64,000 nt of DNA, from the IMG/VR virus record IMGVR_UViG_3300030419_007010, positions 64,001 through 128,000 of that record. One strand, written 5' to 3'. This document shows positions 1 through 64,000 of this stretch, in pieces; positions within the stretch are counted from its first letter, which is position 1; the number at the start of each line of letters is the position of its first letter. This stretch comes from a virus. The notes beneath the pieces are model-generated. The model saw only the letters and a list, made by a program, of their open reading frames with translations, searched no databases and was not told where the DNA came from. The translations under genes were made by a program, and so were the position numbers.

Positions 1-2927
1 AAGGGATCTTTATTCGACATTTTGAGTTTAAAATTACCATTTTCATCGTAATCCTCGCCGGTCGGGATTAATTTAATATCGCTTTCATCTCCACCGGCAG
101 CTTCGATTTCTACTTCTTTATACCAATTTTTGTTCTTTGTCGCTTCAATCATCTGATTGTGCGGTATTCGTAAAATAGGAGAATCAAATTGTTCGCTTAC
201 AGTACAATTTAATGAAGACATAATTTCTTTGGTTTTTAATATATTTCTAATTTCAGAGTGGCCTCCATGGCCTAGACTGTAGTTGAATCCGCCATCAGCA
301 GTTAAAGATATATCTGCAGAGCCTATAGAAGACTTTGCAAGATTAGTTCTGATGATTTGTAATAAAGCTGCTTTATATTTTTGTAAAGCCGCCTTGTGGG
401 CCAGATTGTACGTCTTTGCGGCGCCACCAATAGGTTGAATATTTTTTAGATCGCCTTCACTAAGCAATCCACAAACATAGGAGGGGGTTAAATAAGAATA
501 AGCAGACGCCTCGGGATCTACTCCGGTTGTTATATATGTAGTTGTTCCTTCCGAAGACATAAGTAAATCATACGTATATGATTGAAATGTACCATCAGTT
601 GGATCATATTCCAAGCTCTCCGGCTTAAAAAATTTGTAGTTTTCTTGTTTCGATCTTAAATCATAGTCCGCAAGGGAAAGAGTTTTAATACCAGCAACAG
701 CGGGATTTGTGTTAGCCTCTTCATCTGCTAGTCTCAAACATTCATAGCCCATATGTTTGGCTATACTAGTTTTATATAAGTTATTAAAATCATGATGAAA
801 ATTGATTACTTCTTGGGTAGTCGTTATTGAAGGTCCTATATTTTGGGATGCTCCGGTGGAACCTTGCTTGTTAGATGATATATTATCTCCCATAAACCCA
901 GACATCGTGTCGACAAAAGTCGAAATCATACTCAAACAAGACTCAATACCTCTTGGTGAGCCATTTTGCGGGCTACATAAATTAGTTAATTGATTATAGA
1001 GCGCTTGTTTATCAAATTCTTTGGGTTGCAGCGATTTAGGAATAACCTTGTTCTGCTCAGTTTCTGGAAAATCTACGTCTAAATCTCTTGTGGCCCCAGA
1101 ATAAAAGATTTGCATCATGTTGGTAAACTCCAACAAAGCATTTTTCGCAAGTTCCCAGTGGCTTCCCTGTGCCGTAGGGTTAGGTTTTTGTTCCGACTTG
1201 TTTATAAACGTTTGTGTAAATTTTTGATATAAAATATTGTAATTTACAGTCGTCTTACCTGACGCGACAGATGAACCGACAGCCATATTATAATATTTCT
1301 CTAGATCGTTTATTTTTCCTCTAAAAGCTGCAATTCTGCTTTTAACATATTCTTTAGCGGCATTCCTAATATTTAAATCAATAGAATATTGATATTCTCC
1401 CCCAAAGATAGATGCGGCGGATGAGTCTGTTATATAAAAATGTCTTACTCCATTAAGGTTCTGACTAGATAAATACGAAATACCATCTAGTTCTTTAATA
1501 TCACCAATTTTAATAGTTTGTGTTGATGTTGTTGTAGGGCCGTCGGGGCCGGTGGGGTGACTTACTATTGTCGTCTCCTGGAAATTTGACTTTTCTTCTA
1601 AGGTGCTTCCAAGAGCGATACCATCTTTAGATGAAACTACTAATATTGGCAAGCTATCATCCTCGGTAGGATATTTATTAAAAGACTGATATTCTGATTG
1701 TACAGCACCGACCGCAGAACTTTGGTTATCAATTATCTTGTTTTTTATTCTTCTACGAGTTACTCTTATTGAAAGGATCCTGCCAGCGCTTAGAATATGC
1801 TCTTGTACGGCATGATCTGAATCTGCGTCTAAAAACATCGCAAACGGCGTATTATCTCGGAGTAACTTCCGAAAATTTATAGAAAACATTAGTTTATTGG
1901 CGCCGGATTTATCTGTCGTCATCGTTAGAGGAGAAATATAAGAAGATAAATTATGATGTAACTTTACGTTATCTTTTGGATAATTATATTTTAAGAAAGA
2001 ATAAACATCATTTTCTAAAGATTTGAAATCCAAAGAAGTTGGCTCAACGCGGTCAATCTTACGCATATCACTTACTATATTATTCGATATAACCTTTTTA
2101 TTAAGAGGGTATCCAGAGGGCGCTGTGGTGAAAACTCCATTTACAGATTGATAGGGTCCGTTCCAGATTTCATCTTGTTTGTCTGCTCTAAAAAATACTG
2201 TTTTAGTATTATTAGCTTTACCATCAACAACTACGCTATTGGTATCTAGAGGACCGTAAATTAAGAAATTATCCGGTAGCGAATTAATACCTAATAAATC
2301 TTTTGACGCCTCTTCATTAATATGCACAAAGGCAATTAAATGCAAATCTCCTTCAAAAAACATTTCAGCCTCATATGGAATATTCAAAACTTCCATATTT
2401 GTTTTTGGGTCATGTGTCTTATATTTTTTATATTTTTCGAATTCGCCCTCGCCGGCTCCCTGTTCATTAATAGAATCATTTAAGCTAATTGTTCTGCTTT
2501 CAATGCCGCTAGGGAGTGATTCATCATATGTGTCCGTCCATGCGTCATGAATACCCCATTTTATATATTTCTTAATAAACTCATCGCTGGAAACTTTATC
2601 CAGATGAGACAGATTACTAGCAGCGATCAGCGATAGGCTAAAATAATTTTTCGGATCCATTGTGACGTCATCGACCGTGGTGGCCATCGAAAAAGGCAGC
2701 TTACTATTATTAGAAAATGTGTTTTGCAAAACTATGTTAATAGAAGCTAAATCTTTTGTTCCGTCTGACGGCGCTGGCGCGTTATTTTCTTCTTGTACAT
2801 GTGGGTTATTACTACTAATTTTATTCAGATGGTTGCCATTATCATCGCGAGTCTCTAATACAACATTTGTCAAAATAGGAACAGGAATAATACTCTGCAA
2901 TATTGCTTCGTCATTTATTTTTGCCAT
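1..2927 (-). CDS. Large hypothetical (probably virion) protein, partial; 3' end runs off the window (>975 aa)
   Basis: Not in the ORF track because it has no stop in the window. ATG at 2927 overlaps the TAA of the upstream gene (TAATG). It reads MAKINDEAILQSIIPVPILTNVVLETRDDNG..., and the same frame is still open at the window edge (...GEDYDENGNFKLKMSNKDP). Interior not checked codon by codon. Confidence 0.8.
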   Translation of the reverse strand, partial: MAKINDEAILQSIIPVPILTNVVLETRDDNGNHLNKISSNNPHVQEENNAPAPSDGTKDLASINIVLQNTFSNNSKLPFSMATTVDDVTMDPKNYFSLSLIAASNLSHLDKVSSDEFIKKYIKWGIHDAWTDTYDESLPSGIESRTISLNDSINEQGAGEGEFEKYKKYKTHDPKTNMEVLNIPYEAEMFFEGDLHLIAFVHINEEASKDLLGINSLPDNFLIYGPLDTNSVVVDGKANNTKTVFFRADKQDEIWNGPYQSVNGVFTTAPSGYPLNKKVISNNIVSDMRKIDRVEPTSLDFKSLENDVYSFLKYNYPKDNVKLHHNLSSYISPLTMTTDKSGANKLMFSINFRKLLRDNTPFAMFLDADSDHAVQEHILSAGRILSIRVTRRRIKNKIIDNQSSAVGAVQSEYQSFNKYPTEDDSLPILVVSSKDGIALGSTLEEKSNFQETTIVSHPTGPDGPTTTSTQTIKIGDIKELDGISYLSSQNLNGVRHFYITDSSAASIFGGEYQYSIDLNIRNAAKEYVKSRIAAFRGKINDLEKYYNMAVGSSVASGKTTVNYNILYQKFTQTFINKSEQKPNPTAQGSHWELAKNALLEFTNMMQIFYSGATRDLDVDFPETEQNKVIPKSLQPKEFDKQALYNQLTNLCSPQNGSPRGIESCLSMISTFVDTMSGFMGDNISSNKQGSTGASQNIGPSITTTQEVINFHHDFNNLYKTSIAKHMGYECLRLADEEANTNPAVAGIKTLSLADYDLRSKQENYKFFKPESLEYDPTDGTFQSYTYDLLMSSEGTTTYITTGVDPEASAYSYLTPSYVCGLLSEGDLKNIQPIGGAAKTYNLAHKAALQKYKAALLQIIRTNLAKSSIGSADISLTADGGFNYSLGHGGHSEIRNILKTKEIMSSLNCTVSEQFDSPILRIPHNQMIEATKNKNWYKEVEIEAAGGDESDIKLIPTGEDYDENGNFKLKMSNKDP

Positions 2928-3979
2928 TAACAGATTTCTCCTGAATCGTCTTCAGAGTAAACATCAAACTTCTCAAGACCGCCGGCGTCGATGTCTTCGC
3001 ACTGGGTAAGTTTATCAGAGAACACTCCTTGACTCTTCTCACGAATATATTGGCATAGCACCGTAGGATCGATCTCCTCGTCTGTCTCTATATCAAAATA
3101 ATATTCCACATTATCTAAATCTGCTGTAGGGAATGCCAAGCTTATTTCGTCTTCATCGAGAACGCTTCCTTGAATTATGGGAGCTGTACCGGCAGCATAA
3201 GGAGGCATATCTTGCAAATTAACTTGGCCGGCCTGCAGGCCTTTTATATTTTTATGTGTTAAAAACTTAAGAGGTATTAATTCTTCATTGCCGGTAACGT
3301 TGCCGTCTACATCTTTTTCTTCTTCAATCACAAATAATTCTATATCAAAATTCTTAACAAAAAAATCAGTGTTTTTCTCTTCTATTTGTAATAATAAAAA
3401 GTCTTCTTCCACTTGTATCGCGGAAAACGGTGTCATTGAATTTGGATCGTTAAGATAATCTTGATCTAAAAATGTCTCATATGTTGCTTGTGATTCAATT
3501 TGGGGAATATTTATAATTTTTCCACTAGTATATTGACTTCCTGTTGTTTCAAAAACATTTTTATAATTCTTCATTGTCCCTTTCATAAAATCTACTGACC
3601 ATGCGGGAGCTTTATCATTATTATATTCGCTTGTTCCTAGAAACGAAATTAAAGCATTTCTATCGTTCGATGGCACTAGCCTAGTATTTTTTAATATAGC
3701 TTTGTCTTTTGCTGAAGGGCTAGAAATTAAATTATTAATTTTGCTAACTTGGCTTTCTATTCCAGAAAAAACATACTGTGTTTTTGTTCGAACAGCTTCT
3801 TTAATTCTATTTTCAGAATCATTTTGGACCTCTGAAATATTTGCATAGCTAGAATCATATATAATATCATCGTCAAAAAAGGCATAATATTCTGGTTGGA
3901 ATAATCCTTTAGAGAAAAGGTGCTTGCCATATTGAGTTAGCTCTATATCAATCACATCCTCTTTTTTATTAAAAAACAT
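2927..3979 (-). CDS. Putative virion/baseplate-associated protein (350 aa)
   Basis: Acidic ORF translationally coupled within the structural operon. The N-terminal IELTQYGKHLFSKG...YYAFFDDDIIYD loosely resembles baseplate/tail-collar attachment N-termini. Function inferred from context. Confidence 0.5.
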   Translation of the reverse strand: MFFNKKEDVIDIELTQYGKHLFSKGLFQPEYYAFFDDDIIYDSSYANISEVQNDSENRIKEAVRTKTQYVFSGIESQVSKINNLISSPSAKDKAILKNTRLVPSNDRNALISFLGTSEYNNDKAPAWSVDFMKGTMKNYKNVFETTGSQYTSGKIINIPQIESQATYETFLDQDYLNDPNSMTPFSAIQVEEDFLLLQIEEKNTDFFVKNFDIELFVIEEEKDVDGNVTGNEELIPLKFLTHKNIKGLQAGQVNLQDMPPYAAGTAPIIQGSVLDEDEISLAFPTADLDNVEYYFDIETDEEIDPTVLCQYIREKSQGVFSDKLTQCEDIDAGGLEKFDVYSEDDSGEIC

Positions 3980-3981
3980 AC

Positions 3982-6900
3982 TTAATCTTCGCTCCTAGGA
4001 CCAAACATTATTTCTGCTGTTAGCTTGTTTAATTCTGACAGGGAATAAAAATCATGTGGCCAATTATACGAAATCTTTTCTTTGATTGAAACTGTATCAT
4101 TATCTTTAAAGGCATCCATATCCATCAACGATTCGTATCTGTTGTTCGCTCTCTTCTTTACTTTAAATACCAACCACTTAAGTTCTTGGTTAAATATTTT
4201 TTCTAAAGATGATTTATTCCCAGCAGGAGAATCGTCCGGGATATCTGGGCCATCATAATATTCTATTTTATTTCCCCCTGGCATATAACTTTTAATTTGA
4301 TCTAACATGCCAAAAAACTCCCAGCGATCAGTGCTTTTGTTAATGCCATGAGACTTAACGCTGAACTCTTGCTCGGCGGCGGTGGCTTGTTTTGGCATAA
4401 TATTTTGCCATATATCTCCAAGATCTTTTTTATCCAATTTGGAAGTTATTTCAAAAGTATACATAACAAAGGGTAATATACCTTGAGAAGTATTAACAGA
4501 GCCAAACGCATCAGATACTTTGGTTTCTGAATATTCACTAAGATTCGACTCGGAGAGACCTTGAGAATAAAAATCGATCATTGGAGGGAATATATACTTT
4601 CTCATATTTTTTATCAAGTCTGATATCGACGTCCGAGATCTCTTTACCGATCCTTCAATAGCCACATAATCTACCTCTGGATTGCGCAAATTCAAAAATT
4701 GATGATAATATGAATTTTGATTAATTGGAATTGCGTTAATTATATGCCCGTTCGAGACCTTTCTAAAAGGCTGGACCGTTAAGTTTTCGATCGGTTCCTC
4801 AACGTATGGTATTGCGACGATGCATTCTGCTACTTCAGCCGAATCTGCTAACTCTCCAACTCTTTTTTCAATTTCTGTGTCGCCCGTGGAATCAGCAATT
4901 GAATTCATATTAGTCATAGAATCAAATTTCAATAACTGAATCAAGCTGCCTGATTTATTAATATCATAATTTGGATCGTTCTGGTCAATGGCTTCTCTGA
5001 GATAGTACTTAATTCCTTTTTTAATCGGCTTGCCCCCTTCATATATCCATTGCGATGGATCTTCAGAATGCACGTTCGCATACGAATTCCAAATAGATCT
5101 TCCTGTTCGTTTACTAAAATATGGGCCGCTCTCTACGTCATGATTATAGCCACTGTCATAGCTGCTAGCGGAAACACATATAACGGGACATTCCCATTTT
5201 GGACGAATAGCCCAAGCAATTTTATCAAATCCGTCCGAGTCAGAATATCCTTTTACACCAAATTTTCCGTCGGGGCCGGCGAGGGCGCCGTATTGAACTT
5301 GTTTAACGGGGATCTTATCAAAAAGGTTCAAAGAAGCGGTGATGGCCATTGTATTTTTTGCAGCAATAGAATAAGGATGTAGAAGATCTTTCGCCCTAAT
5401 ATGAACGCCGGTGCGATTTCCATCTTGGTCTTTTACTATATCACTCTGGCGCTGTGGAGACAATAAATCAAAACTGGCATTAGAATTTGGAACAATGATA
5501 CTATCATATTCATTATAATAGCTCACACCTACTTTATCAGTCACGGAGCTGCCTTGAATTTGTGACATTATTTCATCAATACTAACAGCGTTCGCGCCTC
5601 CTTCTTCAGAATCTGGGGCTGTCCACCTTATTTGCGCTACCGATTTGCCATAATAATATGGAGGAGTATACATAGCATATGCTGGATCCATCTCGGAGTT
5701 ATTAAAGAACCTGTCCGCGGAACCAGACGTGGAACCGCTTGGTCTAGAAGCTATAGATTGCACGACGTGATCAAAATCAGATGATCCTGTTAACTGCCTC
5801 CAGCCGCGGGAAGCGTGGGGCCAATGCACAGTATCGACATCAGGCCTGTTCGGATAAACATCTTTACCGGCGTTGGCAGACGCGCTTCTTGCTGCTGGCG
5901 GGCCGAAGATATACCCTTTGCGAGGGCCGGCCTGTGGGTCGGCGAAGTTCCATTGATGATTAAGATAACCATGCTCTGCTGTATTGGGAGAAAACGCTCC
6001 CGTAAATCGACTTAATATTAGCTGATCTCGCGGGCCCTCAGCCATAACAAGATCATAAGTTACTGGATGTTCTATTTTCTCTAAAACAACCTCCATATAA
6101 TAAGTCTTTCCCACCTCTGGTGTATTCATCTGGCTACTGTCTGCAGAGAAAATTCCATTTCGGCCGCGGGATTTTAAAAAGAAATTAGGTACTTCTGCAA
6201 TAAAATTATTCATTGCTATTTCAAACTGTTTATTTCTTTTTTTGTCATCCCACACAAAAGAGTGAACCGAGCCATAATTCCAATCAAAAGACTGACCGTA
6301 GTCATCACTCGAACCGGCGGAGGGGCCCGAAGCAGAACCAAATGTTGGCTCAATCAGCGGTGATGATCTGGCAATCATCTTCGGTAGCCCGTTGAGGTCA
6401 AATCCGATGGCGTTCGGTACTAGCCTATCCAGATTAACAAGAGACTCAAAGGGTACCCTATAATCAGGATCTGTACTCAAACTTGATCCAGAAGCCCAAT
6501 TGTTTGTCATATTAAACCCAGTGGCGCCGCCCCAATTAGAATTTTCTCCTTCATTTGTTGCGGGAGCGTTTAAAATATAATTTGGCCAATCAACAGCTAT
6601 TCCAGATTTAATCGAATTAAATAAAATGCCAGGAGCAAATAAAGGTTGGAACGCTGCCTGCATCTTGCCGGCTTCATACAAAGCTTCGCCATGTGGTCCG
6701 ATAGTGCCTGTAGTGCGAATAAAGGGATTAATAGATTCTTGATATAATTGCGCTAATTGTTGAGTTCTTGTAGCAGGATAAAATCCGTTATAAGGTAATA
6801 ATTTTTTAATAGCATCTAATCTAAGTATTATATGTGTTGGAACAATATCTTGTTGTTGTGTTCCCTGTCCGGGGTCTAGAGAAGTCAAATCCTCGTGTAT

Positions 6901-9900
6901 TTTCTTTAAGCTAACCATGGAATCTGTGGTGCAATGATCATTTATAAATTGCATATCCCAATCAGGTTTCAAAGCGTTGGATCCCGGGCTATAGCTAGAA
7001 GTTGCTTTATATGCTCCGTCCAAAACAAAAGTTTTAGAACCAACTGTTAAAGCCTTGCTTTCATCGATCTGGCTAGCGGCTGCCGCTGGATTAAAGTCTA
7101 TCATATCAAAACTTTCCAAATAATAGTCAATCTTGTCTGACATCTTATACTCGGGTAACACCGCATAATCTTTTCCGAATCTTCTTATGTCTTCACTATA
7201 ATCTTCGTATGAGTCGTACCAAGGGTTTCTTCCGGCAATTTTATTTGCTCTATAATACGGAGCAGTCTTGATCCAGCCTTTTTGGCCAGAAGGAGCATTT
7301 TTGTAGAAATAACTTAGATTTGTAGTACCATATCCGGAATCAGTATAGCCCCACTCACTAGAAGCAGATGTGGATCCTAAAGGAAATTTATAAAAATACT
7401 TATCAGAATCTTGATCGGCGTCAACAGCAAACCAATTTGAATAAGGATCTCTATTAAAATACGCAGAAGCTGTTGGAATTCCCATTTTAAGCAAAGGAGT
7501 TGTATCTAAAGCTAGCTGGCCGGGAGAGCCTCTCAAACCTTGCAACGTATTTGAATCAATAGATTGGCCTTGCTCCAAATAGCCTGCAGGAGCATAGGGT
7601 CCTGTGGGATGGCTTCCAGAATAGAAGAGCCAACATTGTCCGCCCCCATATGCAGCCATCGTCGGACCAGAGGCACTAAGTGTGGCACCATATGTATTAT
7701 CATCCAAGGGCCACATAGATAACTGAACAGGGGTATGGGAAGTTCCAGAAAAAATTGGAACTCGATCGCCGGGGAAAGTATCAAACAAATAGGGAATCGA
7801 TCCAGTTGTTTGCCCCCCAAGCAAGCCACTATCAATTTTTTGACCAGAAATATTTCTGGCGGTACCGTCTGTACGCACTCTATCTGAATGTGAGTTTCTC
7901 CAAAAAGTTCTGTAGTTTACACTATCATAACCAGCTACAGCATCAGGGCCGTCCTGGGCCGCTCCTGGGAGTTCCGTGTAATTCGGCCTTCTGGATTTGC
8001 TGGCTATATATGTATTAATATCTTTCGGAAATATTGTCATGGAATACGCAAGAGATCTGAAATCTCCGATGGTTGTTTCCGAGCCATATTGGTCAGAGCC
8101 ATCTCTTATAATTGGAAGCAATAAATCATATGTTTGCTTTTCAGGAAATGGAATATTGGACGAAAATTTACCAGCGTCAGTTTTATTTATTAAATTCAAA
8201 TATTCATTTTTATAATATGCCCTATTATTATCATATGTGTGCTTTAAAGAAAACCCTTTGCCTTGTCCGAGTGGATCAAAATCTGTTCTAATTGGTTTAT
8301 TTCTAGAGGTTACTGCTGACTCTGTAAAAAATAATAATTTGTTTTTAAAAATAGATATTTGTGAAGCCTGCTCTACGACAGTGGCTTCTGAATTTCCGGG
8401 GGCATATCCTCCGGGCATCCCTTCTAGGGTGCCAAAGTCGTAGGTGCCTTCTGGCGCTCCGAGAGGGGGTTCAGGTTTTTGGCCGGGTATTTTATTTCCC
8501 ATGGGTGTATAGATATCAGTATTTTTTATTTCTTCTTCGACGACATTAACTGAATGCAAATTATTCTTTCTCAAATTCTTTGCAACTGGATGATCACCAG
8601 TTCTAATTTGTTTCCAAGAGGGATGTCCATAAGGGCCGTTGCGATGATGGAGAAGTTGGTTCAAAATACTTCCGAAACCTAAAATTTCTGGTTGGCCCGA
8701 GGTGTGCGACGCAGCGTATCCCATATGAATCAAAGCGCCCTGATAAGCAAAGCTAGTTATTGAATCACTATCATGCGCAGAAGCGGGATGGCCTAGGAAA
8801 TTTTGGTTAGATGTAATAGGATCAGTAATATTTGTATTCAATCCAACAAAGTCTACGGGTATAAATTTATTCATTGAAGCCGTGGCGCCGGTCCAACGAG
8901 CATAATTATTTAAAAAGCTCCCTACTTCGCTTTGAGCTAAGAATGTAATCTCCGAAGATTTTTTATCTGCACTATAAGCACCGGTGGCATAACCAAGGGG
9001 AGCAGATTCGCCTTGAGCATGTGTGTTAAGAGAAGCAGTAATCCATGCGTATTGTCTTTCTGATCTTGGAATTGTATGTTGGATATAGTAGTTGTCGTAT
9101 GAAGCGCTAACAACGCTAGCATATCCATCCTGTCCAGTTCCGGGCTCTAGTTGGCGACGGTAACCAGCATTCCTATGAATCTTGTGATAGCTAGCCGTTC
9201 CTGCAGACATGAAATCGATAGAAGCTGTATTGTCATTCATCTTAAAGCCGAACTTACGATTATGAGTTGTCAAGAATCCTCGTAGCGGCTGTCTAACTGA
9301 CAAGTTTCTCCAAGGCAATGCATTATATGGAGAGTAGGTTTCAGATGTTATATCCATTGCTCCGCGAGATAATACTTCGGGGCCACCTGGAGCAGAGAAC
9401 CTTTCGGCGAATACTGTTCTATTTCTAACATTGGTAGTACTAGACGTTAAATAAGAGCGGTCTGGTAATCTAAAGTCTAAGACGCCTGACACATAAGTAG
9501 ATATTGAAGGTTGCCACGCGGAGCCGGTTTCACCCTGAACTAACCACAGATTATTAACATCGCGGCCTTGAGTTTGAACAACTTGATAATTATCAGTATA
9601 ATTGCCCGCTCTAGTTGGGCTCGAACTGGTCATCTTAATATTACGAATGTTTACCGGTCGTTTAGCAAATTCATCGCGATAGTGCGTTGCTCTCGGCCGG
9701 TTAGCATCTTGATAAGTAACATCATAAACTCTAAATGAATCAATTACGTCACCAACAATATTAACATCGTCAATAGCGACGTCGCCTTCGTGAGTGATAC
9801 CTGAAGTATAAAGGAATCTTAAATATATTGGTGTCTCTGTTCCCTTGAAACTATTCAAATCAACCGTTGCCAATTTCCATGGCGCGACTGCGCTAGCTTG

Positions 9901-12900
9901 CTGTTGGCCGGCGATAGAAATTGCTGACGTGCCATCCCAATTGGTTACAAGATCTGTAGCTGTGCCAAAAGCAGAATCAGTAGAATATTGTATTTTTAAT
10001 TCTCCGCAATCCCAGCCAAACATGTGATAGCGGAATGATGCACTAAAATTATTAACGACATCTAAAGGATCAATAGAAGGAGTAACTAATCCGAAAGTCT
10101 TTCCATTAGTATTTGGTACGGATGTCTCCGCATACATATACCATCCAGAGGAATAGCTGCCTGACGGGCCTGTACCGAAAGTTGGGGTGCTACCCGACAT
10201 AGATATCCAACCAGAAGGATCAATAGCCGTAGAGCCAAGATTTTGCCAATCTGTGGGCAGATAACTTGAGGATGCTCTTAAGGATTCTGGAACAGAACTG
10301 CCGTATTCGAAACCTTCATCAATGAAGTTATTTAGGTATAAGCCTCCGATGGGAACCTTAAGATACCAGCCCTCTGCACGGGTTGACTCTGTATCAAGAG
10401 ATTTTTTGTCATCTTGGTAATTTAATTCTGTATGTCTATATTGTAAGCCACCAACATATTTTTCAGTAAATGGGCCCTGAAGTGGTGTTTCTTTAGTATT
10501 ACCGTAATAGTTGTCTTCGTGAAGATTAGTAATATCTAGCATTGTATTTTTGGCTAGATCTCCAACGTAACCTTGTGTAACTGAAGAAGAATGCAAACTA
10601 AACGGTACATATAGTTCGCCTTTACCAGTGGTATACTCACTATCTGTGGACATGTGAGTTGAAGCTTTAAATTTAATCTTACTTTCTGTTAGTGGATTAG
10701 TTATGTCATTGCAGTCAGTGTTCTCGACAAAATCATTTTTATGAATTCTAATAAAAGAATTGCTGTCATTCCATTTAAGTGTATTTTTGTAATAATCTTT
10801 CTTTTTGTTCTCGTAAGAATTTGGGCCGCCTTTTACATGTACACTCTTATCAACATCAAAACGATATGTCTTTGAAAGTTTTCTTAAGGCGTAAGTTGAT
10901 CCTTCGTATGCTTTCGAAGTAGAAGTATCGTATAATACAGGGCCAGAAGCAGATACTTCTGTTGTTATAGTCTTGAGAAGACTTTCTTTATCTAAATTAA
11001 CCCCGGGGACGCTCGAAGATATTTCAGCTTGCGATCTTTCGGCTCTTTCTTTCCACCAAAAACAATTTTTATTTTCAGGAAGAGGAGAATTTGGAAGAGG
11101 TGCATGTCCATATTTCCAATTATAAGATAGTTCATTAATTCCCATAACTTTAGCTACAGGATCTTTGCCTTTTGACTCTAGCGTTGGAAATTTAGTCCAA
11201 TATTTGTTTCTTTCAAGAATATGACTCTCAACCATATTATGGACTTGTCCCGACGTATTAGCAGAAGCGGGAATTAGATTCATAATCATTTTTGTGATCG
11301 ACGAATCAAACCATTTATAGAATTCTACATATTTGTCCAAGTCCGGAGTATTGTGAATTCTCTCAAAGAACAATTGTCTTAATTTTTCTAGACTTTTATA
11401 TTCTTGCCGATATCTATTAACCGGCTCGCCTATTAAATTACTGAAATCTTTTACAGATGAAAAGAAATTAAGAATCTCTTCAGAAATTGTCTGATACATG
11501 CTTTTTTCAATAGCAATATAATATTGTATTGGTCTTGTTTCTCTAGTGAACGTTGTATCATCTCTTTTTAGAATATTAACCATGTCAGAAGAGTTTAAAA
11601 CTTCCGGCAATTGCTGTCTTGCAGAGGGAGTATAAATTTTATCGACAACGTGATGACTACTGGTGACAAAGTATTGTCCCTTGCCAGAATGCAGATTATT
11701 TAATATTCCACTTAGCCTGCCATACCGGTCTGCATGCAGAGAAGAACCAGAGGAAAAATCATTTACATAAAAAATACCTGTTGAGTCCGAGCCCGTCACA
11801 TTCGAAAAATCCCAGTTAAGTGCTAGCGTTTCCATTTTTGGAATAAACGGATACGAGCCGTCTTTCCCGTCCGCATAAGTTGTTGATATTCCTGATTTAA
11901 ACAAATACGAATTTTTATATGGGTTATCGGAACCAAAGTTAAGAGCATCACGCGCGTGAGCTTGGATAACAGACGAAGTTAAATAATCTAACCAATACCT
12001 GACGGAAGAAATTTTAGCATTACTTTCTTTTAATATGGTACCTGTTGTGTTTGTTCTCAAGGCCCCGGCATAAACTTTCTTTGGAGCTGAAACTAAAATA
12101 TTACCAGTTAAATATGGCAATGATGATGTTAAGGAGAATTCATCAACTATTGTTCCATATTCTGTATTCGTGCCATAAAATTCTAGTATATAATCATCTA
12201 AAGCATTAGGAAGATGAATTGGTCCAGAAGATGAAAGTTTTGTACCCGTTACAATATCTGTAAACGGATGCTTCTTTGGCCTTACGCTTACGGCAAAGTT
12301 CCATTTAGAATTATCAAAAACATCATAATAAGTTGAACTAGAAAGGAAGAAATCATTATTTTCGTTAGTTAAAATAAATCTAGCGTCTAAAGAATCCTTG
12401 TCTGGCTTTACTGCATATACATTAAATTGAGCAACATTGCCGGTATGCCACGTCGTTTGATCAGTTGGTAGTCTTGAATCAACCTGATTCATACCAAAAA
12501 CAGAACATGTTAAATGAGGATATGAAATATAATATTTTTTGGTCTGCGATGGTTTAGGAAAAATAGCTTCTGCCTCTGCCGTAAACGAAAAACCGTCTAA
12601 ATATTTTTCACTGTCTACATCTGTTCCAGAAATAAACGAAACTGTATTGCTATCAATCGGATTGGCAGCCTGATATACTACCGCGCTATAAGCGGCGCGG
12701 TCCGTAGAGTAGTCCTCTGCTGAATATATATAATCATTAAAATCTGCGTACTTTTTAGCCTGCGAGATGGTTCTATAGTTTTCTTCTAGTTTATACGTAA
12801 CTTCATTGCCGTACAGATTAATCTTCAACAATTCGTCATCGATACCAAAGCATCGTATTAAATTTCTTAAAGCTCTCTCTGTTCCTTTTGATTTGTATAT

Positions 12901-14697
12901 TCTAGAAATGCCGTTATAAATGTTTTGATAAATAAGATTTTTTAAATCATGTAATTTCTCTTCGTATAAAGCGTGCTCGTTTCTATTATAATATTTTTCA
13001 AGAGCGGTGATGTCTTCAAACAATTCAGAAGTATCAAATCCGTAAGATTCCAGAAGATGATCAGAAAAAGGTCGAGGCTTATAGCTTAATTTATTTCCTA
13101 AACTACTAGATGGAAAACCGGCTTGTTTCAAATTAGGTAGATAATCGATCTGAAGCTGTAAGTTATCAAACACACTAGCCATTATATGTGTTAACTTCTT
13201 TAAATTATTACCATCTTTTTCTTCGTCCTCGTCAATAATCCAAGACGGAAAAGAGCGATAAATTGAAGAATTGTTACTGTAGTCCCATTCTTTAGCTTTT
13301 AAGGATGATGAACTAGCTAATTCTAAAACTTTTGGATGAAAAGAATAAACAATTGGATCTCGAAATTCTGTTGCCGAGGCGGAGGCTTCTACTATAGCAG
13401 AACTCACAACATTTCTGGAGCCAGAAGCGTATCCAACCCAAGAGCCGTTACTAATTCGACCGGAATAATCTAGTACCTTAGAATCAACAGAACCCGTTCC
13501 TGTGGCGCCTTCATTAAACTTATAATATACCCCCAGTTGTGTGTTAGCATCATCAGTATTTGTGCCTCCACCAACTTGAGTTCTCCAAAATCTGCCAATT
13601 TGTTTTGGAGTTCTTTCTGTTTTCCAATATCTAAATTCATCAATAGAGCCACTTAATTTGCCCCAGCCAGTAGAAGCATATGCTCCGGAAACACTAGTTG
13701 CTAAGGCCCCAATATAGCCTTTCATTGCTCCGGGGACAGAGCCTATGCTATTACCAAGAATTTTTTGCTCATGAAGTTGGCCGTCAACATATAGTCTCAA
13801 GCGCATGGCGCTGCCAGTATTGGCTACGGAGATAGCGTAATGTTTCCAAGTAGAACCAGTTATTGCTATATTACTACCGATAGACGTCGCTAAAGCGGCC
13901 GAAGAACCATCATAAATACCGCCGGCTGGACCACTAGTTGTTGTTCCGTGCGCGCCAGAAATAAGCGAAACCCAGAGTCTATCACCTGACCCTGTAGCTG
14001 ACGGGCGAGTTTCAACACGGAAGCGACCGTAGTCGTGATCACCAAAGTTTCCGCTATTCCATAAATCAAAGATAACTTGATTTGAAGATTCGTGTGGGCT
14101 TACAAATAAGCTTTTTTTCAACCAAAACTCAACAGTAGATCCCTTATCACCATCTAATAATAGATTGGATCCTCTATTAGAGGCAGTGTGAAATACATTT
14201 GCGGCTGGATGTTCATTGTAGGTTTTATTAAATCTACCGTCCTTCATATCTCCAGTCGGACTAGCATGAGGGCCGCCTTTAACTACAATAAATTCACCAA
14301 CACTGCTAGTAAAATAGCCTTGAGAACTATTTCCGAGCGTACCATAAGTTTTACCAATGTGGATATAACCTGTTCTTCTCGGGTACTCTCTCTCAAAAAT
14401 AAATTTATCTAAATATGAGGCAGAATTTTCCCATTCAAGCTTTTCTTTTAGCGAGCCGTCGTAAGGATACGTATTATATATTTTTTTAATAGAATTAGAA
14501 TAATACTGTTCAGCAGAGCCGTAGTGTGCAAAATTTTCAGGTTTAGAAAAATCAACCGGAGGAAGATACCTTTCTTTATCCTTGGCATGTGCAGTGAGAT
14601 AATCAACAGATTCTATACCATCAGTAAGAGTTTCTCTTGTTTTAGATGATAAAATTTTGCCTGTCTGATTCTTGTCAAAAAGATCCTTAATGCTCAT
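3982..14697 (-). CDS. Giant baseplate/receptor-binding protein (3571 aa) with LamG-like, gp7-like and MAM-like segments
   Basis: LamG/concanavalin-like motifs (STVEFWLKK, WKHYAIS, LYVDGQL, GSIDEFRYW, YYKFNEG). YKSKGTERALRNLIRCFG resembles the T4 gp7-type wedge motif. MAM signature (TPTFGTGPSG..GWYMYAETS..FRYHMFG..GDVAIDDV). Located downstream of the gp25- and gp6-like genes. Confidence 0.7.
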   Translation of the reverse strand: MSIKDLFDKNQTGKILSSKTRETLTDGIESVDYLTAHAKDKERYLPPVDFSKPENFAHYGSAEQYYSNSIKKIYNTYPYDGSLKEKLEWENSASYLDKFIFEREYPRRTGYIHIGKTYGTLGNSSQGYFTSSVGEFIVVKGGPHASPTGDMKDGRFNKTYNEHPAANVFHTASNRGSNLLLDGDKGSTVEFWLKKSLFVSPHESSNQVIFDLWNSGNFGDHDYGRFRVETRPSATGSGDRLWVSLISGAHGTTTSGPAGGIYDGSSAALATSIGSNIAITGSTWKHYAISVANTGSAMRLRLYVDGQLHEQKILGNSIGSVPGAMKGYIGALATSVSGAYASTGWGKLSGSIDEFRYWKTERTPKQIGRFWRTQVGGGTNTDDANTQLGVYYKFNEGATGTGSVDSKVLDYSGRISNGSWVGYASGSRNVVSSAIVEASASATEFRDPIVYSFHPKVLELASSSSLKAKEWDYSNNSSIYRSFPSWIIDEDEEKDGNNLKKLTHIMASVFDNLQLQIDYLPNLKQAGFPSSSLGNKLSYKPRPFSDHLLESYGFDTSELFEDITALEKYYNRNEHALYEEKLHDLKNLIYQNIYNGISRIYKSKGTERALRNLIRCFGIDDELLKINLYGNEVTYKLEENYRTISQAKKYADFNDYIYSAEDYSTDRAAYSAVVYQAANPIDSNTVSFISGTDVDSEKYLDGFSFTAEAEAIFPKPSQTKKYYISYPHLTCSVFGMNQVDSRLPTDQTTWHTGNVAQFNVYAVKPDKDSLDARFILTNENNDFFLSSSTYYDVFDNSKWNFAVSVRPKKHPFTDIVTGTKLSSSGPIHLPNALDDYILEFYGTNTEYGTIVDEFSLTSSLPYLTGNILVSAPKKVYAGALRTNTTGTILKESNAKISSVRYWLDYLTSSVIQAHARDALNFGSDNPYKNSYLFKSGISTTYADGKDGSYPFIPKMETLALNWDFSNVTGSDSTGIFYVNDFSSGSSLHADRYGRLSGILNNLHSGKGQYFVTSSHHVVDKIYTPSARQQLPEVLNSSDMVNILKRDDTTFTRETRPIQYYIAIEKSMYQTISEEILNFFSSVKDFSNLIGEPVNRYRQEYKSLEKLRQLFFERIHNTPDLDKYVEFYKWFDSSITKMIMNLIPASANTSGQVHNMVESHILERNKYWTKFPTLESKGKDPVAKVMGINELSYNWKYGHAPLPNSPLPENKNCFWWKERAERSQAEISSSVPGVNLDKESLLKTITTEVSASGPVLYDTSTSKAYEGSTYALRKLSKTYRFDVDKSVHVKGGPNSYENKKKDYYKNTLKWNDSNSFIRIHKNDFVENTDCNDITNPLTESKIKFKASTHMSTDSEYTTGKGELYVPFSLHSSSVTQGYVGDLAKNTMLDITNLHEDNYYGNTKETPLQGPFTEKYVGGLQYRHTELNYQDDKKSLDTESTRAEGWYLKVPIGGLYLNNFIDEGFEYGSSVPESLRASSSYLPTDWQNLGSTAIDPSGWISMSGSTPTFGTGPSGSYSSGWYMYAETSVPNTNGKTFGLVTPSIDPLDVVNNFSASFRYHMFGWDCGELKIQYSTDSAFGTATDLVTNWDGTSAISIAGQQQASAVAPWKLATVDLNSFKGTETPIYLRFLYTSGITHEGDVAIDDVNIVGDVIDSFRVYDVTYQDANRPRATHYRDEFAKRPVNIRNIKMTSSSPTRAGNYTDNYQVVQTQGRDVNNLWLVQGETGSAWQPSISTYVSGVLDFRLPDRSYLTSSTTNVRNRTVFAERFSAPGGPEVLSRGAMDITSETYSPYNALPWRNLSVRQPLRGFLTTHNRKFGFKMNDNTASIDFMSAGTASYHKIHRNAGYRRQLEPGTGQDGYASVVSASYDNYYIQHTIPRSERQYAWITASLNTHAQGESAPLGYATGAYSADKKSSEITFLAQSEVGSFLNNYARWTGATASMNKFIPVDFVGLNTNITDPITSNQNFLGHPASAHDSDSITSFAYQGALIHMGYAASHTSGQPEILGFGSILNQLLHHRNGPYGHPSWKQIRTGDHPVAKNLRKNNLHSVNVVEEEIKNTDIYTPMGNKIPGQKPEPPLGAPEGTYDFGTLEGMPGGYAPGNSEATVVEQASQISIFKNKLLFFTESAVTSRNKPIRTDFDPLGQGKGFSLKHTYDNNRAYYKNEYLNLINKTDAGKFSSNIPFPEKQTYDLLLPIIRDGSDQYGSETTIGDFRSLAYSMTIFPKDINTYIASKSRRPNYTELPGAAQDGPDAVAGYDSVNYRTFWRNSHSDRVRTDGTARNISGQKIDSGLLGGQTTGSIPYLFDTFPGDRVPIFSGTSHTPVQLSMWPLDDNTYGATLSASGPTMAAYGGGQCWLFYSGSHPTGPYAPAGYLEQGQSIDSNTLQGLRGSPGQLALDTTPLLKMGIPTASAYFNRDPYSNWFAVDADQDSDKYFYKFPLGSTSASSEWGYTDSGYGTTNLSYFYKNAPSGQKGWIKTAPYYRANKIAGRNPWYDSYEDYSEDIRRFGKDYAVLPEYKMSDKIDYYLESFDMIDFNPAAAASQIDESKALTVGSKTFVLDGAYKATSSYSPGSNALKPDWDMQFINDHCTTDSMVSLKKIHEDLTSLDPGQGTQQQDIVPTHIILRLDAIKKLLPYNGFYPATRTQQLAQLYQESINPFIRTTGTIGPHGEALYEAGKMQAAFQPLFAPGILFNSIKSGIAVDWPNYILNAPATNEGENSNWGGATGFNMTNNWASGSSLSTDPDYRVPFESLVNLDRLVPNAIGFDLNGLPKMIARSSPLIEPTFGSASGPSAGSSDDYGQSFDWNYGSVHSFVWDDKKRNKQFEIAMNNFIAEVPNFFLKSRGRNGIFSADSSQMNTPEVGKTYYMEVVLEKIEHPVTYDLVMAEGPRDQLILSRFTGAFSPNTAEHGYLNHQWNFADPQAGPRKGYIFGPPAARSASANAGKDVYPNRPDVDTVHWPHASRGWRQLTGSSDFDHVVQSIASRPSGSTSGSADRFFNNSEMDPAYAMYTPPYYYGKSVAQIRWTAPDSEEGGANAVSIDEIMSQIQGSSVTDKVGVSYYNEYDSIIVPNSNASFDLLSPQRQSDIVKDQDGNRTGVHIRAKDLLHPYSIAAKNTMAITASLNLFDKIPVKQVQYGALAGPDGKFGVKGYSDSDGFDKIAWAIRPKWECPVICVSASSYDSGYNHDVESGPYFSKRTGRSIWNSYANVHSEDPSQWIYEGGKPIKKGIKYYLREAIDQNDPNYDINKSGSLIQLLKFDSMTNMNSIADSTGDTEIEKRVGELADSAEVAECIVAIPYVEEPIENLTVQPFRKVSNGHIINAIPINQNSYYHQFLNLRNPEVDYVAIEGSVKRSRTSISDLIKNMRKYIFPPMIDFYSQGLSESNLSEYSETKVSDAFGSVNTSQGILPFVMYTFEITSKLDKKDLGDIWQNIMPKQATAAEQEFSVKSHGINKSTDRWEFFGMLDQIKSYMPGGNKIEYYDGPDIPDDSPAGNKSSLEKIFNQELKWLVFKVKKRANNRYESLMDMDAFKDNDTVSIKEKISYNWPHDFYSLSELNKLTAEIMFGPRSED

Positions 14698-16234
14698 TCT
14701 TTTCTACTCTAAACTTAAATGATTCTGGCTGTTCTTGATACGTGCCATTAATATAATACGAAAACTTTAATTCATACATGTACCCTGGTTCCAACAAAGA
14801 CATATCAAAATCTAAATAACTTCCTGATACATCGTATGACATTTTAGTATACTTTAAATGTCCGCTTCCTGTGCCATACGGAATTACTTCTAAGTTATCT
14901 TCTACTCTCACAATTTTGTAAAAAGCGTCTTCAATAATCTGTGTTGGAATTTCTTTAGTAACCTTTGTGTAAACCGAAGGACACCAGTCTTTATCTCTAA
15001 TAAATAATCTTAATTTTGGTTCTTCTTTATCATTATATGCTGATTTTAAGTCTAAGACAGACGTAACATATTTATTAGTTGGATTAATATTTGAACCTTC
15101 TAAAGTTTTTGGTACGATGGTTCCTGTATGATAATTTCTACTCCCTCCTGCATTTGGACTAGAGGTAGAGCCAGTGTACCATACATCAAATAATCGTGTT
15201 AATGGAGTCGATGCAGCAGTCAATGCAAAAGATGCAGAGTATATTCCGGTAGAAACATATGCGCCCGTAATAACAGTGGGAGTGTGTGAATTAACATGTA
15301 CTCCATCTGCGGTAGGTGTCAAAGCGAAAGTTGACGGACCATCGTTATGTAATGTTCCAGAGAAGATCTGTACATAAATTGCTTCTTTAGTTGTGCCGGC
15401 ATCTGGAATATTCTTTAGCTGCCCTCTAACAAAGTTGTACAAATAAATAGAATTTAAATTATCATCCCCAGTTGCTAATGAGCTGCTGTAGAAAAAGTTT
15501 CCTCTTTGATCTGATTTTGATGAATCCCATCTTGCTTCAATATTTGGTCTCTTGAAAAAATATTCAGAGCCGCGGCCAAAAAACTTTTTGGTGTAATATG
15601 ATTTTTCATCGTCACCAGATTGAGTTAACTCTTGAGAATCTATAAGTTTTACGGCGACGCCATAGTTGGTAAACCCGCTACCATCGCCGGTTCCTGTTCC
15701 AGATGAACCTATTAACCATTTCTCGACTAATGGAGAAATATCAACCTCTAAGTTTTCGGTTCCTCCAGAGAAGGATTGAGTAAATTTTGTGCCGGCATGA
15801 AAATCTCCGCCGGCGGTCGACCACGTAACATCATTAGATGAACTTACCCAGTTAGTGGCCCCTGTATCTTTATATTCTTCCATATCTAACCCAGTACCTT
15901 CGTCCCACGAAGCGGAAATTGGAAGAATTTCTAGAGTAAAATCTCTAGGTAATGTTTGTGTGTGCTTGGCGTTGTAGAGCCTTAAAAAGAAATCAACACT
16001 ACCACTAGCCGGGATTGCCCCGTCGTCGCGAGAAGCAGAAAGCGCACTAATGTCAAACTGCACTAAAGCACGCGAAGCCTCCAAAGAACCAGTGTCAGAT
16101 TGTGCAAATATAGAAAAAACTTCCATAACATCAGAAGCACCCATATTTGAAGCAGTTGCTCGGGTAATTAAGTTTTGTTTGAAAGCATTAGTTATTGTTG
16201 TATCTTTTGTAGCAAAAAATCTTTTTATAGCCAT
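14687..16234 (-). CDS. Virion protein with N-terminal DNRLRE-like (carbohydrate-binding) domain (515 aa)
   Basis: KDTTITNA...NMGASDVMEV...SRALVQFDIS...FLRLYNA...SWDEGTG...W..AGGDF pattern typical of DNRLRE-domain proteins; follows the gp6-like wedge gene. Confidence 0.6.
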   Translation of the reverse strand: MAIKRFFATKDTTITNAFKQNLITRATASNMGASDVMEVFSIFAQSDTGSLEASRALVQFDISALSASRDDGAIPASGSVDFFLRLYNAKHTQTLPRDFTLEILPISASWDEGTGLDMEEYKDTGATNWVSSSNDVTWSTAGGDFHAGTKFTQSFSGGTENLEVDISPLVEKWLIGSSGTGTGDGSGFTNYGVAVKLIDSQELTQSGDDEKSYYTKKFFGRGSEYFFKRPNIEARWDSSKSDQRGNFFYSSSLATGDDNLNSIYLYNFVRGQLKNIPDAGTTKEAIYVQIFSGTLHNDGPSTFALTPTADGVHVNSHTPTVITGAYVSTGIYSASFALTAASTPLTRLFDVWYTGSTSSPNAGGSRNYHTGTIVPKTLEGSNINPTNKYVTSVLDLKSAYNDKEEPKLRLFIRDKDWCPSVYTKVTKEIPTQIIEDAFYKIVRVEDNLEVIPYGTGSGHLKYTKMSYDVSGSYLDFDMSLLEPGYMYELKFSYYINGTYQEQPESFKFRVEKNEH

Positions 16235-16235
16235 T

Positions 16236-18035
16236 TTATCTAATTGTGCCCTTAATATCTTTGTTCGGATATCTTAGTTCTATTACTGCATCTTCTGGTG
16301 TTATTAACATCCTACCGTCTGGGGAAAGATTTTGATCAATTCCATATACTGACTCGGAGTAGTTACCTCCAGATTTATTTTTTATTCTCACACTTACCAC
16401 GTCTACGATACCCGGTGTATCATTAATAACATTATATATATCAGTTATATACATCGGTTCTCCCAGATCATAAGGTCTAGAAAATTTATTAGTCAAATTT
16501 ATTATGCACCGATTTAAAAGATCATATTTGTTGACCCCAACATCCGATACTGCTGTAAAGTCTATTCCTATATTAATAACTTTTCCATCCAAAATATCAA
16601 TTGTATCATTAATCATTTTATGCTGATTTAACCAAACTTTTAAATTTTGTTTAATAGTCGCGTTTGCTTTGGTTAAAAATCTATCAGTTCCTTGCATTAA
16701 AACATATAAATTAATATTTCTCTTAAACGAATCATTGTCATGTGTCAAATTACATCTCTTAATAGAACCAAATCTTGCCGGCATTTGGTACACCAAACTA
16801 CTATAGTCTTGCTTTGTTACTGCTCGGTTTTGAGAAGCAAAGAAATCTAGGGCATTTCTTTTTAGTTCTTGAGAATTGGTTGTTAATATGCCGCCTAATA
16901 TTGGTTCTGGATTTGTAACTTCCAGAGAGTCTTTAACTGCGAATTTAGTAGCTGTCGAAATTGCTTCTTTGGAAAATCTAAATATACCTGTCGAAACAGA
17001 ATCCACGGCGCCGGCGGCAGAGTTAACATCGTCTCTATTGTTTGCTCGGTATGTTACAGTCAAGCTAGTATTAGAAGGAGCAATACCAAATTTATCAGAT
17101 TCTAAAATTTTCGAAGGATCGAAATATTTATTAACTTCATAATTTCTTCCGTGTTGTTGCATAACAACTTCACTTGGGTGTCTTACTGAATCTCTGACAT
17201 TTTCTCTATCTGACCCATATCCAAATTGCAAAAATATCTGTGCGCCTTCGCGTTCTACAACATATCTTCTAGGGACAGGAACAGCTTTCAAAATTGATGG
17301 GGCTGTTATTTTGTCTTTATTTCTATTCTTCAGAGCCTTAAACACTATATTTTGTGACAAATAATCCACTTCAAAATATTCATGACCTTCAGAATCCACA
17401 ACCGACATTATTTCTGTCACGTTTCTTACAGGCAATTCTACCTTTAAAAATCTTTCAAAATCGCCAACTGGCAATATTTGTGTTGCTAGCTGTCCGGACA
17501 TTACCTGTCCGCTTGATTTAATCGCAAACTCTGTGGGATATCCGGTCGTTTCATTAACAGTAGCTGGAACGATTTCGTTGTTAGGGTGCGAAAAATCAAT
17601 ATCTTCAACTAAAGTATATTGAACTCCTGAAGTCGACGAAAACGTCGTGCCTTTTCTCAATATTGGTATATAATCTGTGTCCGGGCCTGTGGATTCTGCG
17701 TTGGAGGGTACAATTACGAACACAGAAACTTCCCCATGGGAGGCGATGGCGCCCTCTCTCTTGTATCCCAAAGTTCTAGCATGCTTCAAAATATTTTGAA
17801 ATTCTGTTGCTGTAGACATAAATGTCTCATTAACATTGTAATCCAAATAAAATGATAATATATCACCAACATAAGCAACCGTATCAAACATTAGAGAGGC
17901 GAAACTGGCGTCGTTAAAATCCTTAACAGTGTCAGGATAATATATTTTTGCATATTCAAGCAGTTCTTTCTTAATAGTTTCAAAATCTCTGCTTGTATAA
18001 TCAATTGGTGCTAGCTCTTTAATTTTATTTGCCAT
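16236..18035 (-). CDS. Baseplate wedge subunit (T4 gp6 / baseplate J-like), 599 aa
   Basis: IDYTSRDFETIKKELLEY...DFNDASFASLMFDTVAYVGDILSFYLD, LQFGYG, FFASQNRAVTKQDY; adjacent to a gp25-like gene. Confidence 0.9.
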   Translation of the reverse strand: MANKIKELAPIDYTSRDFETIKKELLEYAKIYYPDTVKDFNDASFASLMFDTVAYVGDILSFYLDYNVNETFMSTATEFQNILKHARTLGYKREGAIASHGEVSVFVIVPSNAESTGPDTDYIPILRKGTTFSSTSGVQYTLVEDIDFSHPNNEIVPATVNETTGYPTEFAIKSSGQVMSGQLATQILPVGDFERFLKVELPVRNVTEIMSVVDSEGHEYFEVDYLSQNIVFKALKNRNKDKITAPSILKAVPVPRRYVVEREGAQIFLQFGYGSDRENVRDSVRHPSEVVMQQHGRNYEVNKYFDPSKILESDKFGIAPSNTSLTVTYRANNRDDVNSAAGAVDSVSTGIFRFSKEAISTATKFAVKDSLEVTNPEPILGGILTTNSQELKRNALDFFASQNRAVTKQDYSSLVYQMPARFGSIKRCNLTHDNDSFKRNINLYVLMQGTDRFLTKANATIKQNLKVWLNQHKMINDTIDILDGKVINIGIDFTAVSDVGVNKYDLLNRCIINLTNKFSRPYDLGEPMYITDIYNVINDTPGIVDVVSVRIKNKSGGNYSESVYGIDQNLSPDGRMLITPEDAVIELRYPNKDIKGTIR

Positions 18036-18052
18036 ATCAAATACCCTGTAAC

Positions 18053-18059
18053 TAAATAG
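18053..18059 (-). promoter_or_regulatory. Candidate late promoter motif CTATTTA, 17 nt upstream of the gp6-like start
   Basis: One of four CTAnWTA copies 17-18 nt before start codons in intergenic gaps; function is inferred. Confidence 0.55.
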
Positions 18060-18064
18060 TATTA

Positions 18065-18466
18065 TTAAACATTATTTATAAACAATGTGTCTGTAACAGA
18101 TAATGGCAAAATATGATATTTTATTTTAATAGATATCATGTGCGGGTCTTGCCAATCTTCCAATATTTTTTGATCGGATCCGGGAGAAAAATCTACATCC
18201 ATAATTTTTATAAATGGCATGTATTTTTCTACTTGAGTTTGTAACGTTGCCGGAAAGTCAAAATGAAAGGTTTCTTTGAATTCAAATAAGAATCTTTTTA
18301 TTCCTACTCCGAATTCAGGATCCATAATTCTTTCTCCTGGATTTGTTAAAACTAAAGTTTTAAAATCTTGTGCAATAGCTTCTTTATAAATCTTAATTAA
18401 CCTATACGGTCCATCTTTTGGATCATAAATTAAAGGTAATTTTGGACTTATCCCGTGAATAGACAT
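18065..18466 (-). CDS. Baseplate wedge subunit, GPW/gp25 family (133 aa)
   Basis: IAQDFKTLVLTNPGERIMDPEFGVGIKRFLFE...QVEKYMPFI is the gp25-family signature. Confidence 0.92.
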   Translation of the reverse strand: MSIHGISPKLPLIYDPKDGPYRLIKIYKEAIAQDFKTLVLTNPGERIMDPEFGVGIKRFLFEFKETFHFDFPATLQTQVEKYMPFIKIMDVDFSPGSDQKILEDWQDPHMISIKIKYHILPLSVTDTLFINNV

Positions 18467-18484
18467 AAGGAACCCTCTTGATAA

Positions 18485-18491
18485 TATCTAG
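18485..18491 (-). promoter_or_regulatory. Candidate late promoter motif CTAGATA, 18 nt upstream of the gp25-like start
   Basis: Same consensus and spacing as the copies at 18053, 61447 and 61458; followed by an AGAGGG SD-like sequence. Confidence 0.5.
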
Positions 18492-18497
18492 TTTGTT

Positions 18498-21400
18498 CTA
18501 ACATTCTTCACCTTCTTCGGAAAGTTCTTTTTCTGTTTCTATAGTCTCTACTTCTTCATTTAGCCACTTGTCATAATCATCTCCGAATCCTAACGAAACC
18601 ATTATTAGGTGAATAAACCCTAGAGGCGTAATAGGGGGACCGACGCCCGGGCCCATGGGTGGCGGGGCCCAGCCAATAAATCCTGCACCATATGGAATAG
18701 TTGACGGGAACAGCAAGAAACAGATTATTGGAAGCAAATATGGATCTACTGCTTTCATCGTATTTCTAGTTTTTCTAACAGCCACTCTAAATTCTAAATC
18801 TAACTCAGCTAGTGGATGTATACCCGCTGTCGCATTCTCATATCCCGGCCATGCGCTTCGGCGGGGATCCCCCTCTTGATCAAGAGTTGGTTCTATCCTA
18901 GTTCCTTCCTGGCCGGATTGTCCAGGTAAATAATTGGGTGCTATATAAATTTTTGTTTCTGGCGGCTTAATCCAGTCTTTTTCATTATCATAAAATTGTG
19001 GATAATCTTCTTTAGGATAATTATCTTCGAGAGTTTTTCCGGTCCCGTCGGGAACATCGCCTTTATATTCTCCGTAAAGAAGAGTCAAAGCATCAACCAA
19101 GGCTTGTTTTTTATTTGCCAAATCTTCTTTTAAATCTTGTAATTCTTGTTTTTTAACTTCTTTTTCTACTTGTTGTTCTGCATTAAATGTTGGCATTGCT
19201 TCCACCTGCTGTTCCATAGGTGGAATAGTTTGCTCTATTTGCTTAATTATCATAAAAAGGCCGTCGACTAAGCCCTTGTTAAAATCTACTACAGTCGCAT
19301 GCGCATCGAATGCTGCTTTTTTAACTTCTTCGGCAACTTTAAGAGAAGTTTCAACAATTAATATTATAGCATCGTTAATAGCTTTACCTGTCATAACACA
19401 GGGATCCGTAATTTCGGCCAAGGCTTTCAAAATTAATTTTGGAGTTTCCTTTACAATAGCTTTGAGCTGGTCTTCTAGAGGATTTTCTGGGAATCGACCG
19501 GTTGTAGAAGTGAAGTTTTGCATCTGGCTAAAGCCGACTGGGCCGCCAAAACTATTAATGAAGGGTACTCCGTCCGACAACTTGTCTACATCTCCAAGCA
19601 TATTTCTCATAAATGATAGAATAATTGTCTTTGTTCCGGTAAACTTGCTTAAGTCTTTAATATCAGTATTTGCGTATGAAGCATAAAAAGCATTCAATAA
19701 CAACATTCTTTCGTATTTGAATACATGTTTGAATAAAAATTTAAAATCATCAGACGCATAAAGATTTTTTAAAAGTTTACTATACGCACCAATGGTGCCC
19801 TTATAATACATTGTAACTAACTTATTATCTCCTAGATCACTAATCTTCAAATCCGAAGATTTTGGAGCTAGATCCGCGGCGCGTTCGCACAACTCTTCTG
19901 AAAATTTCCAAACAGGAATTTTTACGTCTGCTAGAGGTATCTTTGTAAACGCGTATCGTTGATTTGCAAGCTCATCCGAACTTTCAGTTTCTGGTGTTCT
20001 ATCTACGGCTCCTAGAAAAGTTTTATGTACCCAAGAAACTCGGCCGATATCTCCTTCATCATAATGATAATCCATGTCGTCCTGTATTTCACCTAAAAGA
20101 TCACATACACCTTTCGCGGTTTGACGAACTAGTGGTGTTTCCGCGCCCACGTATCCATATTTATCATCAGAAAAATAAAGAGGAAATTGATATACTAATC
20201 TTAAACCAAAACAAAAATTATTAAAATAATCATCTACTTTTGAAGTTTCATCTTCAGAAGAGTTTATATACTCTGACATTATTTTGCCCCAAGTATTTAA
20301 ATCAGCGACGCCATATTCATGTATTTTTTCTTTTTTAGCACTAACATTTAAAGAATAGCCAACTACCTCGCCGTTAACTGTAACCTCATTTTCATTAAGA
20401 AGATCCATAAATTTTGGTTTCTTTTTGTTGTATACATCATAAACATTAGCGTCAAGCGTGCTTTCGCCTGCAGTTTCGCTTTCTTTGTGATCAATCCAAA
20501 TATAGGGCTCAAGAACAAACATTCCCGGGTGATCTTTAATCGGCAGATACGCCGAAGATGGGTGTACGCCTGCATCAGAAGTTAAATTGCCACCATTTTT
20601 TTGGTTTGATGGATCCCAAATAATATTTCCTTCATAATCTTCTTGAAGTAGTTTTCTAAAGTCAGCCGAAGGGTTCCAAAACTCATGTCTATCATAGCGT
20701 ACACCTTTATTAATAATATGACTAGGCATAGAGGTGTCAGCTTCTCCAGTCGCGAACTCATTACCGGAACCAAACTTTACTAAATTGGTTACTCCGGCCA
20801 TGGCCGGCCACGTTTTAGAGTTCGTTGCCGGTGATGTAGCAATTGGACCCGGCTCGGTCGACTTATAGCCTCGATCCATCTCACCGACCCATTTAAATAA
20901 ATCCAAATGATTTCTAACTCTTGGAATAAATTTATGTTTCTTTTTATTTGATTTGAACACATTCCAAACAACTTCCACGACTTCTGAATATTCTTGTTTT
21001 AATAAAGTTTTAAACGCGTCGTCGCCGTTGGGCAAAGTGTGTTTTTCGCCCAGGAGATGCATGTGTCCGTCTGCGAATTGAACTAAATAATTTTTAATAA
21101 GGTGAGCATGTCCTGGGTGATCACCTTCTACAATTTCTTTAGCATACCCATTACCTTCCTCGTCGATAACATAAGTATGCACATGGGATATTTCACCATC
21201 AGGAGCGGGGGTCTCAGGGTGCTCTCTTGTTTTTCCGGCGCCGGCGGAAATCGTTTCTTTAATAATCTCTTTTGACTGTTCTAAAATAAACTCAAATATA
21301 TCCGGAACATCTAGCAAAGAGTTTTGTTCTTCTAAAATTGCGTTTTTTATTCTCGCGAAAGTCTGTTCAATAAAGAAATCATCATACAAGAGATTTTTAA

Positions 21401-24400
21401 AATCATATATCGGAATGAGAGGCATAAAATAAAACAATTCTTGAATTATTCCAATTTTTATTCTAGCAGATATTAGGCCGGCTATAGCTGCTTTTTCTAT
21501 TGGCCTTAACTCTCGTCGACTATTTAAACGCGTTTTCTCTCTTTCTTTTAAGTCTCGCATTTGTTTTGACATTGCAGATGCCTGGGAAGCTTCATTTTTT
21601 GCAGCTTCTTTTCTAGGTTTCGTTTTTTTACTCCATTCTTTACAGAGAGCATTTTTTAGCCTTTGATTAATATCTTCTTTAAGAGCATTTATTGTTAAAA
21701 CGCCCTCGCTAAAATCTGGGTTTTCTGGCCAGCAAACTGCAGAATTAGGGAAAAGTTTTCCAAATATTCTTTCAAACGTTTTTAACTCAAATGCAGGAGA
21801 TTGAAGATTAATTTTAGCCATACTCCCTAATATTTTTTGAGTAATGAGCGGATGAGCAAAATTAGTAAAAAAGTCTTGTGACTTTCGTTTCATATTTTCA
21901 CTTAAAGAAACGTCCGGGTATACTTTTTTAATATGATCTTGAATTTTTTGTGTTACAAACTCCCCAAACGCTTTATCCGCAGTGTCGAAATTCAAATCCA
22001 AATTATCTAAAAGAGTTTTATATTCATCTGTGTAGGCAGATTTAAAGTTAATTTCTTTAATTACGTTTGATGAACCGGGAGTATAATCTACAACTCTTCG
22101 ATTGTCTATAACTTTAATATTAAAAGAATCGGCAGGCTCGTTTTCCTGTGTATCGTCGTTTAAAATTTCTAATTGTTTAATTTGATATTTTATAGAACGG
22201 CCAGGGCCGCCGGCTTTAATTAAATCAGGATCATTGTTATTATCTTCAATTTGTTCTAATGTATTAGAAATTATATCTATAGCTTCAGACAGGTTCTGAT
22301 CTCTGGTAGCTAGAAAATCAAATGACTGCGAGTACTTTCGCAATAGTTGGGCAGCTTCTTCATCTTTTCTTGGAATTTTAAGAATATGATAGTTCTCGCC
22401 TTCGACGTCCTTTTCCCAATAAAAATTTTCTTTGTTTTGAAGAGTTTTATAATAATGCGCGAATGTTATAAACTTTCCTAAATTCATAAGTTTGGCAATT
22501 GCGTCGTCTTCACCATCGGGAACTAGTTTTGGAAGCTCGACGATACCGCCATTATCTTCTAGAATACTTTGAGGAAGTGTATTAGGGATAACAAAATCGA
22601 CAGAACCGAGACCTACGAGGGAGAGGTCGGCCGAGCCCCAATTTATTAAATCGTTGTTGGATTTTACTTGACCTACCAAGAGGCTATCAAAAAAGCCACC
22701 TCCTTCAACAACAGAATCTTCTAGTTTTCTGGGAGGAAAAGAAGCTATAGGCAAGAATCCCGGGAGAGGAGAAGCATCAGTAAGAGGATTCCCTTTTGGT
22801 ATAGTCTTAAGAAACTTGGTTTTAACATCATTCTCATCCCAACTTGTATCAAAAGTTACCTCACCAGATAATGCTTCTGGGCGCATCATACCAACCCATT
22901 TTTCTGTTTCGAAACCACTAGCAGCGTTGGTGATATTCAAAAGATCTTCAGGCTTTAGATCTGATAGTAAACTACCAAGACCTCGAAGCTCGCGATAAAA
23001 ACTAATAAGAATATTATCAAATATCGCGTCCATAACAGAATCATTGGCCATTTGAAGGCCAGGAGGAACCCCAGGCATCAAAGCGCCGTCTCCACAATTT
23101 AATGGAGGCATTTTATCATCTAAATATTCGCTAGCGTCTGCTTGTAATAAACCGGCTAAACCTTTGAGCTTATTAAGATCGTTGGCTAGTTGTTCTTTAA
23201 CCTTCTTTGTACATTCATCTTCTGGTAAGCCTGCATCTTTCAGAGCTTGACACTTTTGTTCCGTGCTATATAGATCATTACAGAAATCTTCAGAAACTGT
23301 TACAAATGTTTCAAAATTATCGCAAATTTCTAAATCAAGTTGTGAGCCTAGATCCGAAAAGAAAAATCGTATATCAGACTTTCTAGATAAAGCCGGCATA
23401 TATTCAGGGAAATCTTCCTGAATCAGATCTAATATTGATCCTAAAACAATTTCAGAAGGTTTTCCTTGTAATAAACGACATAATTCTCTAGCCGTTAGCA
23501 TATCTGAAACCTTTCCTAAAAATTCTCGAATTCTATCTGGATGATTGGGAAGATTCCAATTTGCAAAAGCGTCTCTAGGGGGCGGGCCACCTTGCGGGCC
23601 GAAGCCTGGAATTAAGTTTGTAGCTCCGCCAAAGGACTGGCTTTCTTCGTCATCTTCAGCAAAACAATTCTTAAGATAATCATCCAAAACTGCTTTAATT
23701 GTTTTTGCAATTTGTTTTGCCAAGACCGTAACTGTAGCTTTATAGACATCTTTCCAAAATTGATGTGAAATGCCTGCAGGTTCCCAAAAACTTATCGGCT
23801 TGAATGTTGGCCACTCTGGCCACGAAGGCAGCGCTTCACCAAATTCTGGTAAAGAAAAATCTCCACTTAACCATCTTCCTGGTAAGTCCATTCCCATTTT
23901 AACCAAGTCTTCACACAACCTTCTTAAATCGACAAATTCTTTTAATCCTTCGACATATCTTTGAACTTGCTGTGCATTGTCACTCATTGCCCTAGCACCT
24001 GAAGAAATGTAAGATTCTTGGCTTCCTATAGTATCTCCCGCTTGGGCGATAGCTTCAGCTCCGGAAATAATACCATCGGCGACTGCTCCTGGTACTGCGG
24101 CGCCCTCTGCTAATTTACTAGCTGCAACAGGGTCTGGGGCGCCGGATGTAGCAGTCATTAATTCGGTGTTGGTCGCGACAGCCTGACCATAGACTTCTGC
24201 AGAAGAAGCTTCTGGATTATTGGCTGTTACTTCTGTTAGTAGCGCTTGGAATTGTTCATTCTGAACTATCTTTCTAGTTTTTGGATTGCCATACAGAATC
24301 GCAGAGAAGCCGGCGATTCCTATTTCAGTAACAACATAATTAATAATCATCTCGCATATTGCTTCAGGAGTGCTTGGCAAATCATTTTTTTCCAAGATGC

Positions 24401-27131
24401 ACTTAATAATTTCTTCTGCATAAATTTTGATATCAACTTCATTAGCAATTAATTTATAAATCTCGTGAAGTTCCGCTAGTGTTGCAGACAGCGCGGGGTG
24501 TTTTGACAACCAACTAACAGTTTCCTGATCCTTCATTGGATCGCCGACAGCTTCTTGTGAATTTCTTCTTTCTTGTAGAATTATCTCCTTACATTCAGTA
24601 TCTGCTAGAATTCTATTTTCAAACTGTAGTTCTTCTTCAGACATGACAGGAATTCTATCAAACAATTGCATTTTTCTAACACATTCTTCGTATTTTGGAT
24701 CTTTTTTGTTTTTTGAGGGCCTAATCGCTACAATTGGAAATACAAATTTTGATACAAAGTCAATCCACTCGTCAGTCGAAGCAGACTGGCCATCTATGAG
24801 CGCCGTCTCATCTATATCCGCAAATTCAACAGTGATTGTTGCCGGGTATTCATCGCTGACCATTGAGCCGGCAACTGGTGTGCCCGCTTCATTGTAAAAA
24901 CCTTTTGGCCCCGATCTAGTTTCCATATATTCTATTATTCTTTCAGCATAAAGTATAAAAGCCCAAGTTCTTGGAGATACTTTGGTTCTAAGATAATCTA
25001 GCCCAACAATAAAAGGAACTAAATCATTCGGGGGCTCTGGTCTTTCAAACGAAAAATATACAATATTTAATCCAGTGTCTAGTCCAATTTCTAGTTGTGT
25101 ATTATGATTTAAATCAGGTGGTATTGGCATCATCCAATCGGTAACATCCCCTGCTGGCTCTTTAAATTTAATAACCTTGCCGCCCTGGCCTCTGAATTTT
25201 AAAAATTTCTGTATATGTAGTATTGACTCTCTTAAGAGATTTGCTTCTTTTTTGCAGTCCAGCGTTAGTACTTCTCCGCCGGTACTTTTATAAGATTCAA
25301 CGCGGGGATGAAATCTCTCTAATATAGCTGCAACTTGATCAATTTGCTCTATCAAATCTGCAGCAGCACTACGATTGATAGTGTGGATATCCGAACTAGT
25401 TCTTGTTATTTCAGCAGTCAAAGCCCACCACGGCTCGTCTTTGTATTTTACTTCCACGGCTCCGATTGCTTCGTCTTGCCATTCTTTAAGATTTTTATTT
25501 GATAAAGCATCAAACACATTCTGGGGTGCTCCAATCAATACAGAAAGAGGCTTCTTAGAAGGTCGCGTTGAAAGCTCGTATTTAATATAACCGAATGGGC
25601 GCCCATCGGCGCCGGGTCCGTATAGATCATCTGAGACTGAAGTGTCATAATCTTCCACAAGGGAATCTATGTACGCTCTCGTTTGTGAGAACTTTTCTGG
25701 TTCTGGGTTAAGATCTTTACCATAAAATTTTAATAATCTGGCGGCGCCAATATAAACAGCACTCTTTAAATCTTTACTTAAAGCTTCTATTTTCTTATCT
25801 TCTGTTGTTTCTTTTTTGCTACTACTAGGAACATTTACTTTAATAATATAATAATATTCACCCTTCTGGCCTGTATATGGATTAAAATCAACAAAAAGAG
25901 GCTCTTCTTGTTCCAAGATATTGACCCAATTGTCTCCAGAAGTTGATTCAAAAGAAGCTTCGCCAGTAGGTACTACTGGTCCCGGGGGTGGCTCGTTGAC
26001 CTTTAATCTAGGTTTTTCTGTCCCAAATCTAGTTAAGAGGTTTGCATCAATCCACCAGCCAGCATCTTTTAATTTTGGTCCGCCAGGGCCGCCAGTAGTT
26101 GGATTAGATTGAAAACTCTTCCATATAGTCCACCATCTAAATGGGTGTGTAAAATCATGTATATTTTCATTTTTTAGTTCTTCGCCAGTATATGGATTAA
26201 TATAAGACGAATCGAAATATCCTTGTGACTCCAAGACTTTTTGAGGAGGAGCTATTTTACAAAAAGTAGTCCCTTTAATCTTCTTTGATTCAAGAATTTG
26301 TACTTGTGATTTCCAAGGTATAAGAAAATCAACTCCGGCCGGAGCGTCATAAGTCACCCAAATCGTTTCACCTAATTTAGGAAGCTTAGATGATGGATCC
26401 GGACGGCTGTCTGGGTCTAGCTCTGTTTTTAAAAGAGGTAACACTCCGCCAGTCCAGTCTGCTTCCTGTCGATCTGGATGTTCGTATATATGATTGGTTT
26501 TTCTTAAATCCCCTTGTTCATCTGCTGCTGCGATGGCGGCATCAAGATCATCTTCTAGGGCTTCAAAAGCAGCAAGAGAAGCTTCAACATCTTCAATTGT
26601 TTCATCATCGGCGCCGAGATTTGCAAATTCCGGATCTGTATCCGGATGTTTAAGATACATATATTTATGAAAAATATAGTGTGTAGCGCCTTCGAGCTTA
26701 TTAGGGGGCTCATGGTTAACAAGAGCGGGATCATGTGCGGGTCCGGAAGCTTGGTCGGGCGAGTCGGGCGTTTCTATATCGGCAACCGGCGAAGCGTATG
26801 GTAAATGAACTGTATCTCCGACTTTGCCGGCGGTGGCGCCATTAAAATCTTTCCATTCCCCTTGAATAACAATATTATGAAACGGCTTGTGGGGTATGTT
26901 AGTATTCGTGAGATTATAAATCTCCAGCATTGCTTGATATCCCTGGCCCGGGCCGGCTGGAGTATCATTCGGTCCGTTCCAGAAGTTGGGCTCGCTTGCT
27001 TTAATCTTTGAAAAAGGTGGCAATTGCCAAACTCTTTCTACTATTTGAGATAACCCCTCACCCGACTTAATTGTAGTTGTTGGGTCGTTGTTGATGTATT
27101 CTTTACCGTTTATTATTATTTTTGATGGCAT
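18498..27131 (-). CDS. Giant virion-associated protein (2877 aa) with LysM-like N-terminus and a His-rich insert
   Basis: Lies between the spike-like and gp25-like genes. N-terminal TIKSGEGLSQIV...LEIYNL.N...VGDTVHLP is LysM-like. Largely helical and acidic, with many spaced Cys and an HVH..HAH..HMH cluster. Confidence 0.6.
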   Translation of the reverse strand: MPSKIIINGKEYINNDPTTTIKSGEGLSQIVERVWQLPPFSKIKASEPNFWNGPNDTPAGPGQGYQAMLEIYNLTNTNIPHKPFHNIVIQGEWKDFNGATAGKVGDTVHLPYASPVADIETPDSPDQASGPAHDPALVNHEPPNKLEGATHYIFHKYMYLKHPDTDPEFANLGADDETIEDVEASLAAFEALEDDLDAAIAAADEQGDLRKTNHIYEHPDRQEADWTGGVLPLLKTELDPDSRPDPSSKLPKLGETIWVTYDAPAGVDFLIPWKSQVQILESKKIKGTTFCKIAPPQKVLESQGYFDSSYINPYTGEELKNENIHDFTHPFRWWTIWKSFQSNPTTGGPGGPKLKDAGWWIDANLLTRFGTEKPRLKVNEPPPGPVVPTGEASFESTSGDNWVNILEQEEPLFVDFNPYTGQKGEYYYIIKVNVPSSSKKETTEDKKIEALSKDLKSAVYIGAARLLKFYGKDLNPEPEKFSQTRAYIDSLVEDYDTSVSDDLYGPGADGRPFGYIKYELSTRPSKKPLSVLIGAPQNVFDALSNKNLKEWQDEAIGAVEVKYKDEPWWALTAEITRTSSDIHTINRSAAADLIEQIDQVAAILERFHPRVESYKSTGGEVLTLDCKKEANLLRESILHIQKFLKFRGQGGKVIKFKEPAGDVTDWMMPIPPDLNHNTQLEIGLDTGLNIVYFSFERPEPPNDLVPFIVGLDYLRTKVSPRTWAFILYAERIIEYMETRSGPKGFYNEAGTPVAGSMVSDEYPATITVEFADIDETALIDGQSASTDEWIDFVSKFVFPIVAIRPSKNKKDPKYEECVRKMQLFDRIPVMSEEELQFENRILADTECKEIILQERRNSQEAVGDPMKDQETVSWLSKHPALSATLAELHEIYKLIANEVDIKIYAEEIIKCILEKNDLPSTPEAICEMIINYVVTEIGIAGFSAILYGNPKTRKIVQNEQFQALLTEVTANNPEASSAEVYGQAVATNTELMTATSGAPDPVAASKLAEGAAVPGAVADGIISGAEAIAQAGDTIGSQESYISSGARAMSDNAQQVQRYVEGLKEFVDLRRLCEDLVKMGMDLPGRWLSGDFSLPEFGEALPSWPEWPTFKPISFWEPAGISHQFWKDVYKATVTVLAKQIAKTIKAVLDDYLKNCFAEDDEESQSFGGATNLIPGFGPQGGPPPRDAFANWNLPNHPDRIREFLGKVSDMLTARELCRLLQGKPSEIVLGSILDLIQEDFPEYMPALSRKSDIRFFFSDLGSQLDLEICDNFETFVTVSEDFCNDLYSTEQKCQALKDAGLPEDECTKKVKEQLANDLNKLKGLAGLLQADASEYLDDKMPPLNCGDGALMPGVPPGLQMANDSVMDAIFDNILISFYRELRGLGSLLSDLKPEDLLNITNAASGFETEKWVGMMRPEALSGEVTFDTSWDENDVKTKFLKTIPKGNPLTDASPLPGFLPIASFPPRKLEDSVVEGGGFFDSLLVGQVKSNNDLINWGSADLSLVGLGSVDFVIPNTLPQSILEDNGGIVELPKLVPDGEDDAIAKLMNLGKFITFAHYYKTLQNKENFYWEKDVEGENYHILKIPRKDEEAAQLLRKYSQSFDFLATRDQNLSEAIDIISNTLEQIEDNNNDPDLIKAGGPGRSIKYQIKQLEILNDDTQENEPADSFNIKVIDNRRVVDYTPGSSNVIKEINFKSAYTDEYKTLLDNLDLNFDTADKAFGEFVTQKIQDHIKKVYPDVSLSENMKRKSQDFFTNFAHPLITQKILGSMAKINLQSPAFELKTFERIFGKLFPNSAVCWPENPDFSEGVLTINALKEDINQRLKNALCKEWSKKTKPRKEAAKNEASQASAMSKQMRDLKEREKTRLNSRRELRPIEKAAIAGLISARIKIGIIQELFYFMPLIPIYDFKNLLYDDFFIEQTFARIKNAILEEQNSLLDVPDIFEFILEQSKEIIKETISAGAGKTREHPETPAPDGEISHVHTYVIDEEGNGYAKEIVEGDHPGHAHLIKNYLVQFADGHMHLLGEKHTLPNGDDAFKTLLKQEYSEVVEVVWNVFKSNKKKHKFIPRVRNHLDLFKWVGEMDRGYKSTEPGPIATSPATNSKTWPAMAGVTNLVKFGSGNEFATGEADTSMPSHIINKGVRYDRHEFWNPSADFRKLLQEDYEGNIIWDPSNQKNGGNLTSDAGVHPSSAYLPIKDHPGMFVLEPYIWIDHKESETAGESTLDANVYDVYNKKKPKFMDLLNENEVTVNGEVVGYSLNVSAKKEKIHEYGVADLNTWGKIMSEYINSSEDETSKVDDYFNNFCFGLRLVYQFPLYFSDDKYGYVGAETPLVRQTAKGVCDLLGEIQDDMDYHYDEGDIGRVSWVHKTFLGAVDRTPETESSDELANQRYAFTKIPLADVKIPVWKFSEELCERAADLAPKSSDLKISDLGDNKLVTMYYKGTIGAYSKLLKNLYASDDFKFLFKHVFKYERMLLLNAFYASYANTDIKDLSKFTGTKTIILSFMRNMLGDVDKLSDGVPFINSFGGPVGFSQMQNFTSTTGRFPENPLEDQLKAIVKETPKLILKALAEITDPCVMTGKAINDAIILIVETSLKVAEEVKKAAFDAHATVVDFNKGLVDGLFMIIKQIEQTIPPMEQQVEAMPTFNAEQQVEKEVKKQELQDLKEDLANKKQALVDALTLLYGEYKGDVPDGTGKTLEDNYPKEDYPQFYDNEKDWIKPPETKIYIAPNYLPGQSGQEGTRIEPTLDQEGDPRRSAWPGYENATAGIHPLAELDLEFRVAVRKTRNTMKAVDPYLLPIICFLLFPSTIPYGAGFIGWAPPPMGPGVGPPITPLGFIHLIMVSLGFGDDYDKWLNEEVETIETEKELSEEGEEC

Positions 27132-27141
27132 AATTTATTCT

Positions 27142-28074
27142 TTAATTTGTCTTATTCTTCTTACTCAAAAATGGTCTGTCTTGTGATAACCAGTATATCC
27201 TAAAATTATTAACTGTATTATAAAAATGTTCTATATCCATTTGTGTATCATCTGCTTGTTGAAACATTTTTTGTGGAACTTCAAGAATAGCATCTAGTGA
27301 CGCAAACGTTGGTTTTGCGAAAAAAGGAGAAGGATGATCGTGATGAGCTACAACTTTATTAATAGAAGTTTGATATCTAGTCCAAGTTTGAAAAATAGTA
27401 TTAGCACAATCGATTAAATATAAAATTTCTTCAAACATTAAAGCTAGCTGGTCGCCTTTAACCAGTGGTTCAAGGGCCGCATTTCCCCCGGTTCTGTTGC
27501 CAGCTATCAAGTGAATTCCGCCGATAGTTTCTAATTTACCATTTCTAGAATTAAAACCATCCATTCCTGTCACTAATTTTAAATTCTGCCTCGCCATAAT
27601 TCTAACTTCGTCCGCTTTAATGCCGATCCCGGATACTGCTTTTGGTTTTGGTCGCGGTTTTAAGCCAAAATAATCATCAATATCAGTTTTTTGGCTAATA
27701 TATATTCTTGCTGCATCTCTTTTGAAATCTGGATTTACAAACTGTGTTTCAAAATTAACTTCTCGGCACGGATGTCGGCCGACTACTATATCGATAGATC
27801 CGCATTGAGTATCTCCCTTACCACCATAGCCACTAGCTCTTCCAGATCGACGGTCTCGGCCGACTACTATATAAGCATTGTTTGCATTACTTGAACCTTC
27901 AACAACTTCTTCATAATCTGTTTTAATAAATATTGCGGACTGATCTACCGGTTTTTCTCCTGCAACTCCGCTTAATTTAAGCGTAACTAACTGTTCAGGA
28001 GTTAAATTTTTAAAAGTTACTTTATCTTCAGAAGATAAGCACTCTTGATCAATAGAGGGAATTTTTTTAGTCAT
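27142..28074 (-). CDS. Putative baseplate spike / gp5 C-terminal-like protein (310 aa)
   Basis: Beta-strand repeats (NAYIVVGRDR, SIDIVVGR, ARIYISQKTD, GIGIKADEVRIMAR, IHLIAGN), then EPLVKGDQL and an HDH motif like spike tips; immediately downstream of the gp5-like gene. Confidence 0.55.
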   Translation of the reverse strand: MTKKIPSIDQECLSSEDKVTFKNLTPEQLVTLKLSGVAGEKPVDQSAIFIKTDYEEVVEGSSNANNAYIVVGRDRRSGRASGYGGKGDTQCGSIDIVVGRHPCREVNFETQFVNPDFKRDAARIYISQKTDIDDYFGLKPRPKPKAVSGIGIKADEVRIMARQNLKLVTGMDGFNSRNGKLETIGGIHLIAGNRTGGNAALEPLVKGDQLALMFEEILYLIDCANTIFQTWTRYQTSINKVVAHHDHPSPFFAKPTFASLDAILEVPQKMFQQADDTQMDIEHFYNTVNNFRIYWLSQDRPFLSKKNKTN

Positions 28075-28078
28075 TTTA

Positions 28079-30694
28079 TTAAGTAGCTACAGGCTGTTTT
28101 GATGTATCCTTTCCTGCTTCTTCAGCATCCATCTCTTGCGCTAGAGAAAATTTGTAATAGTCTAAAAATACTGTTGCTTTTTTACTCGTATGCTGGCCTT
28201 CATAACCTGCTCCCGGTAAAGAAGCCCATATTTTTCTAATCTTTTTAACTGCCAAAAAAAACTGTTGTTCAAACATGTTAGTTGGTTTTGCTCCAACTTC
28301 TGGAATTGCTTGTATTGTTGGCGGGCGTGTATCTCGACCAGTGCCAAAATCGCGGCCTCCCTGGGCCCATTGTTCCGGAGAGACAAAATTTTCTCCGCCT
28401 TCTTCTAGGATTCTTTTAATACCCTGGCTAGCTAAAAAATTAGCAACACATCTATCTTGATTCAATGGGCTAAAATCATTTTCATCAGAAGTATATAATT
28501 TACCCCATCCCGGTTTACCATTTTTGCCAAACCATGTTCCTTCCATAAACTGATATCTTCCTGCTGCAGTTGAATTATTTTTCCATTCCAGTGATTTTCC
28601 ATTTTCGTCGACTCTTCCAGTAAATCGATCCGACCATTTAAATAAAAGCCTGGGATGTCCGCCTTCATATCCAACAAAAGAATTTCCAACTGGTGATTTT
28701 GGCCCTAAACGAGTCGCTTCATTAGCATTTGTGTATTTCGGTAGGCCATTCTGGGCGCGTTGGAGAACAAAATCTCCTCCTACACATAGTTGGTATGGAC
28801 TAATACCGGAATGAGATTTTCGGCCACCTTCTCCAATAACGATCATTCTCATAAAAGCTCGTATATATTTTGTAGCATTTTTGTTTCCATCTTTTTTAGC
28901 CTCTTCCCAATTAAGGGCCAAAGGCTCAGTTTCATGTCTGTTTTTTGTGTTTCTGGTCCCCGGGGTACAAGGATCACAAGGTACAGGCTTACTAGCTTTA
29001 TCGTCCTCTTCTAACAATTCTTCAATAGCCTCTGCTTCTGCCTGCAGGTTATCTAGTTGCTCAGATACTACAGTTGTGTCTTCTCCCTTTTCTTGCATCT
29101 GCATTAATTGTTCTGTTTTAATATTGATTTCTTCATTTATTTTAGATAATTTTTCAACATATTCTTCTCTTTGTTTAGTAGAAATAGCTTTCGGCATTTT
29201 TTCATATTTTTTTATGTCTCTATCAAGTTCTTTTAATCTTTCTTGATCTCGTTCTGCTTCGGGAAGCTGCAAGATCTCGTCCTTTTCTTTTTTAGCAGCA
29301 AACAAGGCCGCAACTGGGTCTATTGATACTTTTGGAGATTTGCTCGACTGGGGGCCGGGGGCGGCCGATTTAGTAGAAGTTAACGACATTCCTCGCTCTT
29401 CGCTGGCTACTTTTTTAACATACTCCAAAGCAGCCTCTGTTGTTAAGTGTACGCCGTCGCCGCCGGGTGATTGATAGTTTGGTAAATAATGATCTTTTCC
29501 GGCGTAATTATCGTTGGCAGACCCAATTGGATTAATAAAAAATAAAGTTTTATCATATTCTGAAAAAGTTTTTAGAGCTTCTTCAATTACTAAATTAACG
29601 TTTTCTCTATAATTCCAGTATCCAGGCTGATCCCAATCGTGGCGCGGTACTTTGAAACCGGAAGACTTATTTGCAACAGTCGGCGGACACCCGAACCACA
29701 TAACAGTTTTCGATGATCCCAAACATTGTTTTGCTAGATCTATAGTTTTTGTTATAAATTCCTTTTTCCACGCTTTATATCCAGAGCTTCCAGGAGGATT
29801 ACTGGAACCATAATTGCTATTGCCGCCCAGACTAATGATAACCAACTCCGGATTTGTCGCCAGTCCGTCGTCTAAGAAGCCTTTTAATTCAAACCCAGGA
29901 GGATTTGGTTTTAAATCTACAGTTTTCCCTGGTTTTCTCCAGTGCCTCACTGCAGAACCTGATCGGGCCTTTCTTTTTATTGCCCACCCATGATGTTTTA
30001 AATAAGTTTCGAAAACTTGTCCAAACTGGCCTACCATTTGACTGTCACCAAACAAAAAAGCTGAACTATTGCTGCTCTTTGGCTTTAAAGAACCCCTTGG
30101 AGCAGGAAACAAACTAACATCGATTTTTCCGTCGGAGCCGGCCTTTCTTTGCAAACACCCTTGTCCCGGGGCGTATTCAAGGCAATTTCTTGAGCTTCTT
30201 TTAGTTCTTCCAAGGTTTAATCTTCCAGCCTTATCTTCTAGATAATCTTTATAAATAGGAGCATCTAAATTTTCTGCTCCCAAGTGAGAAACCAAAACTC
30301 GATCCCCGACGCGAGGGACGGGTAATCTATTATGTGCTGCCGTATATGTAGGGTGCATATCTATAACATAGTGATCCTTTGGTGAGCGAGGTTCTGAAAT
30401 CTGGGCATGCAATTCTGGGACTCTTACTTTGATTCTAATATGAGTTCTTCTGCGCGGCTGTTCATCGGATGCATCGAGAAAATTATTAGGTTCTGTCGTG
30501 CGACCCTCAACTCTTAGTACTACCCCAATCCAATCAACTCTTTTTGACAAAGCATCAGAAGAATAATGAGATTCCTGAATTTCTCTGGACATATCCTCAT
30601 AAGTGCTTACTTGAGAATCATATCTTGCCCCAAAAGTCTTTTGTGATACCGGATTTAAGTCTCCGTAAGCCGACCAATTGAAACTAAAACTCAC
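28079..30694 (-). CDS. gp5-like baseplate hub/lysin: OB-fold + SGNH hydrolase + coiled coil + lambda-R-type lytic transglycosylase (871 aa)
   Basis: OB-like: WIGVVLRV..RIKVRVPELH..PVPRVGDRVLV. SGNH blocks: FGDSQ, RSGS, SLGGN, DGVH. Lambda R-like: AFMRMIVIGEG, GHPR, STAAGRYQF, DFSPLNQD, IWASLPGAGY. Confidence 0.85.
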   Translation of the reverse strand: MSFSFNWSAYGDLNPVSQKTFGARYDSQVSTYEDMSREIQESHYSSDALSKRVDWIGVVLRVEGRTTEPNNFLDASDEQPRRRTHIRIKVRVPELHAQISEPRSPKDHYVIDMHPTYTAAHNRLPVPRVGDRVLVSHLGAENLDAPIYKDYLEDKAGRLNLGRTKRSSRNCLEYAPGQGCLQRKAGSDGKIDVSLFPAPRGSLKPKSSNSSAFLFGDSQMVGQFGQVFETYLKHHGWAIKRKARSGSAVRHWRKPGKTVDLKPNPPGFELKGFLDDGLATNPELVIISLGGNSNYGSSNPPGSSGYKAWKKEFITKTIDLAKQCLGSSKTVMWFGCPPTVANKSSGFKVPRHDWDQPGYWNYRENVNLVIEEALKTFSEYDKTLFFINPIGSANDNYAGKDHYLPNYQSPGGDGVHLTTEAALEYVKKVASEERGMSLTSTKSAAPGPQSSKSPKVSIDPVAALFAAKKEKDEILQLPEAERDQERLKELDRDIKKYEKMPKAISTKQREEYVEKLSKINEEINIKTEQLMQMQEKGEDTTVVSEQLDNLQAEAEAIEELLEEDDKASKPVPCDPCTPGTRNTKNRHETEPLALNWEEAKKDGNKNATKYIRAFMRMIVIGEGGRKSHSGISPYQLCVGGDFVLQRAQNGLPKYTNANEATRLGPKSPVGNSFVGYEGGHPRLLFKWSDRFTGRVDENGKSLEWKNNSTAAGRYQFMEGTWFGKNGKPGWGKLYTSDENDFSPLNQDRCVANFLASQGIKRILEEGGENFVSPEQWAQGGRDFGTGRDTRPPTIQAIPEVGAKPTNMFEQQFFLAVKKIRKIWASLPGAGYEGQHTSKKATVFLDYYKFSLAQEMDAEEAGKDTSKQPVAT

Positions 30695-30696
30695 TA

Positions 30697-30999
30697 TTAA
30701 TCCTCCGATTTATTGATCAAATCAAAAATATCTTCCTTGTCTTGAGAAGTTAAACCGTCTTTCGTAGCAGTTCTTTTGTGTACCAAGCCAGCTATCTTTA
30801 CTAGTTGTTCATTTGATCTTTGAAGAGTCTCTAAATACTTCGAAGCAACTTGGCCAAGCTCCTTATGATCATAATTATTGTTCATACTTTTCATAAGGTC
30901 TGTTAATAAAGTTAAAGCCAGCGCCCTATCATTTTCGATATTCTCGCTGGCTGAAGTTATATATCCATCGATATCTTTTATGTTTTTCCCTCGTCCCAT
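30697..30999 (-). CDS. Hypothetical helical protein (100 aa)
   Basis: ORF coupled between the sigma-like and gp5-like genes; no recognised motif. Confidence 0.7.
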   Translation of the reverse strand: MGRGKNIKDIDGYITSASENIENDRALALTLLTDLMKSMNNNYDHKELGQVASKYLETLQRSNEQLVKIAGLVHKRTATKDGLTSQDKEDIFDLINKSED

Positions 31000-31679
31000 T
31001 TTCTTTTAAACGTCCTATACTTTGATCTTATTTTATTAAGATTATTAACAACTTGCTTTGTATTAAGACCAGTTATTTCCCTAATGTATAGATAAATAGC
31101 TTTTTTATTAAAAATTTCGATTTCATCAACAGTTTCGAAAAGTATCTTTACTGCTTCAAGCACTTTTTTTTCATTATCTTTTAATTTTAAGTTATCCCAA
31201 GAATTAATTTCTTTCCAAAGATGTTGCCAAAATTCAAAATGTTCTCGATCGCTTTCATATGGATGATCAATGGAAAAGTGTTTTTGATGTACATCTCCGG
31301 AGATCTCTTCATATTGAACTTCTCGCTGGAGATTTCTGCTGTTTCTTTTTACCTTATGAATAAACCAATTCTTTGTAATAACACTGAAATAGGAAAATGC
31401 TTTTGACTTCTTCGACGGATCATACTTGTCCAAGATAGTCATAAGCCATACTTTACATTCTTCTTTAAGACTGTCTATATTTGGTAGATTCGTGAACTTA
31501 TATGTATAGACAATCTTATCAACCATTTCGTTAAAAGCCGGCTCTATATACAATACATAAAGTTCTGTTCTTACTTTATTATCTTCAGTTGAAGCATATT
31601 GAATAATTGCTTCTTCATGAACTTTTACAAAATAGTTATTTTTTTTAGGCTTCTTCGTCTTCTTCTGGCTCGTTGTCAT
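30978..31679 (-). CDS. Phage RNA polymerase sigma-like factor (T4 gp55-like late sigma), 233 aa
   Basis: NYFVKVHEEAIIQY, EMVDKIVYTYKF, KYDPSKKSKAFSYFSVITKNWFI match the sigma region 2 pattern of phage late sigma factors; helical HTH-like C-terminus. Confidence 0.75.
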   Translation of the reverse strand: MTTSQKKTKKPKKNNYFVKVHEEAIIQYASTEDNKVRTELYVLYIEPAFNEMVDKIVYTYKFTNLPNIDSLKEECKVWLMTILDKYDPSKKSKAFSYFSVITKNWFIHKVKRNSRNLQREVQYEEISGDVHQKHFSIDHPYESDREHFEFWQHLWKEINSWDNLKLKDNEKKVLEAVKILFETVDEIEIFNKKAIYLYIREITGLNTKQVVNNLNKIRSKYRTFKRKWDEGKT

Positions 31680-32028
31680 CTATTTCCTCATCGTCTAAAT
31701 CTGACGAATATTTATCCTTGTAGAAATCTATATCTGAAACCACATCCTTCGTATGCTGTATCAGCCCTTCTAGAGTTTGATCCCCATAGAACATCTCCAG
31801 CTCGTGGACTGCCTCGATATGATTTTGTAAAGAAGACATAGTATCCAAAAGTTGATTTAGATCTTCGTTAACGTCAGAAAGTTCTACAACCAAATTTCTG
31901 ACAAACCAAGCTAGGCCTATGTTTAGTAGAACAGATAAATATAAGAAAAATGGGACCGGGCCCAGTACTGCCATTAACAGTATAGAGTTAAGAACTAATG
32001 AAACTATTAAAACTATTCTAACTGTCAT
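31645..32028 (-). CDS. Small membrane protein with coiled coil and acidic tail (127 aa)
   Basis: Two hydrophobic N-terminal segments, then heptad-like and D/E-rich sequence. Confidence 0.65.
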   Translation of the reverse strand: MTVRIVLIVSLVLNSILLMAVLGPVPFFLYLSVLLNIGLAWFVRNLVVELSDVNEDLNQLLDTMSSLQNHIEAVHELEMFYGDQTLEGLIQHTKDVVSDIDFYKDKYSSDLDDEEIDDNEPEEDEEA

Positions 32029-32302
32029 TTTTAAACTCTTGCTTCTTATATTTCTCTTTCTCTTGTTTTAAGTCTTCTTTAAATTCTTCTATTTTGCTTT
32101 TGACGATATCGCCAGCTTTGTTAGTAGAACTTAAATTTTCTTTAGAAATATTCGTTATAAAAGAAGAAGGCAACCTAGAAAGACTGCCACTCTCCTTACA
32201 CGTATTGTCACATTCTTCACAAGAAGAAAATTTCTCCTTAATAGAGTGAACAACATCAAAAATTTGATCGCATTTTTTACACTTGTAAGTATATCTCGGC
32301 AT
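32018..32302 (-). CDS. FmdB-family zinc-ribbon protein (94 aa)
   Basis: MPRYTYKCKKCDQIFDVVHSI...CEEC. Confidence 0.8.
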   Translation of the reverse strand: MPRYTYKCKKCDQIFDVVHSIKEKFSSCEECDNTCKESGSLSRLPSSFITNISKENLSSTNKAGDIVKSKIEEFKEDLKQEKEKYKKQEFKNDS

Positions 32303-32490
32303 TACTGCTCATCAAATTCTGTTTCATCATCATTTTCAAACTTGACGATCGGGGGATTCATAACAAATAATTCTCCCGAGGCCTCTTGAAAGTCAAGATC
32401 TTTAATCATTGGAACAATATCACTTTGCTCCATCAAACACTTTTGCAAGCACATCATTAAAGAACCGACTGCTTCATCTGATAATTTCAT
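32302..32490 (-). CDS. Hypothetical protein (62 aa; start revised to MKLSDEAVG)
   Basis: GGAGGT SD before the ATG at 32490, which overlaps the upstream TGA (ATGA). Confidence 0.65.
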   Translation of the reverse strand: MKLSDEAVGSLMMCLQKCLMEQSDIVPMIKDLDFQEASGELFVMNPPIVKFENDDETEFDEQ

Positions 32491-33326
32491 TTCAAACCTC
32501 CAAAACATTTTCTAATGCCATCTTCAATTGGCATTTTTACTTTCCAACCTAATCCTGCTAGAGAACTAGTATTGGCTTTTGTATACATCACATCACCAGG
32601 ACGTGGTGCAACATAATCAAACTCGACTTCCGGACAATATTCCAGCACGATCTCTTTCATTTCGTTCAAGGAAATATTATCCCCTGTTCCTGCATCAAAT
32701 ACTCTGCCATCAAATCGATCGTTGTGTTCCATAGCAAAGATATTAGCAGATACTGCGTCATGAACATAAAGCATATCCCTACGCTGATCACCATTGCCAG
32801 TAATAAACGGATTTTTTCCTGTTCTAATATAGTGCATCCAATTACAAACTGCTGTCGCATAAGGGCCAGATGCTTCTTGATCTTCTGAATAAACATTAAA
32901 ATATCGCAGTGTTACTGTATCAATACCATATAGTTGCGAATATAGTTTTGTTTCTAATTCTGAAGTTAATTTTTGTAACGCATACGGGCTTGTTGGACCC
33001 TCTCCGTTACCAACTACAGAGGATGAGCCAGAGTAAATAACTCTTTTTGCTCCTACTTTCTTGGCGAAGTCCAACACTATGCTAGTTGATATAATGTTAT
33101 TAATCGCCGTGTGGACTGGTTGCTCGACGCTGTAAGCGACTCGCGGGATGCACGCTAGGTGGAATATGTATTCTGGTGCAAAGTCGACTAGGTGGTCTAA
33201 ACCATCTAATATATCTTCCTCTTCTAGAAGGTCAATACCTCTCACTTCGTGGCCCAACTCTTCTAATTTCTTATATAAGTGGGTTCCTATATAACCTTTG
33301 TGACCTGTTACTAAACATCTACTCAT
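32487..33326 (-). CDS. NAD-dependent epimerase/dehydratase (extended SDR)
   Basis: LVTGHKGYIG, SGSSSV, YALQK (YxxxK), LRYFNVY, GNGDQRRD. Confidence 0.92.
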   Translation of the reverse strand: MSRCLVTGHKGYIGTHLYKKLEELGHEVRGIDLLEEEDILDGLDHLVDFAPEYIFHLACIPRVAYSVEQPVHTAINNIISTSIVLDFAKKVGAKRVIYSGSSSVVGNGEGPTSPYALQKLTSELETKLYSQLYGIDTVTLRYFNVYSEDQEASGPYATAVCNWMHYIRTGKNPFITGNGDQRRDMLYVHDAVSANIFAMEHNDRFDGRVFDAGTGDNISLNEMKEIVLEYCPEVEFDYVAPRPGDVMYTKANTSSLAGLGWKVKMPIEDGIRKCFGGLK

Positions 33327-34164
33327 CTGATACAGCCCTTCCTTTTAACTGCTCCCAGTCCTTCTCTGGTCTTACTTCTAAATTGGTTTTCCATGCAGCT
33401 TCCGCTATGTTGCTTGATAATCCCAAGCTTCTAGCAAAGTCTGCAAAAGCATTGATATCTTTTGGAAAACAACTACCGCCAAATCCCCATCTGCCATCAG
33501 GGCCGGGGACATTAACATGCGAGTCACCAACTCGGCCGTCTGAAACAAATCCTTCTAGCGCTGTGTCCCAATCTGCTCCGACTTCATCAACTAGCCTTCT
33601 CATTTCATTACAGAAAGCTACTTTGACAGCGAAAAAGACGTTATTAAAATACTTAATAAATTCAGCAGTTTCGTAATCAGTTTCGATTATCTTTGGTCTT
33701 TGAAATCTCATATTATATAATTCAGCAACCCTCTTTGTAGCTTCGGGATAACCTCCTAAAACTATTCTAGCTTGATTCATAAAATCAAACTTTGCAGTTC
33801 TTTCTGTTAAGAATTCCGGATTAAATACAATATTTAAATTAGGAAAATTATTTCTCATTTCCCTTGTTGTCCCGGGAATTACAGTTGACTTAAGCACGAC
33901 GACTGTATCTTCTTTTGGCTTTAAGCTTGATACTTCTTCTAGTACTGAATAGACTATGTTAAGATTAATCGAACCGTCCTTATTCATTGGTGTTGGTACA
34001 GAAACAAAAATAACATCTGATTCTTTTACTACCTCTTCCATAGAGTTCATAGACTTTAATGGGTCTTTGTCATGTACTAAAACCGGGACTACGGGACTTA
34101 GGCCAAACGATATGGACGAGCCAACAAATCCATGCCCAATCACGCCTACTTTTTCTACTTTCAT
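33319..34164 (-). CDS. UDP-glucose/GDP-mannose 6-dehydrogenase family, short form (281 aa)
   Basis: GVIGHGFVG, FVSVPTP, KSTVIPGTT, FNPEFL, catalytic GFGGSCFPKD; lacks the C-terminal domain. Confidence 0.9.
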   Translation of the reverse strand: MKVEKVGVIGHGFVGSSISFGLSPVVPVLVHDKDPLKSMNSMEEVVKESDVIFVSVPTPMNKDGSINLNIVYSVLEEVSSLKPKEDTVVVLKSTVIPGTTREMRNNFPNLNIVFNPEFLTERTAKFDFMNQARIVLGGYPEATKRVAELYNMRFQRPKIIETDYETAEFIKYFNNVFFAVKVAFCNEMRRLVDEVGADWDTALEGFVSDGRVGDSHVNVPGPDGRWGFGGSCFPKDINAFADFARSLGLSSNIAEAAWKTNLEVRPEKDWEQLKGRAVSDE

Positions 34165-34177
34165 TTATTATTTCCTT

Positions 34178-35830
34178 TTATTTTTTATAAACAAGAATAT
34201 CATATTCAATAAAATACAGATAATCTATGTTCGTGTTAAGAAAACATTCTATTGCGTTTGTTGGGGTTTCTACAATAGGTTCTCTGTCATTAAAGCTAGT
34301 ATTTAAAACTATTGGTACACCAGTTTTCATATGAAACTTTTTAATCAAATCATAATACAGCTTATTTTGTTCGGCAGTTACTGTTTGAATTCTCGCTGTT
34401 TGATCTTTGTGTTCAACTGCGGGTGCCTTACCTAACTTGTCCGACTTAAACTTAAATACAAAGCCCATATATGGAGACGGAAAATAGTTTTCGAACCACT
34501 CGTTTCCACACTCCTCAAGAACAGAAGGGGCAAATGGACGATACCATTGTCTGTGTTTTACTTTTTCATTAATTAATGATTTCATCTGATGGCTAATAGG
34601 ATTAGCTAAGATACTTCTGTTTCCTAGCGCGCGTCGGCCAGATTCAGATCTGCCTTGAAAAACACTAATTATATTGTCCTCTATAAGTAACTCAACACAT
34701 TCATCTAAAGAACACTTTCTTACAGCTAGCTTATCAATATTATTTTCGATTGATTTTTCAACATCTTCTCTGCTGTAGACTTCTCCAAGATATGGAGAAA
34801 CAAAATCATCTAGGTTTCTTTCATTGTTTAAAACGGAAAACCAGTGATATTGACATGCACCAATAGATAATCCTCCGTCGTAAGGGACGGGAGGTACAAA
34901 TACATTCTTTATTATTCCATCAAATTTACTCTTAATTTTTCCAGTAAAAGAAGAATTTAAGCTAACGCCGCCGGCTAGGCAAAGATTATCAAATTCAATA
35001 TTATTGTTTTTTGCTAACCCAACCATTTGATTAATAATATCAAAAAGTATATCTTCTGTCACTTTTTGAAGTGCAGCTGCAAGATTCATTTTTTCTTTTT
35101 CATCTTTCTCAGCTATCTTTCTAAATTTGTCTAAATATGGATGAACTACATCTTCTTCTGGAGGAACATACACACCACGTTTATATCCCGGAGGACAGAA
35201 TTTTACATATGGAAAATCTTCAGTAGCCATCTTCATAAAATCTTTGTAATATTTTTGCGGATCTCCAAATGCGGCCATGGCCATAATTGAACCAGCCTGG
35301 TGACCTCTCGGATACCCTGATGATAGCTTAAATATGAACCTTGTGCATCTTCCCCATAAATTACCCAGGCTCATGATATCATTATTTATTTCGAAAAGAT
35401 TTGTTATCTTATTACCTTTTCCATAATATCCAGAAGTAGATATTGAATTGCCTTCTTCGTTTATTCCAGCACTATCAATAGTTAATATTAAGCTATTTTC
35501 ATAGGGAGAGGAATAAAAAGCATGTGCAGCATGACACAAATGATGTCCATAAAAATTAATTTTATCTTTTGATAATCTATCGTGAGTATTATATGTTTCG
35601 CCGCCGTTAGCTTCTAGGTTTGTATTTGGCAAAGGAGAGACCCAATGATCTATATCTTCCATATCCAAGTTATTTTTAGACAAATATTTTTCTTCTAAAT
35701 ATAGTAGAGAATCTCCACCAGATTCTTTTAAGCGAGTATATCTTTCTATTTCAATGTGCTCTACGACTTTTCCGTCATCTAAAACACAATAGCCGCCGTC
35801 GTGCCAATTATATAATCCAACAACTTTCAT
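34178..35830 (-). CDS. O-carbamoyltransferase, NodU/CmcH family (550 aa)
   Basis: HDGG, ERYTRLK, HHLCHAAHAF, LAGGVSLN, GRSESGRRALGNRSILA, RPFAPSV, LNTSFN..EPIVETP. Confidence 0.93.
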   Translation of the reverse strand: MKVVGLYNWHDGGYCVLDDGKVVEHIEIERYTRLKESGGDSLLYLEEKYLSKNNLDMEDIDHWVSPLPNTNLEANGGETYNTHDRLSKDKINFYGHHLCHAAHAFYSSPYENSLILTIDSAGINEEGNSISTSGYYGKGNKITNLFEINNDIMSLGNLWGRCTRFIFKLSSGYPRGHQAGSIMAMAAFGDPQKYYKDFMKMATEDFPYVKFCPPGYKRGVYVPPEEDVVHPYLDKFRKIAEKDEKEKMNLAAALQKVTEDILFDIINQMVGLAKNNNIEFDNLCLAGGVSLNSSFTGKIKSKFDGIIKNVFVPPVPYDGGLSIGACQYHWFSVLNNERNLDDFVSPYLGEVYSREDVEKSIENNIDKLAVRKCSLDECVELLIEDNIISVFQGRSESGRRALGNRSILANPISHQMKSLINEKVKHRQWYRPFAPSVLEECGNEWFENYFPSPYMGFVFKFKSDKLGKAPAVEHKDQTARIQTVTAEQNKLYYDLIKKFHMKTGVPIVLNTSFNDREPIVETPTNAIECFLNTNIDYLYFIEYDILVYKK

Positions 35831-35833
35831 ATA

Positions 35834-36562
35834 TCATTCCTCAAATTCTTTTTTAATTAAAACTTGTCCATAATCAATTTCGTCATCTGGTACCCTTCTA
35901 TCATCAAAAAAGATTCGCCTGTCCATAATAATAAGCTCTTTTTCATGATCGTCAATCTCGTCAATAGCTTTTGCACACTCAATATTATCTACTTTTTTAG
36001 TAGGAAGATGATAATCATCAAAAAGAAGAAATTTTGTAAATTTATTTTTTGTTAAAATCCAATCAGATTTAGTAGCTTGGTATGTATGGTCTCCATCAAT
36101 ATAAACAAAATCAAATTCTTCATTTAATGATAATAGAATATTTTGTGAAAAGCCTGGGATGAGTTGTATATTATTTTCAGTGAACCAGTGGTTCGGAAAA
36201 GTGTTTCTTAGCCTGTCTACATGATTTTTTGTTTCTTGATTATGGAAAAGTGGGTCTATAGAAACAATCTTGCCTCCGCCGTTTTCTGCTAGTGCTTTGG
36301 CTGCGCATATAGTTCCGTATCCTCTACCAAAACCAATTTCTAGAAATGATTTAAGGTTGTACTTCTTGATTAGATGATATATTAAAATGCCTCTTTCATA
36401 ATTTGGTCTAAAGAAACATCCTACTTTTTTATAGAGTTCGCTGTCAGGTGAACGCGTTTTCTTTGCGGTATGTTCTCCAATTTGATCAAAATCGCCTAGA
36501 TTAATATCGTCTAGTGGATACCCAAGCTCTTCTAACTTTTCTATTATATGAATTTGTTCCAT
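35834..36562 (-). CDS. Class I SAM-dependent methyltransferase (Methyltransf_24-like)
   Basis: FLEIGFGRGYG, SIDP, FDFVYIDGDHTY, LFDDY. Confidence 0.85.
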   Translation of the reverse strand: MEQIHIIEKLEELGYPLDDINLGDFDQIGEHTAKKTRSPDSELYKKVGCFFRPNYERGILIYHLIKKYNLKSFLEIGFGRGYGTICAAKALAENGGGKIVSIDPLFHNQETKNHVDRLRNTFPNHWFTENNIQLIPGFSQNILLSLNEEFDFVYIDGDHTYQATKSDWILTKNKFTKFLLFDDYHLPTKKVDNIECAKAIDEIDDHEKELIIMDRRIFFDDRRVPDDEIDYGQVLIKKEFEE

Positions 36563-37183
36563 TTATATCTCCCAATCTTTGTATTCTGGTTCTTTAGTTT
36601 TATTGTTATTATGCATTCTGTAACGATAAAATGGATATCTAAGATGATGAATCTTATAAAAATCACCTAATCTTTTTCGTAAGTTCTCTTCTTCTTTGTG
36701 TCGCATATTAGGATCATATGCACCCATTTCAACAAGTAAATCTTTTCTGTACATTATACCACAAGAAATATTGTCTTTTTCAGCATATTTTCTCTCTAAA
36801 ACATTTTCATAATTGTCTATCAAAATATAGTCACAAGATACACAGAACGCGTCGTGATTTGCTTCTAAATATTCCTTCATAAAATAGCACATATCATCAG
36901 AAACATAATCGTCAGCATCAACACGAATAACAAATTGCCCTTTAGCTGCTTTTATTCCTTTGTTGGCGGAAGCTGCAACTCCTAAATTCTTCTTGTTTTT
37001 TATTAATTTAATGTCATCCAAGAAGGGAACCATAACTTCCCAAGATTTATCTGTGCTCTTATCATCTACAACAATTACTTCAACATTAACATTCTTCTGA
37101 TTTAAACAGCTTCTAATGCATCTAGCAATATATCTTGAATAATTATAGTTAGTTATAATAATTGAAACATCAGGATTAGACAT
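36563..37183 (-). CDS. Glycosyltransferase family 2 (start revised to MSNPDVSII)
   Basis: SIIITNYN, VIVVDDKSTD, NLGVAASANKG, RVDADD. Confidence 0.9.
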   Translation of the reverse strand: MSNPDVSIIITNYNYSRYIARCIRSCLNQKNVNVEVIVVDDKSTDKSWEVMVPFLDDIKLIKNKKNLGVAASANKGIKAAKGQFVIRVDADDYVSDDMCYFMKEYLEANHDAFCVSCDYILIDNYENVLERKYAEKDNISCGIMYRKDLLVEMGAYDPNMRHKEEENLRKRLGDFYKIHHLRYPFYRYRMHNNNKTKEPEYKDWEI

Positions 37184-38810
37184 AATTTTCCTCATACCAG
37201 AGACACAAAATCAAAAATGCAAACTTCAAATATCCATTTTTAATGTCTTTGACGTTAAATCCTTCTTTAAAAATATTAGACTTTATAATCTCACAATTAT
37301 TGATTACTTCATCAAACTTGTCATTCCATCCATCAAAACCCAACATAAAGCCAATTTTGTTTCTATGCACAAACTCTTTATCGTAATATTGTTCTAAAAG
37401 TTTTTTGATTGGATACTTACGTATTTTACCAAACATATTCTCATATGTTAAGCGATTTGAATATTCCACTACGCGGTGATCCAAAAAAGGAACTCTAACT
37501 TCTAAAGAGCTAGCCATGCTCATTCTATCTACTTTCTGGAGTATGTCTCCTTCCAGAAAAAATCTAATATCCAGAAGTCTCATTATTTCATTTTTATCTT
37601 TTGTTTCATAAGGCAATTTAGTTAACATATAATCATATGTGTCATTCTTATATTCATTCTGCAAAAAATCTAAATTTGTGTTGCGAAAAAACCTTTCTGA
37701 TATTGGTATTTCCGTATTGTTGTACTTGTTGTAACCACAAAACACTTCATCAGAACCATCTCCGCCTAAAGCGACAGTAACATTGCTAGATATTTTATTG
37801 GATATCAGATAAGTTGGTATAATTGAAGAATCTGCGAAAGGCTGACCAAAGTGTCGAACCAGTTTTCTTAAAAAGTTGAGCTTAATTTCATCGTAATTTA
37901 CAAAGATATCAGTGTGATTTGTCCGACATTTGTTTGCAACCAACAGAGCATACTCTTTTTCATTTAGTTCTTTATCGTTAATAACAGCGGTAAAGGTTTT
38001 GCAATCTTGTTCTATCGATGATAAATGCTGCACAACCAGCGAAGAGTCGACTCCTCCGGAAAGATACGCACCATAAGGTACATCACTTCGCGTTCGTAGG
38101 GAAACCGCGTCACGAAGAAGATTTTCGAGGTACCCTAAATCGCTTTCTTTTCTTTCTTGAGGAGTTAAAGACCAATATTTCTTAATTGAACTAGCTCTGG
38201 TTTTAACATCAAATTCTAAATAATGGCCCTGCTCTAAGCTTCTGATTTCATTCCATATAGTATTTGGAGAAGCAATATAATATGTGTTAAAAAACATAGA
38301 TATAGCGACAGGATCTATTGATAAATTATCTATTCCTACTAAATCTTTTACGGAGTTAATCTCTGAGCAGAACGTTAATCCATTTTGCAGTGAGTAGAAC
38401 AACGGCTTAATGCCCATCCTATCTCTCACCAAAAAAAGCTTTCCTCTTGTTTTGTCATAAAGAGAAAAAGCAAACATTCCATTTAATTCTTTTAATGTTT
38501 TTTCTAAACCAAACTTCTCGTAGTATTTTAATAACACTTCTGTGTCAGAAGAGGTAGAAAATTCGCAATCTAAATCTTCTTTTAATTCTCGATAGTTATA
38601 AATTTCTCCATTAAAAACAAGAACTTTTTGACCATCATCAGAGATCATTGGTTGTTGTCCAGAAGATAAATCAATTATAGAAAGTCTAGTATGACCTAAA
38701 GAAACGTCTTGATCACGATAGAGACCTCTAGAATCTGGTCCGCGGTGACCAATATTATTAAGGAATGTCCTGTCAATAGGATATTTTGTAGAACCAATTA
38801 TTCCGCACAT
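37176..38810 (-). CDS. Asparagine synthetase B-like glutamine amidotransferase (probable sugar amidation)
   Basis: N-terminal MCGI, HRGPD, LGHTRLSIID, FNGEIYNY, LSGGVDSS, GDGSDEVFCGY, KVDRMSMASSLEVRVPFLD. Confidence 0.93.
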   Translation of the reverse strand: MCGIIGSTKYPIDRTFLNNIGHRGPDSRGLYRDQDVSLGHTRLSIIDLSSGQQPMISDDGQKVLVFNGEIYNYRELKEDLDCEFSTSSDTEVLLKYYEKFGLEKTLKELNGMFAFSLYDKTRGKLFLVRDRMGIKPLFYSLQNGLTFCSEINSVKDLVGIDNLSIDPVAISMFFNTYYIASPNTIWNEIRSLEQGHYLEFDVKTRASSIKKYWSLTPQERKESDLGYLENLLRDAVSLRTRSDVPYGAYLSGGVDSSLVVQHLSSIEQDCKTFTAVINDKELNEKEYALLVANKCRTNHTDIFVNYDEIKLNFLRKLVRHFGQPFADSSIIPTYLISNKISSNVTVALGGDGSDEVFCGYNKYNNTEIPISERFFRNTNLDFLQNEYKNDTYDYMLTKLPYETKDKNEIMRLLDIRFFLEGDILQKVDRMSMASSLEVRVPFLDHRVVEYSNRLTYENMFGKIRKYPIKKLLEQYYDKEFVHRNKIGFMLGFDGWNDKFDEVINNCEIIKSNIFKEGFNVKDIKNGYLKFAFLILCLWYEENYV

Positions 38811-39643
38811 CTTATAATTTTATACTCAAACTCTGGATAATGGAAATCTCTCACAGTCGGCGTTCCAGATAAGCTAGCTTCTATCACTGGTTTGCGCGCT
38901 AGATTATAGTTTCTTCTCTCTTCAGAATTAATACCGACATTGCTAGAGGCGGTTAAGGACTTGGAATGGAATCTTCTATTATATAAGACTTCCGGCATAT
39001 TATAAATTCTATTCAATCCTAGGATTCTTATGAAAATATCTGTGTCTGCTGCAATCCTAGTCCGGCCGTCCCAGCCTCCTAGGGCTACTAAAATATCTCT
39101 TCTAAATAATACTGTACCGTTCATGCAAAACTTAAACTTAAGATATTCTTCGTAATTTCCGTCTGGCTCTAGAGAAGTTAAAAGATCATTTAAGGTAAAA
39201 GTTTCTATCACTTTTGGATATACATTTTTTCTGCTTCTGCTGCTGTTTTCATTCTCGGATATTGTATGTGGTTCATGATCTTCCCAAAACTCATTTACTG
39301 CTGTGCCTACACATGCAGCACTAGATAATATCATAAAATTTAATTGTTTTTGTAGTCTTTCCGGCTCACTAAAATCATCCGAATCGTGAAGCCCAACATA
39401 TTGTGAGTTGCAATAGTTTTTTAAGACGAAGTTTTTGCCAGCATATGTACCAACATTCTTTTTCGAACAAATAATTGTTATTCTATCATCTTGAAAAGAT
39501 TTGATTTTTTCTACTGTATCGTCGGTACTACAATCATCAAAAATAAATAAATTAAAATTCCTGTACGTCTGATTAAGAATAGAATCTACACATTGTTCTA
39601 TAGTATCAGAAGAGTTATAGGTACATAAAATAATATCAATCAC
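38798..39643 (-). CDS. Glycosyltransferase family 2
   Basis: IILCTYN, SILNQTY, FDDCSTD, HDSDD..PERLQKQ, GGWD. Confidence 0.9.
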   Translation of the reverse strand: MIDIILCTYNSSDTIEQCVDSILNQTYRNFNLFIFDDCSTDDTVEKIKSFQDDRITIICSKKNVGTYAGKNFVLKNYCNSQYVGLHDSDDFSEPERLQKQLNFMILSSAACVGTAVNEFWEDHEPHTISENENSSRSRKNVYPKVIETFTLNDLLTSLEPDGNYEEYLKFKFCMNGTVLFRRDILVALGGWDGRTRIAADTDIFIRILGLNRIYNMPEVLYNRRFHSKSLTASSNVGINSEERRNYNLARKPVIEASLSGTPTVRDFHYPEFEYKIIRCAE

Positions 39644-40331
39644 TCAAATACTCCTCGATTACTCTATCAATTTTACTAGCTACCTCTTGTTCTGCTTCTG
39701 GTGTTCTATCTTTAATTTGATAAAGCTTTCCTTTGTTCTTTAGTACAAAACTACTAACTGTTTGTTTTTTAATATCTGCTAGGCTATCTTTTAATACTTC
39801 GAATCCAGCAATACAAGATTTTAAAAATAGATCTTCTATATCATCACCAGCGGCAATATCTGCTTTTTTTTGAGCGATTATTTCTCCTGCATCGATTGAC
39901 TTATCAATATAGTGCAATGTTGCACCAACACCATCTAGGTTTTCGTCATGGACTGCCCAAAAAGCGCTATCAACTCCTCGAAATAATTGAACAATTCCAG
40001 TATGTATATTTATACATCCATATTTTGGTATAGAAAATACTTCTTCTTTTAAAAGACTGCAGCCGAAAGTAAAGATAACTTCAGGATCGTGTTTCTTAAT
40101 TAATTCAACAGTTTCTTTTGTGTTTATTTGTTCCTTATCAAGAAAAGTATATGGACTTATAGGGGTCCAATCGACTTGCTCCTTAAATAATTCTTTCTCT
40201 TTTTCGTATAAAGAAGCAGAAGAAATAGGCTTATCTTCAAAAAAAATTCTGGATGCAAATGTTCTATTATATAACATTTCAGCAAAATATCTATGTCTAG
40301 GATGAGTTGAGGTTATAATTACAGTTCTCAA
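39636..40331 (-). CDS. Formyltransferase (N10-formyl-THF dependent; probable sugar N-formyltransferase)
   Basis: CINIHTG..FRG, GATLHYIDKSIDAGEII (NxH...D catalytic set). Confidence 0.85.
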   Translation of the reverse strand: MRTVIITSTHPRHRYFAEMLYNRTFASRIFFEDKPISSASLYEKEKELFKEQVDWTPISPYTFLDKEQINTKETVELIKKHDPEVIFTFGCSLLKEEVFSIPKYGCINIHTGIVQLFRGVDSAFWAVHDENLDGVGATLHYIDKSIDAGEIIAQKKADIAAGDDIEDLFLKSCIAGFEVLKDSLADIKKQTVSSFVLKNKGKLYQIKDRTPEAEQEVASKIDRVIEEYLSD

Positions 40332-41017
40332 AATACCTCCAAAGGAAAAACAGATATTCTCTTGAAGGCTTCGCCTCTAGATTTTCCTATTTCATATCCG
40401 CGAACTTTAGAGAGGCCATCTAGGTAATCATTAATACCCGAAATAACTTGTTCTTGTGAGTCATAGAAACTCATAGCTTTCATTTTAACATCAAAACTTT
40501 CTGTAACATCGACTACAAAATCAACTTCTGGTAAAGGATCCGTTATCTCAAACGCCCATAAGTCTTTGACCTTATGTGTTTTGCCAAGCTCGGGCAATAC
40601 TGCTTCTGATGCCTTCCAACACGCCTCTTTTATTATTAGAGATGTATTCCTATGGTCTCTGTGTTTATCGTTTTCCGAATGTGTGATAACTAAATCAGGC
40701 TTCTTTTCTCTTATCAGTTTAATAACTTTATGAAAAAACTCTCTTGAATATTCTACTTTTTGACATTCTACGTAAAGATTGTGTATATCTTTAACACCTA
40801 AAACCTGACCAGCTAGATGAGCTTCATATTGGCGAGTTGTGATGATATTATCACTAGTATATTTATTTCCATGATCAACGCCAGTAGCGCCGTCGGTTAT
40901 AAACACTACCTCTACATTAGAGCCGGCATCAGTCCATTTTCGTATAGAGGCTCCACAGCCAATTGTTTCATCATCTTGATGAGCGGCAAAGACTAATATA
41001 TTCTTATGTTGAAACAT
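40328..41017 (-). CDS. PIG-L/LmbE family N-deacetylase
   Basis: AAHQDDETIGCG, ITDG, R..E, THSENDKHRDH. Confidence 0.9.
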   Translation of the reverse strand: MFQHKNILVFAAHQDDETIGCGASIRKWTDAGSNVEVVFITDGATGVDHGNKYTSDNIITTRQYEAHLAGQVLGVKDIHNLYVECQKVEYSREFFHKVIKLIREKKPDLVITHSENDKHRDHRNTSLIIKEACWKASEAVLPELGKTHKVKDLWAFEITDPLPEVDFVVDVTESFDVKMKAMSFYDSQEQVISGINDYLDGLSKVRGYEIGKSRGEAFKRISVFPLEVF

Positions 41018-41711
41018 TTACACTGTCACAAAAAGATCTTAAAAAGGCTAGCTGTCCAAAATTCATGGAGCAAACGTGAGCGCTTTCTGTTTTACATTGT
41101 AAATTATAATCTATTGTGAAATGTTTTTCAAGAACTTTCGCACCTCGGCGAACAGCTTCTTCACAAGCTTCATTGCCAACTGTGTGATCGCTATATCCGA
41201 TCAAGCGATCGTCGAACTTCTCTGGCATTACTTTCATAGCTTCTTCGAAAGTATGAGGGTATTTTGCTACGCAGTGGAAATATTTTACGTTTTCGTTTTC
41301 GAAAGGATATTCATCTTTATCCCATTTTCCAAGCGAACAATAAGTAAACATACCAGTATCTACCATATCTTTGCAAAAATCAAAATCCCATTCCAGCATA
41401 GAACTAGCAATTTTATTAATTTGTGCATTAGACTCTTGAGTCCACTCGAACCTGTCTCTATGAAACGGAGATGCAAAAAAATCTATATTTAATCTCTCTG
41501 CATAATCTTTTAGTCTCAAATATTGTTCTTTTGTCATCGTAAGATATTCCCAAAGCTCCCGATTATCTCCTGGCATTCTATAGGTATCCCACAATTGGAC
41601 CTTCACAGCGTCGGCTCCACCCATTTTACATTGCAAAATCATCTGCTCTGCTCTTCTTACAGAGCCGCCCCATTGGCCGCATAACTCTGCTATAATATAA
41701 ACATCACTCAT
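41004..41711 (-). CDS. NeuB-family nonulosonic acid synthase, short atypical form (start revised to MSDVYIIAE)
   Basis: IIAE, GADAVKVQ, KIASS, HCVAKYP, GYSDHT, LEKHFT; no C-terminal SAF/antifreeze-like domain. Confidence 0.88.
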   Translation of the reverse strand: MSDVYIIAELCGQWGGSVRRAEQMILQCKMGGADAVKVQLWDTYRMPGDNRELWEYLTMTKEQYLRLKDYAERLNIDFFASPFHRDRFEWTQESNAQINKIASSMLEWDFDFCKDMVDTGMFTYCSLGKWDKDEYPFENENVKYFHCVAKYPHTFEEAMKVMPEKFDDRLIGYSDHTVGNEACEEAVRRGAKVLEKHFTIDYNLQCKTESAHVCSMNFGQLAFLRSFCDSVNVST

Positions 41712-41712
41712 T

Positions 41713-42405
41713 CTAAAAATATCCCCAATCAACATATTTTGTAACTGTTGATTTAAATTTATCTATTACTTCTTGATTAAAATCTTCGGGAGCTTTATAC
41801 TTTGGTGTAAATTCCACAAGCCATTCATCAATATACTCGTGAGCTTCCGTATTTAACAGGTGTTCAATGACTTTATACTCTGCGCCTTCAATATCAATTT
41901 TTAAAATATTGTGCTCGTCTTTACTTAAATTTTTAATAATCCAATCGGAAAGGTCAATACACTGTACAGGAAAACTTAAGCTAGGAATATTTAGAGCACA
42001 GTCGGTCTTCGCTCGATACCCATTTTTTTCTCCAGTAACAAAATGATTGTTATTAGAAAAATCTAGGCGGATTCCACGATAATACTCTGGGATATATTGG
42101 CCTGATTTAATAGCTTGCTCTTTACTTCTTAACAAAGAAGAACCGGTTCTTGTTCCCCAAGCTTGAATATAAAAGTTTTTTATTACATCTTCCACCCAGA
42201 CGGCCTGAGTGTGTATTGTTATAGGTACTGGATTATCTTCAACTTGCGCCAACGTCGCAAATTTCTCTAGCAGGGTTGTATAATTGAAGTACTCTGGTTC
42301 GAACGCGTCAATTTTAATTAAATTTTCTTTATACTTATTTTTGGCCCATGAGACTGCTTTACCGACGTTTGCGCCGCAGTCAATAAACCTAATTTTTTTA
42401 GACAT
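41713..42405 (-). CDS. FkbM-family methyltransferase
   Basis: FIDCGANVG, AFEP, LKIDIEGAEY. Confidence 0.88.
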   Translation of the reverse strand: MSKKIRFIDCGANVGKAVSWAKNKYKENLIKIDAFEPEYFNYTTLLEKFATLAQVEDNPVPITIHTQAVWVEDVIKNFYIQAWGTRTGSSLLRSKEQAIKSGQYIPEYYRGIRLDFSNNNHFVTGEKNGYRAKTDCALNIPSLSFPVQCIDLSDWIIKNLSKDEHNILKIDIEGAEYKVIEHLLNTEAHEYIDEWLVEFTPKYKAPEDFNQEVIDKFKSTVTKYVDWGYF

Positions 42406-42406
42406 T

Positions 42407-43060
42407 CTACCTCCTTAAGTGTGCTATATAAAATCCGTTATGCCAATCTATATGCTTTTCTATAAAGAATTCTGTTACTTTTTTGAAATTGGATTTTTTA
42501 ATTGCTTCTTCAGTTGCATTTTGAATATTTTCACCTACATCTCCAGGACAGTAATAGTCGTCGACAATTAGTATTATTTCATCATCCAGTATGGAGTCAT
42601 AGTGGGCTAATATTTTACTATGAGAATCATATGAGTGATCACCATCATAAAAAAATATATTTATTTTATCTTCAAATTTTTTTAGATCTAATTCCCAACA
42701 ATTCTCTACAAAAAAAACAAATTTTCTATCAGAAGAAGAGTATTTCTCTATATTTTTATTAATATTTTCTTCATTATCTTCTTGAAAATATCGACTCCAA
42801 TTATCAATTCCGTAAAAGACCCCAGCATTATTATAAGCTGCAGCAAAATAGCTGGCACCTCTTAACACTCCTATTTCTAGATATTTAGTTTTCTTTTTAT
42901 TAGGTAATTTACATATAAGATTTAAAAGAAACTGTGAGTCTCTAGTAGACATTGCATGAGGAACAGTTTGATGACTAAGCTTCATGATATCGCCATTCAA
43001 TGTTTTTACATTTTTAGTTGCCTTATCAATGCAATCTCTAATATGTTCTGTAAAATTCAT
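42407..43060 (-). CDS. Class I SAM-dependent methyltransferase (Methyltransf_24-like)
   Basis: YLEIGVLRGAS, GIDNW, FFYDGDHSY, IVDDY. Confidence 0.85.
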   Translation of the reverse strand: MNFTEHIRDCIDKATKNVKTLNGDIMKLSHQTVPHAMSTRDSQFLLNLICKLPNKKKTKYLEIGVLRGASYFAAAYNNAGVFYGIDNWSRYFQEDNEENINKNIEKYSSSDRKFVFFVENCWELDLKKFEDKINIFFYDGDHSYDSHSKILAHYDSILDDEIILIVDDYYCPGDVGENIQNATEEAIKKSNFKKVTEFFIEKHIDWHNGFYIAHLRR

Positions 43061-43064
43061 GAAT

Positions 43065-43757
43065 TTATTTTTTAATTTTTTCTAGTTTTGCATTTGGGTG
43101 TTTCTTTCTAAACTCTTCCTTAAGCTGTTCTATTTTATCGACAGGCTTCTCTAATAACCAAATGTCTTCTTCTGTATGTATATCATGTAATTCACAGACG
43201 ACAACACCGCAGTTTGTACTTAAATCTTTTTGCATCACATAATCGGCCTTAAAAATACGAAAAGCTGCATTTTGCATTAGGTTAGAATCAACACTAAAAA
43301 CTTCATCTCTCTCGTGTTTCTTAAAAACCTCTATAGCATTATCCAAGTGTTCTGCTTTAATTTGCGGAGAATTTGCTTGCAGTGATATAAAAATCTCTGG
43401 TTTCTTTTGATTTTTGTTTATGTGCTTTGCTGCAGCACGAATAGCAACTTGTTTATAGACATGATCTTTTGCTAATCGTTTACTTCTCATGTGAACTTTG
43501 GCACCAAAACTTTTAGCAACTTCTGCTATCTCTTTTGACTCTGTGCTCACCCAGGGCTCAATATCATGCTTTGATTCTTTACATGCCTTTATCGCCCAAT
43601 AAAGCATCGGCTTGCCCCAAACTGGATGTATATTTTTGTTTTTAAGCCGTTTGCTGCCGCCTCTAGCTGGTATTATAGCTACAATTTTCGGACCTTCTAT
43701 CAGATTCTTCTCTCCTATGAAGTTGAGATATTTTCCTATTAAAAAGCTTTCAGTCAT
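43065..43757 (-). CDS. NeuA-family acylneuraminate cytidylyltransferase (CMP-nonulosonate synthetase)
   Basis: AIIPARGGSKRLKNKNI..GKPMLYW, VSTES, LQANSP, DIHTEED. Confidence 0.88.
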   Translation of the reverse strand: MTESFLIGKYLNFIGEKNLIEGPKIVAIIPARGGSKRLKNKNIHPVWGKPMLYWAIKACKESKHDIEPWVSTESKEIAEVAKSFGAKVHMRSKRLAKDHVYKQVAIRAAAKHINKNQKKPEIFISLQANSPQIKAEHLDNAIEVFKKHERDEVFSVDSNLMQNAAFRIFKADYVMQKDLSTNCGVVVCELHDIHTEEDIWLLEKPVDKIEQLKEEFRKKHPNAKLEKIKK

Positions 43758-44742
43758 TTTTTAACACATAATCCAGTATTCTTTGTGAAGAATTAAAATT
43801 AAACAAGTACTTTTCAATCGCTTCATCAAATTGAAAAGCCTCCACTTGTACTATATCATCTATATAATTGGCAATTTTATTATATTCTACTTCTCCCTTA
43901 ATGTCAATACAATAATCTTCTTTATAAAGAAAATCTAATATTTGGTTAAAGGGTTTAATATTAAAATTAATAATTGGTGTCCTCATCATCACAGCTTCTT
44001 TTATACTAGTCGAATCGAAATTGACAACGAAATCTGCTATATGCATCAGCTCCATCGAATCATGAGGGAACCATGAGAAATCTACAAAATGATAGTCCCC
44101 GCATATCTCTTTTTGTGAAAACGGATCCTTTCCGCGAGTTTTTGTTATGATATCGTAGCCAGATTCTCGTAAAGTGTCATACAATGCACCAAAATCTATT
44201 TTGCCTATATCGCGGGTTCTAGGTAACACAACAAAAGCTTTTTTACCAGAAGGATTAATATTATATTTTTTATATATTTCGTTACTATCATAAGCGATAT
44301 CATATTTGGGCGATCCTAAATAGAGATTTTTTTGTGATTTTTTATCATAATGGTCTGCTATAAATTTACTTGGAAAAATTACATAATCTACCGAGTCAAT
44401 ATATTTCTCGTAAATCCCAGCAACAGAAAAGTCAGTCATATAAGTTAAAGAAATTTTCTTATGATTATGATCAAGGAGTTCTATAAGATCTCCTTCAATT
44501 AGAAAAAATACACCAGGATATTTTTTGGCTTCATTAGCTTGAAAAATATCAAAATTATGTAGATTTGACAACTCTTGGAGATGTTTATAATTTTTTTCTA
44601 TTAGTGGAGAATTATATTTACCGCTTGAAGAAACAAAATATCTAGATTTTATATTCCTTTTATTTGCTTCAATAGTTAATGGAATAAAATATCGCAAGGA
44701 TGTCATTCCATTTGTAATAAAATTTATAAATTTTTCAGCCAT
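43750..44742 (-). CDS. GT-B fold transferase (TagF/capsule-type; candidate nonulosonate transferase)
   Basis: LRYFIPL, DYVIFPS, YLGSPKYD, ADFVVNFDSTSIKEAVMMRTPII; directly upstream of NeuA. Specific activity is inferred. Confidence 0.55.
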   Translation of the reverse strand: MAEKFINFITNGMTSLRYFIPLTIEANKRNIKSRYFVSSSGKYNSPLIEKNYKHLQELSNLHNFDIFQANEAKKYPGVFFLIEGDLIELLDHNHKKISLTYMTDFSVAGIYEKYIDSVDYVIFPSKFIADHYDKKSQKNLYLGSPKYDIAYDSNEIYKKYNINPSGKKAFVVLPRTRDIGKIDFGALYDTLRESGYDIITKTRGKDPFSQKEICGDYHFVDFSWFPHDSMELMHIADFVVNFDSTSIKEAVMMRTPIINFNIKPFNQILDFLYKEDYCIDIKGEVEYNKIANYIDDIVQVEAFQFDEAIEKYLFNFNSSQRILDYVLKND

Positions 44743-45530
44743 TCATTAACTCGCTTCTTCCACAAGATAGTTTCAGGATTTGATGTAAAATCTCTAAGAA
44801 GCCCTCTTCCTAAATGAGAGAAGACTGGTACGCCGTCGAGATGATGTTCTTCTCCTCTCATATCTTCAGTCATAAACTTAATCTTTGATTTATCTATTCT
44901 GGGACTTATCAATGGTAGGCCAATCCCAGAATATTCAGACTCATGTAAGCTAGTTGGTATTTTACAAGAGGTATCTAAAAATATCTCGTCCCCAGGGGAT
45001 CGGCCATAAATCTTACAATTATCTTCTGTAATTGAGATATGACAGTTTTCTGGTTTCCAACACAGTCCTGTTTCCTTAAGCTTGTCCACTAGAAAAAGGG
45101 CCATAATACAGTTTGGATTATTCATAAATTTATTTTGATCCACACCATACTCAGTGCCAACTATTATTGTCTTCTCATCTAACAAAGATATTAATTTTTC
45201 ATCCCACCCTTTACACAAAAACGCAGTGTCACAATCTAACATCATGCCGTATTTTGAATTCATTTCATCAAATATAGAATTTAAACATGTACCATGGCCA
45301 GTTCCAGTTCCTGCGCCAAATGTTAAATTATCAAGAATAACAAACTTTTTTTTATGCTTCGTATCGATATTATCCAAAAAAGTAATATCTACTCCGGCTT
45401 GATTTATCCCAAAAATAAATTCAATATCATAATTTCCACTAGCCGTTCTCTCTATAGAAGAAATTAAAAACTCAACAAATAACTCTGAGTTTCGGCCACA
45501 CGGGATCCCAATTTGTAAAAGTTCTTTCAT
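44724..45530 (-). CDS. GT-A fold glycosyltransferase-like protein
   Basis: HGTCLN...MMLDCDTAFL..GWDEKL (DxD), late HLGRG; island context. Confidence 0.6.
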   Translation of the reverse strand: MKELLQIGIPCGRNSELFVEFLISSIERTASGNYDIEFIFGINQAGVDITFLDNIDTKHKKKFVILDNLTFGAGTGTGHGTCLNSIFDEMNSKYGMMLDCDTAFLCKGWDEKLISLLDEKTIIVGTEYGVDQNKFMNNPNCIMALFLVDKLKETGLCWKPENCHISITEDNCKIYGRSPGDEIFLDTSCKIPTSLHESEYSGIGLPLISPRIDKSKIKFMTEDMRGEEHHLDGVPVFSHLGRGLLRDFTSNPETILWKKRVNEWLKNL

Positions 45531-45543
45531 TAATTTTCCTCAA

Positions 45544-46632
45544 TTAATATGCATTAACCACATTAACAATCTTTTCTCTATCCTCGCTAGAAAGCCACCA
45601 TCCAACAGGTATATTCATAAGCTTACTTTCAAATTCTTCAAGTCCTTTTAAGCTGTTATCTTTATACTTTTTGAAAACGCTATAGAAATCATTTCTCTTG
45701 TGGACAACATCCGTTGCAATACCATTATCAAACATATATTTTTTAAATCTTTCGCGATCTTCTACAAGAACAGAATATATCCAGTACGAACTCTCGCTTT
45801 TAGATGATTGAGTAAGCTTTTTAACTTTCTTATTTGAAATATTTTGGTCAAAGAATTTACCATTAGAAATATGGCTATTGATAATAAAATCTACATATTT
45901 TAATTGTTCCAAACCTATTACTGCATTAATATTATTCATGTGCATTTTATATCCACATTCTGTAATATCTTGTTCCCATCTAGATCCGCCGGTAAACTTT
46001 CTATCTAGCCCAAACCATCTCAACTTCCTAACTCTTTCGTTGTCCGATTCTTTTAAACACGCAATTGCGCCGCCGTCGACGGTTGTCATATGTTTGATGG
46101 CTTGAAAAGAAAAGCAGACAAAATCACTATGTGAACCTATTTTTTTATTATTATAGCTAGCACCTAAAGCATGCGCTGCGTCTTCAACTACTTTTATATT
46201 ATTTTCTTTGGCTATAGAAGATATAGAATCTATATCAAACGGTTGGCCGGCCCAGTGGACACCAACTATTAATTTTGTTTTTGAAGTAATTTTCTTTTTA
46301 ACGCTTTCCGGATCTATATTTCCGGTAGCAGGGTCTATATCCGCAAAAACTAATTTAGCACCAGTTTGAAACAGAGGCTCGTTTGTAGCCATACAAGTCA
46401 TAGCTGTTGTAATCACTTCATCTTCAGGTTTTAGATCGCAGGTATGATATGCCAAAGTTAAAGCAGAAGTACAGCTATTAACTAGAGATGTATTATTATT
46501 CTCAATATAAGAAGAAAACTCTGTTTCGAACTTATCAGAATATTCTCCCTCGGTTATAAATCCTGTTTTAAAAACCTCTTCTATTTTATACCCTATGTTG
46601 TCTGGGCAATGAACTTTAAAAAGTGGTATCAT
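45544..46632 (-). CDS. DegT/DnrJ/EryC1/StrS PLP-dependent sugar aminotransferase (start revised to MIPLFKV)
   Basis: VNSCTSAL, VHWAG, VEDAAHALG, FSFQAIKHMTTVDGG; ATG at 46632 overlaps the upstream TGA. Confidence 0.93.
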   Translation of the reverse strand: MIPLFKVHCPDNIGYKIEEVFKTGFITEGEYSDKFETEFSSYIENNNTSLVNSCTSALTLAYHTCDLKPEDEVITTAMTCMATNEPLFQTGAKLVFADIDPATGNIDPESVKKKITSKTKLIVGVHWAGQPFDIDSISSIAKENNIKVVEDAAHALGASYNNKKIGSHSDFVCFSFQAIKHMTTVDGGAIACLKESDNERVRKLRWFGLDRKFTGGSRWEQDITECGYKMHMNNINAVIGLEQLKYVDFIINSHISNGKFFDQNISNKKVKKLTQSSKSESSYWIYSVLVEDRERFKKYMFDNGIATDVVHKRNDFYSVFKKYKDNSLKGLEEFESKLMNIPVGWWLSSEDREKIVNVVNAY

Positions 46633-47642
46633 TCTTCCTCTAACCATTCTGGATTTTGGACAGTCCACTCAACCGTGGTTTTCAACGAGTCTTCAAAATT
46701 AATAGGTAATTCCCAGCCTAACGAACTCATCTTTTCCCCGCATAAAGAATATCTAAGATCGTGCCCAGGCCGGGAACTATGAAAATCTACCATTTCATAG
46801 TTTAAAGGTTTGCCTATTACATCTGCAATATAGCTAGCTAATTGTAGATTATCTACTTCTTTTTCTCCAACAATATTGTATTTCTCTCCAATTTCTCCCT
46901 TCTCTAGAAGAAAAAGAATAGCTGCAGCTATATTTCTAGCATGAATATAAAATCTACTTCCAGCTCGTTTCTTGTCCGGATAGGAATGAATATAAACTTT
47001 ATTGCCATTCAATACATTTTTAATTGTTTTAGGAATAAATTTTTCTACATGTTGCCTTCCACCAAAAGCATTCATTACATTTATACTCATTAGTGGTATC
47101 TTATACGTGTTTTCATAAGCAATACAAATATTTTCAGCGGCCGATTTACTAGCTGAATACGGATTAGTTGGCTTATGTCTATCCCATTCTTTATAAGCAA
47201 GATTATCCGGAGCGGAGCCGTAAACTTCGTCAGTACTAAAATAAAAGAACATTTCCAAATCTTTTAGTTCTCTAGCATATTCTAGCATCTCAACGGTACC
47301 GTCAATGTTGTTATGAAAGAACTTACGAGGTTCTGAAATACTATTGTCCACATGAGATTCTGCAGCCATATGAATAATAAGATTAACATCCTCTCCGATT
47401 TCTTTTTTGAGGCCTACAGTAATTGGTAAGGTAATATCAACAGGAAATACCTTCACTCGTGGATGAGGATAAGACCCGTTAGACTTTAGTCTCTCTAAAC
47501 CGTAGCTCGCATAGCTAAGTTTATCTAAAATAATAATATCCCAGTTGGTTTTTCGCAAGAAATGTTCTACAACATGATGTCCTATAAATCCTGCACCGCC
47601 GGTAATTACTACTTTTTTCTTATCATAATTATATGTTTTCAT
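46629..47642 (-). CDS. NDP-sugar 4,6-dehydratase (dTDP-glucose 4,6-dehydratase/RmlB-like)
   Basis: ITGGAGFIG, LDKLSYAS, HMAAESHVDNSI, STDEVYG, PYSASK, EKFIP, RPGHDLRY. Confidence 0.92.
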   Translation of the reverse strand: MKTYNYDKKKVVITGGAGFIGHHVVEHFLRKTNWDIIILDKLSYASYGLERLKSNGSYPHPRVKVFPVDITLPITVGLKKEIGEDVNLIIHMAAESHVDNSISEPRKFFHNNIDGTVEMLEYARELKDLEMFFYFSTDEVYGSAPDNLAYKEWDRHKPTNPYSASKSAAENICIAYENTYKIPLMSINVMNAFGGRQHVEKFIPKTIKNVLNGNKVYIHSYPDKKRAGSRFYIHARNIAAAILFLLEKGEIGEKYNIVGEKEVDNLQLASYIADVIGKPLNYEMVDFHSSRPGHDLRYSLCGEKMSSLGWELPINFEDSLKTTVEWTVQNPEWLEEE

Positions 47643-48247
47643 TCTTTCCTCTTTTTAGCCACAATCAAAATGTACAATTGCGGTAAGTCTTCCCATAAGG
47701 TTCTTATACTATAAAGTATATCAAAGTTTTTGTTAATTGATTTTAGTTCCAATACGTTAGGAACTTCCTGCATAATAGCTTTGTATACGTCGTGGTAGCC
47801 AAACTTTTTTACTCTATCACAAAAGATCTTGTATTGTTCGTTTTCTAGGAAAGAATCATCCCAAACAGCTGACCAGAGAAAATTATCGTCTTTATACGCG
47901 TATTCTTGCTCTCCGTCTTTAACCCAGCCTATCTTATAGTTTTTAAATCTCCAGTGATCGCCGAGTCCCCAATCAGCATATAATATTCCATCATCATTTA
48001 AATGCTCATGACATTTTCTTATAAACTGTTCAGGATCTCTAGCAAAATAAGGGCACCTCAAAGATATGATTGTGTCATAAGTACCGTCTAAAGACCAATC
48101 ATCATTTATATCCCAATTGCCGATTTGTAAATCGTACAAATCTCCTGGAAAAACATTATTGTTTTGGAACCCTAATAGAGCTACTCTTCCCTTTGGCACA
48201 ATCGTTTGTCTGTACCAAGGATTTAATATCCCGTCTGATTTACCCAT
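47639..48247 (-). CDS. Divergent methyltransferase-like protein (202 aa)
   Basis: YDTIISLRCPYF..PEQFIRKCHEHLNDDGILY resembles class I MTase motifs II-III; motif I is degenerate. Confidence 0.5.
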   Translation of the reverse strand: MGKSDGILNPWYRQTIVPKGRVALLGFQNNNVFPGDLYDLQIGNWDINDDWSLDGTYDTIISLRCPYFARDPEQFIRKCHEHLNDDGILYADWGLGDHWRFKNYKIGWVKDGEQEYAYKDDNFLWSAVWDDSFLENEQYKIFCDRVKKFGYHDVYKAIMQEVPNVLELKSINKNFDILYSIRTLWEDLPQLYILIVAKKRKE

Positions 48248-48292
48248 TACCTCTTCTCAAACTCAACTATTAAATGCAATTGCTTAATTATA

Positions 48293-48781
48293 TTATTCTT
48301 TTTTCATTTTAATAGAAAACACTTTTTTGCCATTTCTTTCTATCATATTTTTTTCAATTTCATAAAAACCTAGGTTTTTGTAGAGGTTTATTGCCCGGTG
48401 ATTAAATTCTAAAACTTCCAAAAGAATATTTTCATAATTTAGTTTTTCTAATTCTTTTAAAACACTCTTGTAAGCTTTCATCGCGTAACCCTTACCTCTG
48501 TAATTTTTGTTAATGTCGGCGCCGATGTAAAGTGAGTCTTTAGTTACGTTGCTAAATCTAAAATACCCGATTTTTTCTTTATTTTTTTCAATTATAAAAT
48601 GAAAAGTAGATTGATTTAAATCAAACCATCTTCTACACTCTTCAATTGTATGTGTAGATATATCGTGTAACCATTTAGAAACTTCATTTCTTGTTTTATT
48701 AAAAAAATCCAGGTCTTCGTATTTCATTTTGTAAAAATTAAAATCTTTGCATTTAAAGTCTTTTAGTCTTATCTCGTTCAT
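48293..48781 (-). CDS. GNAT N-acetyltransferase (PseH/RimJ-like)
   Basis: YRGKGYA acetyl-CoA motif, LEVLEFNHRAINLYKNLGF. Confidence 0.9.
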   Translation of the reverse strand: MNEIRLKDFKCKDFNFYKMKYEDLDFFNKTRNEVSKWLHDISTHTIEECRRWFDLNQSTFHFIIEKNKEKIGYFRFSNVTKDSLYIGADINKNYRGKGYAMKAYKSVLKELEKLNYENILLEVLEFNHRAINLYKNLGFYEIEKNMIERNGKKVFSIKMKKE

Positions 48782-48812
48782 ATATTATATACATAGAATC
48801 CGGAATCGCCCA

Positions 48813-49511
48813 TTAGATTAAATCCTCCATAAAACAGAATTCTATGTTATCAATATTATCCTCTAAGAAAGATTCAAGCTTTTCTTTGTGTTTAATATTC
48901 AAATAATTACGATCCCACTCGCATGCGTGATAAACAATTTCTGTTTTTTCAAATAAATTTAATGGTTTGAGAGGAGGATTAACATTATAATAAACTACGT
49001 TATCAATCTGCTTATCATATCCCTGATATATATCATCTTCAGTTAGGGCTAACACCTCTATTCCAGAAGCTTTTGCAGCGCGCAAAGCATCCGGAGACAT
49101 CTTCCAGGCAGGAGGTCTAAACACGGGCTTAAATAGCTCTGAGAGGTTAGCAGCGTCAGCAACTTTATACATCTCTTCAAATAGTTTCATTGCCTGTTCA
49201 TAATTTAAATTCTTGAATTCATCATTATTTGAGACACCTGGAATTCCATGAAGATACCCGTGATATCCAATTTCAAAATTTTCCTTCGGAAGTGCTTTTA
49301 AGAGTTCGCAAAATTCAGGAAAAATATCCAACCTTAATGGACCCTTTGTTGATGTTGGTCCCACTGTCCTCCAATAAGAAATAGGAACAAATAACGTGAA
49401 CTTTATATCTGGAAAAATAATCATTAATTCAAAACATCTTTCCAAAACATTTGCTGATGAATGGGGATGTGGTGAAACGTCGTCGATGCTTATATTTACT
49501 TTATATTGCAT
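48813..49511 (-). CDS. Polysaccharide deacetylase-like protein (NodB/DUF2334-like)
   Basis: ISIDDVSP, FTLFVP, EIGYHGYLH, FRPPAW. Confidence 0.8.
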   Translation of the reverse strand: MQYKVNISIDDVSPHPHSSANVLERCFELMIIFPDIKFTLFVPISYWRTVGPTSTKGPLRLDIFPEFCELLKALPKENFEIGYHGYLHGIPGVSNNDEFKNLNYEQAMKLFEEMYKVADAANLSELFKPVFRPPAWKMSPDALRAAKASGIEVLALTEDDIYQGYDKQIDNVVYYNVNPPLKPLNLFEKTEIVYHACEWDRNYLNIKHKEKLESFLEDNIDNIEFCFMEDLI

Positions 49512-50407
49512 ATTATCTCTACGTATTTATCAACAACTTTGTCGATAGCATCATCATATTGTAAAGCTTTGTTTTTATAAAAATCATAATTTTCACACAC
49601 GGCTTCGATAGAAGCTATCATATCAGCTGGATTGTCAAAACTTAAACCATACTTATTACAATAATTGTCAACGCTTCCGCCGTTTTTATGATATACAACG
49701 GGTAATCCAGCAGCCAGCCCCTCTAACACATGATTAGCTCCAGCTTCCTCCTCTGAAGCTGTAAAATATACACTATTTTCTGATAATATTTTTGCTATTT
49801 TGTCGTTATCGCCAGTTGCTTCAATATACCTAGTATTAGTAAAGCCTATGTTATTTGGTAATCTTCCAATATATGTAAATGAGTACTTATTGTTTGCGCC
49901 AACATACTGATCTAAAAGCTTATAAAAATGAAATCCTTTTTTAGGATTTGTAGACCAATGATGTGTAATAATATTATAAGATTGACTATCGTTGTTTCTA
50001 TATTTATAGAATTCTTTTAAAGGAGCATTGTGAATGATCTCACAGTTATCCTTAGAAAATTCTATTTTTTGTTTTGACCACTCACTAGGAAATATTAAAA
50101 AATCAGATATATTACTAGTTTTCTTTACTAAATCAAATAACTCTGGTTTTCCATGTGTGCCAACATCTCCAATTCTTTGAATAATTTTAGACTTAAACAA
50201 GATTCTATGATTTAAAAAATGTTGATACCATTCGCCATGTTGGTTGGGTCGCGGGTCCTGACAATATATTACATCAATATCTTCGTCAAATAACCTATAA
50301 ACAACCTCATGCCCTAAATCTTTTAATCTATCGGACAAGTTACAAATTATCTTATTACCACCGCCCCACGGACCAGTAACCGGCTCTCTATTAATATAGA
50401 TTTTCAT
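49496..50407 (-). CDS. GT-B glycosyltransferase (GT4-like)
   Basis: GPWGGG, IFPSEW, NPKKGF, EAGANHVLEGLAAGLPVV (EX7E). Confidence 0.85.
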   Translation of the reverse strand: MKIYINREPVTGPWGGGNKIICNLSDRLKDLGHEVVYRLFDEDIDVIYCQDPRPNQHGEWYQHFLNHRILFKSKIIQRIGDVGTHGKPELFDLVKKTSNISDFLIFPSEWSKQKIEFSKDNCEIIHNAPLKEFYKYRNNDSQSYNIITHHWSTNPKKGFHFYKLLDQYVGANNKYSFTYIGRLPNNIGFTNTRYIEATGDNDKIAKILSENSVYFTASEEEAGANHVLEGLAAGLPVVYHKNGGSVDNYCNKYGLSFDNPADMIASIEAVCENYDFYKNKALQYDDAIDKVVDKYVEIICNIK

Positions 50408-51350
50408 CTTTGTACCATTTTATACATTTTAGTATTCCATCAGATAACGATACATATTTGTGTTCTGGTATGTATGTCTTCAGCAAAGATAAATCTGGCT
50501 GTCGTCTTAGTGTGTCAAAATCACGAGAAGGAAGGTGAACTGGCGTAAACTCTTTTTCTTGGTTACTCAAATCGTGTATAGTTTTTGCTAAATCAATCAT
50601 ACTAATGAGGTTGTCATTACCTAGATTTACCACCTCGTTGGTGGCTAGATCTGCCAGCTTAACCGTTAAATCAACATGATCATCTATATAACAGAAACAC
50701 CGAGTTTGTAAGCCATCTCCTATTATAGTAAAGTCTTCAGAATTATTAACTTTTCTTATAAATTCAGGTATTACTTGACCATACTCGGTATTATCCATCC
50801 TAGTACCGTAAGTATTAAAAATTCTTAATATTAAGAAATCTAGATTATTCTGCTTCGCGAACATCTTAACATAAAAATCTCCAATTACTTTAGAAGACGA
50901 ATAGCTGTCTCGATCTGTAAAGATATTTAATAGTATATGTTCTCTTTCTGAAGTAGGTAAAGGAGGGTTATTACCATAAGCTTCTGAAGTCGACGCATAA
51001 ACAATTTTCTTAATACTTGAGCCTTTTATGGCCTGCAGCATATTTTGTGTTATTAAGATGTTGTTGTTAAAAACATCGTGCGGGATATCATAAAAATACT
51101 TCGTGCCATTAATAGCCGCATAATGATACAGGATATCCGGATTATGTCGAGCAACTATTTGTTTTATCTGCTCGACATTCTCTGTTAAGTCTAATTCATA
51201 AAAAGAAAAATTATCATGATTTGGTAAATTCTCTTTCTTTCCGCGAAAAAAGTTATCAATTCCAATAACTTTATAGCCAATAGATAACAACTTATCAGTT
51301 AAGTGGCTTCCTATAAAACCAGCAGCACCTGTTACTAAAGCAGTTTTCAT
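50391..51350 (-). CDS. Extended SDR, UDP-glucuronate decarboxylase (UXS)-like
   Basis: LVTGAAGFIGSHL, YASTSEAYG, YSSSK, RIFNTYGTRM, GDGLQTRCFCYIDD; next to a UDP-glucose dehydrogenase. Confidence 0.8.
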   Translation of the reverse strand: MKTALVTGAAGFIGSHLTDKLLSIGYKVIGIDNFFRGKKENLPNHDNFSFYELDLTENVEQIKQIVARHNPDILYHYAAINGTKYFYDIPHDVFNNNILITQNMLQAIKGSSIKKIVYASTSEAYGNNPPLPTSEREHILLNIFTDRDSYSSSKVIGDFYVKMFAKQNNLDFLILRIFNTYGTRMDNTEYGQVIPEFIRKVNNSEDFTIIGDGLQTRCFCYIDDHVDLTVKLADLATNEVVNLGNDNLISMIDLAKTIHDLSNQEKEFTPVHLPSRDFDTLRRQPDLSLLKTYIPEHKYVSLSDGILKCIKWYKDENLY

Positions 51351-52141
51351 TATTCATCTCTCATACCATCAAAAACAGTAATCTTATATTTTGAATTTTC
51401 TTTTAATAAACAATCAAAAAACTCAACGTTAGTATTCTTTGCTAAAAATGCCATGGCTCTAGTATCTTTAGGAAGACACATACCACCGAAACCACGTAGA
51501 TCAGAATTACAATCTAAATATTTTCCGTTTATTTGATTTCTAAGAGTCATAGTATTTTTAATTTTTGTATAATCAGCGTCTTGTTTTTCACACAACTCAT
51601 AGAAACTATTAGCAAAAGTAACCAAAGTTGCGTTATAAACATTATTATAATATTTACAAAATTCTGCTTCTGTTACCGAAAGCTTTACAAAATTTTCAGG
51701 CAAAGAACCGTGAGCTTTTTTAATCAATTCATAATTTGAATCTGTATTTGCTCCTATTACACAAAGATCATGGTTATTAACAAAATCCTCATACGCACAT
51801 CGTTCTCTTAAAAATTCTGGAACAAAACAAATATTCTTATTTTTAAATCTTTCTTGGAGCTTTTTAGTAGTTCCAGGAGCTACTGTAGACTTAATACAAA
51901 TTAAACCTGAGTAGTTAAGCTCTAGTAGATGAGAAATTACCTCTTCTACAATGCTAGTGTCGCACTCTCCTGTCTCTTTTGACGGTGTAGGTACACATAA
52001 AAAACATATTTCAGTATGTAATACATCCTCGATCTTTGTGTCCATCCTAATATCATGTGCTATTACTTCATGTTTCAGATCTAACAAGCCCTTATATACA
52101 GCTTCACCTACTACTCCTACTCCGATGACTCCTATCTTCAT
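51350..52141 (-). CDS. UDP-glucose/GDP-mannose 6-dehydrogenase family, short form (263 aa)
   Basis: GVIGVGVVG, CVPTP, KSTVAPGTT, FVPEFLRE, GFGGMCLPKD. Confidence 0.9.
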   Translation of the reverse strand: MKIGVIGVGVVGEAVYKGLLDLKHEVIAHDIRMDTKIEDVLHTEICFLCVPTPSKETGECDTSIVEEVISHLLELNYSGLICIKSTVAPGTTKKLQERFKNKNICFVPEFLRERCAYEDFVNNHDLCVIGANTDSNYELIKKAHGSLPENFVKLSVTEAEFCKYYNNVYNATLVTFANSFYELCEKQDADYTKIKNTMTLRNQINGKYLDCNSDLRGFGGMCLPKDTRAMAFLAKNTNVEFFDCLLKENSKYKITVFDGMRDE

Positions 52142-53043
52142 TATAACCTCTTAAAAAAATCTAAATATTTTTCAATATGTGTATCTAATTTAAACTGTTG
52201 GATATTATTAAAATTCTCTTCAACGTCTTCTTCAGTGGGAAAATAAATTTCTTTTTCTACATCAATAATACAATTGTCATTTAACGTTTGGCTAGCCATC
52301 CCCATATCAGTTGAAATAATTGGAACCTTCATTGCTGGCGCTTCTAGAAGAGATTGTGGGCCGCCTTCGTAACGAGAAGAAACCAAATATAAATCGCACG
52401 CTGCGTACATCTTTTGTACATCTTCCAGAGGAACCATTTCTTTATATGTATATTTTATTCCAGCTTGTTCTAACCGAGATATAACGTATTGTCTGCGCCA
52501 GCCGCCTAATAAAATATGCAAATTATCTTTTTCTAATTTCTCTACATAATCACAAAATAAATCAGGCCCCTTTTCAAGTTTAGGTGTCTTAAGATCAAAA
52601 CCCTCTGTATCTCTCTGGAAAGAGCCGATTATATAATCGTCTTTCGGCAAGCCAAGATATTGACGACAGCCTTGTTTATTAAGCTCATACCAGCATTTTT
52701 CATTATACCAATATCCTATTACTGTAATAGGTTTATTAGTGTGTTCCTTAATGAAATTTTTTGTTTGTTCACAGGGAACATGATAATGATCAACAAACTG
52801 ATCTCTTATTAAAAAATCTTGTTTGTTAAATTTATTTGGAGTAACATGATGAACAGTAAGAACTACTTTTTTTGACATTAGTAAATTAGTATTAATCTTT
52901 TGCCACGAATATCCATCTATTAACCATATAATATCGCTTTCTAATATATTAGTTGTAGAATATTCTTGTTTTTTAAGATACCATTCCTGTGATATTCTAT
53001 CTAAAATCCAGTTTTCTCCTGGGGCTGTTGCAAATACTTTCAT
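52141..53043 (-). CDS. GT-B glycosyltransferase (GT4-like)
   Basis: EKGPD, YAACDLYLVSSRYEGGPQSLLEAPAMKVPIISTDMG. Confidence 0.88.
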   Translation of the reverse strand: MKVFATAPGENWILDRISQEWYLKKQEYSTTNILESDIIWLIDGYSWQKINTNLLMSKKVVLTVHHVTPNKFNKQDFLIRDQFVDHYHVPCEQTKNFIKEHTNKPITVIGYWYNEKCWYELNKQGCRQYLGLPKDDYIIGSFQRDTEGFDLKTPKLEKGPDLFCDYVEKLEKDNLHILLGGWRRQYVISRLEQAGIKYTYKEMVPLEDVQKMYAACDLYLVSSRYEGGPQSLLEAPAMKVPIISTDMGMASQTLNDNCIIDVEKEIYFPTEEDVEENFNNIQQFKLDTHIEKYLDFFKRL

Positions 53044-53996
53044 ATAATTTCTTCTACAATCCTCACAAAATCATCAGCATATCTTTCTTGTGTGTAATAT
53101 TGAGCATATTGTAAGCCTTTTTCTACTAGCTTAAGTCTCTCTTCTTCATTATCAATATAAAATGATAACTTTGAAATTATTTCATCGTCAGACATATCCA
53201 TATTAATATCAATAACAAAATCTTTAAACAATAGCTGCTCTTCTCCAGGAATATCTGCTGCTATAGCGCTAGCACACATAGGTATCTCAATATATTTACC
53301 AAATCGAGATTTTGGTTGCCCACTACATGTAACACATATTTTGGCAGAATTTAATGTTTGGGCATATTCAAAACTATTTCTATCTGACGCTGCGTCATGT
53401 AAAAGGCCACCAGGGTGTTGTAAAATCCCGCACCTATACTTTTGTGACATCTTGGGCAAAATGCTAGTCGCCAATCTTATTCTCAACGGATAATGGTCAC
53501 CTAAAATCGATTTAGTGTGGACGGCTCCGGCTAATAAGATATCATATTTCTTTGGAAGCTGGTAATCTTTATAAATCATCTTTTCTGCACAATGTGGAAT
53601 ATTGACAAATTTTATATCTGTACCTTTATATAATTCTTCATACTGTTCCATATCATTAAGATGATGACAAATAACTAATTGTGCGCCGGACTCATCAATT
53701 TCTTTTTTTGTCCACGGTACATCAAACATCTCGTTATAGCGAACACATTTAAGCGGCTTTGCTTTCGAAAACTCTTTTAATTCTAAAGGCTTAAAAGCTA
53801 CAACTATATCCGGTTGTTCATCACCATATATATTATCTATATTCTCCTGCACAGTCTTCGAATCATCATAGTTGGACCAACCCAGGCCGGACCAAGTTAG
53901 TTCTGCCAGTTTACCAATTGCTCGCATACCATGAAATCTAACACGAGACATCTTTGTGTCGTGAGATTTTTTATTACAAAGATAAAGAACTTTCAC
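53040..53996 (-). CDS. GT-B glycosyltransferase (Glyco_trans_1_2/CgeB-like)
   Basis: KKYDILLAG, HYPLR, YAQTLNSAKICV, KYIEIPMC, EERLKLVEKG. Confidence 0.75.
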   Translation of the reverse strand: MKVLYLCNKKSHDTKMSRVRFHGMRAIGKLAELTWSGLGWSNYDDSKTVQENIDNIYGDEQPDIVVAFKPLELKEFSKAKPLKCVRYNEMFDVPWTKKEIDESGAQLVICHHLNDMEQYEELYKGTDIKFVNIPHCAEKMIYKDYQLPKKYDILLAGAVHTKSILGDHYPLRIRLATSILPKMSQKYRCGILQHPGGLLHDAASDRNSFEYAQTLNSAKICVTCSGQPKSRFGKYIEIPMCASAIAADIPGEEQLLFKDFVIDINMDMSDDEIISKLSFYIDNEEERLKLVEKGLQYAQYYTQERYADDFVRIVEEII

Positions 53997-54715
53997 AGAA
54001 ACTTTCTCTTAAGCTGCTCATATAAACATTCTGGATCATATGAAGCATTCTTATCTTGTTCTGCTCGTCTCCACATCTCGTTCCAAAGATGAATACCATA
54101 TACCCCATCGTCAAAATTAAAATTGACTTCAGGATTTAAAAAGATATTCCATAGCGCGCCAGGAATTGGACAAAAAGCAGTGAAGTGTTTTACGAAAGGT
54201 TGTAGCTGGAACGTCTCAACAGATGATTTTACAAGCCTAGGCCCAATCTCTCCCCATACTAGCTTTTCTTTTTCTTTCGACATACAAATATCAAAAGCTC
54301 TTTTTGTTACTGGATTTCCTTTAGGTGCTTTTATAACGCCGGCGTTAATATGCTGGTTCTCTTCTCCAAATGGCATAACTTCTTCAGAGGAAAAAACATA
54401 CGCATCCGGAAAATCAAAGTGCTTCAAACACACCTGATCTGTATCAACCCAATAACCACCCTTCTCATAAAGAAGCTTATATCTAAAATAGTTAGAAAAT
54501 CCAGAATAGCTTTTGTGCTCGCGATAAACAAATATCATATCTCTAGAAAGGATGTCATTACCATCTTTTACTTGTACGCCTTGTGGAACGTTTTTCACAT
54601 CTCCATAAGTATACAAGTGAACTTCGTGCCCGTTCTTCACAAAAGAAGACAAACACAGTTGTTCCATTACAGATAGCTCTTTGCCTATCCAAAGAGATTG
54701 TATAATATTTGACAT
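53993..54715 (-). CDS. GT32-like DxD glycosyltransferase (alpha-1,4-GT/capsular type)
   Basis: IQSLWIG, FSNYFRYKLLYEKGGYWVDTD, WGEIGPRL, IHLWNEMWR. Confidence 0.85.
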   Translation of the reverse strand: MSNIIQSLWIGKELSVMEQLCLSSFVKNGHEVHLYTYGDVKNVPQGVQVKDGNDILSRDMIFVYREHKSYSGFSNYFRYKLLYEKGGYWVDTDQVCLKHFDFPDAYVFSSEEVMPFGEENQHINAGVIKAPKGNPVTKRAFDICMSKEKEKLVWGEIGPRLVKSSVETFQLQPFVKHFTAFCPIPGALWNIFLNPEVNFNFDDGVYGIHLWNEMWRRAEQDKNASYDPECLYEQLKRKFL

Positions 54716-56805
54716 TACCTTACTACTTCACTCCAGAAGCGAGCTGGTACTGCTTTAAGATATTCCTCTGTTACAGACAAATCATCGGTAGCAAACCACT
54801 CTTCATCTTTGTGCTGCACATTATCATTTAAATGAAGCTCACAACCCAGCAGTTTTGCCTCTATAACCATCCTAGGGCAAGTATCTGCTCCAGGGGGCAG
54901 AGAACATAAGCCCTTGGCTCCTGCTAGCATTTGAAGGGTCTCTGCGGGGTTTTTACCATGAATTTTAGTATAATCTAGATTGTTTTCCTTACACCACTCT
55001 TCGGCTTCTGGTGCTCCTTTCACCCAGTTTGGCGATCCGGGAATTAACCAAATATCGTTTTTCTTATCCTTATACTGTTCTCGAAGTTGTTTAATGAAAA
55101 TGAAAAACTCTGGTTCGAAAATAGAAGTCAATCTAATGCAATTATCTTTATTCAAATCTGACATGTTTTCTAGTGTAATTTCCATTTGCTTATCAGACAT
55201 GAAGAAAACCTTATTAGCGTTCTTTAAGAACGTATTTACAGATTTACCATGTTCGGAATCTTTACAATCGCAAGGTGTTCCCTCTAGAGTTTCGTGCAAT
55301 TCCATATTTCTGTATTTACAAAACTTATAATCAAACTCTACTACAAAGTAGTTAATATTTTGCTTTTCAAAAACACTTACTAGCTCTGGATTCATTTGGG
55401 TATTATTACCAAAAATCCAAGTCGCGTCTTTATGGGCTGTTACTAAAGACTCATTTAAATCTTTGCAATTTATCCCGGTATTTAATGCTGGGCATCCTCT
55501 CATTAAAGATCCCAAACTCAATTCTGCTCCTCCCAAAACTTGATTATGGAAGAAGTCGCTAGCAAATATATATTCTAGTTTCTCTGTTACATCTCCTCCG
55601 TAAATTGAGGAGGCCATTTTCTCGTATTGGTTCTCTTCACTAAATGTTTCCAAAATCCAATTTTGCAGCTTCTTTGCCTGTTTTTTAAATCTTCCATGAT
55701 CCTTAAAAACGTCGCGCATCGCAGCTTTACAAGATTTTTCGTCAGGGTAACACCACATAGAGTCTGCTTGAATTACTCCTTCCCAGACAGCTTGCTTTTG
55801 CACCGGCTGTAGTGTGTAATTTATTTTAGAAAAAAGTGGTTTAATTTTTTCTTTTCCTTTTTTACCTTTTACAGGTGCAAACAAGAAATCGCATTGACCG
55901 CTCCACTCCGGAGCAATAACCGGCATACCACTATAAGCTGCTTCAAAAAGAGGAAGACCATAGCCTTCTCCATGGCTAGTAGAAACTATAGCTTTAAGTT
56001 TCGGATTCTTATATAAAGCATGCATTTCTTCGTCAGTCATATTTCCATGAAGAAGATATACCTTACACTTTCTATCAGGATAACTGCTTAAAATATTTTC
56101 TAATTCTTGTTTGCAACTATATCTATCCATTATGTTATTTTTAGATTTATTTGCTTTTATAACAAGACCTACTTCCTCGTCTTTAAATTCTTCAACAAAC
56201 CACTTAATGGTACTATTAAGATTTTTACGTGGGCCCCATTGAGCTACTGTAAGAAAATTAAACTTATAATCTAGTTTTATATCTAATTTTGGCTTTTTCT
56301 CATAAGTTTTAACAGGATACCCAACTGCTTCAATCGGTACGGTACATCTAAAGTCTTTTACTTCTTCTCCTGTTTCATTATTTTTTGCATGATAGCTAGT
56401 CTTTTCAAATACATCTTTTGAGTGGTTAGAAGTAATAACAATTCTATCCATCAGCATGGACTTCTCAACCCATTGTGGAGATATTTTTGTAGTTTCAATA
56501 CCAGCGGTCACACCAACGTTAACGGGAGCTAATTTTTCCCATTCATTTGGTATCGTCACTTGAACGGACATATCATATTGGCCGCCCTGTTGTTGGTGGA
56601 TAATTGTCTTTTTAAGAATTTGATCCATCCAGTCTCTTTCTTCATCTGCTTCGGGAAGCCACCCTGTGTGGCCCCAATTAACAGCAATCAGATAAATATC
56701 AAACTTATCTTCATAAGCTCGGAGGGAGCGCAAAACAAATCTTGTGTGTTCGCCGTAGCCGCTTCTAGTTAGTGCGGGCCCGCGGACTAATACCTTTTTC
56801 CTCAT
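54715..56805 (-). CDS. Two-module glycosyltransferase (GT4-like + second GT-B-like), 696 aa
   Basis: N-module: SGYGEH, PRKN, SHGEGYGLPLFEAAYSGMPVI. C-module: GGAELS, VFFMS, NWVKG, DTCPRMVIEAKLLGC. Confidence 0.85.
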   Translation of the reverse strand: MRKKVLVRGPALTRSGYGEHTRFVLRSLRAYEDKFDIYLIAVNWGHTGWLPEADEERDWMDQILKKTIIHQQQGGQYDMSVQVTIPNEWEKLAPVNVGVTAGIETTKISPQWVEKSMLMDRIVITSNHSKDVFEKTSYHAKNNETGEEVKDFRCTVPIEAVGYPVKTYEKKPKLDIKLDYKFNFLTVAQWGPRKNLNSTIKWFVEEFKDEEVGLVIKANKSKNNIMDRYSCKQELENILSSYPDRKCKVYLLHGNMTDEEMHALYKNPKLKAIVSTSHGEGYGLPLFEAAYSGMPVIAPEWSGQCDFLFAPVKGKKGKEKIKPLFSKINYTLQPVQKQAVWEGVIQADSMWCYPDEKSCKAAMRDVFKDHGRFKKQAKKLQNWILETFSEENQYEKMASSIYGGDVTEKLEYIFASDFFHNQVLGGAELSLGSLMRGCPALNTGINCKDLNESLVTAHKDATWIFGNNTQMNPELVSVFEKQNINYFVVEFDYKFCKYRNMELHETLEGTPCDCKDSEHGKSVNTFLKNANKVFFMSDKQMEITLENMSDLNKDNCIRLTSIFEPEFFIFIKQLREQYKDKKNDIWLIPGSPNWVKGAPEAEEWCKENNLDYTKIHGKNPAETLQMLAGAKGLCSLPPGADTCPRMVIEAKLLGCELHLNDNVQHKDEEWFATDDLSVTEEYLKAVPARFWSEVVR

Positions 56806-58064
56806 GATACCTCTATAAGTTCGTATTTTTTATAACCTTTTCTATTTTCCCATGAACCGTACTCTTCATGAATACGGAGCATTAAAGATTCCCAGTTATT
56901 TTTATAATTTTCAAAATTGTAATTGTTTACAACATGTTGTCTGCCAGCAGCGCCAGTTTCTGCGCGCTCTTCAGGAGTCATATTATAAATCTTAAGCATG
57001 GCATCAACTAAATCTTTTCCACTAATTCTATCTTCATAAATCCATGGAATAGGCTGTGAGCCGATAATAGCTTTTGAAGACGGCTCAATCCCAACACCAA
57101 ACCAATTCTCTCCGTCAGTTACCTGCTCTTGCAACCCACCGGTCATATTAACAATAATAGGAGTTTCAGTCGACAAAGCTTCCAAAGTAGCAAGACCAAA
57201 ACCTTCTGCATCAGAAATATTTATAACACAATCGGACGAGTTATAGATAAGAGAAAGAACTTCAGGAGGAACTTTATTCTGCGAGAACATAACTTCTCCA
57301 TTTGTTAAGCCTAGATGTTCAATAATTGCTTGAAGGTCTTGACCGTGCTCATCTTTAACATCTGTATGCATAACAAGACACGCTTTATCATGACCAACTT
57401 CATCCAGGAAGTCTTTAAACCAGAATATTAAACTTCCAGACTGCTTTCTTCGTGCATTTCTATTGTTCCAAAAAAATACGAATCTGTCATCATTAATTTC
57501 AGGCATATTCTCATTCTTAAATTTTTCAATTTCCTCTTCGGATTTCTTTGAAAAAACATCAGTATCTACTGAATGAGGAAGATATAAAGAATCAACGTCC
57601 GGGGCCACGTTCTTTACAATGTCTGCTGTAACTTTTGATATCGCCGCGATTACGTCTGTAGACTCATAGAATGGTCTGTTAAATGTAGGATATGGTTTGT
57701 TATCCCAAACATGATAATAAACCATGGGCATATGGGGTCGAATCTCATCTTCTATATCCCATAACCATCCATAAAATCTAGGATCTGTCATAAACCACAA
57801 AATATCTGGCTTTTCATTACGCATAATGGAGCGGATCATATCTTGTGTTCCATATCCATCAACTGGATAAATAATCCAATCATCCCCCCACTCTTCGGTT
57901 TTTGTTGGGTTATAGTCGTGGTGTTTAACAGCACCGCCGAGACAAGTAAACTTAAACTTGCCTGTCGGTAACAGTGATTCAATCATATATTTTGTTTGTG
58001 TTCCAACACCTGATGGTGATAGAGGGTGGTCACTTAAGACAAGAACCTTGATTTTTTTATCCAT
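56802..58064 (-). CDS. GT4-like glycosyltransferase (start revised to MDKKIKVL)
   Basis: SDHPLSPSGVG, NRNARRK, SDAEGFGLATLEALSTETPII; GAGGA SD before the ATG at 58064. Confidence 0.88.
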   Translation of the reverse strand: MDKKIKVLVLSDHPLSPSGVGTQTKYMIESLLPTGKFKFTCLGGAVKHHDYNPTKTEEWGDDWIIYPVDGYGTQDMIRSIMRNEKPDILWFMTDPRFYGWLWDIEDEIRPHMPMVYYHVWDNKPYPTFNRPFYESTDVIAAISKVTADIVKNVAPDVDSLYLPHSVDTDVFSKKSEEEIEKFKNENMPEINDDRFVFFWNNRNARRKQSGSLIFWFKDFLDEVGHDKACLVMHTDVKDEHGQDLQAIIEHLGLTNGEVMFSQNKVPPEVLSLIYNSSDCVINISDAEGFGLATLEALSTETPIIVNMTGGLQEQVTDGENWFGVGIEPSSKAIIGSQPIPWIYEDRISGKDLVDAMLKIYNMTPEERAETGAAGRQHVVNNYNFENYKNNWESLMLRIHEEYGSWENRKGYKKYELIEVS

Positions 58065-58075
58065 TTTTTCCTCAT

Positions 58076-58852
58076 TCATGCGCAATGTTCCGTATTATAG
58101 AACTCGCACATGCCAAATGGAGTTTGGCATGCACTTCGATTCTTAGGGTGAAAATCCTTTTTTATATTATGAAGTGCTTTGTTCAATAAGTTAAGAGCAT
58201 TTTTGGTTTTTTTTGGACCACTGGTCACTCTAAAAATTTCAACATTATCTTTTTTAGCTGTTCTTTTCAACAAAGCAAAATAGGTTTCAATATTTTTTGG
58301 ATCAATATTATGCTTTTGCGCAAAGTAGTTCTTATAGAAAGTTAACTGATACGTTGTCATGGCATCTGACTTTCGTTTTGGTTTCCAACCCCAACTACAA
58401 GTCTTCCAATCTAATATATGGTATTTGCCGTCAGGAGTTTTTACAACTAAATCAATAAATCCTTTAAAATCAAAGTCATTATCAATAGTTTCAAAAAGTT
58501 GCTCTTCTACTGAAACTACTTCGAAATCTCCAAAGAACTCCTTAAGAAACGGGATCGCTAGCGGAGCAAGAATATCTCCTTGTGTTCTCATATCGTTTAC
58601 TAAAGATTTGTTTAGATTCGCGCGAACTTCTTCAGGTAGAGATTTTAGCTCTTCAAGAAATTGTTCTTGAAAATGAGCTTTCTCATCTAGATTTTCGTTA
58701 ATAAGTGCGTTTTCGCACACAGAGTGGATAGCACTTCCGAAAGCAGTATACTCGTTACCTTCGAAGCCTTTGATGCGATCAATATATGATAGTTTATGTT
58801 TGTGGGGGCATTCGTTCCAAATTTTGAATGCAGAATAGGATATGTGAGACAA
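58076..58852 (-). CDS. PD-(D/E)XK (RecB/Cas4-like) exonuclease
   Basis: SYS...CP, GSAIHSVCE, GFIDLV, ILDWKT, QLTFY, and a C-terminal C..C..C that gives four possible Fe-S Cys. Confidence 0.88.
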   Translation of the reverse strand: MSHISYSAFKIWNECPHKHKLSYIDRIKGFEGNEYTAFGSAIHSVCENALINENLDEKAHFQEQFLEELKSLPEEVRANLNKSLVNDMRTQGDILAPLAIPFLKEFFGDFEVVSVEEQLFETIDNDFDFKGFIDLVVKTPDGKYHILDWKTCSWGWKPKRKSDAMTTYQLTFYKNYFAQKHNIDPKNIETYFALLKRTAKKDNVEIFRVTSGPKKTKNALNLLNKALHNIKKDFHPKNRSACQTPFGMCEFYNTEHCA

Positions 58853-59146
58853 TTAGCCCTCTTGTTTTTTTGCTGTTTTTGTTTTTCGAGGCTTTTTAGT
58901 AATTTTACTAACCGGTTTTGATTGTTTTACTAATTCAAAAGCCCATGTTCCTATTCTAGCATGATCGGAACCATTATGCAAGACAATTTCTTTAATACAT
59001 TTTCCAAATTTCACACCCTTGTTTTTAAGATATTCTTCAACATGTGTGGTGTGGACTCTCAATTTCCCAGCAGATCCTAATGATTCTATTTTCACATCAA
59101 CTTCTAGTTGATTATTTTTTTCTTTTATATTTACTTTCTCAAACAT
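58853..59146 (-). CDS. Hypothetical protein with basic C-terminal tail (97 aa)
   Basis: Coupled ORF with AGGAG SD; Lys-rich end. Confidence 0.65.
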   Translation of the reverse strand: MFEKVNIKEKNNQLEVDVKIESLGSAGKLRVHTTHVEEYLKNKGVKFGKCIKEIVLHNGSDHARIGTWAFELVKQSKPVSKITKKPRKTKTAKKQEG

Positions 59147-59813
59147 ATTGTTCTCCTAGAGCATTTAACTCATTAATTTTATTATATAATTTAGGACAAG
59201 TTTTGGATAAATACCTTCTGTCACCTAAATAGAACTCTTCAAAACCATTAGCAAAATATTCACGCAAGGAAGTTACTCCATAAGCAGATGAGAATATGCC
59301 TTGTGAAAGAGTATTTAGTTTGGGGTAACCTACATCTTGATACAAATAATTGTCAAATTCTATTGAATAGTCTGTTTCTAAAAAATTATAACCAGAAGTA
59401 TCGATACCATGATTTCTTAAAATTGATTCTAGCTTCTTTCTTTTCATTAAGAACTCTGATTCGACACTATTATCAGCATATATTTCAGCGCCATGTATTT
59501 CTTCTAAAGAATGAGAAATCTCATGAACAATATCATCTATCATATCTGAATTGTCACTTTGTTCATTTGTGAGATACAGAGCGCCATCTTTATACATTGC
59601 ATTTACAGATCTTGCTTGCATTTCTTCAAAATATCCAATATACATTACGTCAATTGCATGGAACATATACCTGGGTAAAAGACTCTCTATTTTTTGAATT
59701 ACCTGTGTCAAATCAACATTTTCAGGCAGAGGATCTTTCTCTACAATATCAACAGAATTGAAAATACTATATTGCTTTGTTGGACTAATGAATTTTGAAA
59801 TTTTATTCGTCAT
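59139..59813 (-). CDS. Putative zinc metallopeptidase (HExxH...E)
   Basis: IVHEISH with downstream YG..SLREYFANGFE..Y (lethal-factor/MtfA-like pattern). Confidence 0.65.
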   Translation of the reverse strand: MTNKISKFISPTKQYSIFNSVDIVEKDPLPENVDLTQVIQKIESLLPRYMFHAIDVMYIGYFEEMQARSVNAMYKDGALYLTNEQSDNSDMIDDIVHEISHSLEEIHGAEIYADNSVESEFLMKRKKLESILRNHGIDTSGYNFLETDYSIEFDNYLYQDVGYPKLNTLSQGIFSSAYGVTSLREYFANGFEEFYLGDRRYLSKTCPKLYNKINELNALGEQYV

Positions 59814-60060
59814 CTTGTTGATTAGCAGTATTTAAGTGTGTCTGATCACTCAAACCTTGCTCATATCCTCTTACCCAATTCTCTTCCGCAACTGCGATCA
59901 AAAATTCAGGAAATTCGTGAGCCATTACGCTAACAACATTTTCAACAGTAATTTCTCCATTCTCCGGGTCTAGTTTATTACCAATATAATCAACAATTAC
60001 TTCCTTAAGAGAAGTGTCTGTCTCTATTGTTTTATTTAATTCTTCGTTGTGAATATCCAC
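59803..60060 (-). CDS. Hypothetical acidic protein (85 aa)
   Basis: GTG start with strong GGAGG SD. Confidence 0.7.
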   Translation of the reverse strand: MDIHNEELNKTIETDTSLKEVIVDYIGNKLDPENGEITVENVVSVMAHEFPEFLIAVAEENWVRGYEQGLSDQTHLNTANQQDDE

Positions 60061-60114
60061 TTTAAACCTCCATATATAGTGTACACAAAAATGCCAATAA
60101 TTTTAATTTAATTA

Positions 60115-61428
60115 TTATAATATTTTAGCTGCCAGAGTAGCAACTTTTGAGCGCTCGCCTTTTTTCAAAGATACGTGTCCAGCGATCTCATGTTCTTTAA
60201 ACTTTTCTATTGCATAAGATAAGCCATTTGATATCGAATCTAAATATACGTTGTCTATCTGCTCAATATCTCCTGTTAAGATAATCTTTGTACCCTCACC
60301 TACTCTAGTAATAATAGTCTTTAACTCGTGTACAGAGAGATTTTGAGCTTCGTCAATGATAATAAACGCATTAGAAATAGAGCGGCCTCTGATATATGTA
60401 AGTGCTTCTACTTCAATAGTCCCGTTTTCATATAACAGTTCGATTGTTTCCTTGTTATCTCCTAGAAGAAACTCCAGATTATCCTGAATCGGCATAAGCC
60501 AAGGGCTCATCTTCTCTTCTAAAGTTCCTGGCAGGAAGCCAATATCCTTTCCTACAGGCTGAACTGGTCTGGAAACTACAAGTTTTTTATACCGCTTGTT
60601 TTTATCTTCCATAATTTGTTCTAGACCTGCTGCAATTGCTAACAAAGTCTTACCACAGCCGGCCTTGCCGGTCATGGTAACAATTGGTATATCTGGATTC
60701 ATAAGAAGATTTAATCCGAACAGCTGCTCTTTGTTACGAGCTTTGAGTCCCCAAATAGGATTTTTATATTCTACTATTGGTTTTAATGGTAAATTGTAAT
60801 TTACAAATTTTGATAATGCTGTTTTCTTTTCATTTTGATTCGACACCAACATAACAAATTGATGAGGATTTATTTTAATGTCCTCTTCAAACAAATATAT
60901 TTCTTCGTCAGAATAGAATCTATCAATTAGTTGGTCATCTACTAAATGTTGTACAAATCCAGTATATAACTCGTCAGTATTACTAACAACTTGTTCAGTA
61001 ATAAAATCTTCTGTTGGTATTTGAAGAGCATCACACTTTACACGCATGTTAATATCACGCGTAACAACAGTCAGCTTCTTCTTTTGAAGACGCTTCTTTT
61101 CTGTCATCGCAGTGCCAATAATTTGGTTATCTGCGTTAGACAAATCAAAGTCATCTGGTAAATCAAATACGTCGTATCCTCGTATCGAAAGGATACCTTT
61201 TCCACTACCTAATTTTACTCCTTCATACAGATTTCCATTCTCGCGGAGATCATCTAGAATACGTATGGTTATTCGAGCGTTTGCTCCAACTCCATCTTGT
61301 CTTTTTTTGTGCTTATCTATTTCTTCGATGACTTTTAGTGGAATTATTATGTCATTATTTTTATACGAAAAAATGGAATCTGCGCTTGTGAGGAGCACAT
61401 TGGTATCAAGCAGATAAGTTTTTTTCAT
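60115..61428 (-). CDS. phoH: PIN-PhoH fusion (PhoH2/YlaK-type) ATPase/RNase
   Basis: PIN: YLLDTNVLL, EEIDKHK, D..I, TRDINMRVK. PhoH: GKAGCGKT, SRP, IGFLPG, RGRSI, IIDEAQN, GDIEQID. Confidence 0.93.
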   Translation of the reverse strand: MKKTYLLDTNVLLTSADSIFSYKNNDIIIPLKVIEEIDKHKKRQDGVGANARITIRILDDLRENGNLYEGVKLGSGKGILSIRGYDVFDLPDDFDLSNADNQIIGTAMTEKKRLQKKKLTVVTRDINMRVKCDALQIPTEDFITEQVVSNTDELYTGFVQHLVDDQLIDRFYSDEEIYLFEEDIKINPHQFVMLVSNQNEKKTALSKFVNYNLPLKPIVEYKNPIWGLKARNKEQLFGLNLLMNPDIPIVTMTGKAGCGKTLLAIAAGLEQIMEDKNKRYKKLVVSRPVQPVGKDIGFLPGTLEEKMSPWLMPIQDNLEFLLGDNKETIELLYENGTIEVEALTYIRGRSISNAFIIIDEAQNLSVHELKTIITRVGEGTKIILTGDIEQIDNVYLDSISNGLSYAIEKFKEHEIAGHVSLKKGERSKVATLAAKIL

Positions 61429-61446
61429 CTATCATCCTTGTATTAG

Positions 61447-61464
61447 TAATTAGCTTTCTAGTTA
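61447..61464. promoter_or_regulatory. Back-to-back candidate promoters: CTAATTA (minus, 61447-61453) and CTAGTTA (plus, 61458-61464)
   Basis: Each lies exactly 18 nt upstream of its start codon (61428 and 61483) in the divergent gap. Confidence 0.6.
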
Positions 61465-61482
61465 TTTTTAGAGGTATTTTAT

Positions 61483-62322
61483 ATGAGAAGTTATTTTAAA
61501 GCTATTTTACTTACATTATCTTTATTACTTTTATCATCATGTTCCTCTACTATACAACAAACAAAACAAAATTTTAAATGGCCTCGTGACAGTTTTGTAA
61601 AATATGAGACATATGTCTATCGCCAGACCTGTGTGCCGGTAGATCCAGACAACATGAAATCAAAGTGTTATGAGAGGCAACAAGGGTATACAGGCTCCGG
61701 AGCTATCATCGCAAACGGCTTTGATGGTTCTTATGTTTTAACTGCTGCTCATATGTGTAATCGTCAAGCAGATCTAGATATGTTACAATCTTTAGAGCCA
61801 AAAGATTCAGAAGAATCAGAAAATGTCAGCTTCTTTGCAAAACATTATGTTAGAGATTTAGATGATTTTACATATAATGCAGAAATTGTTTCTTATAACT
61901 CAAATTTAGATGCATGCGTTGTGTTTGTTTGGGGGCTTTTTAAGGATCCTCTAAAAATTGCAAAAAAGAGGCCAAAAATTGGTTCTAGAACATATAACAT
62001 TGCCGCGCCTGCAGGCTTCTTTAAGAAAAACTTAATCCCTTTATTTGAAGGGTTTTATATTGGCAAATGGGATAAATACTCATCCGTATACACGATACCT
62101 GCAATTGGAGGCAGTTCCGGCTCTCCCATCCTAAACAAGAAAGGCGAGTTAATTGGCTTAATATACGCAAGACATAATAGATTCCATCATATAACCCTTT
62201 CTCCAGAGTTTAAAAAACTAAAGAAGTTTATATTCGATTCTATTAATAGTCATTCGAAAGAAAGAGCTAGAAGCCAAGAATTAGATTTGCGACGCTCAAT
62301 TATTATTAAGTTCAATAAGTAA
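61483..62322 (+). CDS. Trypsin-like serine protease with lipoprotein signal peptide
   Basis: MRSYFKAILLTLSLLLLSSC lipobox; GSG, LTAAHMC, LDAC, GGSSGSPI catalytic triad motifs; GAGG SD. Confidence 0.88.
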   Translation: MRSYFKAILLTLSLLLLSSCSSTIQQTKQNFKWPRDSFVKYETYVYRQTCVPVDPDNMKSKCYERQQGYTGSGAIIANGFDGSYVLTAAHMCNRQADLDMLQSLEPKDSEESENVSFFAKHYVRDLDDFTYNAEIVSYNSNLDACVVFVWGLFKDPLKIAKKRPKIGSRTYNIAAPAGFFKKNLIPLFEGFYIGKWDKYSSVYTIPAIGGSSGSPILNKKGELIGLIYARHNRFHHITLSPEFKKLKKFIFDSINSHSKERARSQELDLRRSIIIKFNK

Positions 62323-62793
62323 TTATTTTGAGTGTTTGTCAGCTACACTACTGGCTGCATATGCATTGGGCTTTATCTTACAGTCGAATCCTGCACCTCT
62401 AGCATATCCAGTTAGCATTTCTGTAAACTTGCTCGTTCCGTTATTTTTGTCGGCGCCGCTAACATCTAAATGAATTTCAATATCTAATACGGGAATAAGT
62501 TCCAAAAGCTTAAGCCCTAATTCAACTGATTTTTGAACTTCTGCCAAAATTCTCTGTAAAAGATTCGGGTATTTTCTCTTATTGATAATTGTTCTCTTAA
62601 TAAAATAACGTCCACCGTTCTGGCTATCTCCGTCATAAAGACATATAGCTAAAGAGAATATACAATCTTGTTTTTTAACATGACTATCAGTTCCTACCGA
62701 AATCTTACCGTTGTCTTCTTTGTGCTCCAAAATAATATCAACAATTTCTTCGAATGATATTTTATCTCCAGAACCAGTAAACCAATCAGCCAT
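62323..62793 (-). CDS. RNase H-like YkuK (DUF458) family protein
   Basis: SVGTDSH, RILAEVQKSVE, EIHLDV, KIKPNAYAASSVADKHSK. Confidence 0.85.
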   Translation of the reverse strand: MADWFTGSGDKISFEEIVDIILEHKEDNGKISVGTDSHVKKQDCIFSLAICLYDGDSQNGGRYFIKRTIINKRKYPNLLQRILAEVQKSVELGLKLLELIPVLDIEIHLDVSGADKNNGTSKFTEMLTGYARGAGFDCKIKPNAYAASSVADKHSK

Positions 62794-63019
62794 AATTGTT
62801 CTCCATAATAACTAGGCAACCATAGTTGTCAAAGTATTGATCATGATAAGTCCAACCATAATCTTCAATAATTTTAATAACTATGCTTCTCATTTTTTCA
62901 GATTTTCCAGTAATAATTTGAAAAGGAGGATCTAAAAAATTAATATATTCTATTACTACATCAATTACTTCTTGATGAGGCAAATGATGCAAGTCTAAAG
63001 TTGGGAGGTTATCACGCAT
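62786..63019 (-). CDS. Stand-alone Smr-like domain protein (77 aa)
   Basis: TLDLH, QIITGKS, N.GCLVI correspond to the Smr LDLHG / IITGKG / GxxxV motifs. Confidence 0.65.
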   Translation of the reverse strand: MRDNLPTLDLHHLPHQEVIDVVIEYINFLDPPFQIITGKSEKMRSIVIKIIEDYGWTYHDQYFDNYGCLVIMENNYG

Positions 63020-63551
63020 TTAGTTTTTTAGTATAATCATACATCGCAATTCCCGAAGTTGTACCAACGTTCATACTGCGAACTGAACCGTATTGTGTAA
63101 TTGAGACCACATGATCAGCTAAATCTAACATTTCTTTCGAGAGGCCGACTCCCTCTTCTCCAAAAATCATAAGAGAGTTTTCTGGCCAGTCGAAGTTTTC
63201 CATCGATACGGCGCCCTCTACATTATCCAGACATACGAACTTGTATTTAGACTTAAGAGATACAAGTACATCATAATTATCAATGTAGTTAAGGTCGACG
63301 TAATGATGAGTGCCAACAGCGCCCCGCCTGTCATACTTTCTTTTACCGTAGTAAAATACTTTTTCAGCGTTAAAAGCATTTGCATTCCTTATCATCGTTC
63401 CAATATTAAAATCACCATTCCAATGTTCCATCATAACAGCAAAATCATGAGATGTTGATCTTAAAGTATATATTATTTCTTCTTTTGTTTTGCCTTTGAA
63501 ACGATCTTCAACATTGTAAGTCCAGGAATTCCATCTATTTGCTACTGTCAT
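63012..63551 (-). CDS. SpoU/TrmH-family (SPOUT) RNA 2'-O-methyltransferase (start revised to MTVANRW)
   Basis: NIGTMIRNANAF, IFGEEGVGLS, SITQYGSVRSMNVGTTSGIAMY. Confidence 0.9.
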   Translation of the reverse strand: MTVANRWNSWTYNVEDRFKGKTKEEIIYTLRSTSHDFAVMMEHWNGDFNIGTMIRNANAFNAEKVFYYGKRKYDRRGAVGTHHYVDLNYIDNYDVLVSLKSKYKFVCLDNVEGAVSMENFDWPENSLMIFGEEGVGLSKEMLDLADHVVSITQYGSVRSMNVGTTSGIAMYDYTKKLNA

Positions 63552-63801
63552 TTTTTTCCCAATTCCAAAATTGTTCTTCCGAGTCCCACTCAAAAGTACC
63601 GTTCTCTGAAAACCATCTATTAACTCCATCAGTTAAAACATCTAAATAAGCAGCTTCTAATTCTTTAAACGATTTTATTCGAGCCTTTGAGAAAGATGTA
63701 TAATTTCCATCATTATCCTTATAAAGTTCAACTAGTTCACAGTATTCTTCTGTTTCCCAGAGATCCGGATAATTAATTTTAATTAATCCATACTTCCACA
63801 T
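63535..63801 (-). CDS. Hypothetical aromatic/acidic protein (88 aa)
   Basis: ORF fills the gap between the Dam-like and SpoU genes. Confidence 0.6.
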   Translation of the reverse strand: MWKYGLIKINYPDLWETEEYCELVELYKDNDGNYTSFSKARIKSFKELEAAYLDVLTDGVNRWFSENGTFEWDSEEQFWNWEKNDSSK

Positions 63802-63802
63802 C

Positions 63803-64000
63803 TTACATGCTGCTGATTGTTGGAGTTGTTTGTGACTTGAATACAGCCACTACCGAAGGGAATGGAGCAGAATTCTTTTCTTTACTCTCACTCTCGAACT
63901 TAAGTCGGCCTTTAATAAAATGTAGCTCCGAAGCCTTCATCATATAATTATGAAAATACTGTGTGTCTGTCCTTGCTGGACAAAGTAGTACTACTGTTGT
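63803..64000 (-). CDS. Phage DNA N6-adenine methyltransferase (Dam family), C-terminal fragment
   Basis: Not in the ORF track. Manual translation TTVVLLCPARTDTQYFHNYMMKASELHFIKGRLKF..NSAPFPSVVAVF..* matches the phage Dam-family PARTDT/GRLKF/APFPS motifs. Confidence 0.88.
   Translation of the reverse strand, partial: TTVVLLCPARTDTQYFHNYMMKASELHFIKGRLKFESESKEKNSAPFPSVVAVFKSQTTPTISSM

What the first reader, a model, noticed from the sequence alone, without database searches (positions are those of the whole stretch)
28079..30694. Tail lysin fused to an SGNH esterase: possible built-in counter to peptidoglycan O-acetylation
Seen: one 871-aa protein joins a gp5-like OB segment (~30290-30540), a complete SGNH set (GDS at 30041-30049, G, GGN, DGVH at 29447-29458), a coiled coil, and a lambda-R-like domain that keeps the catalytic Glu (AFMRMIVIGEG; STAAGRYQF; WASLPG; ~28200-28860). 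Established: lambda R is a lytic transglycosylase that needs a free MurNAc C6-OH; C6 O-acetylation blocks such enzymes; Ape1-type de-O-acetylases are SGNH hydrolases. Inference: the injection hub removes O-acetyl groups and then cleaves the wall, a two-step strategy in one polypeptide that I do not know from characterised gp5 proteins.
Basis: partly seen in the sequence, partly recalled or inferred. Interest (0 to 1): 0.88.

Follow-up and report, generated by a model that had tools for sequence, protein, structure and literature searches.

The report
Phage tail-hub lysin with built-in esterase
A marine phage's injection-hub protein joins a spike-type anchor domain, an intact acetyl-esterase-type domain and a lambda-type cell-wall cutter, and related phages keep esterase and cutter together, which fits (but does not prove) removal of protective acetyl groups from the cell wall before it is cut.

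Summary
ORF 28079-30694 (-) encodes an 871-aa protein with four parts: a gp5/gpV/VgrG-type OB fold (about 52-153), an SGNH domain with the full catalytic set (S218, G246, N292, D413/H416), about 110 residues of long helices, and a lambda-R-type lytic transglycosylase (hhalign 99.5%, E 8e-23, catalytic Glu = E622). It lies in a baseplate module: gp55, 100 aa, this gene, 310 aa, a giant protein, gp25, gp6.

The N-terminal domain defines a large uncultured-phage family (more than 130 clusters at 50% identity) with swapped wall-degrading cargo. Intact SGNH domains pair with three different glycan-cutting domain types and never with the common VanY peptidase. In one relative the hub, the SGNH and the coiled coil plus transglycosylase are three adjacent genes in the same order.

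By Pfam, PDB profile and structure, the SGNH domain is nominally nearest to PatB, the peptidoglycan O-acetyltransferase, and to OafB, rather than to Ape1. It remains unproven: substrate, host and host wall acetylation are unknown.

The nearest precedent is the S. aureus phage phi11/80alpha Tal (gp27-like hub plus SGNH, activity unknown). I class this as a new variant of a known kind, of moderate to high interest. The scan had noted this same stretch once before, on this same genome.

The parts
28079..30694 (-). Whole gene: 871-aa hub lysin (P0001)
   Evidence: ORF and translation; five full-length homologues at 55-70% identity with the same architecture
30236..30541 (-). OB-fold domain, residues about 52-153 (the family-wide N-terminal domain spans residues 9-151)
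   Evidence: AF2 pLDDT about 90. VIA Z 7.8-5.2 to the spikes of P1, VgrG1, A-1(L), Mu, AFP, phiKZ, R2 pyocin and P2 gpV. Atlas clusters carry Gp5_OB or Phage_base_V. More than 130 clusters at 50% identity share the domain.
30074..30238 (-). Low-confidence linker, residues 153-207, with a conserved Cys pair (NCLEYAPGxGCL, residues 170-181)
   Evidence: pLDDT 35-50; the motif is conserved in all five full-length homologues
29405..30073 (-). SGNH esterase-type domain, residues 208-430; S218 (30041-30043), G246, N292 (29819-29821), D413 (29456-29458), H416 (29447-29449)
   Evidence: Pfam DUF459/PatB and Lipase_GDSL_2 below cut-off. S, N, D and H are invariant in 15 diverse copies. VIA Z 16.5 to CjPatB, 15.2 to NgPatB, 14.3 to Ape1. 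PDB profile: OafB 1e-5, CjPatB 1e-3, Ape1 0.01.
28991..29317 (-). Long helical, coiled-coil-like stalk, residues 460-568
   Evidence: Helices 460-475, 484-498, 506-536 and 541-568 at pLDDT 85-96; heptad-like spacing and 51% charged residues plus Gln
28961..28981 (-). Invariant PCDPCxP motif (C573, C576) at the end of the stalk
   Evidence: Invariant in six sequences; function unknown
28115..28882 (-). Lambda-R-type lytic transglycosylase domain, residues about 605-860; catalytic E622 (28829-28831); two insertions relative to lambda R
   Evidence: hhalign 99.5%, E 7.8e-23 against lambda R. PDB profile hit 1am7/3d3d at E 6e-7. phrog_90 endolysin at 3e-15. E622 and the STAAGRYQ, DFSPxNQD and WASLP motifs are conserved across 19 sequences. 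The AF2 model of this domain is poor (pLDDT 30-65).
27142..28074 (-). Conserved downstream 310-aa gene; possibly the beta-helical needle (lead only)
   Evidence: Syntenic homologues in four related contigs at 31-43% identity. The nearest named Atlas clusters are DUF2345, Gp5_C and Gp5_trimer_C at 0.82-0.84, below the trust level.
30697..30999 (-). Conserved upstream 100-aa gene of unknown role
   Evidence: 44-57% identical, in the same position, in related contigs
30978..31679 (-). gp55-type late sigma factor (context)
   Evidence: phrog_234 at 1e-5; homologues in Flavobacterium phage immuto and Microcystis phage Mel-JY01
16236..18466 (-). gp25-like and gp6-like baseplate wedge genes (context)
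   Evidence: PHROG baseplate wedge families at 5e-11 to 5e-22; PF04965 GPW_gp25 on the syntenic homologue

Best explanation
This is the enzyme-carrying central hub protein of the contractile tail of an uncultured marine T4-like myovirus. The OB domain seats it in the baseplate centre, as the OB domains of gp5, gpV and VgrG do. The helical stalk probably oligomerises the chains. Two enzyme domains are carried into the periplasm when the tail fires. The SGNH domain is an active serine esterase that strips O-linked acetyl groups from the glycan strands of peptidoglycan (MurNAc C6). The lambda-R-type lytic transglycosylase needs that free C6 hydroxyl to form the 1,6-anhydro bond, and it then opens a hole for the tail tube. 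Shown here: the domain identities, the intact catalytic residues, the baseplate context, and the evolutionary linkage of the esterase with glycan cutters. Inferred: presence in the virion, oligomeric state, the esterase's substrate, and the order of action.
For: Domain identities. Baseplate synteny is conserved in five independent contigs. Among about 140 N-terminal-domain proteins, 13 carry an SGNH domain with all catalytic residues. Their partners are lambda-type transglycosylase (5), PF11860 muramidase (2), a phi6-P5-like domain (4) and unknown (2). None carries VanY, which about 40 of the others do. Naive Fisher tests give p = 0.02 for the absence of VanY and 7e-8 for the excess of glycan cutters. 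The SGNH carriers lie at several separate places on the N-terminal-domain tree, some nested among VanY carriers. In contig L011 the hub OB protein, a stand-alone intact SGNH (P0099) and a coiled coil plus lambda-type transglycosylase (P0133) are three consecutive genes in the same order. The nearest characterised SGNH relatives act on envelope-glycan acetyl groups. DUF459/PatB is the best Pfam family in 5 of 6 close homologues (best E 1e-8). CjPatB is the nominal top structural match (Z 16.5, rmsd 3.0, 187 residues). OafB, PatB and Ape1 are among the top PDB profile hits. From established knowledge: lambda R is a lytic transglycosylase, and C6 O-acetylation blocks such enzymes (review PMC9487903 for PatB/Ape1 chemistry).
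Against: There is no biochemical data. The host is unknown, so it is unknown whether its peptidoglycan is O-acetylated. The PatB and OafB matches are weak: the window protein scores 21.2 bits against the 27.2 cut-off, and structural Z values within 1 unit tie PatB with generic GDSL esterases. PatB and OafB are transferases, not esterases. Virion SGNH domains characterised so far deacetylate O-antigen or capsule (tailspike hits; papers). The co-occurrence statistics are not corrected for phylogeny, and the hit list was biased by a query that itself contained SGNH and transglycosylase. Calling domain X1 a glycan cutter rests on weak matches (E 0.005-0.03). A tandem paralogue in L001 combines an SGNH (block III Asn replaced by Arg) with an unidentified domain X2.
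Confidence: 0.5

Rival explanations
1. The architecture and location are the same, but the SGNH domain removes acetyl or other acyl groups from another envelope glycan (O-antigen, capsule, or another surface or periplasmic polysaccharide). That would clear or recognise the surface before penetration, as tailspike esterases do.
For: The best PDB profile hit is the SGNH domain of the O-antigen acetyltransferase OafB (6se1, E 1e-5). Many phage tailspike and tail-fibre SGNH proteins resemble it structurally. The literature on virion SGNH enzymes concerns O-antigen or capsule deacetylation.
Against: Those enzymes sit on peripheral spikes or fibres, not on the central OB hub. Here the domain is covalently or syntenically tied to peptidoglycan glycan cutters of three kinds and never to VanY.
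Confidence: 0.22
2. The SGNH domain is a lipase, phospholipase or lipoprotein esterase that helps the tail tip breach the outer or inner membrane. The transglycosylase deals with the wall independently.
For: SGNH/GDSL enzymes include lipases and phospholipases. Phospholipase A1 (4hyq, Z 13.3) and TesA appear among the matches.
Against: Lipid-active members rank below the carbohydrate-active ones in every search. A membrane-breaching role would not predict selective pairing with glycan cutters over peptidases.
Confidence: 0.1
3. The PatB-like domain works as an acyl transferase rather than an esterase. It would modify peptidoglycan around the entry site, for example to limit damage or to block host autolysins or superinfecting phages.
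For: The nearest characterised relatives, PatB and OafB, are O-acetyltransferases that use the same Ser-His-Asp machinery (PMC9487903).
Against: No acetyl donor or PatA-like partner is evident for a virion protein in the periplasm. O-acetylation would inhibit the transglycosylase fused to it.
Confidence: 0.05
4. The protein is not a virion component but a soluble lysis-stage endolysin that happens to carry an OB domain.
For: phrog_90 is annotated as endolysin. No proteomic data exist.
Against: The OB fold is of the central-spike type. The position within the baseplate module is conserved in five contigs. The family's modular cargo mirrors known tail lysins.
Confidence: 0.03

Closest known systems
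T4 gp5 (baseplate hub subunit and tail lysozyme) and its P2 gpV / T6SS VgrG relatives
   Same: It has an N-terminal OB fold of the central-spike type, carries a muralytic domain on the hub, and lies in a baseplate gene module with gp25- and gp6-like genes.
   Different: There is no significant sequence match to T4 gp5 (hhalign probability 0.9%). The muralytic domain is lambda-R-type, not T4-lysozyme-type. The polypeptide has no beta-helix needle: a helical stalk takes its place and a separate 310-aa gene may supply the needle. An additional SGNH domain is present.
Lambda R endolysin (lytic transglycosylase; PDB 1am7, 3d3d)
   Same: The catalytic domains are homologous, with the single catalytic Glu and the STxAGRYQ, DFSPxxQD and IWASLPGAGY motifs.
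   Different: Here it is the C-terminal domain of a structural hub protein, with two insertions of about 30-50 residues. Lambda R is a free lysis-stage enzyme.
PatB (DUF459, PF04311), the peptidoglycan O-acetyltransferase of Gram-negative bacteria
   Same: It is the best-scoring Pfam family for the close homologues and the nominal top structural match. The Ser/Asn/Asp-His machinery and a W-x-G-x-P-P strand after block III are shared.
   Different: The window protein is below the Pfam cut-off. There is no membrane anchor or PatA partner, and the domain is embedded in a phage protein. The likely reaction direction is hydrolysis rather than transfer (inference).
Ape1 (O-acetylpeptidoglycan esterase; PDB 4k3u, 8gkd)
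   Same: It shares the SGNH fold and catalytic set, and its activity is the one proposed here.
   Different: Ape1 carries an inserted beta-sandwich domain that is absent here. It ranks below PatB in both sequence and structure (E 0.01; Z 13.9-14.3).
Tal of S. aureus siphophages phi11 (gp44) and 80alpha (gp59)
   Same: A tail-tip hub protein carries an SGNH/GDSL domain thought to act on the cell wall, and its activity is likewise unestablished (PMC4876445, PMC7048315).
   Different: The hub domain is gp27-like rather than a gp5-type OB fold. No glycan-cutting domain is fused. The host is Gram-positive and the phage is a siphovirus.

Membership tests
SGNH hydrolase superfamily | Block I GDS with the nucleophile Ser | tested here: met
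   GDSQ at 216-219; S218 is invariant in 15 diverse copies
SGNH hydrolase superfamily | Block II Gly and block III Gly-x-Asn (oxyanion hole) | tested here: met
   G246 is present here but variable in homologues; GGN at 290-292 with N292 invariant
SGNH hydrolase superfamily | Block V Asp-x-x-His | tested here: met
   D413 and H416 are invariant
SGNH hydrolase superfamily | Three-layer alpha/beta/alpha fold | tested here: met
   AF2 pLDDT above 90; VIA Z 13-16.5 to many solved SGNH enzymes
PatB / DUF459 (PF04311) | Score above Pfam's gathering cut-off | tested here: not met
   21.2 bits against a 27.2 cut-off for the window protein. Five of six close homologues match, with a best E of 1.2e-8.
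PatB / DUF459 (PF04311) | N-terminal membrane anchor and a partner MBOAT (PatA) | tested here: not met
   The domain is internal to a phage hub protein. No PatA-like gene was seen among the neighbours examined.
PatB / DUF459 (PF04311) | O-acetyl transfer to MurNAc C6 | not testable with these tools
   Needs an enzyme assay
Ape1 O-acetylpeptidoglycan esterase | SGNH domain interrupted by a beta-sandwich (CBM35-like) insertion | tested here: not met
   The domain is 223 residues without such an insertion. Only 188-193 of 350-365 Ape1 residues align.
Ape1 O-acetylpeptidoglycan esterase | Esterase activity on O-acetylated peptidoglycan | not testable with these tools
   Needs an enzyme assay
Lambda R-type lytic transglycosylase | Homology to lambda R across the catalytic domain | tested here: met
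   hhalign 99.5%, E 7.8e-23; PDB profile E 6e-7
Lambda R-type lytic transglycosylase | Single catalytic Glu (lambda E19) | tested here: met
   E622 aligns with E19 and is invariant in 19 sequences
Lambda R-type lytic transglycosylase | Product is 1,6-anhydro-MurNAc | not testable with these tools
   Needs muropeptide analysis
T4 gp5-type hub lysozyme | N-terminal OB fold of the central-spike type | tested here: met
   VIA Z 5.2-7.8 to spike proteins; Atlas clusters with Gp5_OB or Phage_base_V. The sequence match to T4 gp5 is not significant.
T4 gp5-type hub lysozyme | T4-lysozyme-type middle domain | tested here: not met
   The muralytic domain is lambda-R-type and C-terminal
T4 gp5-type hub lysozyme | C-terminal triple beta-helix needle in the same chain | tested here: not met
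   No beta-rich region follows the OB fold; helices occupy 460-568. The neighbouring 310-aa gene is only a weak lead for a needle.
T4 gp5-type hub lysozyme | Trimer seated in a gp27-like cup | not tested
   No gp27 homologue was sought in the window. The one homotrimer job gave no verdict (see Tried and rejected).

The most novel reading that the evidence does not exclude
Peptidoglycan O-acetylation acts as a barrier to phage genome injection in marine Gram-negative bacteria. A whole lineage of uncultured marine myoviruses counters it with a de-O-acetylase built into, or encoded next to, the injection hub. That would make this the first phage-borne O-acetylpeptidoglycan esterase, derived from the PatB/OafB-like branch of SGNH enzymes rather than from Ape1.
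Probability: 0.4. Interest if true: 0.8.

Novelty: new variant of a known kind. Interest (0 to 1): 0.62.

Why it matters
O-acetylation of peptidoglycan is known as a defence against lysozymes and as a control on bacterial autolysins. Its role against phage entry has hardly been examined. A hub protein that carries both an acetyl esterase and an acetylation-sensitive wall cutter is a ready-made test case, using three constructs: wild type, S218A and E622A. The wider family has one conserved OB anchor with interchangeable cargo (VanY peptidase, muramidase, transglycosylase, SGNH and unknown domains). It is not covered by Pfam or PHROGs, so it would improve annotation of marine phage baseplates and offers a catalogue of natural wall-degrading modules.

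Tried and rejected
- tblastn of the protein against 50,697 phage records found no match.
- No Pfam or PHROG family covers the N-terminal domain.
- A profile of 132 N-terminal domains against PDB sequences gave nothing significant.
- hhalign of that profile against T4 gp5 gave probability 0.9%. The alignment looks sensible but is not significant, so the OB assignment rests on structure.
- The AF2 model of the transglycosylase domain is of low confidence (pLDDT 30-65). Its identity rests on sequence profiles.
- Homotrimer prediction of residues 6-200 gave no verdict (score 0.00). This is not evidence either way.
- Domain X2 (L001 second paralogue, P0010, P0048, P0114, P0093): I suspected a LAS/M15 metallopeptidase from an H..D..H-like pattern. 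hhalign against the VanY profile gave probability 2%, and neither PDB nor Pfam gave a hit. It stays unidentified.
- Domain X1 against the lambda-type transglycosylase profile showed no relation. It has only weak phi6 P5, Peptidase_U40 and Transglycosylas hits.
- The cultured relatives Flavobacterium phage immuto and Microcystis phage Mel-JY01 share gp55, gp25 and gp6, but their proteins at this position do not match the N-terminal, SGNH or transglycosylase profiles.
- A profile search for longer SGNH fusions added almost nothing.
- Host inference: relatives cannot be drawn for a virus record. No RNA holder is listed among the sequencing runs.
Full report
**Observation**

The minus-strand ORF 28079-30694 is real and encodes 871 residues. 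Five full-length metagenomic homologues (55-70% identity) begin at the same position and share the architecture.

**C-terminal domain**

A profile of 19 related domains aligns with lambda endolysin R at hhalign probability 99.5%, E 7.8e-23 and 33% identity. Lambda's catalytic Glu19 falls on E622. E622 and the STAAGRYQ, DFSPxNQD and WASLP motifs are conserved across the 19 sequences. A whole-protein profile also finds the lambda lysozyme structures 1am7 and 3d3d at E 6e-7. The domain has two insertions relative to lambda R. AlphaFold modelled it poorly, so its identity rests on sequence.

**SGNH domain**

Residues 208-430 fold with pLDDT above 90. S218, N292, D413 and H416 are invariant in 15 copies that are only 24-31% identical to the window's.

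- Pfam matches are below cut-off. DUF459 is the best family in five of the six close homologues (best E 1.2e-8, against 0.003 for Lipase_GDSL_2).
- DUF459 is the PatB family of peptidoglycan O-acetyltransferases (PMC9487903; bioRxiv 10.1101/2024.09.17.613324).
- A domain profile against PDB sequences ranks OafB's SGNH domain first (6se1, 1e-5), then C. jejuni PatB (1e-3). Ape1 (0.01) and N. gonorrhoeae PatB (0.012) come close behind.
- Structural alignment puts CjPatB nominally first (Z 16.5, rmsd 3.0 Å, 187 residues). It is tied within one Z unit with generic GDSL esterases. NgPatB scores 15.2 and Ape1 13.9-14.3.

The domain therefore belongs with the SGNH enzymes that handle acetyl groups on envelope glycans. 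It sits nearer the transferases than Ape1 and lacks Ape1's inserted domain.

**N-terminal domain**

No Pfam, PHROG or PDB sequence match exists, and hhalign to T4 gp5 is insignificant. A model built on 132 homologues (pLDDT 80) is an OB fold.

- Its best Foldseek and VIA matches are central spikes of contractile systems: P1, VgrG1, cyanophage A-1(L), Streptomyces CIS, AFP, Mu, PVC, phiKZ, R2 pyocin and P2 gpV (Z 7.8-5.2).
- These Z values are middling, and ribosomal OB proteins are interleaved.
- The ESM-Atlas shape search returns only viral or CIS clusters, several carrying Gp5_OB, Phage_base_V or VgrG families.

Together with the gene order (gp55-like sigma, 100 aa, this gene, 310 aa, 2877 aa, gp25-like, gp6-like), I accept a gp5/gpV-type hub anchor. 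That order is conserved in contigs L001/L003, L008, L009 and L011.

There is no beta-helix in this chain. Residues 460-568 are long helices, followed by an invariant PCDPC motif. The conserved 310-aa neighbour is a weak lead for the needle.

**The family**

An exhaustive profile search found 492 proteins at E ≤ 0.001. Most of the best 150 share only the N-terminal domain. With local HMMs I assigned the cargo:

| Cargo | Representatives |
|---|---|
| VanY peptidase | about 40 |
| PF11860 muramidase | about 16 |
| Lambda-type transglycosylase | 6 |
| X1 (weak phi6 P5 / Peptidase_U40 matches) | 4 |
| X2 (unidentified) | 5 |
| None recognised | 69 |

Thirteen representatives carry an SGNH domain with all catalytic residues. 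Their cargo is lambda-type transglycosylase (5), muramidase (2), X1 (4) or unknown (2). None has VanY.

Naive Fisher tests give p = 0.02 for the absence of VanY and 7e-8 for the excess of glycan cutters. These tests have three weaknesses: they are not phylogenetically corrected, the list was biased by the query, and X1's nature is tentative. On the N-terminal tree the SGNH carriers occur at several places, and two are nested among VanY carriers.

Degenerate SGNH copies also exist. P0022 and P0113 have lost the nucleophile Ser. A tandem second paralogue in L001 has Arg in place of the block III Asn and carries X2.

**Split version**

In L011 the gp55 is 58% identical to the window's. There the module is three consecutive genes: a 402-aa OB hub protein, a 229-aa stand-alone intact SGNH (P0099), and a 310-aa protein with an N-terminal coiled coil and a lambda-type transglycosylase (P0133). 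The homologue of the window's 310-aa gene and a giant protein follow. Fusion in one lineage and adjacency in another argue that esterase and transglycosylase work together.

**Mechanism**

Shown: the domain identities, intact catalytic sites, baseplate context and esterase-cutter linkage.

From established knowledge: lambda R makes 1,6-anhydro-MurNAc using the C6 hydroxyl, and C6 O-acetylation blocks that reaction.

Inferred: the SGNH domain hydrolyses those acetyl groups in the periplasm after tail firing, which lets the transglycosylase act.

I put this at about 0.5. The rivals are deacetylation of another envelope glycan (0.22), a lipid esterase (0.1), a PatB-like transferase role (0.05) and a non-virion endolysin (0.03).

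**Context and precedent**

The genome is a single 161.7-kb phage contig from marine metagenomes. Its nearest cultured relatives are only distantly related, and the host is unknown.

The closest published precedent is the Tal protein of S. aureus phages phi11 and 80alpha. It is a gp27-like hub with a C-terminal SGNH domain whose activity is not established (PMC4876445, PMC7048315). A prophage survey has speculated that phage SGNH enzymes might de-O-acetylate peptidoglycan (PMC9862828). My literature searches found no described hub protein that fuses an SGNH domain to a lytic transglycosylase.

**Verdict**

This is a new variant of a known kind (virion-associated wall hydrolases), and it comes with a large unannotated modular family. 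Interest is 0.62.

Noticed in passing
window 28961-28981 (-), residues 572-578: A PCDPCxP motif is invariant in all six close homologues. It lies directly after the helical stalk and before the transglycosylase domain. It could be an inter-chain disulfide or a metal site on the symmetry axis.
   Followed up: no
window 30146-30187 (-), residues 170-183: A conserved Cys pair (NCLEYAPGxGCL) lies in the otherwise low-confidence linker between the OB and SGNH domains.
   Followed up: no
window 27142-28074 (-): This 310-aa gene always follows the hub lysin in related contigs (31-43% identity). The nearest named Atlas clusters are DUF2345, Gp5_C and Gp5_trimer_C at 0.82-0.84. It may be the beta-helical needle encoded separately from the OB domain.
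   Followed up: partly
L001:3148-5562 (+): A related phage has a second, tandem hub-like gene (804 aa). It has the same N-terminal domain, an SGNH domain whose block III Asn is replaced by Arg, and an unidentified C-terminal domain (X2) shared with P0010, P0048, P0093 and P0114.
   Followed up: partly
L011:4790-7639 (+): The hub, the SGNH and the coiled coil plus transglycosylase are three separate adjacent genes here, a natural split form of the window's fusion.
   Followed up: yes
window 18498-27131 (-) and 3982-14697 (-): Giant 2877-aa and 3571-aa proteins lie inside the baseplate module. The 2877-aa protein has no Pfam match at E ≤ 0.01. Similar giant genes follow the hub lysin in related contigs.
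   Followed up: no
window 32487-38810 (-) and beyond: A block of sugar-nucleotide and tailoring genes (epimerase, UDP-glucose dehydrogenase, carbamoyltransferase, methyltransferase) lies next to the late sigma and baseplate genes. A similar sugar block precedes the hub module in L011.
   Followed up: partly
genome G000:C1:144665-145016 (-), outside the window: The phage encodes a one-piece tmRNA with tag ANDNVANYALAA, and one tRNA-Thr. The tag resembles proteobacterial ANDxxYALAA tags (from memory), which is a possible host clue.
   Followed up: partly
proteins P0007-P0155: The roughly 150-residue N-terminal OB domain defines a family of more than 130 clusters at 50% identity. No Pfam or PHROG model detected it, and 69 members have C-terminal parts with no recognised domain.
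   Followed up: partly

Follow-up and report, generated by a model that had tools for sequence, protein, structure and literature searches.

A hypervariable glycan island without export machinery in a common marine phage lineage

Based on sequence, profile and structure comparisons we found that a phage of a very common ocean lineage carries two conserved predicted glycosyltransferases (GTs) followed by a swappable block of soluble sugar-building genes, 28 genes in total here, and that export machinery was not found in the relatives examined. The glycan is therefore probably attached inside the cell, most plausibly to the phage's own particle proteins, although the acceptor is inferred. The island lies on the minus strand at positions 32487-58064/58085 of a window of 64,000 nucleotides (positions 64,001 to 128,000 of IMG/VR record IMGVR_UViG_3300030419_007010), within a 161.7-kb contig that is 89% complete. 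New here is that the island is a fixed hotspot in a large uncultured marine myovirus lineage.

Gene content of the island

The ORF listing showed 28 contiguous, mostly overlapping minus-strand ORFs from 32487 to 58085. A preliminary description had reported 27 co-oriented glycan genes with about 10 GTs and no recognised membrane or export component, located beside late sigma and baseplate genes, and apart from the gene count this observation was confirmed. Its end coordinate, 58064, is the more likely ATG start of the last gene, as residues 1-7 of the TTG-started form are unconserved and have low pLDDT. Pfam assigned 24 ORFs to glycan-related families, comprising 3 SDR epimerases/dehydratases, 2 short UDP-glucose/GDP-mannose dehydrogenase-like proteins, a DegT aminotransferase, a NeuB-like synthase, a CTP_transf_3 cytidylyltransferase, GNAT, formyltransferase, PIG-L deacetylase, AsnB-type amidotransferase, carbamoyltransferase and DUF2334 proteins, 3 clear methyltransferases plus 1 weak one, and 9 GT ORFs (two GT2, four GT1/GT4-type, one DXD/GT32-like, and the 427-aa and 696-aa GT4 proteins). 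As the 696-aa protein holds two GT-B domains, and two Pfam-blank ORFs are a GT-B fold protein and a GT2-like lead, the island has 10-12 GT domains, and the earlier estimate of about 10 is right.

The first core GT4 (56802..58085, 427 aa; likely true start the ATG at 58064) matched Pfam Glycos_transf_1 and GT4-conflict and is a retaining-type GT-B with an E-x7-E motif, of which E294 and E302 were invariant in 53 sequences. Its AF2 model had a pLDDT of 91, its best PDB neighbour was chlorovirus NY-2A B736L, and homologues were found in at least 7450 database clusters. The 696-aa protein (54715..56805) is a two-GT fusion, in which residues 1-405 (DNA about 55591-56805) form the second core GT4, with a Pfam GT1 match on residues 184-388, and residues 411-694 (DNA 54718-55575) form a compact third GT-B domain. 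An alignment showed GG-x-E and E-x7-E motifs. The N domain is conserved in relatives (E about 1e-160), whereas the C domain is a separate ORF or absent in relatives and was present in 37/62 loci. These are followed by a DXD-type (GT32-like) glycosyltransferase (53993..54715; Pfam Gly_transf_sug and Gb3_synth), a GT-B glycosyltransferase (53040..53996; Glyco_trans_1_2) and a GT4 glycosyltransferase (52141..53043; Glycos_transf_1, E 4e-14). The next ORF (51350..52141, 263 aa) is a short UDP-glucose/GDP-mannose dehydrogenase-like protein, which matched only UDPG_MGDP_dh_N and the central domain and lacks the C-terminal domain; this short form recurs in relatives as a 38-member cluster with a median of 284 aa. 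It is followed by an NAD-dependent SDR sugar epimerase/dehydratase (50391..51350; Epimerase, E 3e-55), a GT1-like glycosyltransferase matched weakly, at the cut-off, by Glyco_trans_1_4 (49496..50407), and a DUF2334 protein (48813..49511), which we take to be polysaccharide-deacetylase-like.

The middle part of the island encodes a GNAT N-acetyltransferase (48293..48781), PseH-like but below the equivalog cut-off, and a probable methyltransferase (47639..48247) with weak matches to Methyltransf_12/23 (E about 2e-3) and homologues in sibling islands. The NDP-hexose 4,6-dehydratase (46629..47642; GDP_Man_Dehyd and Epimerase) had dTDP-glucose 4,6-dehydratase as best NCBIfam match, with 266 bits, below the cut-off, and the DegT/PseC/LegC-type PLP sugar aminotransferase (45544..46668; DegT, E 2e-87) scored 240 bits for PseC, also below the cut-off. 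The 268-aa protein at 44724..45530 gave no Pfam, NCBIfam or PDB hit, and is a GT2-like lead only, as its ESM Atlas neighbours partly carry Glycos_transf_2. The 330-aa protein at 43750..44742 had no Pfam hit, but its Atlas neighbours carry Glyphos_transf and its relatives sporadically carry PF04464, PF02350 or PF02684. Its AF2 model (pLDDT 96) has a compact GT-B fold, with NeuC, PglA, TarL/TagF and UDP-GlcNAc 2-epimerases among the Foldseek neighbours (TM about 0.65), indicating either the NeuC/LegG/PseG-type nucleotide-sugar hydrolase step or a TagF-like/ulosonic-acid transferase. The predicted CMP-(non)ulosonic acid cytidylyltransferase (43065..43757; CTP_transf_3) is PseF/KdsB-like and scored 103 bits for PseF, below the cut-off. 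The NeuB/PseI-like (non)ulosonic acid synthase (41004..41735, 243 aa; NeuB, E 1e-29) is a short form ending before the C-terminal part of full-length NeuB, with the NeuB and PseI models matched only to positions about 1-247 of 329, and this short form is conserved in 19 relatives (median 276 aa).

The two ORFs between the cytidylyltransferase and the synthase are a Methyltransf_24 methyltransferase (42407..43060) and an FkbM-type methyltransferase (41713..42405). The remaining genes encode a PIG-L family sugar N-deacetylase (40328..41017), an ArnA N-domain-like sugar N-formyltransferase (39636..40331), two GT2 glycosyltransferases (38798..39643 and 36563..37195), an AsnB-type glutamine amidotransferase (37176..38810; Pfam Asn_synthase and GATase_7, supported by NCBIfam), a candidate uronamide or acetamidino former of which the substrate is inferred, a second Methyltransf_24 methyltransferase (35834..36562), a NodU/CmcH-type O-carbamoyltransferase (34178..35830; Carbam_trans_C, E 5e-63, and Carbam_trans_N), a second short UDP-glucose/GDP-mannose dehydrogenase-like protein (33319..34164, 281 aa) and, as the last island gene, an SDR sugar epimerase (32487..33326), which in relatives is often the gene next to the sigma-side small ORFs.

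The flanking genes were as previously described. Upstream are PhoH, a conserved PD-(D/E)XK (Cas4-like) nuclease (58076..58852; Pfam PDDEXK_1 and PHROG exonuclease, 554 relatives) and, in the same operon, a conserved HExxH metallopeptidase-like protein (59139..59813) with a weak Pfam ATLF/M90 match and an HEISH motif, present in nearly all related loci but without evidence of a glycan role. Downstream (30978..32302) are a zinc-ribbon protein (32018-32302), an N-terminally hydrophobic acidic protein (31645-32028) and a gp55-like late sigma (30978-31679; weak, E 1e-5), matching PHROG 234, 385 and 1076, with 593 relatives and the same gene order in relatives, followed by the hub lysin and baseplate wedge genes. 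All these flanking ORFs with coordinates are on the minus strand.

Absence of membrane and export components

A Kyte-Doolittle scan found no TM-like segment in 26 of the 28 island proteins, and the other two had one borderline window each (1.61 and 1.64), which does not make a membrane protein. The only multi-TM protein of the contig sits at the tape-measure position. HMM searches of the contig for Wzx, Wzy_C and Bac_transf were negative while the positive controls were detected, so no Wzx, Wzy/WaaL or priming transferase was found in this contig, which is 89% complete. Similarly, profile searches of 25 related genomes, 9 of them CheckV-complete, detected no Wzx, no WbaP-type or WecA-type primer and no ABC-2 permease, whereas Glycos_transf_1, used as a positive control, hit 25/25. 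Among 1231 unique island ORFs from about 150 related loci, none had 3 or more TM segments.

Conservation of the locus in related phages

In 68 of 70 related loci the Cas4-like nuclease was followed by the same two GT4 genes, with the first directly after the nuclease in 69/70 and the second in second place in 68/70. Variable cargo of 0-24 kb follows, and then the late-sigma genes. Minimal islands hold only the two GT4 genes and one small ORF (2.6-2.7 kb). The cargo ORFs fell into 377 clusters, of which 241 were singletons, and a census of the cargo families found only soluble sugar enzymes. The same nuclease-GT-GT-glycan order was found in the cultured Flavobacterium phage immuto and Microcystis phage Mel-JY01, and a homologue in Rhodothermus phage RM378, and these are the same phages that have the closest capsid proteins. 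Maf-like domains, of the flagellin nonulosonic-acid transferase family, appeared, mostly below threshold, inside sibling NeuB-bearing islands in 7 of 13 contigs, but no Maf-like protein was found in this phage itself.

In many relatives the operon starts with a host-type TTGACA-N17-TATAAT promoter, and no candidate late-promoter motif was found near island gene starts. The enzymes are therefore probably made before the virion proteins, which is compatible with virion glycosylation but not specific to it. The tmRNA tag ANDNVANYALAA suggests a Gram-negative proteobacterial host with LPS.

Possible acceptors of the glycan

With moderate confidence, we consider the island the local version of a lineage-wide, phage-autonomous, cytoplasmic glycosylation system with a conserved core and a variable outer cassette, probably acting on virion proteins. 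The preliminary description had likewise inferred a cytoplasmic acceptor, most plausibly virion proteins, from the absence of export genes, and this interpretation is only partly supported. The absence itself extends to the whole lineage as sampled, but the step from there to a cytoplasmic acceptor is not compelling on its own, as soluble phage GTs could extend host undecaprenyl-linked intermediates that host machinery then exports. Conservation of the GT4 pair across phages of Bacteroidota, Cyanobacteria, Rhodothermus and a probably proteobacterial host, four host phyla, favours a virus-intrinsic acceptor, but no virion glycoprotein is shown and no acceptor motif is identified. The Maf-like domains in sibling NeuB-bearing islands, mostly below threshold, also favour the virion-protein reading, whereas the lack of a Maf-like match in this phage itself counts against it. 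The best sequence and fold neighbour of the core GT4, B736L, comes from viruses that glycosylate their capsid with their own soluble enzymes (PMC9614988), although the acceptor of B736L itself has not been established, and the characterised structural neighbours (MshA, BshA, sucrose-phosphate synthase, PimB') act on small molecules or lipids. Nearly all island GTs are acidic, with a pI of 4.9 for the first core GT4 and 5.1 for its N domain, whereas GT-B enzymes that work on membrane lipids usually have basic N domains; this is a weak heuristic.

The main rival, which we consider possible but less likely, is remodelling of the host surface, in which the soluble phage enzymes would make new nucleotide sugars and extend host undecaprenyl-pyrophosphate-linked O-antigen, capsule or protein-O-glycan intermediates at the inner face of the membrane, after which the host's own primer, flippase or ABC transporter and ligase would finish the job, and the changed surface would block superinfection or stop progeny from sticking to debris. 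In bacterial loci most GTs, including those of O-antigen loci, and all sugar-nucleotide enzymes are soluble, so the lack of export genes is not exclusive, and prophage TarP of S. aureus is a precedent for a soluble phage GT acting on a host-exported polymer. The enzyme set (uronic acid amidation, nonulosonic acid, carbamoyl, methyl) resembles bacterial surface glycans, the host-type early promoter and the tmRNA tag would fit, and the literature on pelagimyophage (PMC7029224) and cyanomyophage (PMC12801897) hypervariable islands reads comparable genes in this way. However, the first two GTs are conserved across phages whose hosts have very different envelopes, none of the 1231 island ORFs and no gene in the 25 genomes was found to encode a cognate Wzx, Wzy or ABC permease although novel O-units usually need one, and the phages look lytic and T4-like, so the time to resurface a cell is short. 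The acidic GTs also argue weakly against it. Another cytoplasmic acceptor, such as a host protein, a non-structural phage protein or a small molecule, for example as a counter-defence or to make a soluble glycoconjugate, is unlikely. The fold neighbours MshA and BshA glycosylate small molecules, there is the GT4-conflict match, and the genes are co-operonic with a metallopeptidase-like gene and a nuclease under an early promoter in relatives, but a 25-kb, hypervariable, multi-GT cassette implies a large exposed glycan under diversifying selection, which is hard to reconcile with an intracellular target, and no precedent is known.

Two conditions set beforehand as able to overturn the interpretation, DNA as the acceptor and a chimeric host fragment, were examined as well. 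Hypermodification of DNA to evade restriction, as in T-even phages, RB69 and TET-dependent systems, is very unlikely. The GT pair sits next to a nuclease and near replication genes in immuto and Mel-JY01, both core GT4s matched GT4-conflict, minimal islands with two GTs would fit mono- or disaccharide base modification, and phage DNA GTs derived from LPS-type enzymes are known (bioRxiv 10.1101/2023.12.21.572611). However, all known routes need a hydroxylated base made by a thymidylate-synthase homologue or by a C5-methylase plus TET, and no PF00303 or PF00145 match was found in this contig or in the 25 relatives, 9 of them complete. Published LC-UV-MS/MS showed that the DNA of immuto contains only dA, dC, dT and formyl-preQ1 (fdPreQ1), without a glycosylated nucleoside (bioRxiv 10.1101/2023.04.13.536721), and ten to twelve GT domains plus carbamoyl, methyl and nonulosonic-acid chemistry far exceed any known DNA glycan. 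That the island is a host O-antigen fragment mis-joined into a phage contig is excluded by synteny. Although GC dips slightly (0.31-0.37 against 0.35-0.41 in the flanks), the nuclease-GT4 and SDR-small ORFs-sigma junctions recur in dozens of independent contigs, with synteny in about 70, and in the two cultured phage genomes, and the strand and the overlapping gene organisation are continuous.

A proposed two-layered glycosylation system

The gene content, the solubility of the proteins, the contrast between conserved core and variable cargo, and the lineage-wide absence of export and base-hydroxylation genes are established by our analysis, whereas the identities of the sugars, their order of action and above all the acceptor are inferred. 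In our view the core, which is present in essentially every member of this very abundant marine myovirus lineage and in its cultured relatives on Flavobacterium and Microcystis, consists of the two retaining-type GT4 enzymes directly after the nuclease, often with the third compact GT-B domain, and would attach the first one to three sugars, taken from ordinary host nucleotide sugars, to a conserved acceptor. The swappable cassette of 0 to about 24 kb, with 26 genes in this phage, would make unusual activated sugars by two routes, a diamino-sugar to NeuB to CMP-activation route giving a nonulosonic-acid-like sugar, and uronic acids, transfer them with 7-9 further GTs, and decorate the glycan by carbamoylation, methylation, formylation/acetylation and amidation. 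As every protein is soluble and nothing found in the lineage can prime, flip, polymerise or export a lipid-linked glycan, assembly is inferred to occur directly on a cytoplasmic acceptor, a reading that the cultured relatives make testable. The most likely acceptor is one or more virion structural proteins (capsid, sheath or the giant baseplate/fibre proteins), which would give these phages strain-specific glycan coats.

Gene content of the island

The island lies in bases 64001-128000 of a linear 161,727-bp IMG/VR virus contig (CheckV 89%), where nearly all genes of the window are on the minus strand. Between window positions 32487 and 58085 we found 28 contiguous, mostly overlapping ORFs. 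The observation made in the preliminary description therefore holds, although it counted 27 genes, and its end coordinate, 58064, is the likelier ATG start of the last gene. Pfam assigned 24 of the 28 ORFs to glycan-related families: three SDR epimerases/dehydratases and two short UDP-glucose/GDP-mannose-dehydrogenase-like proteins; a DegT aminotransferase, a NeuB-like synthase and a CTP_transf_3 cytidylyltransferase; a GNAT, a formyltransferase, a PIG-L deacetylase, an AsnB-type amidotransferase, a NodU/CmcH carbamoyltransferase and a DUF2334 protein; three clear methyltransferases and one weak one; and nine glycosyltransferase (GT) ORFs. No island gene had a paralogue elsewhere in the contig.

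The 427-aa core GT4 was modeled by AF2 as a GT-B fold, and the glutamates of its E-x7-E motif, E294 and E302, were invariant in 53 homologues, in agreement with a retaining glycosyltransferase of CAZy family GT4. The 696-aa GT is a fusion of a GT4 domain (residues 1-405) and a compact GT-B domain (residues 411-694), and both carry E-x7-E motifs. Two ORFs had no Pfam match. One of these (43750-44742, 330 aa) was predicted with a pLDDT of 96 to form a compact GT-B, with NeuC, PglA, TagF/TarL and UDP-GlcNAc 2-epimerases among its fold neighbors, while the other (44724-45530) has only a GT2-like lead. Sequence searches of PDB gave no hit for either of them, and a profile search of PDB sequences with the 330-aa protein also found nothing.

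All five enzyme classes of a pseudaminic/legionaminic-type pathway (4,6-dehydratase, aminotransferase, N-acyltransferase, NeuB-type synthase and CMP-transferase) are present and clustered. NCBIfam placed the pathway enzymes nearest to PseC/LegC, PseF/KdsB, NeuB/PseI, PseH and RmlB, the last for the dehydratase, but every match was below the equivalog cut-off (PseC 240 against 423 bits, PseF 103 against 206, NeuB 103 against 400 and PseH 38 against 93). We therefore name classes and not sugars. A possible candidate for the nucleotide-sugar hydrolase step (PseG or LegG/NeuC) is the 330-aa GT-B protein, on the basis of its mixed fold neighbors. The two dehydrogenase-like proteins (33319-34164, 281 aa, and 51350-52141, 263 aa) lack the C-terminal domain, and the NeuB-like protein (41004-41735, 243 aa) lacks the C-terminal part of full-length NeuB. 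The same short forms recur in relatives, in clusters of 38 and 19 members with medians of 284 and 276 aa, indicating that they are conserved minimal versions and not pseudogenes.

Absence of export and priming functions

We confirmed and generalized the claim of the preliminary description that the island is export-less. None of the island proteins has a convincing TM segment, and none of the 28 own island ORFs or the 1231 unique island ORFs of relatives has three or more TM segments. The only multi-TM protein of the contig is a 941-aa protein (own genome 17850-20675; 850-3675 of the genome stretch L004) that lies where a myovirus tape measure lies, after sheath and tube. It has five strongly hydrophobic segments (residues 633-771) and no Pfam or PHROG match. 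Near the island, the only membrane-like protein is a conserved small protein next to the sigma gene (31645-32028), which has a roughly 45-residue hydrophobic N terminus followed by a very acidic tail (pI 4.05) and may be a membrane-anchored regulator.

Models for Wzx (PF01943), Wzy_C (PF04932; Wzy/WaaL) and Bac_transf (PF02397; WbaP) found nothing in the contig, whereas the control genomes were detected. Similarly, 25 related contigs, nine of them CheckV-complete and two with terminal repeats, had no match to Wzx (PF01943), the WbaP-type primer (PF02397), the WecA-type primer Glycos_transf_4 (PF00953) or the ABC-2 permease (PF01061), while all 25 had Glycos_transf_1.

The phage and the architecture of the locus in its relatives

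The structural genes are T4-like (sheath, portal, gp23-type capsid and baseplate wedge), and the capsid is closest to those of Microcystis phage Mel-JY01, Flavobacterium phage vB_FspM_immuto and Rhodothermus phage RM378. Two giant proteins were noted: a 3571-aa baseplate/fiber protein (3982-14697) with a MAM domain match (residues 1496-1647, E 3e-8) and a 2877-aa protein with no Pfam match at all. Scans of IMG/VR with the sigma-like protein and with the PD-(D/E)XK nuclease each returned more than 550 relatives. The core GT4 has at least 7450 clusters at 90% identity in a collection of 5.8 billion proteins, with Tara Oceans, JGI and ENA among the listed sources and a longest contig of about 198 kb, which is phage-sized. 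The phage-encoded tmRNA (own genome about 144665-145016; 17665-18016 of the genome stretch L007) has the tag ANDNVANYALAA, which resembles proteobacterial tags, and one tRNA-Thr lies nearby; both are possible clues to the host. Together with sigma-70-type promoters in relatives, the tag points to a proteobacterial-type host, but this is inference.

In 69 of 70 nuclease loci the next gene is the homologue of the 427-aa GT4, and in 68 of them it is followed by the homologue of the N domain of the 696-aa GT4. Eight distinct related contigs carry a minimal island of 2.6-2.7 kb, consisting of the two GT4 genes and one small ORF, followed by the zinc-ribbon protein, the small hydrophobic-acidic protein and the sigma. 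Elsewhere, cargo is inserted between the second GT4 and the small ORFs, and the nuclease-to-sigma distances computed from contig coordinates range from about 9 to 26.5 kb. The third compact GT-B domain is present in 37 of 62 loci, either fused or as a separate ORF. The 1105 island ORFs of at least 100 aa fall into 377 clusters at 30% identity, of which 241 are singletons, and only the two GT4 families approach universality. A Pfam census of 148 cargo cluster representatives showed methyltransferases, GT2, SDRs, cytidylyltransferases, radical-SAM/B12 enzymes, GT1, PhyH dioxygenases, DegT, NeuB and TPP enzymes, all of which are soluble glycan chemistry. A conserved 224-aa protein (59139-59813) with an HExxH (HEISH) motif and weak ATLF/M90 matches sits between PhoH and the nuclease in nearly all relatives. 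This synteny also disposes of the possibility that the island is a mis-assembled host fragment, which the preliminary description had named as a refuting condition.

In addition, we compared flank identity with cassette sharing in order to detect rapid cassette turnover, although too few close pairs were available. Identical flanks gave identical islands, whereas at 70-80% flank identity the cassette sharing ranged from Jaccard 0.05 to 0.82, which is suggestive of exchange but not proof.

Among the cultured relatives, Flavobacterium phage immuto has, in order, a PD-(D/E)XK nuclease and a small ORF, two GTs, and then GT2, aminotransferases, a methyltransferase, a mannosyltransferase, an acetyltransferase, an epimerase and another GT. 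Mel-JY01 has the nuclease, one intervening gene, the GT pair and then GT-A, methyltransferase and GT genes, and RM378 has a homologue of the first GT4. The core therefore spans phages of at least three cultured host phyla plus this probably proteobacterial one.

Expression signals

In about 25 of 66 distinct related loci (within L089-L168, our set of related loci) a near-consensus TTGACA-N17-TATAAT promoter follows the PhoH stop codon and heads the unit made of a small ORF, the metallopeptidase-like gene, the nuclease, the two GT4 genes and the cargo. In this contig the equivalent gap is less convincing, and the own copy (60060-60114) is degenerate. Generic sigma-70 and terminator scans of the island were not above shuffled expectation. 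A perfect 12/12 sigma-70 consensus (TTGACA-17-TATAAT) lies on the minus strand at 43879-43907, inside the 330-aa GT-B gene and about 120 nt upstream of the cytidylyltransferase start, and could be an internal promoter or chance in AT-rich DNA.

The T4 late promoter TATAAATA was neither enriched nor positioned upstream of genes (8 on each strand, all intragenic). De novo, we found a candidate late promoter that differs from that of T4: the motif ACTATTTA(T/G) lies 12-43 nt upstream of sheath, head-module and baseplate-wedge genes on the minus strand (for example at genome positions 25846, 28556, 31619 and 82059, the last being window 18059), and CTATTTA occurs 20 times on the coding strand against 8 on the other. 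As ACTATTTA precedes no island gene, the timing of island expression could not be fixed from this contig. However, the island is co-directional and gap-free with the late-sigma gene downstream. With the promoter found in relatives, this indicates that the system is probably made before the late proteins, as chlorovirus GTs and T4 DNA GTs are, although this does not discriminate between acceptors.

Comparison with known glycosylation systems

The autonomous capsid glycosylation of chloroviruses (PBCV-1 A064R and others; NY-2A B736L / PBCV-1 A546L) and the fibril glycosylation of Megavirinae likewise rely on virus-encoded soluble GTs, including multi-domain fusions, together with virus-encoded sugar-nucleotide enzymes and methyltransferases. 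Chlorovirus glycans also combine a conserved core with clade-specific decorations. The best PDB match of the core GT4, by sequence and by fold, was chlorovirus B736L, but identity was only about 18% and the acceptor of B736L is itself unknown. Those are eukaryotic giant viruses, whereas here the glycoprotein is inferred and the cassette is far more variable between close relatives. In mycobacteriophages, phage-encoded cytoplasmic GTs reportedly decorate capsid and tail-tube subunits with no export machinery (Freeman et al. 2023, Cell Host Microbe 31:1216). Mycobacteriophages infect actinobacteria and are not known to carry more than a few GT genes or a pathway for unusual sugars.

The hypervariable 'LPS/glycosyltransferase' islands of cyanomyophages (P-SSM2, S-SCSM1, S-SCSM2R) and pelagimyophages are also plastic regions of marine T4-like myoviruses rich in GTs, epimerases and dehydrogenases, of unproven function, for which published readings favor host O-chain modification. 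The present phage belongs to a different lineage, and its island has a fixed position, a conserved two-GT4 core and a nonulosonic-acid-like branch. Bacterial Wzx/Wzy- or ABC-dependent O-antigen and capsule loci similarly combine sugar-nucleotide genes, many GTs and tailoring enzymes in one co-oriented hypervariable locus between conserved flanks, and such clustering was found here. However, the primer, the flippase/polymerase or ABC transporter, and the ligase that define these loci were absent in our searches of the contig and the lineage.

The flagellin glycosylation islands of Campylobacter, Helicobacter and Aeromonas (Pse/Leg pathways plus Maf transferases) perform cytoplasmic O-glycosylation of a secreted structural protein with CMP-activated, heavily tailored nonulosonic acids (acetamidino, methyl and formyl variants), and here too an AsnB-type amidotransferase and methyltransferases sit next to NeuB and the CMP-transferase. 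No Maf/MptE-like (PF01973) match was found in this contig, but matches occur inside sibling islands in 7 of 13 contigs, sub-threshold except for one above the cut-off. In the sibling contigs behind the related loci L010, L106, L116, L119 and L151, ORFs of 684-691 aa in NeuB-bearing islands combine a GT4-like region with sub-threshold Maf/MptE-like matches and could be protein-directed nonulosonic-acid transferases. The many additional GTs of the present island imply an oligo- or polysaccharide rather than single sugars. Phage DNA glycosylation systems (T4 alpha/beta-GT, RB69/DLP3 arabinosyl-5hoC and TET-dependent 5hmC glycans) share soluble phage GTs that are probably expressed early and lie near DNA-metabolism genes, but no enzyme that could create a hydroxylated base was found here.

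Nature of the acceptor

The interpretation in the preliminary description, that the acceptor is cytoplasmic and most plausibly consists of virion proteins, is partly supported. Gene content, the lack of export genes in the sequences searched and the conserved core with variable cargo are results of the analysis, whereas the sugars, the mechanism, the host and the acceptor, including any glycan on virion proteins, are inferred. We consider a virion acceptor about as likely as not. Supporting leads for a protein acceptor are the match to B736L, which comes from viruses that self-glycosylate their capsid although its substrate is unknown, the Maf-like domains in sibling nonulosonic-acid islands and the acidic pI of nearly all island GTs, but none of these proves a virion acceptor. 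Remodeling of host lipid-linked glycans seems less likely but cannot be excluded, as host primers and exporters could serve and the literature on other marine myophages favors that reading. It is less economical than a virus-intrinsic acceptor, because the first GTs are conserved across hosts with very different envelopes and because there is not one cognate flippase, polymerase or permease in more than 1200 cargo ORFs.

Another cytoplasmic target is unlikely, and DNA is very unlikely. Every known phage DNA glycosylation route starts from a hydroxylated base, made by a thymidylate-synthase homologue or by a C5-methylase plus TET, and neither PF00303 nor PF00145 occurs in this contig or in the 25 relatives. 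A Tet_JBP (PF12851) search was also negative, but its control genomes gave no match, so that this result carries no weight. Published LC-UV-MS/MS of DNA from the cultured relative immuto showed only dA, dC, dT and formyl-preQ1, which is indirect evidence for the present phage.

In the inferred mechanism, the two core GT4s, and the third GT-B where present, would lay down a conserved inner glycan from common host nucleotide sugars. One cassette branch would run from a 4,6-dehydratase through a PLP aminotransferase and N-acylation (GNAT or formyltransferase, with the PIG-L deacetylase allowing acyl exchange), followed by a possible NeuC/PseG-like step, NeuB-type condensation and CMP activation. 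A second branch would use the two dehydrogenase-like/SDR pairs to make uronic acids, which the AsnB-type enzyme may amidate. Seven to nine further GT domains would extend the glycan, and the carbamoyltransferase, the three or four methyltransferases and DUF2334 would tailor it.

Implications

GT islands in marine phages and phage virion glycosylation are each known, and GT-rich 'LPS' islands have been noted in marine T4-like phages for two decades (since P-SSM2) but are not known to have received an experimental assignment. New here are the fixed anchor and two-GT4 core with hypervariable cargo in a distinct, very abundant lineage, the lineage-wide negative evidence on export, priming and base hydroxylation, which narrows the possible acceptors, and the very large size of the core GT family (at least 7450 clusters at 90% identity in marine metagenomes). 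Furthermore, the cultured phages immuto and Mel-JY01 carry the same core, which makes the question testable.

A more far-reaching view, which remains tentative and which we hold to be somewhat less likely than not, is that one of the most abundant myovirus lineages of the ocean coats its virions with strain-specific, O-antigen-like glycans built entirely in the cytoplasm. In this view an invariant GT4 pair would prime a conserved virion protein, and recombining cassettes of up to about 24 kb, some making nonulosonic acids, would write a variable outer 'glycocode'. That would be a bacteriophage counterpart of chlorovirus and mimivirus self-glycosylation, and would also answer the two-decade-old question of what the 'LPS genes' of marine phages are for. 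If virions are glycosylated, this bears on phage adsorption, stickiness to marine particles, decay and grazing, and on how phage surface diversity is generated. If host glycans are the target, it would be a large-scale case of surface reprogramming by lytic phages.
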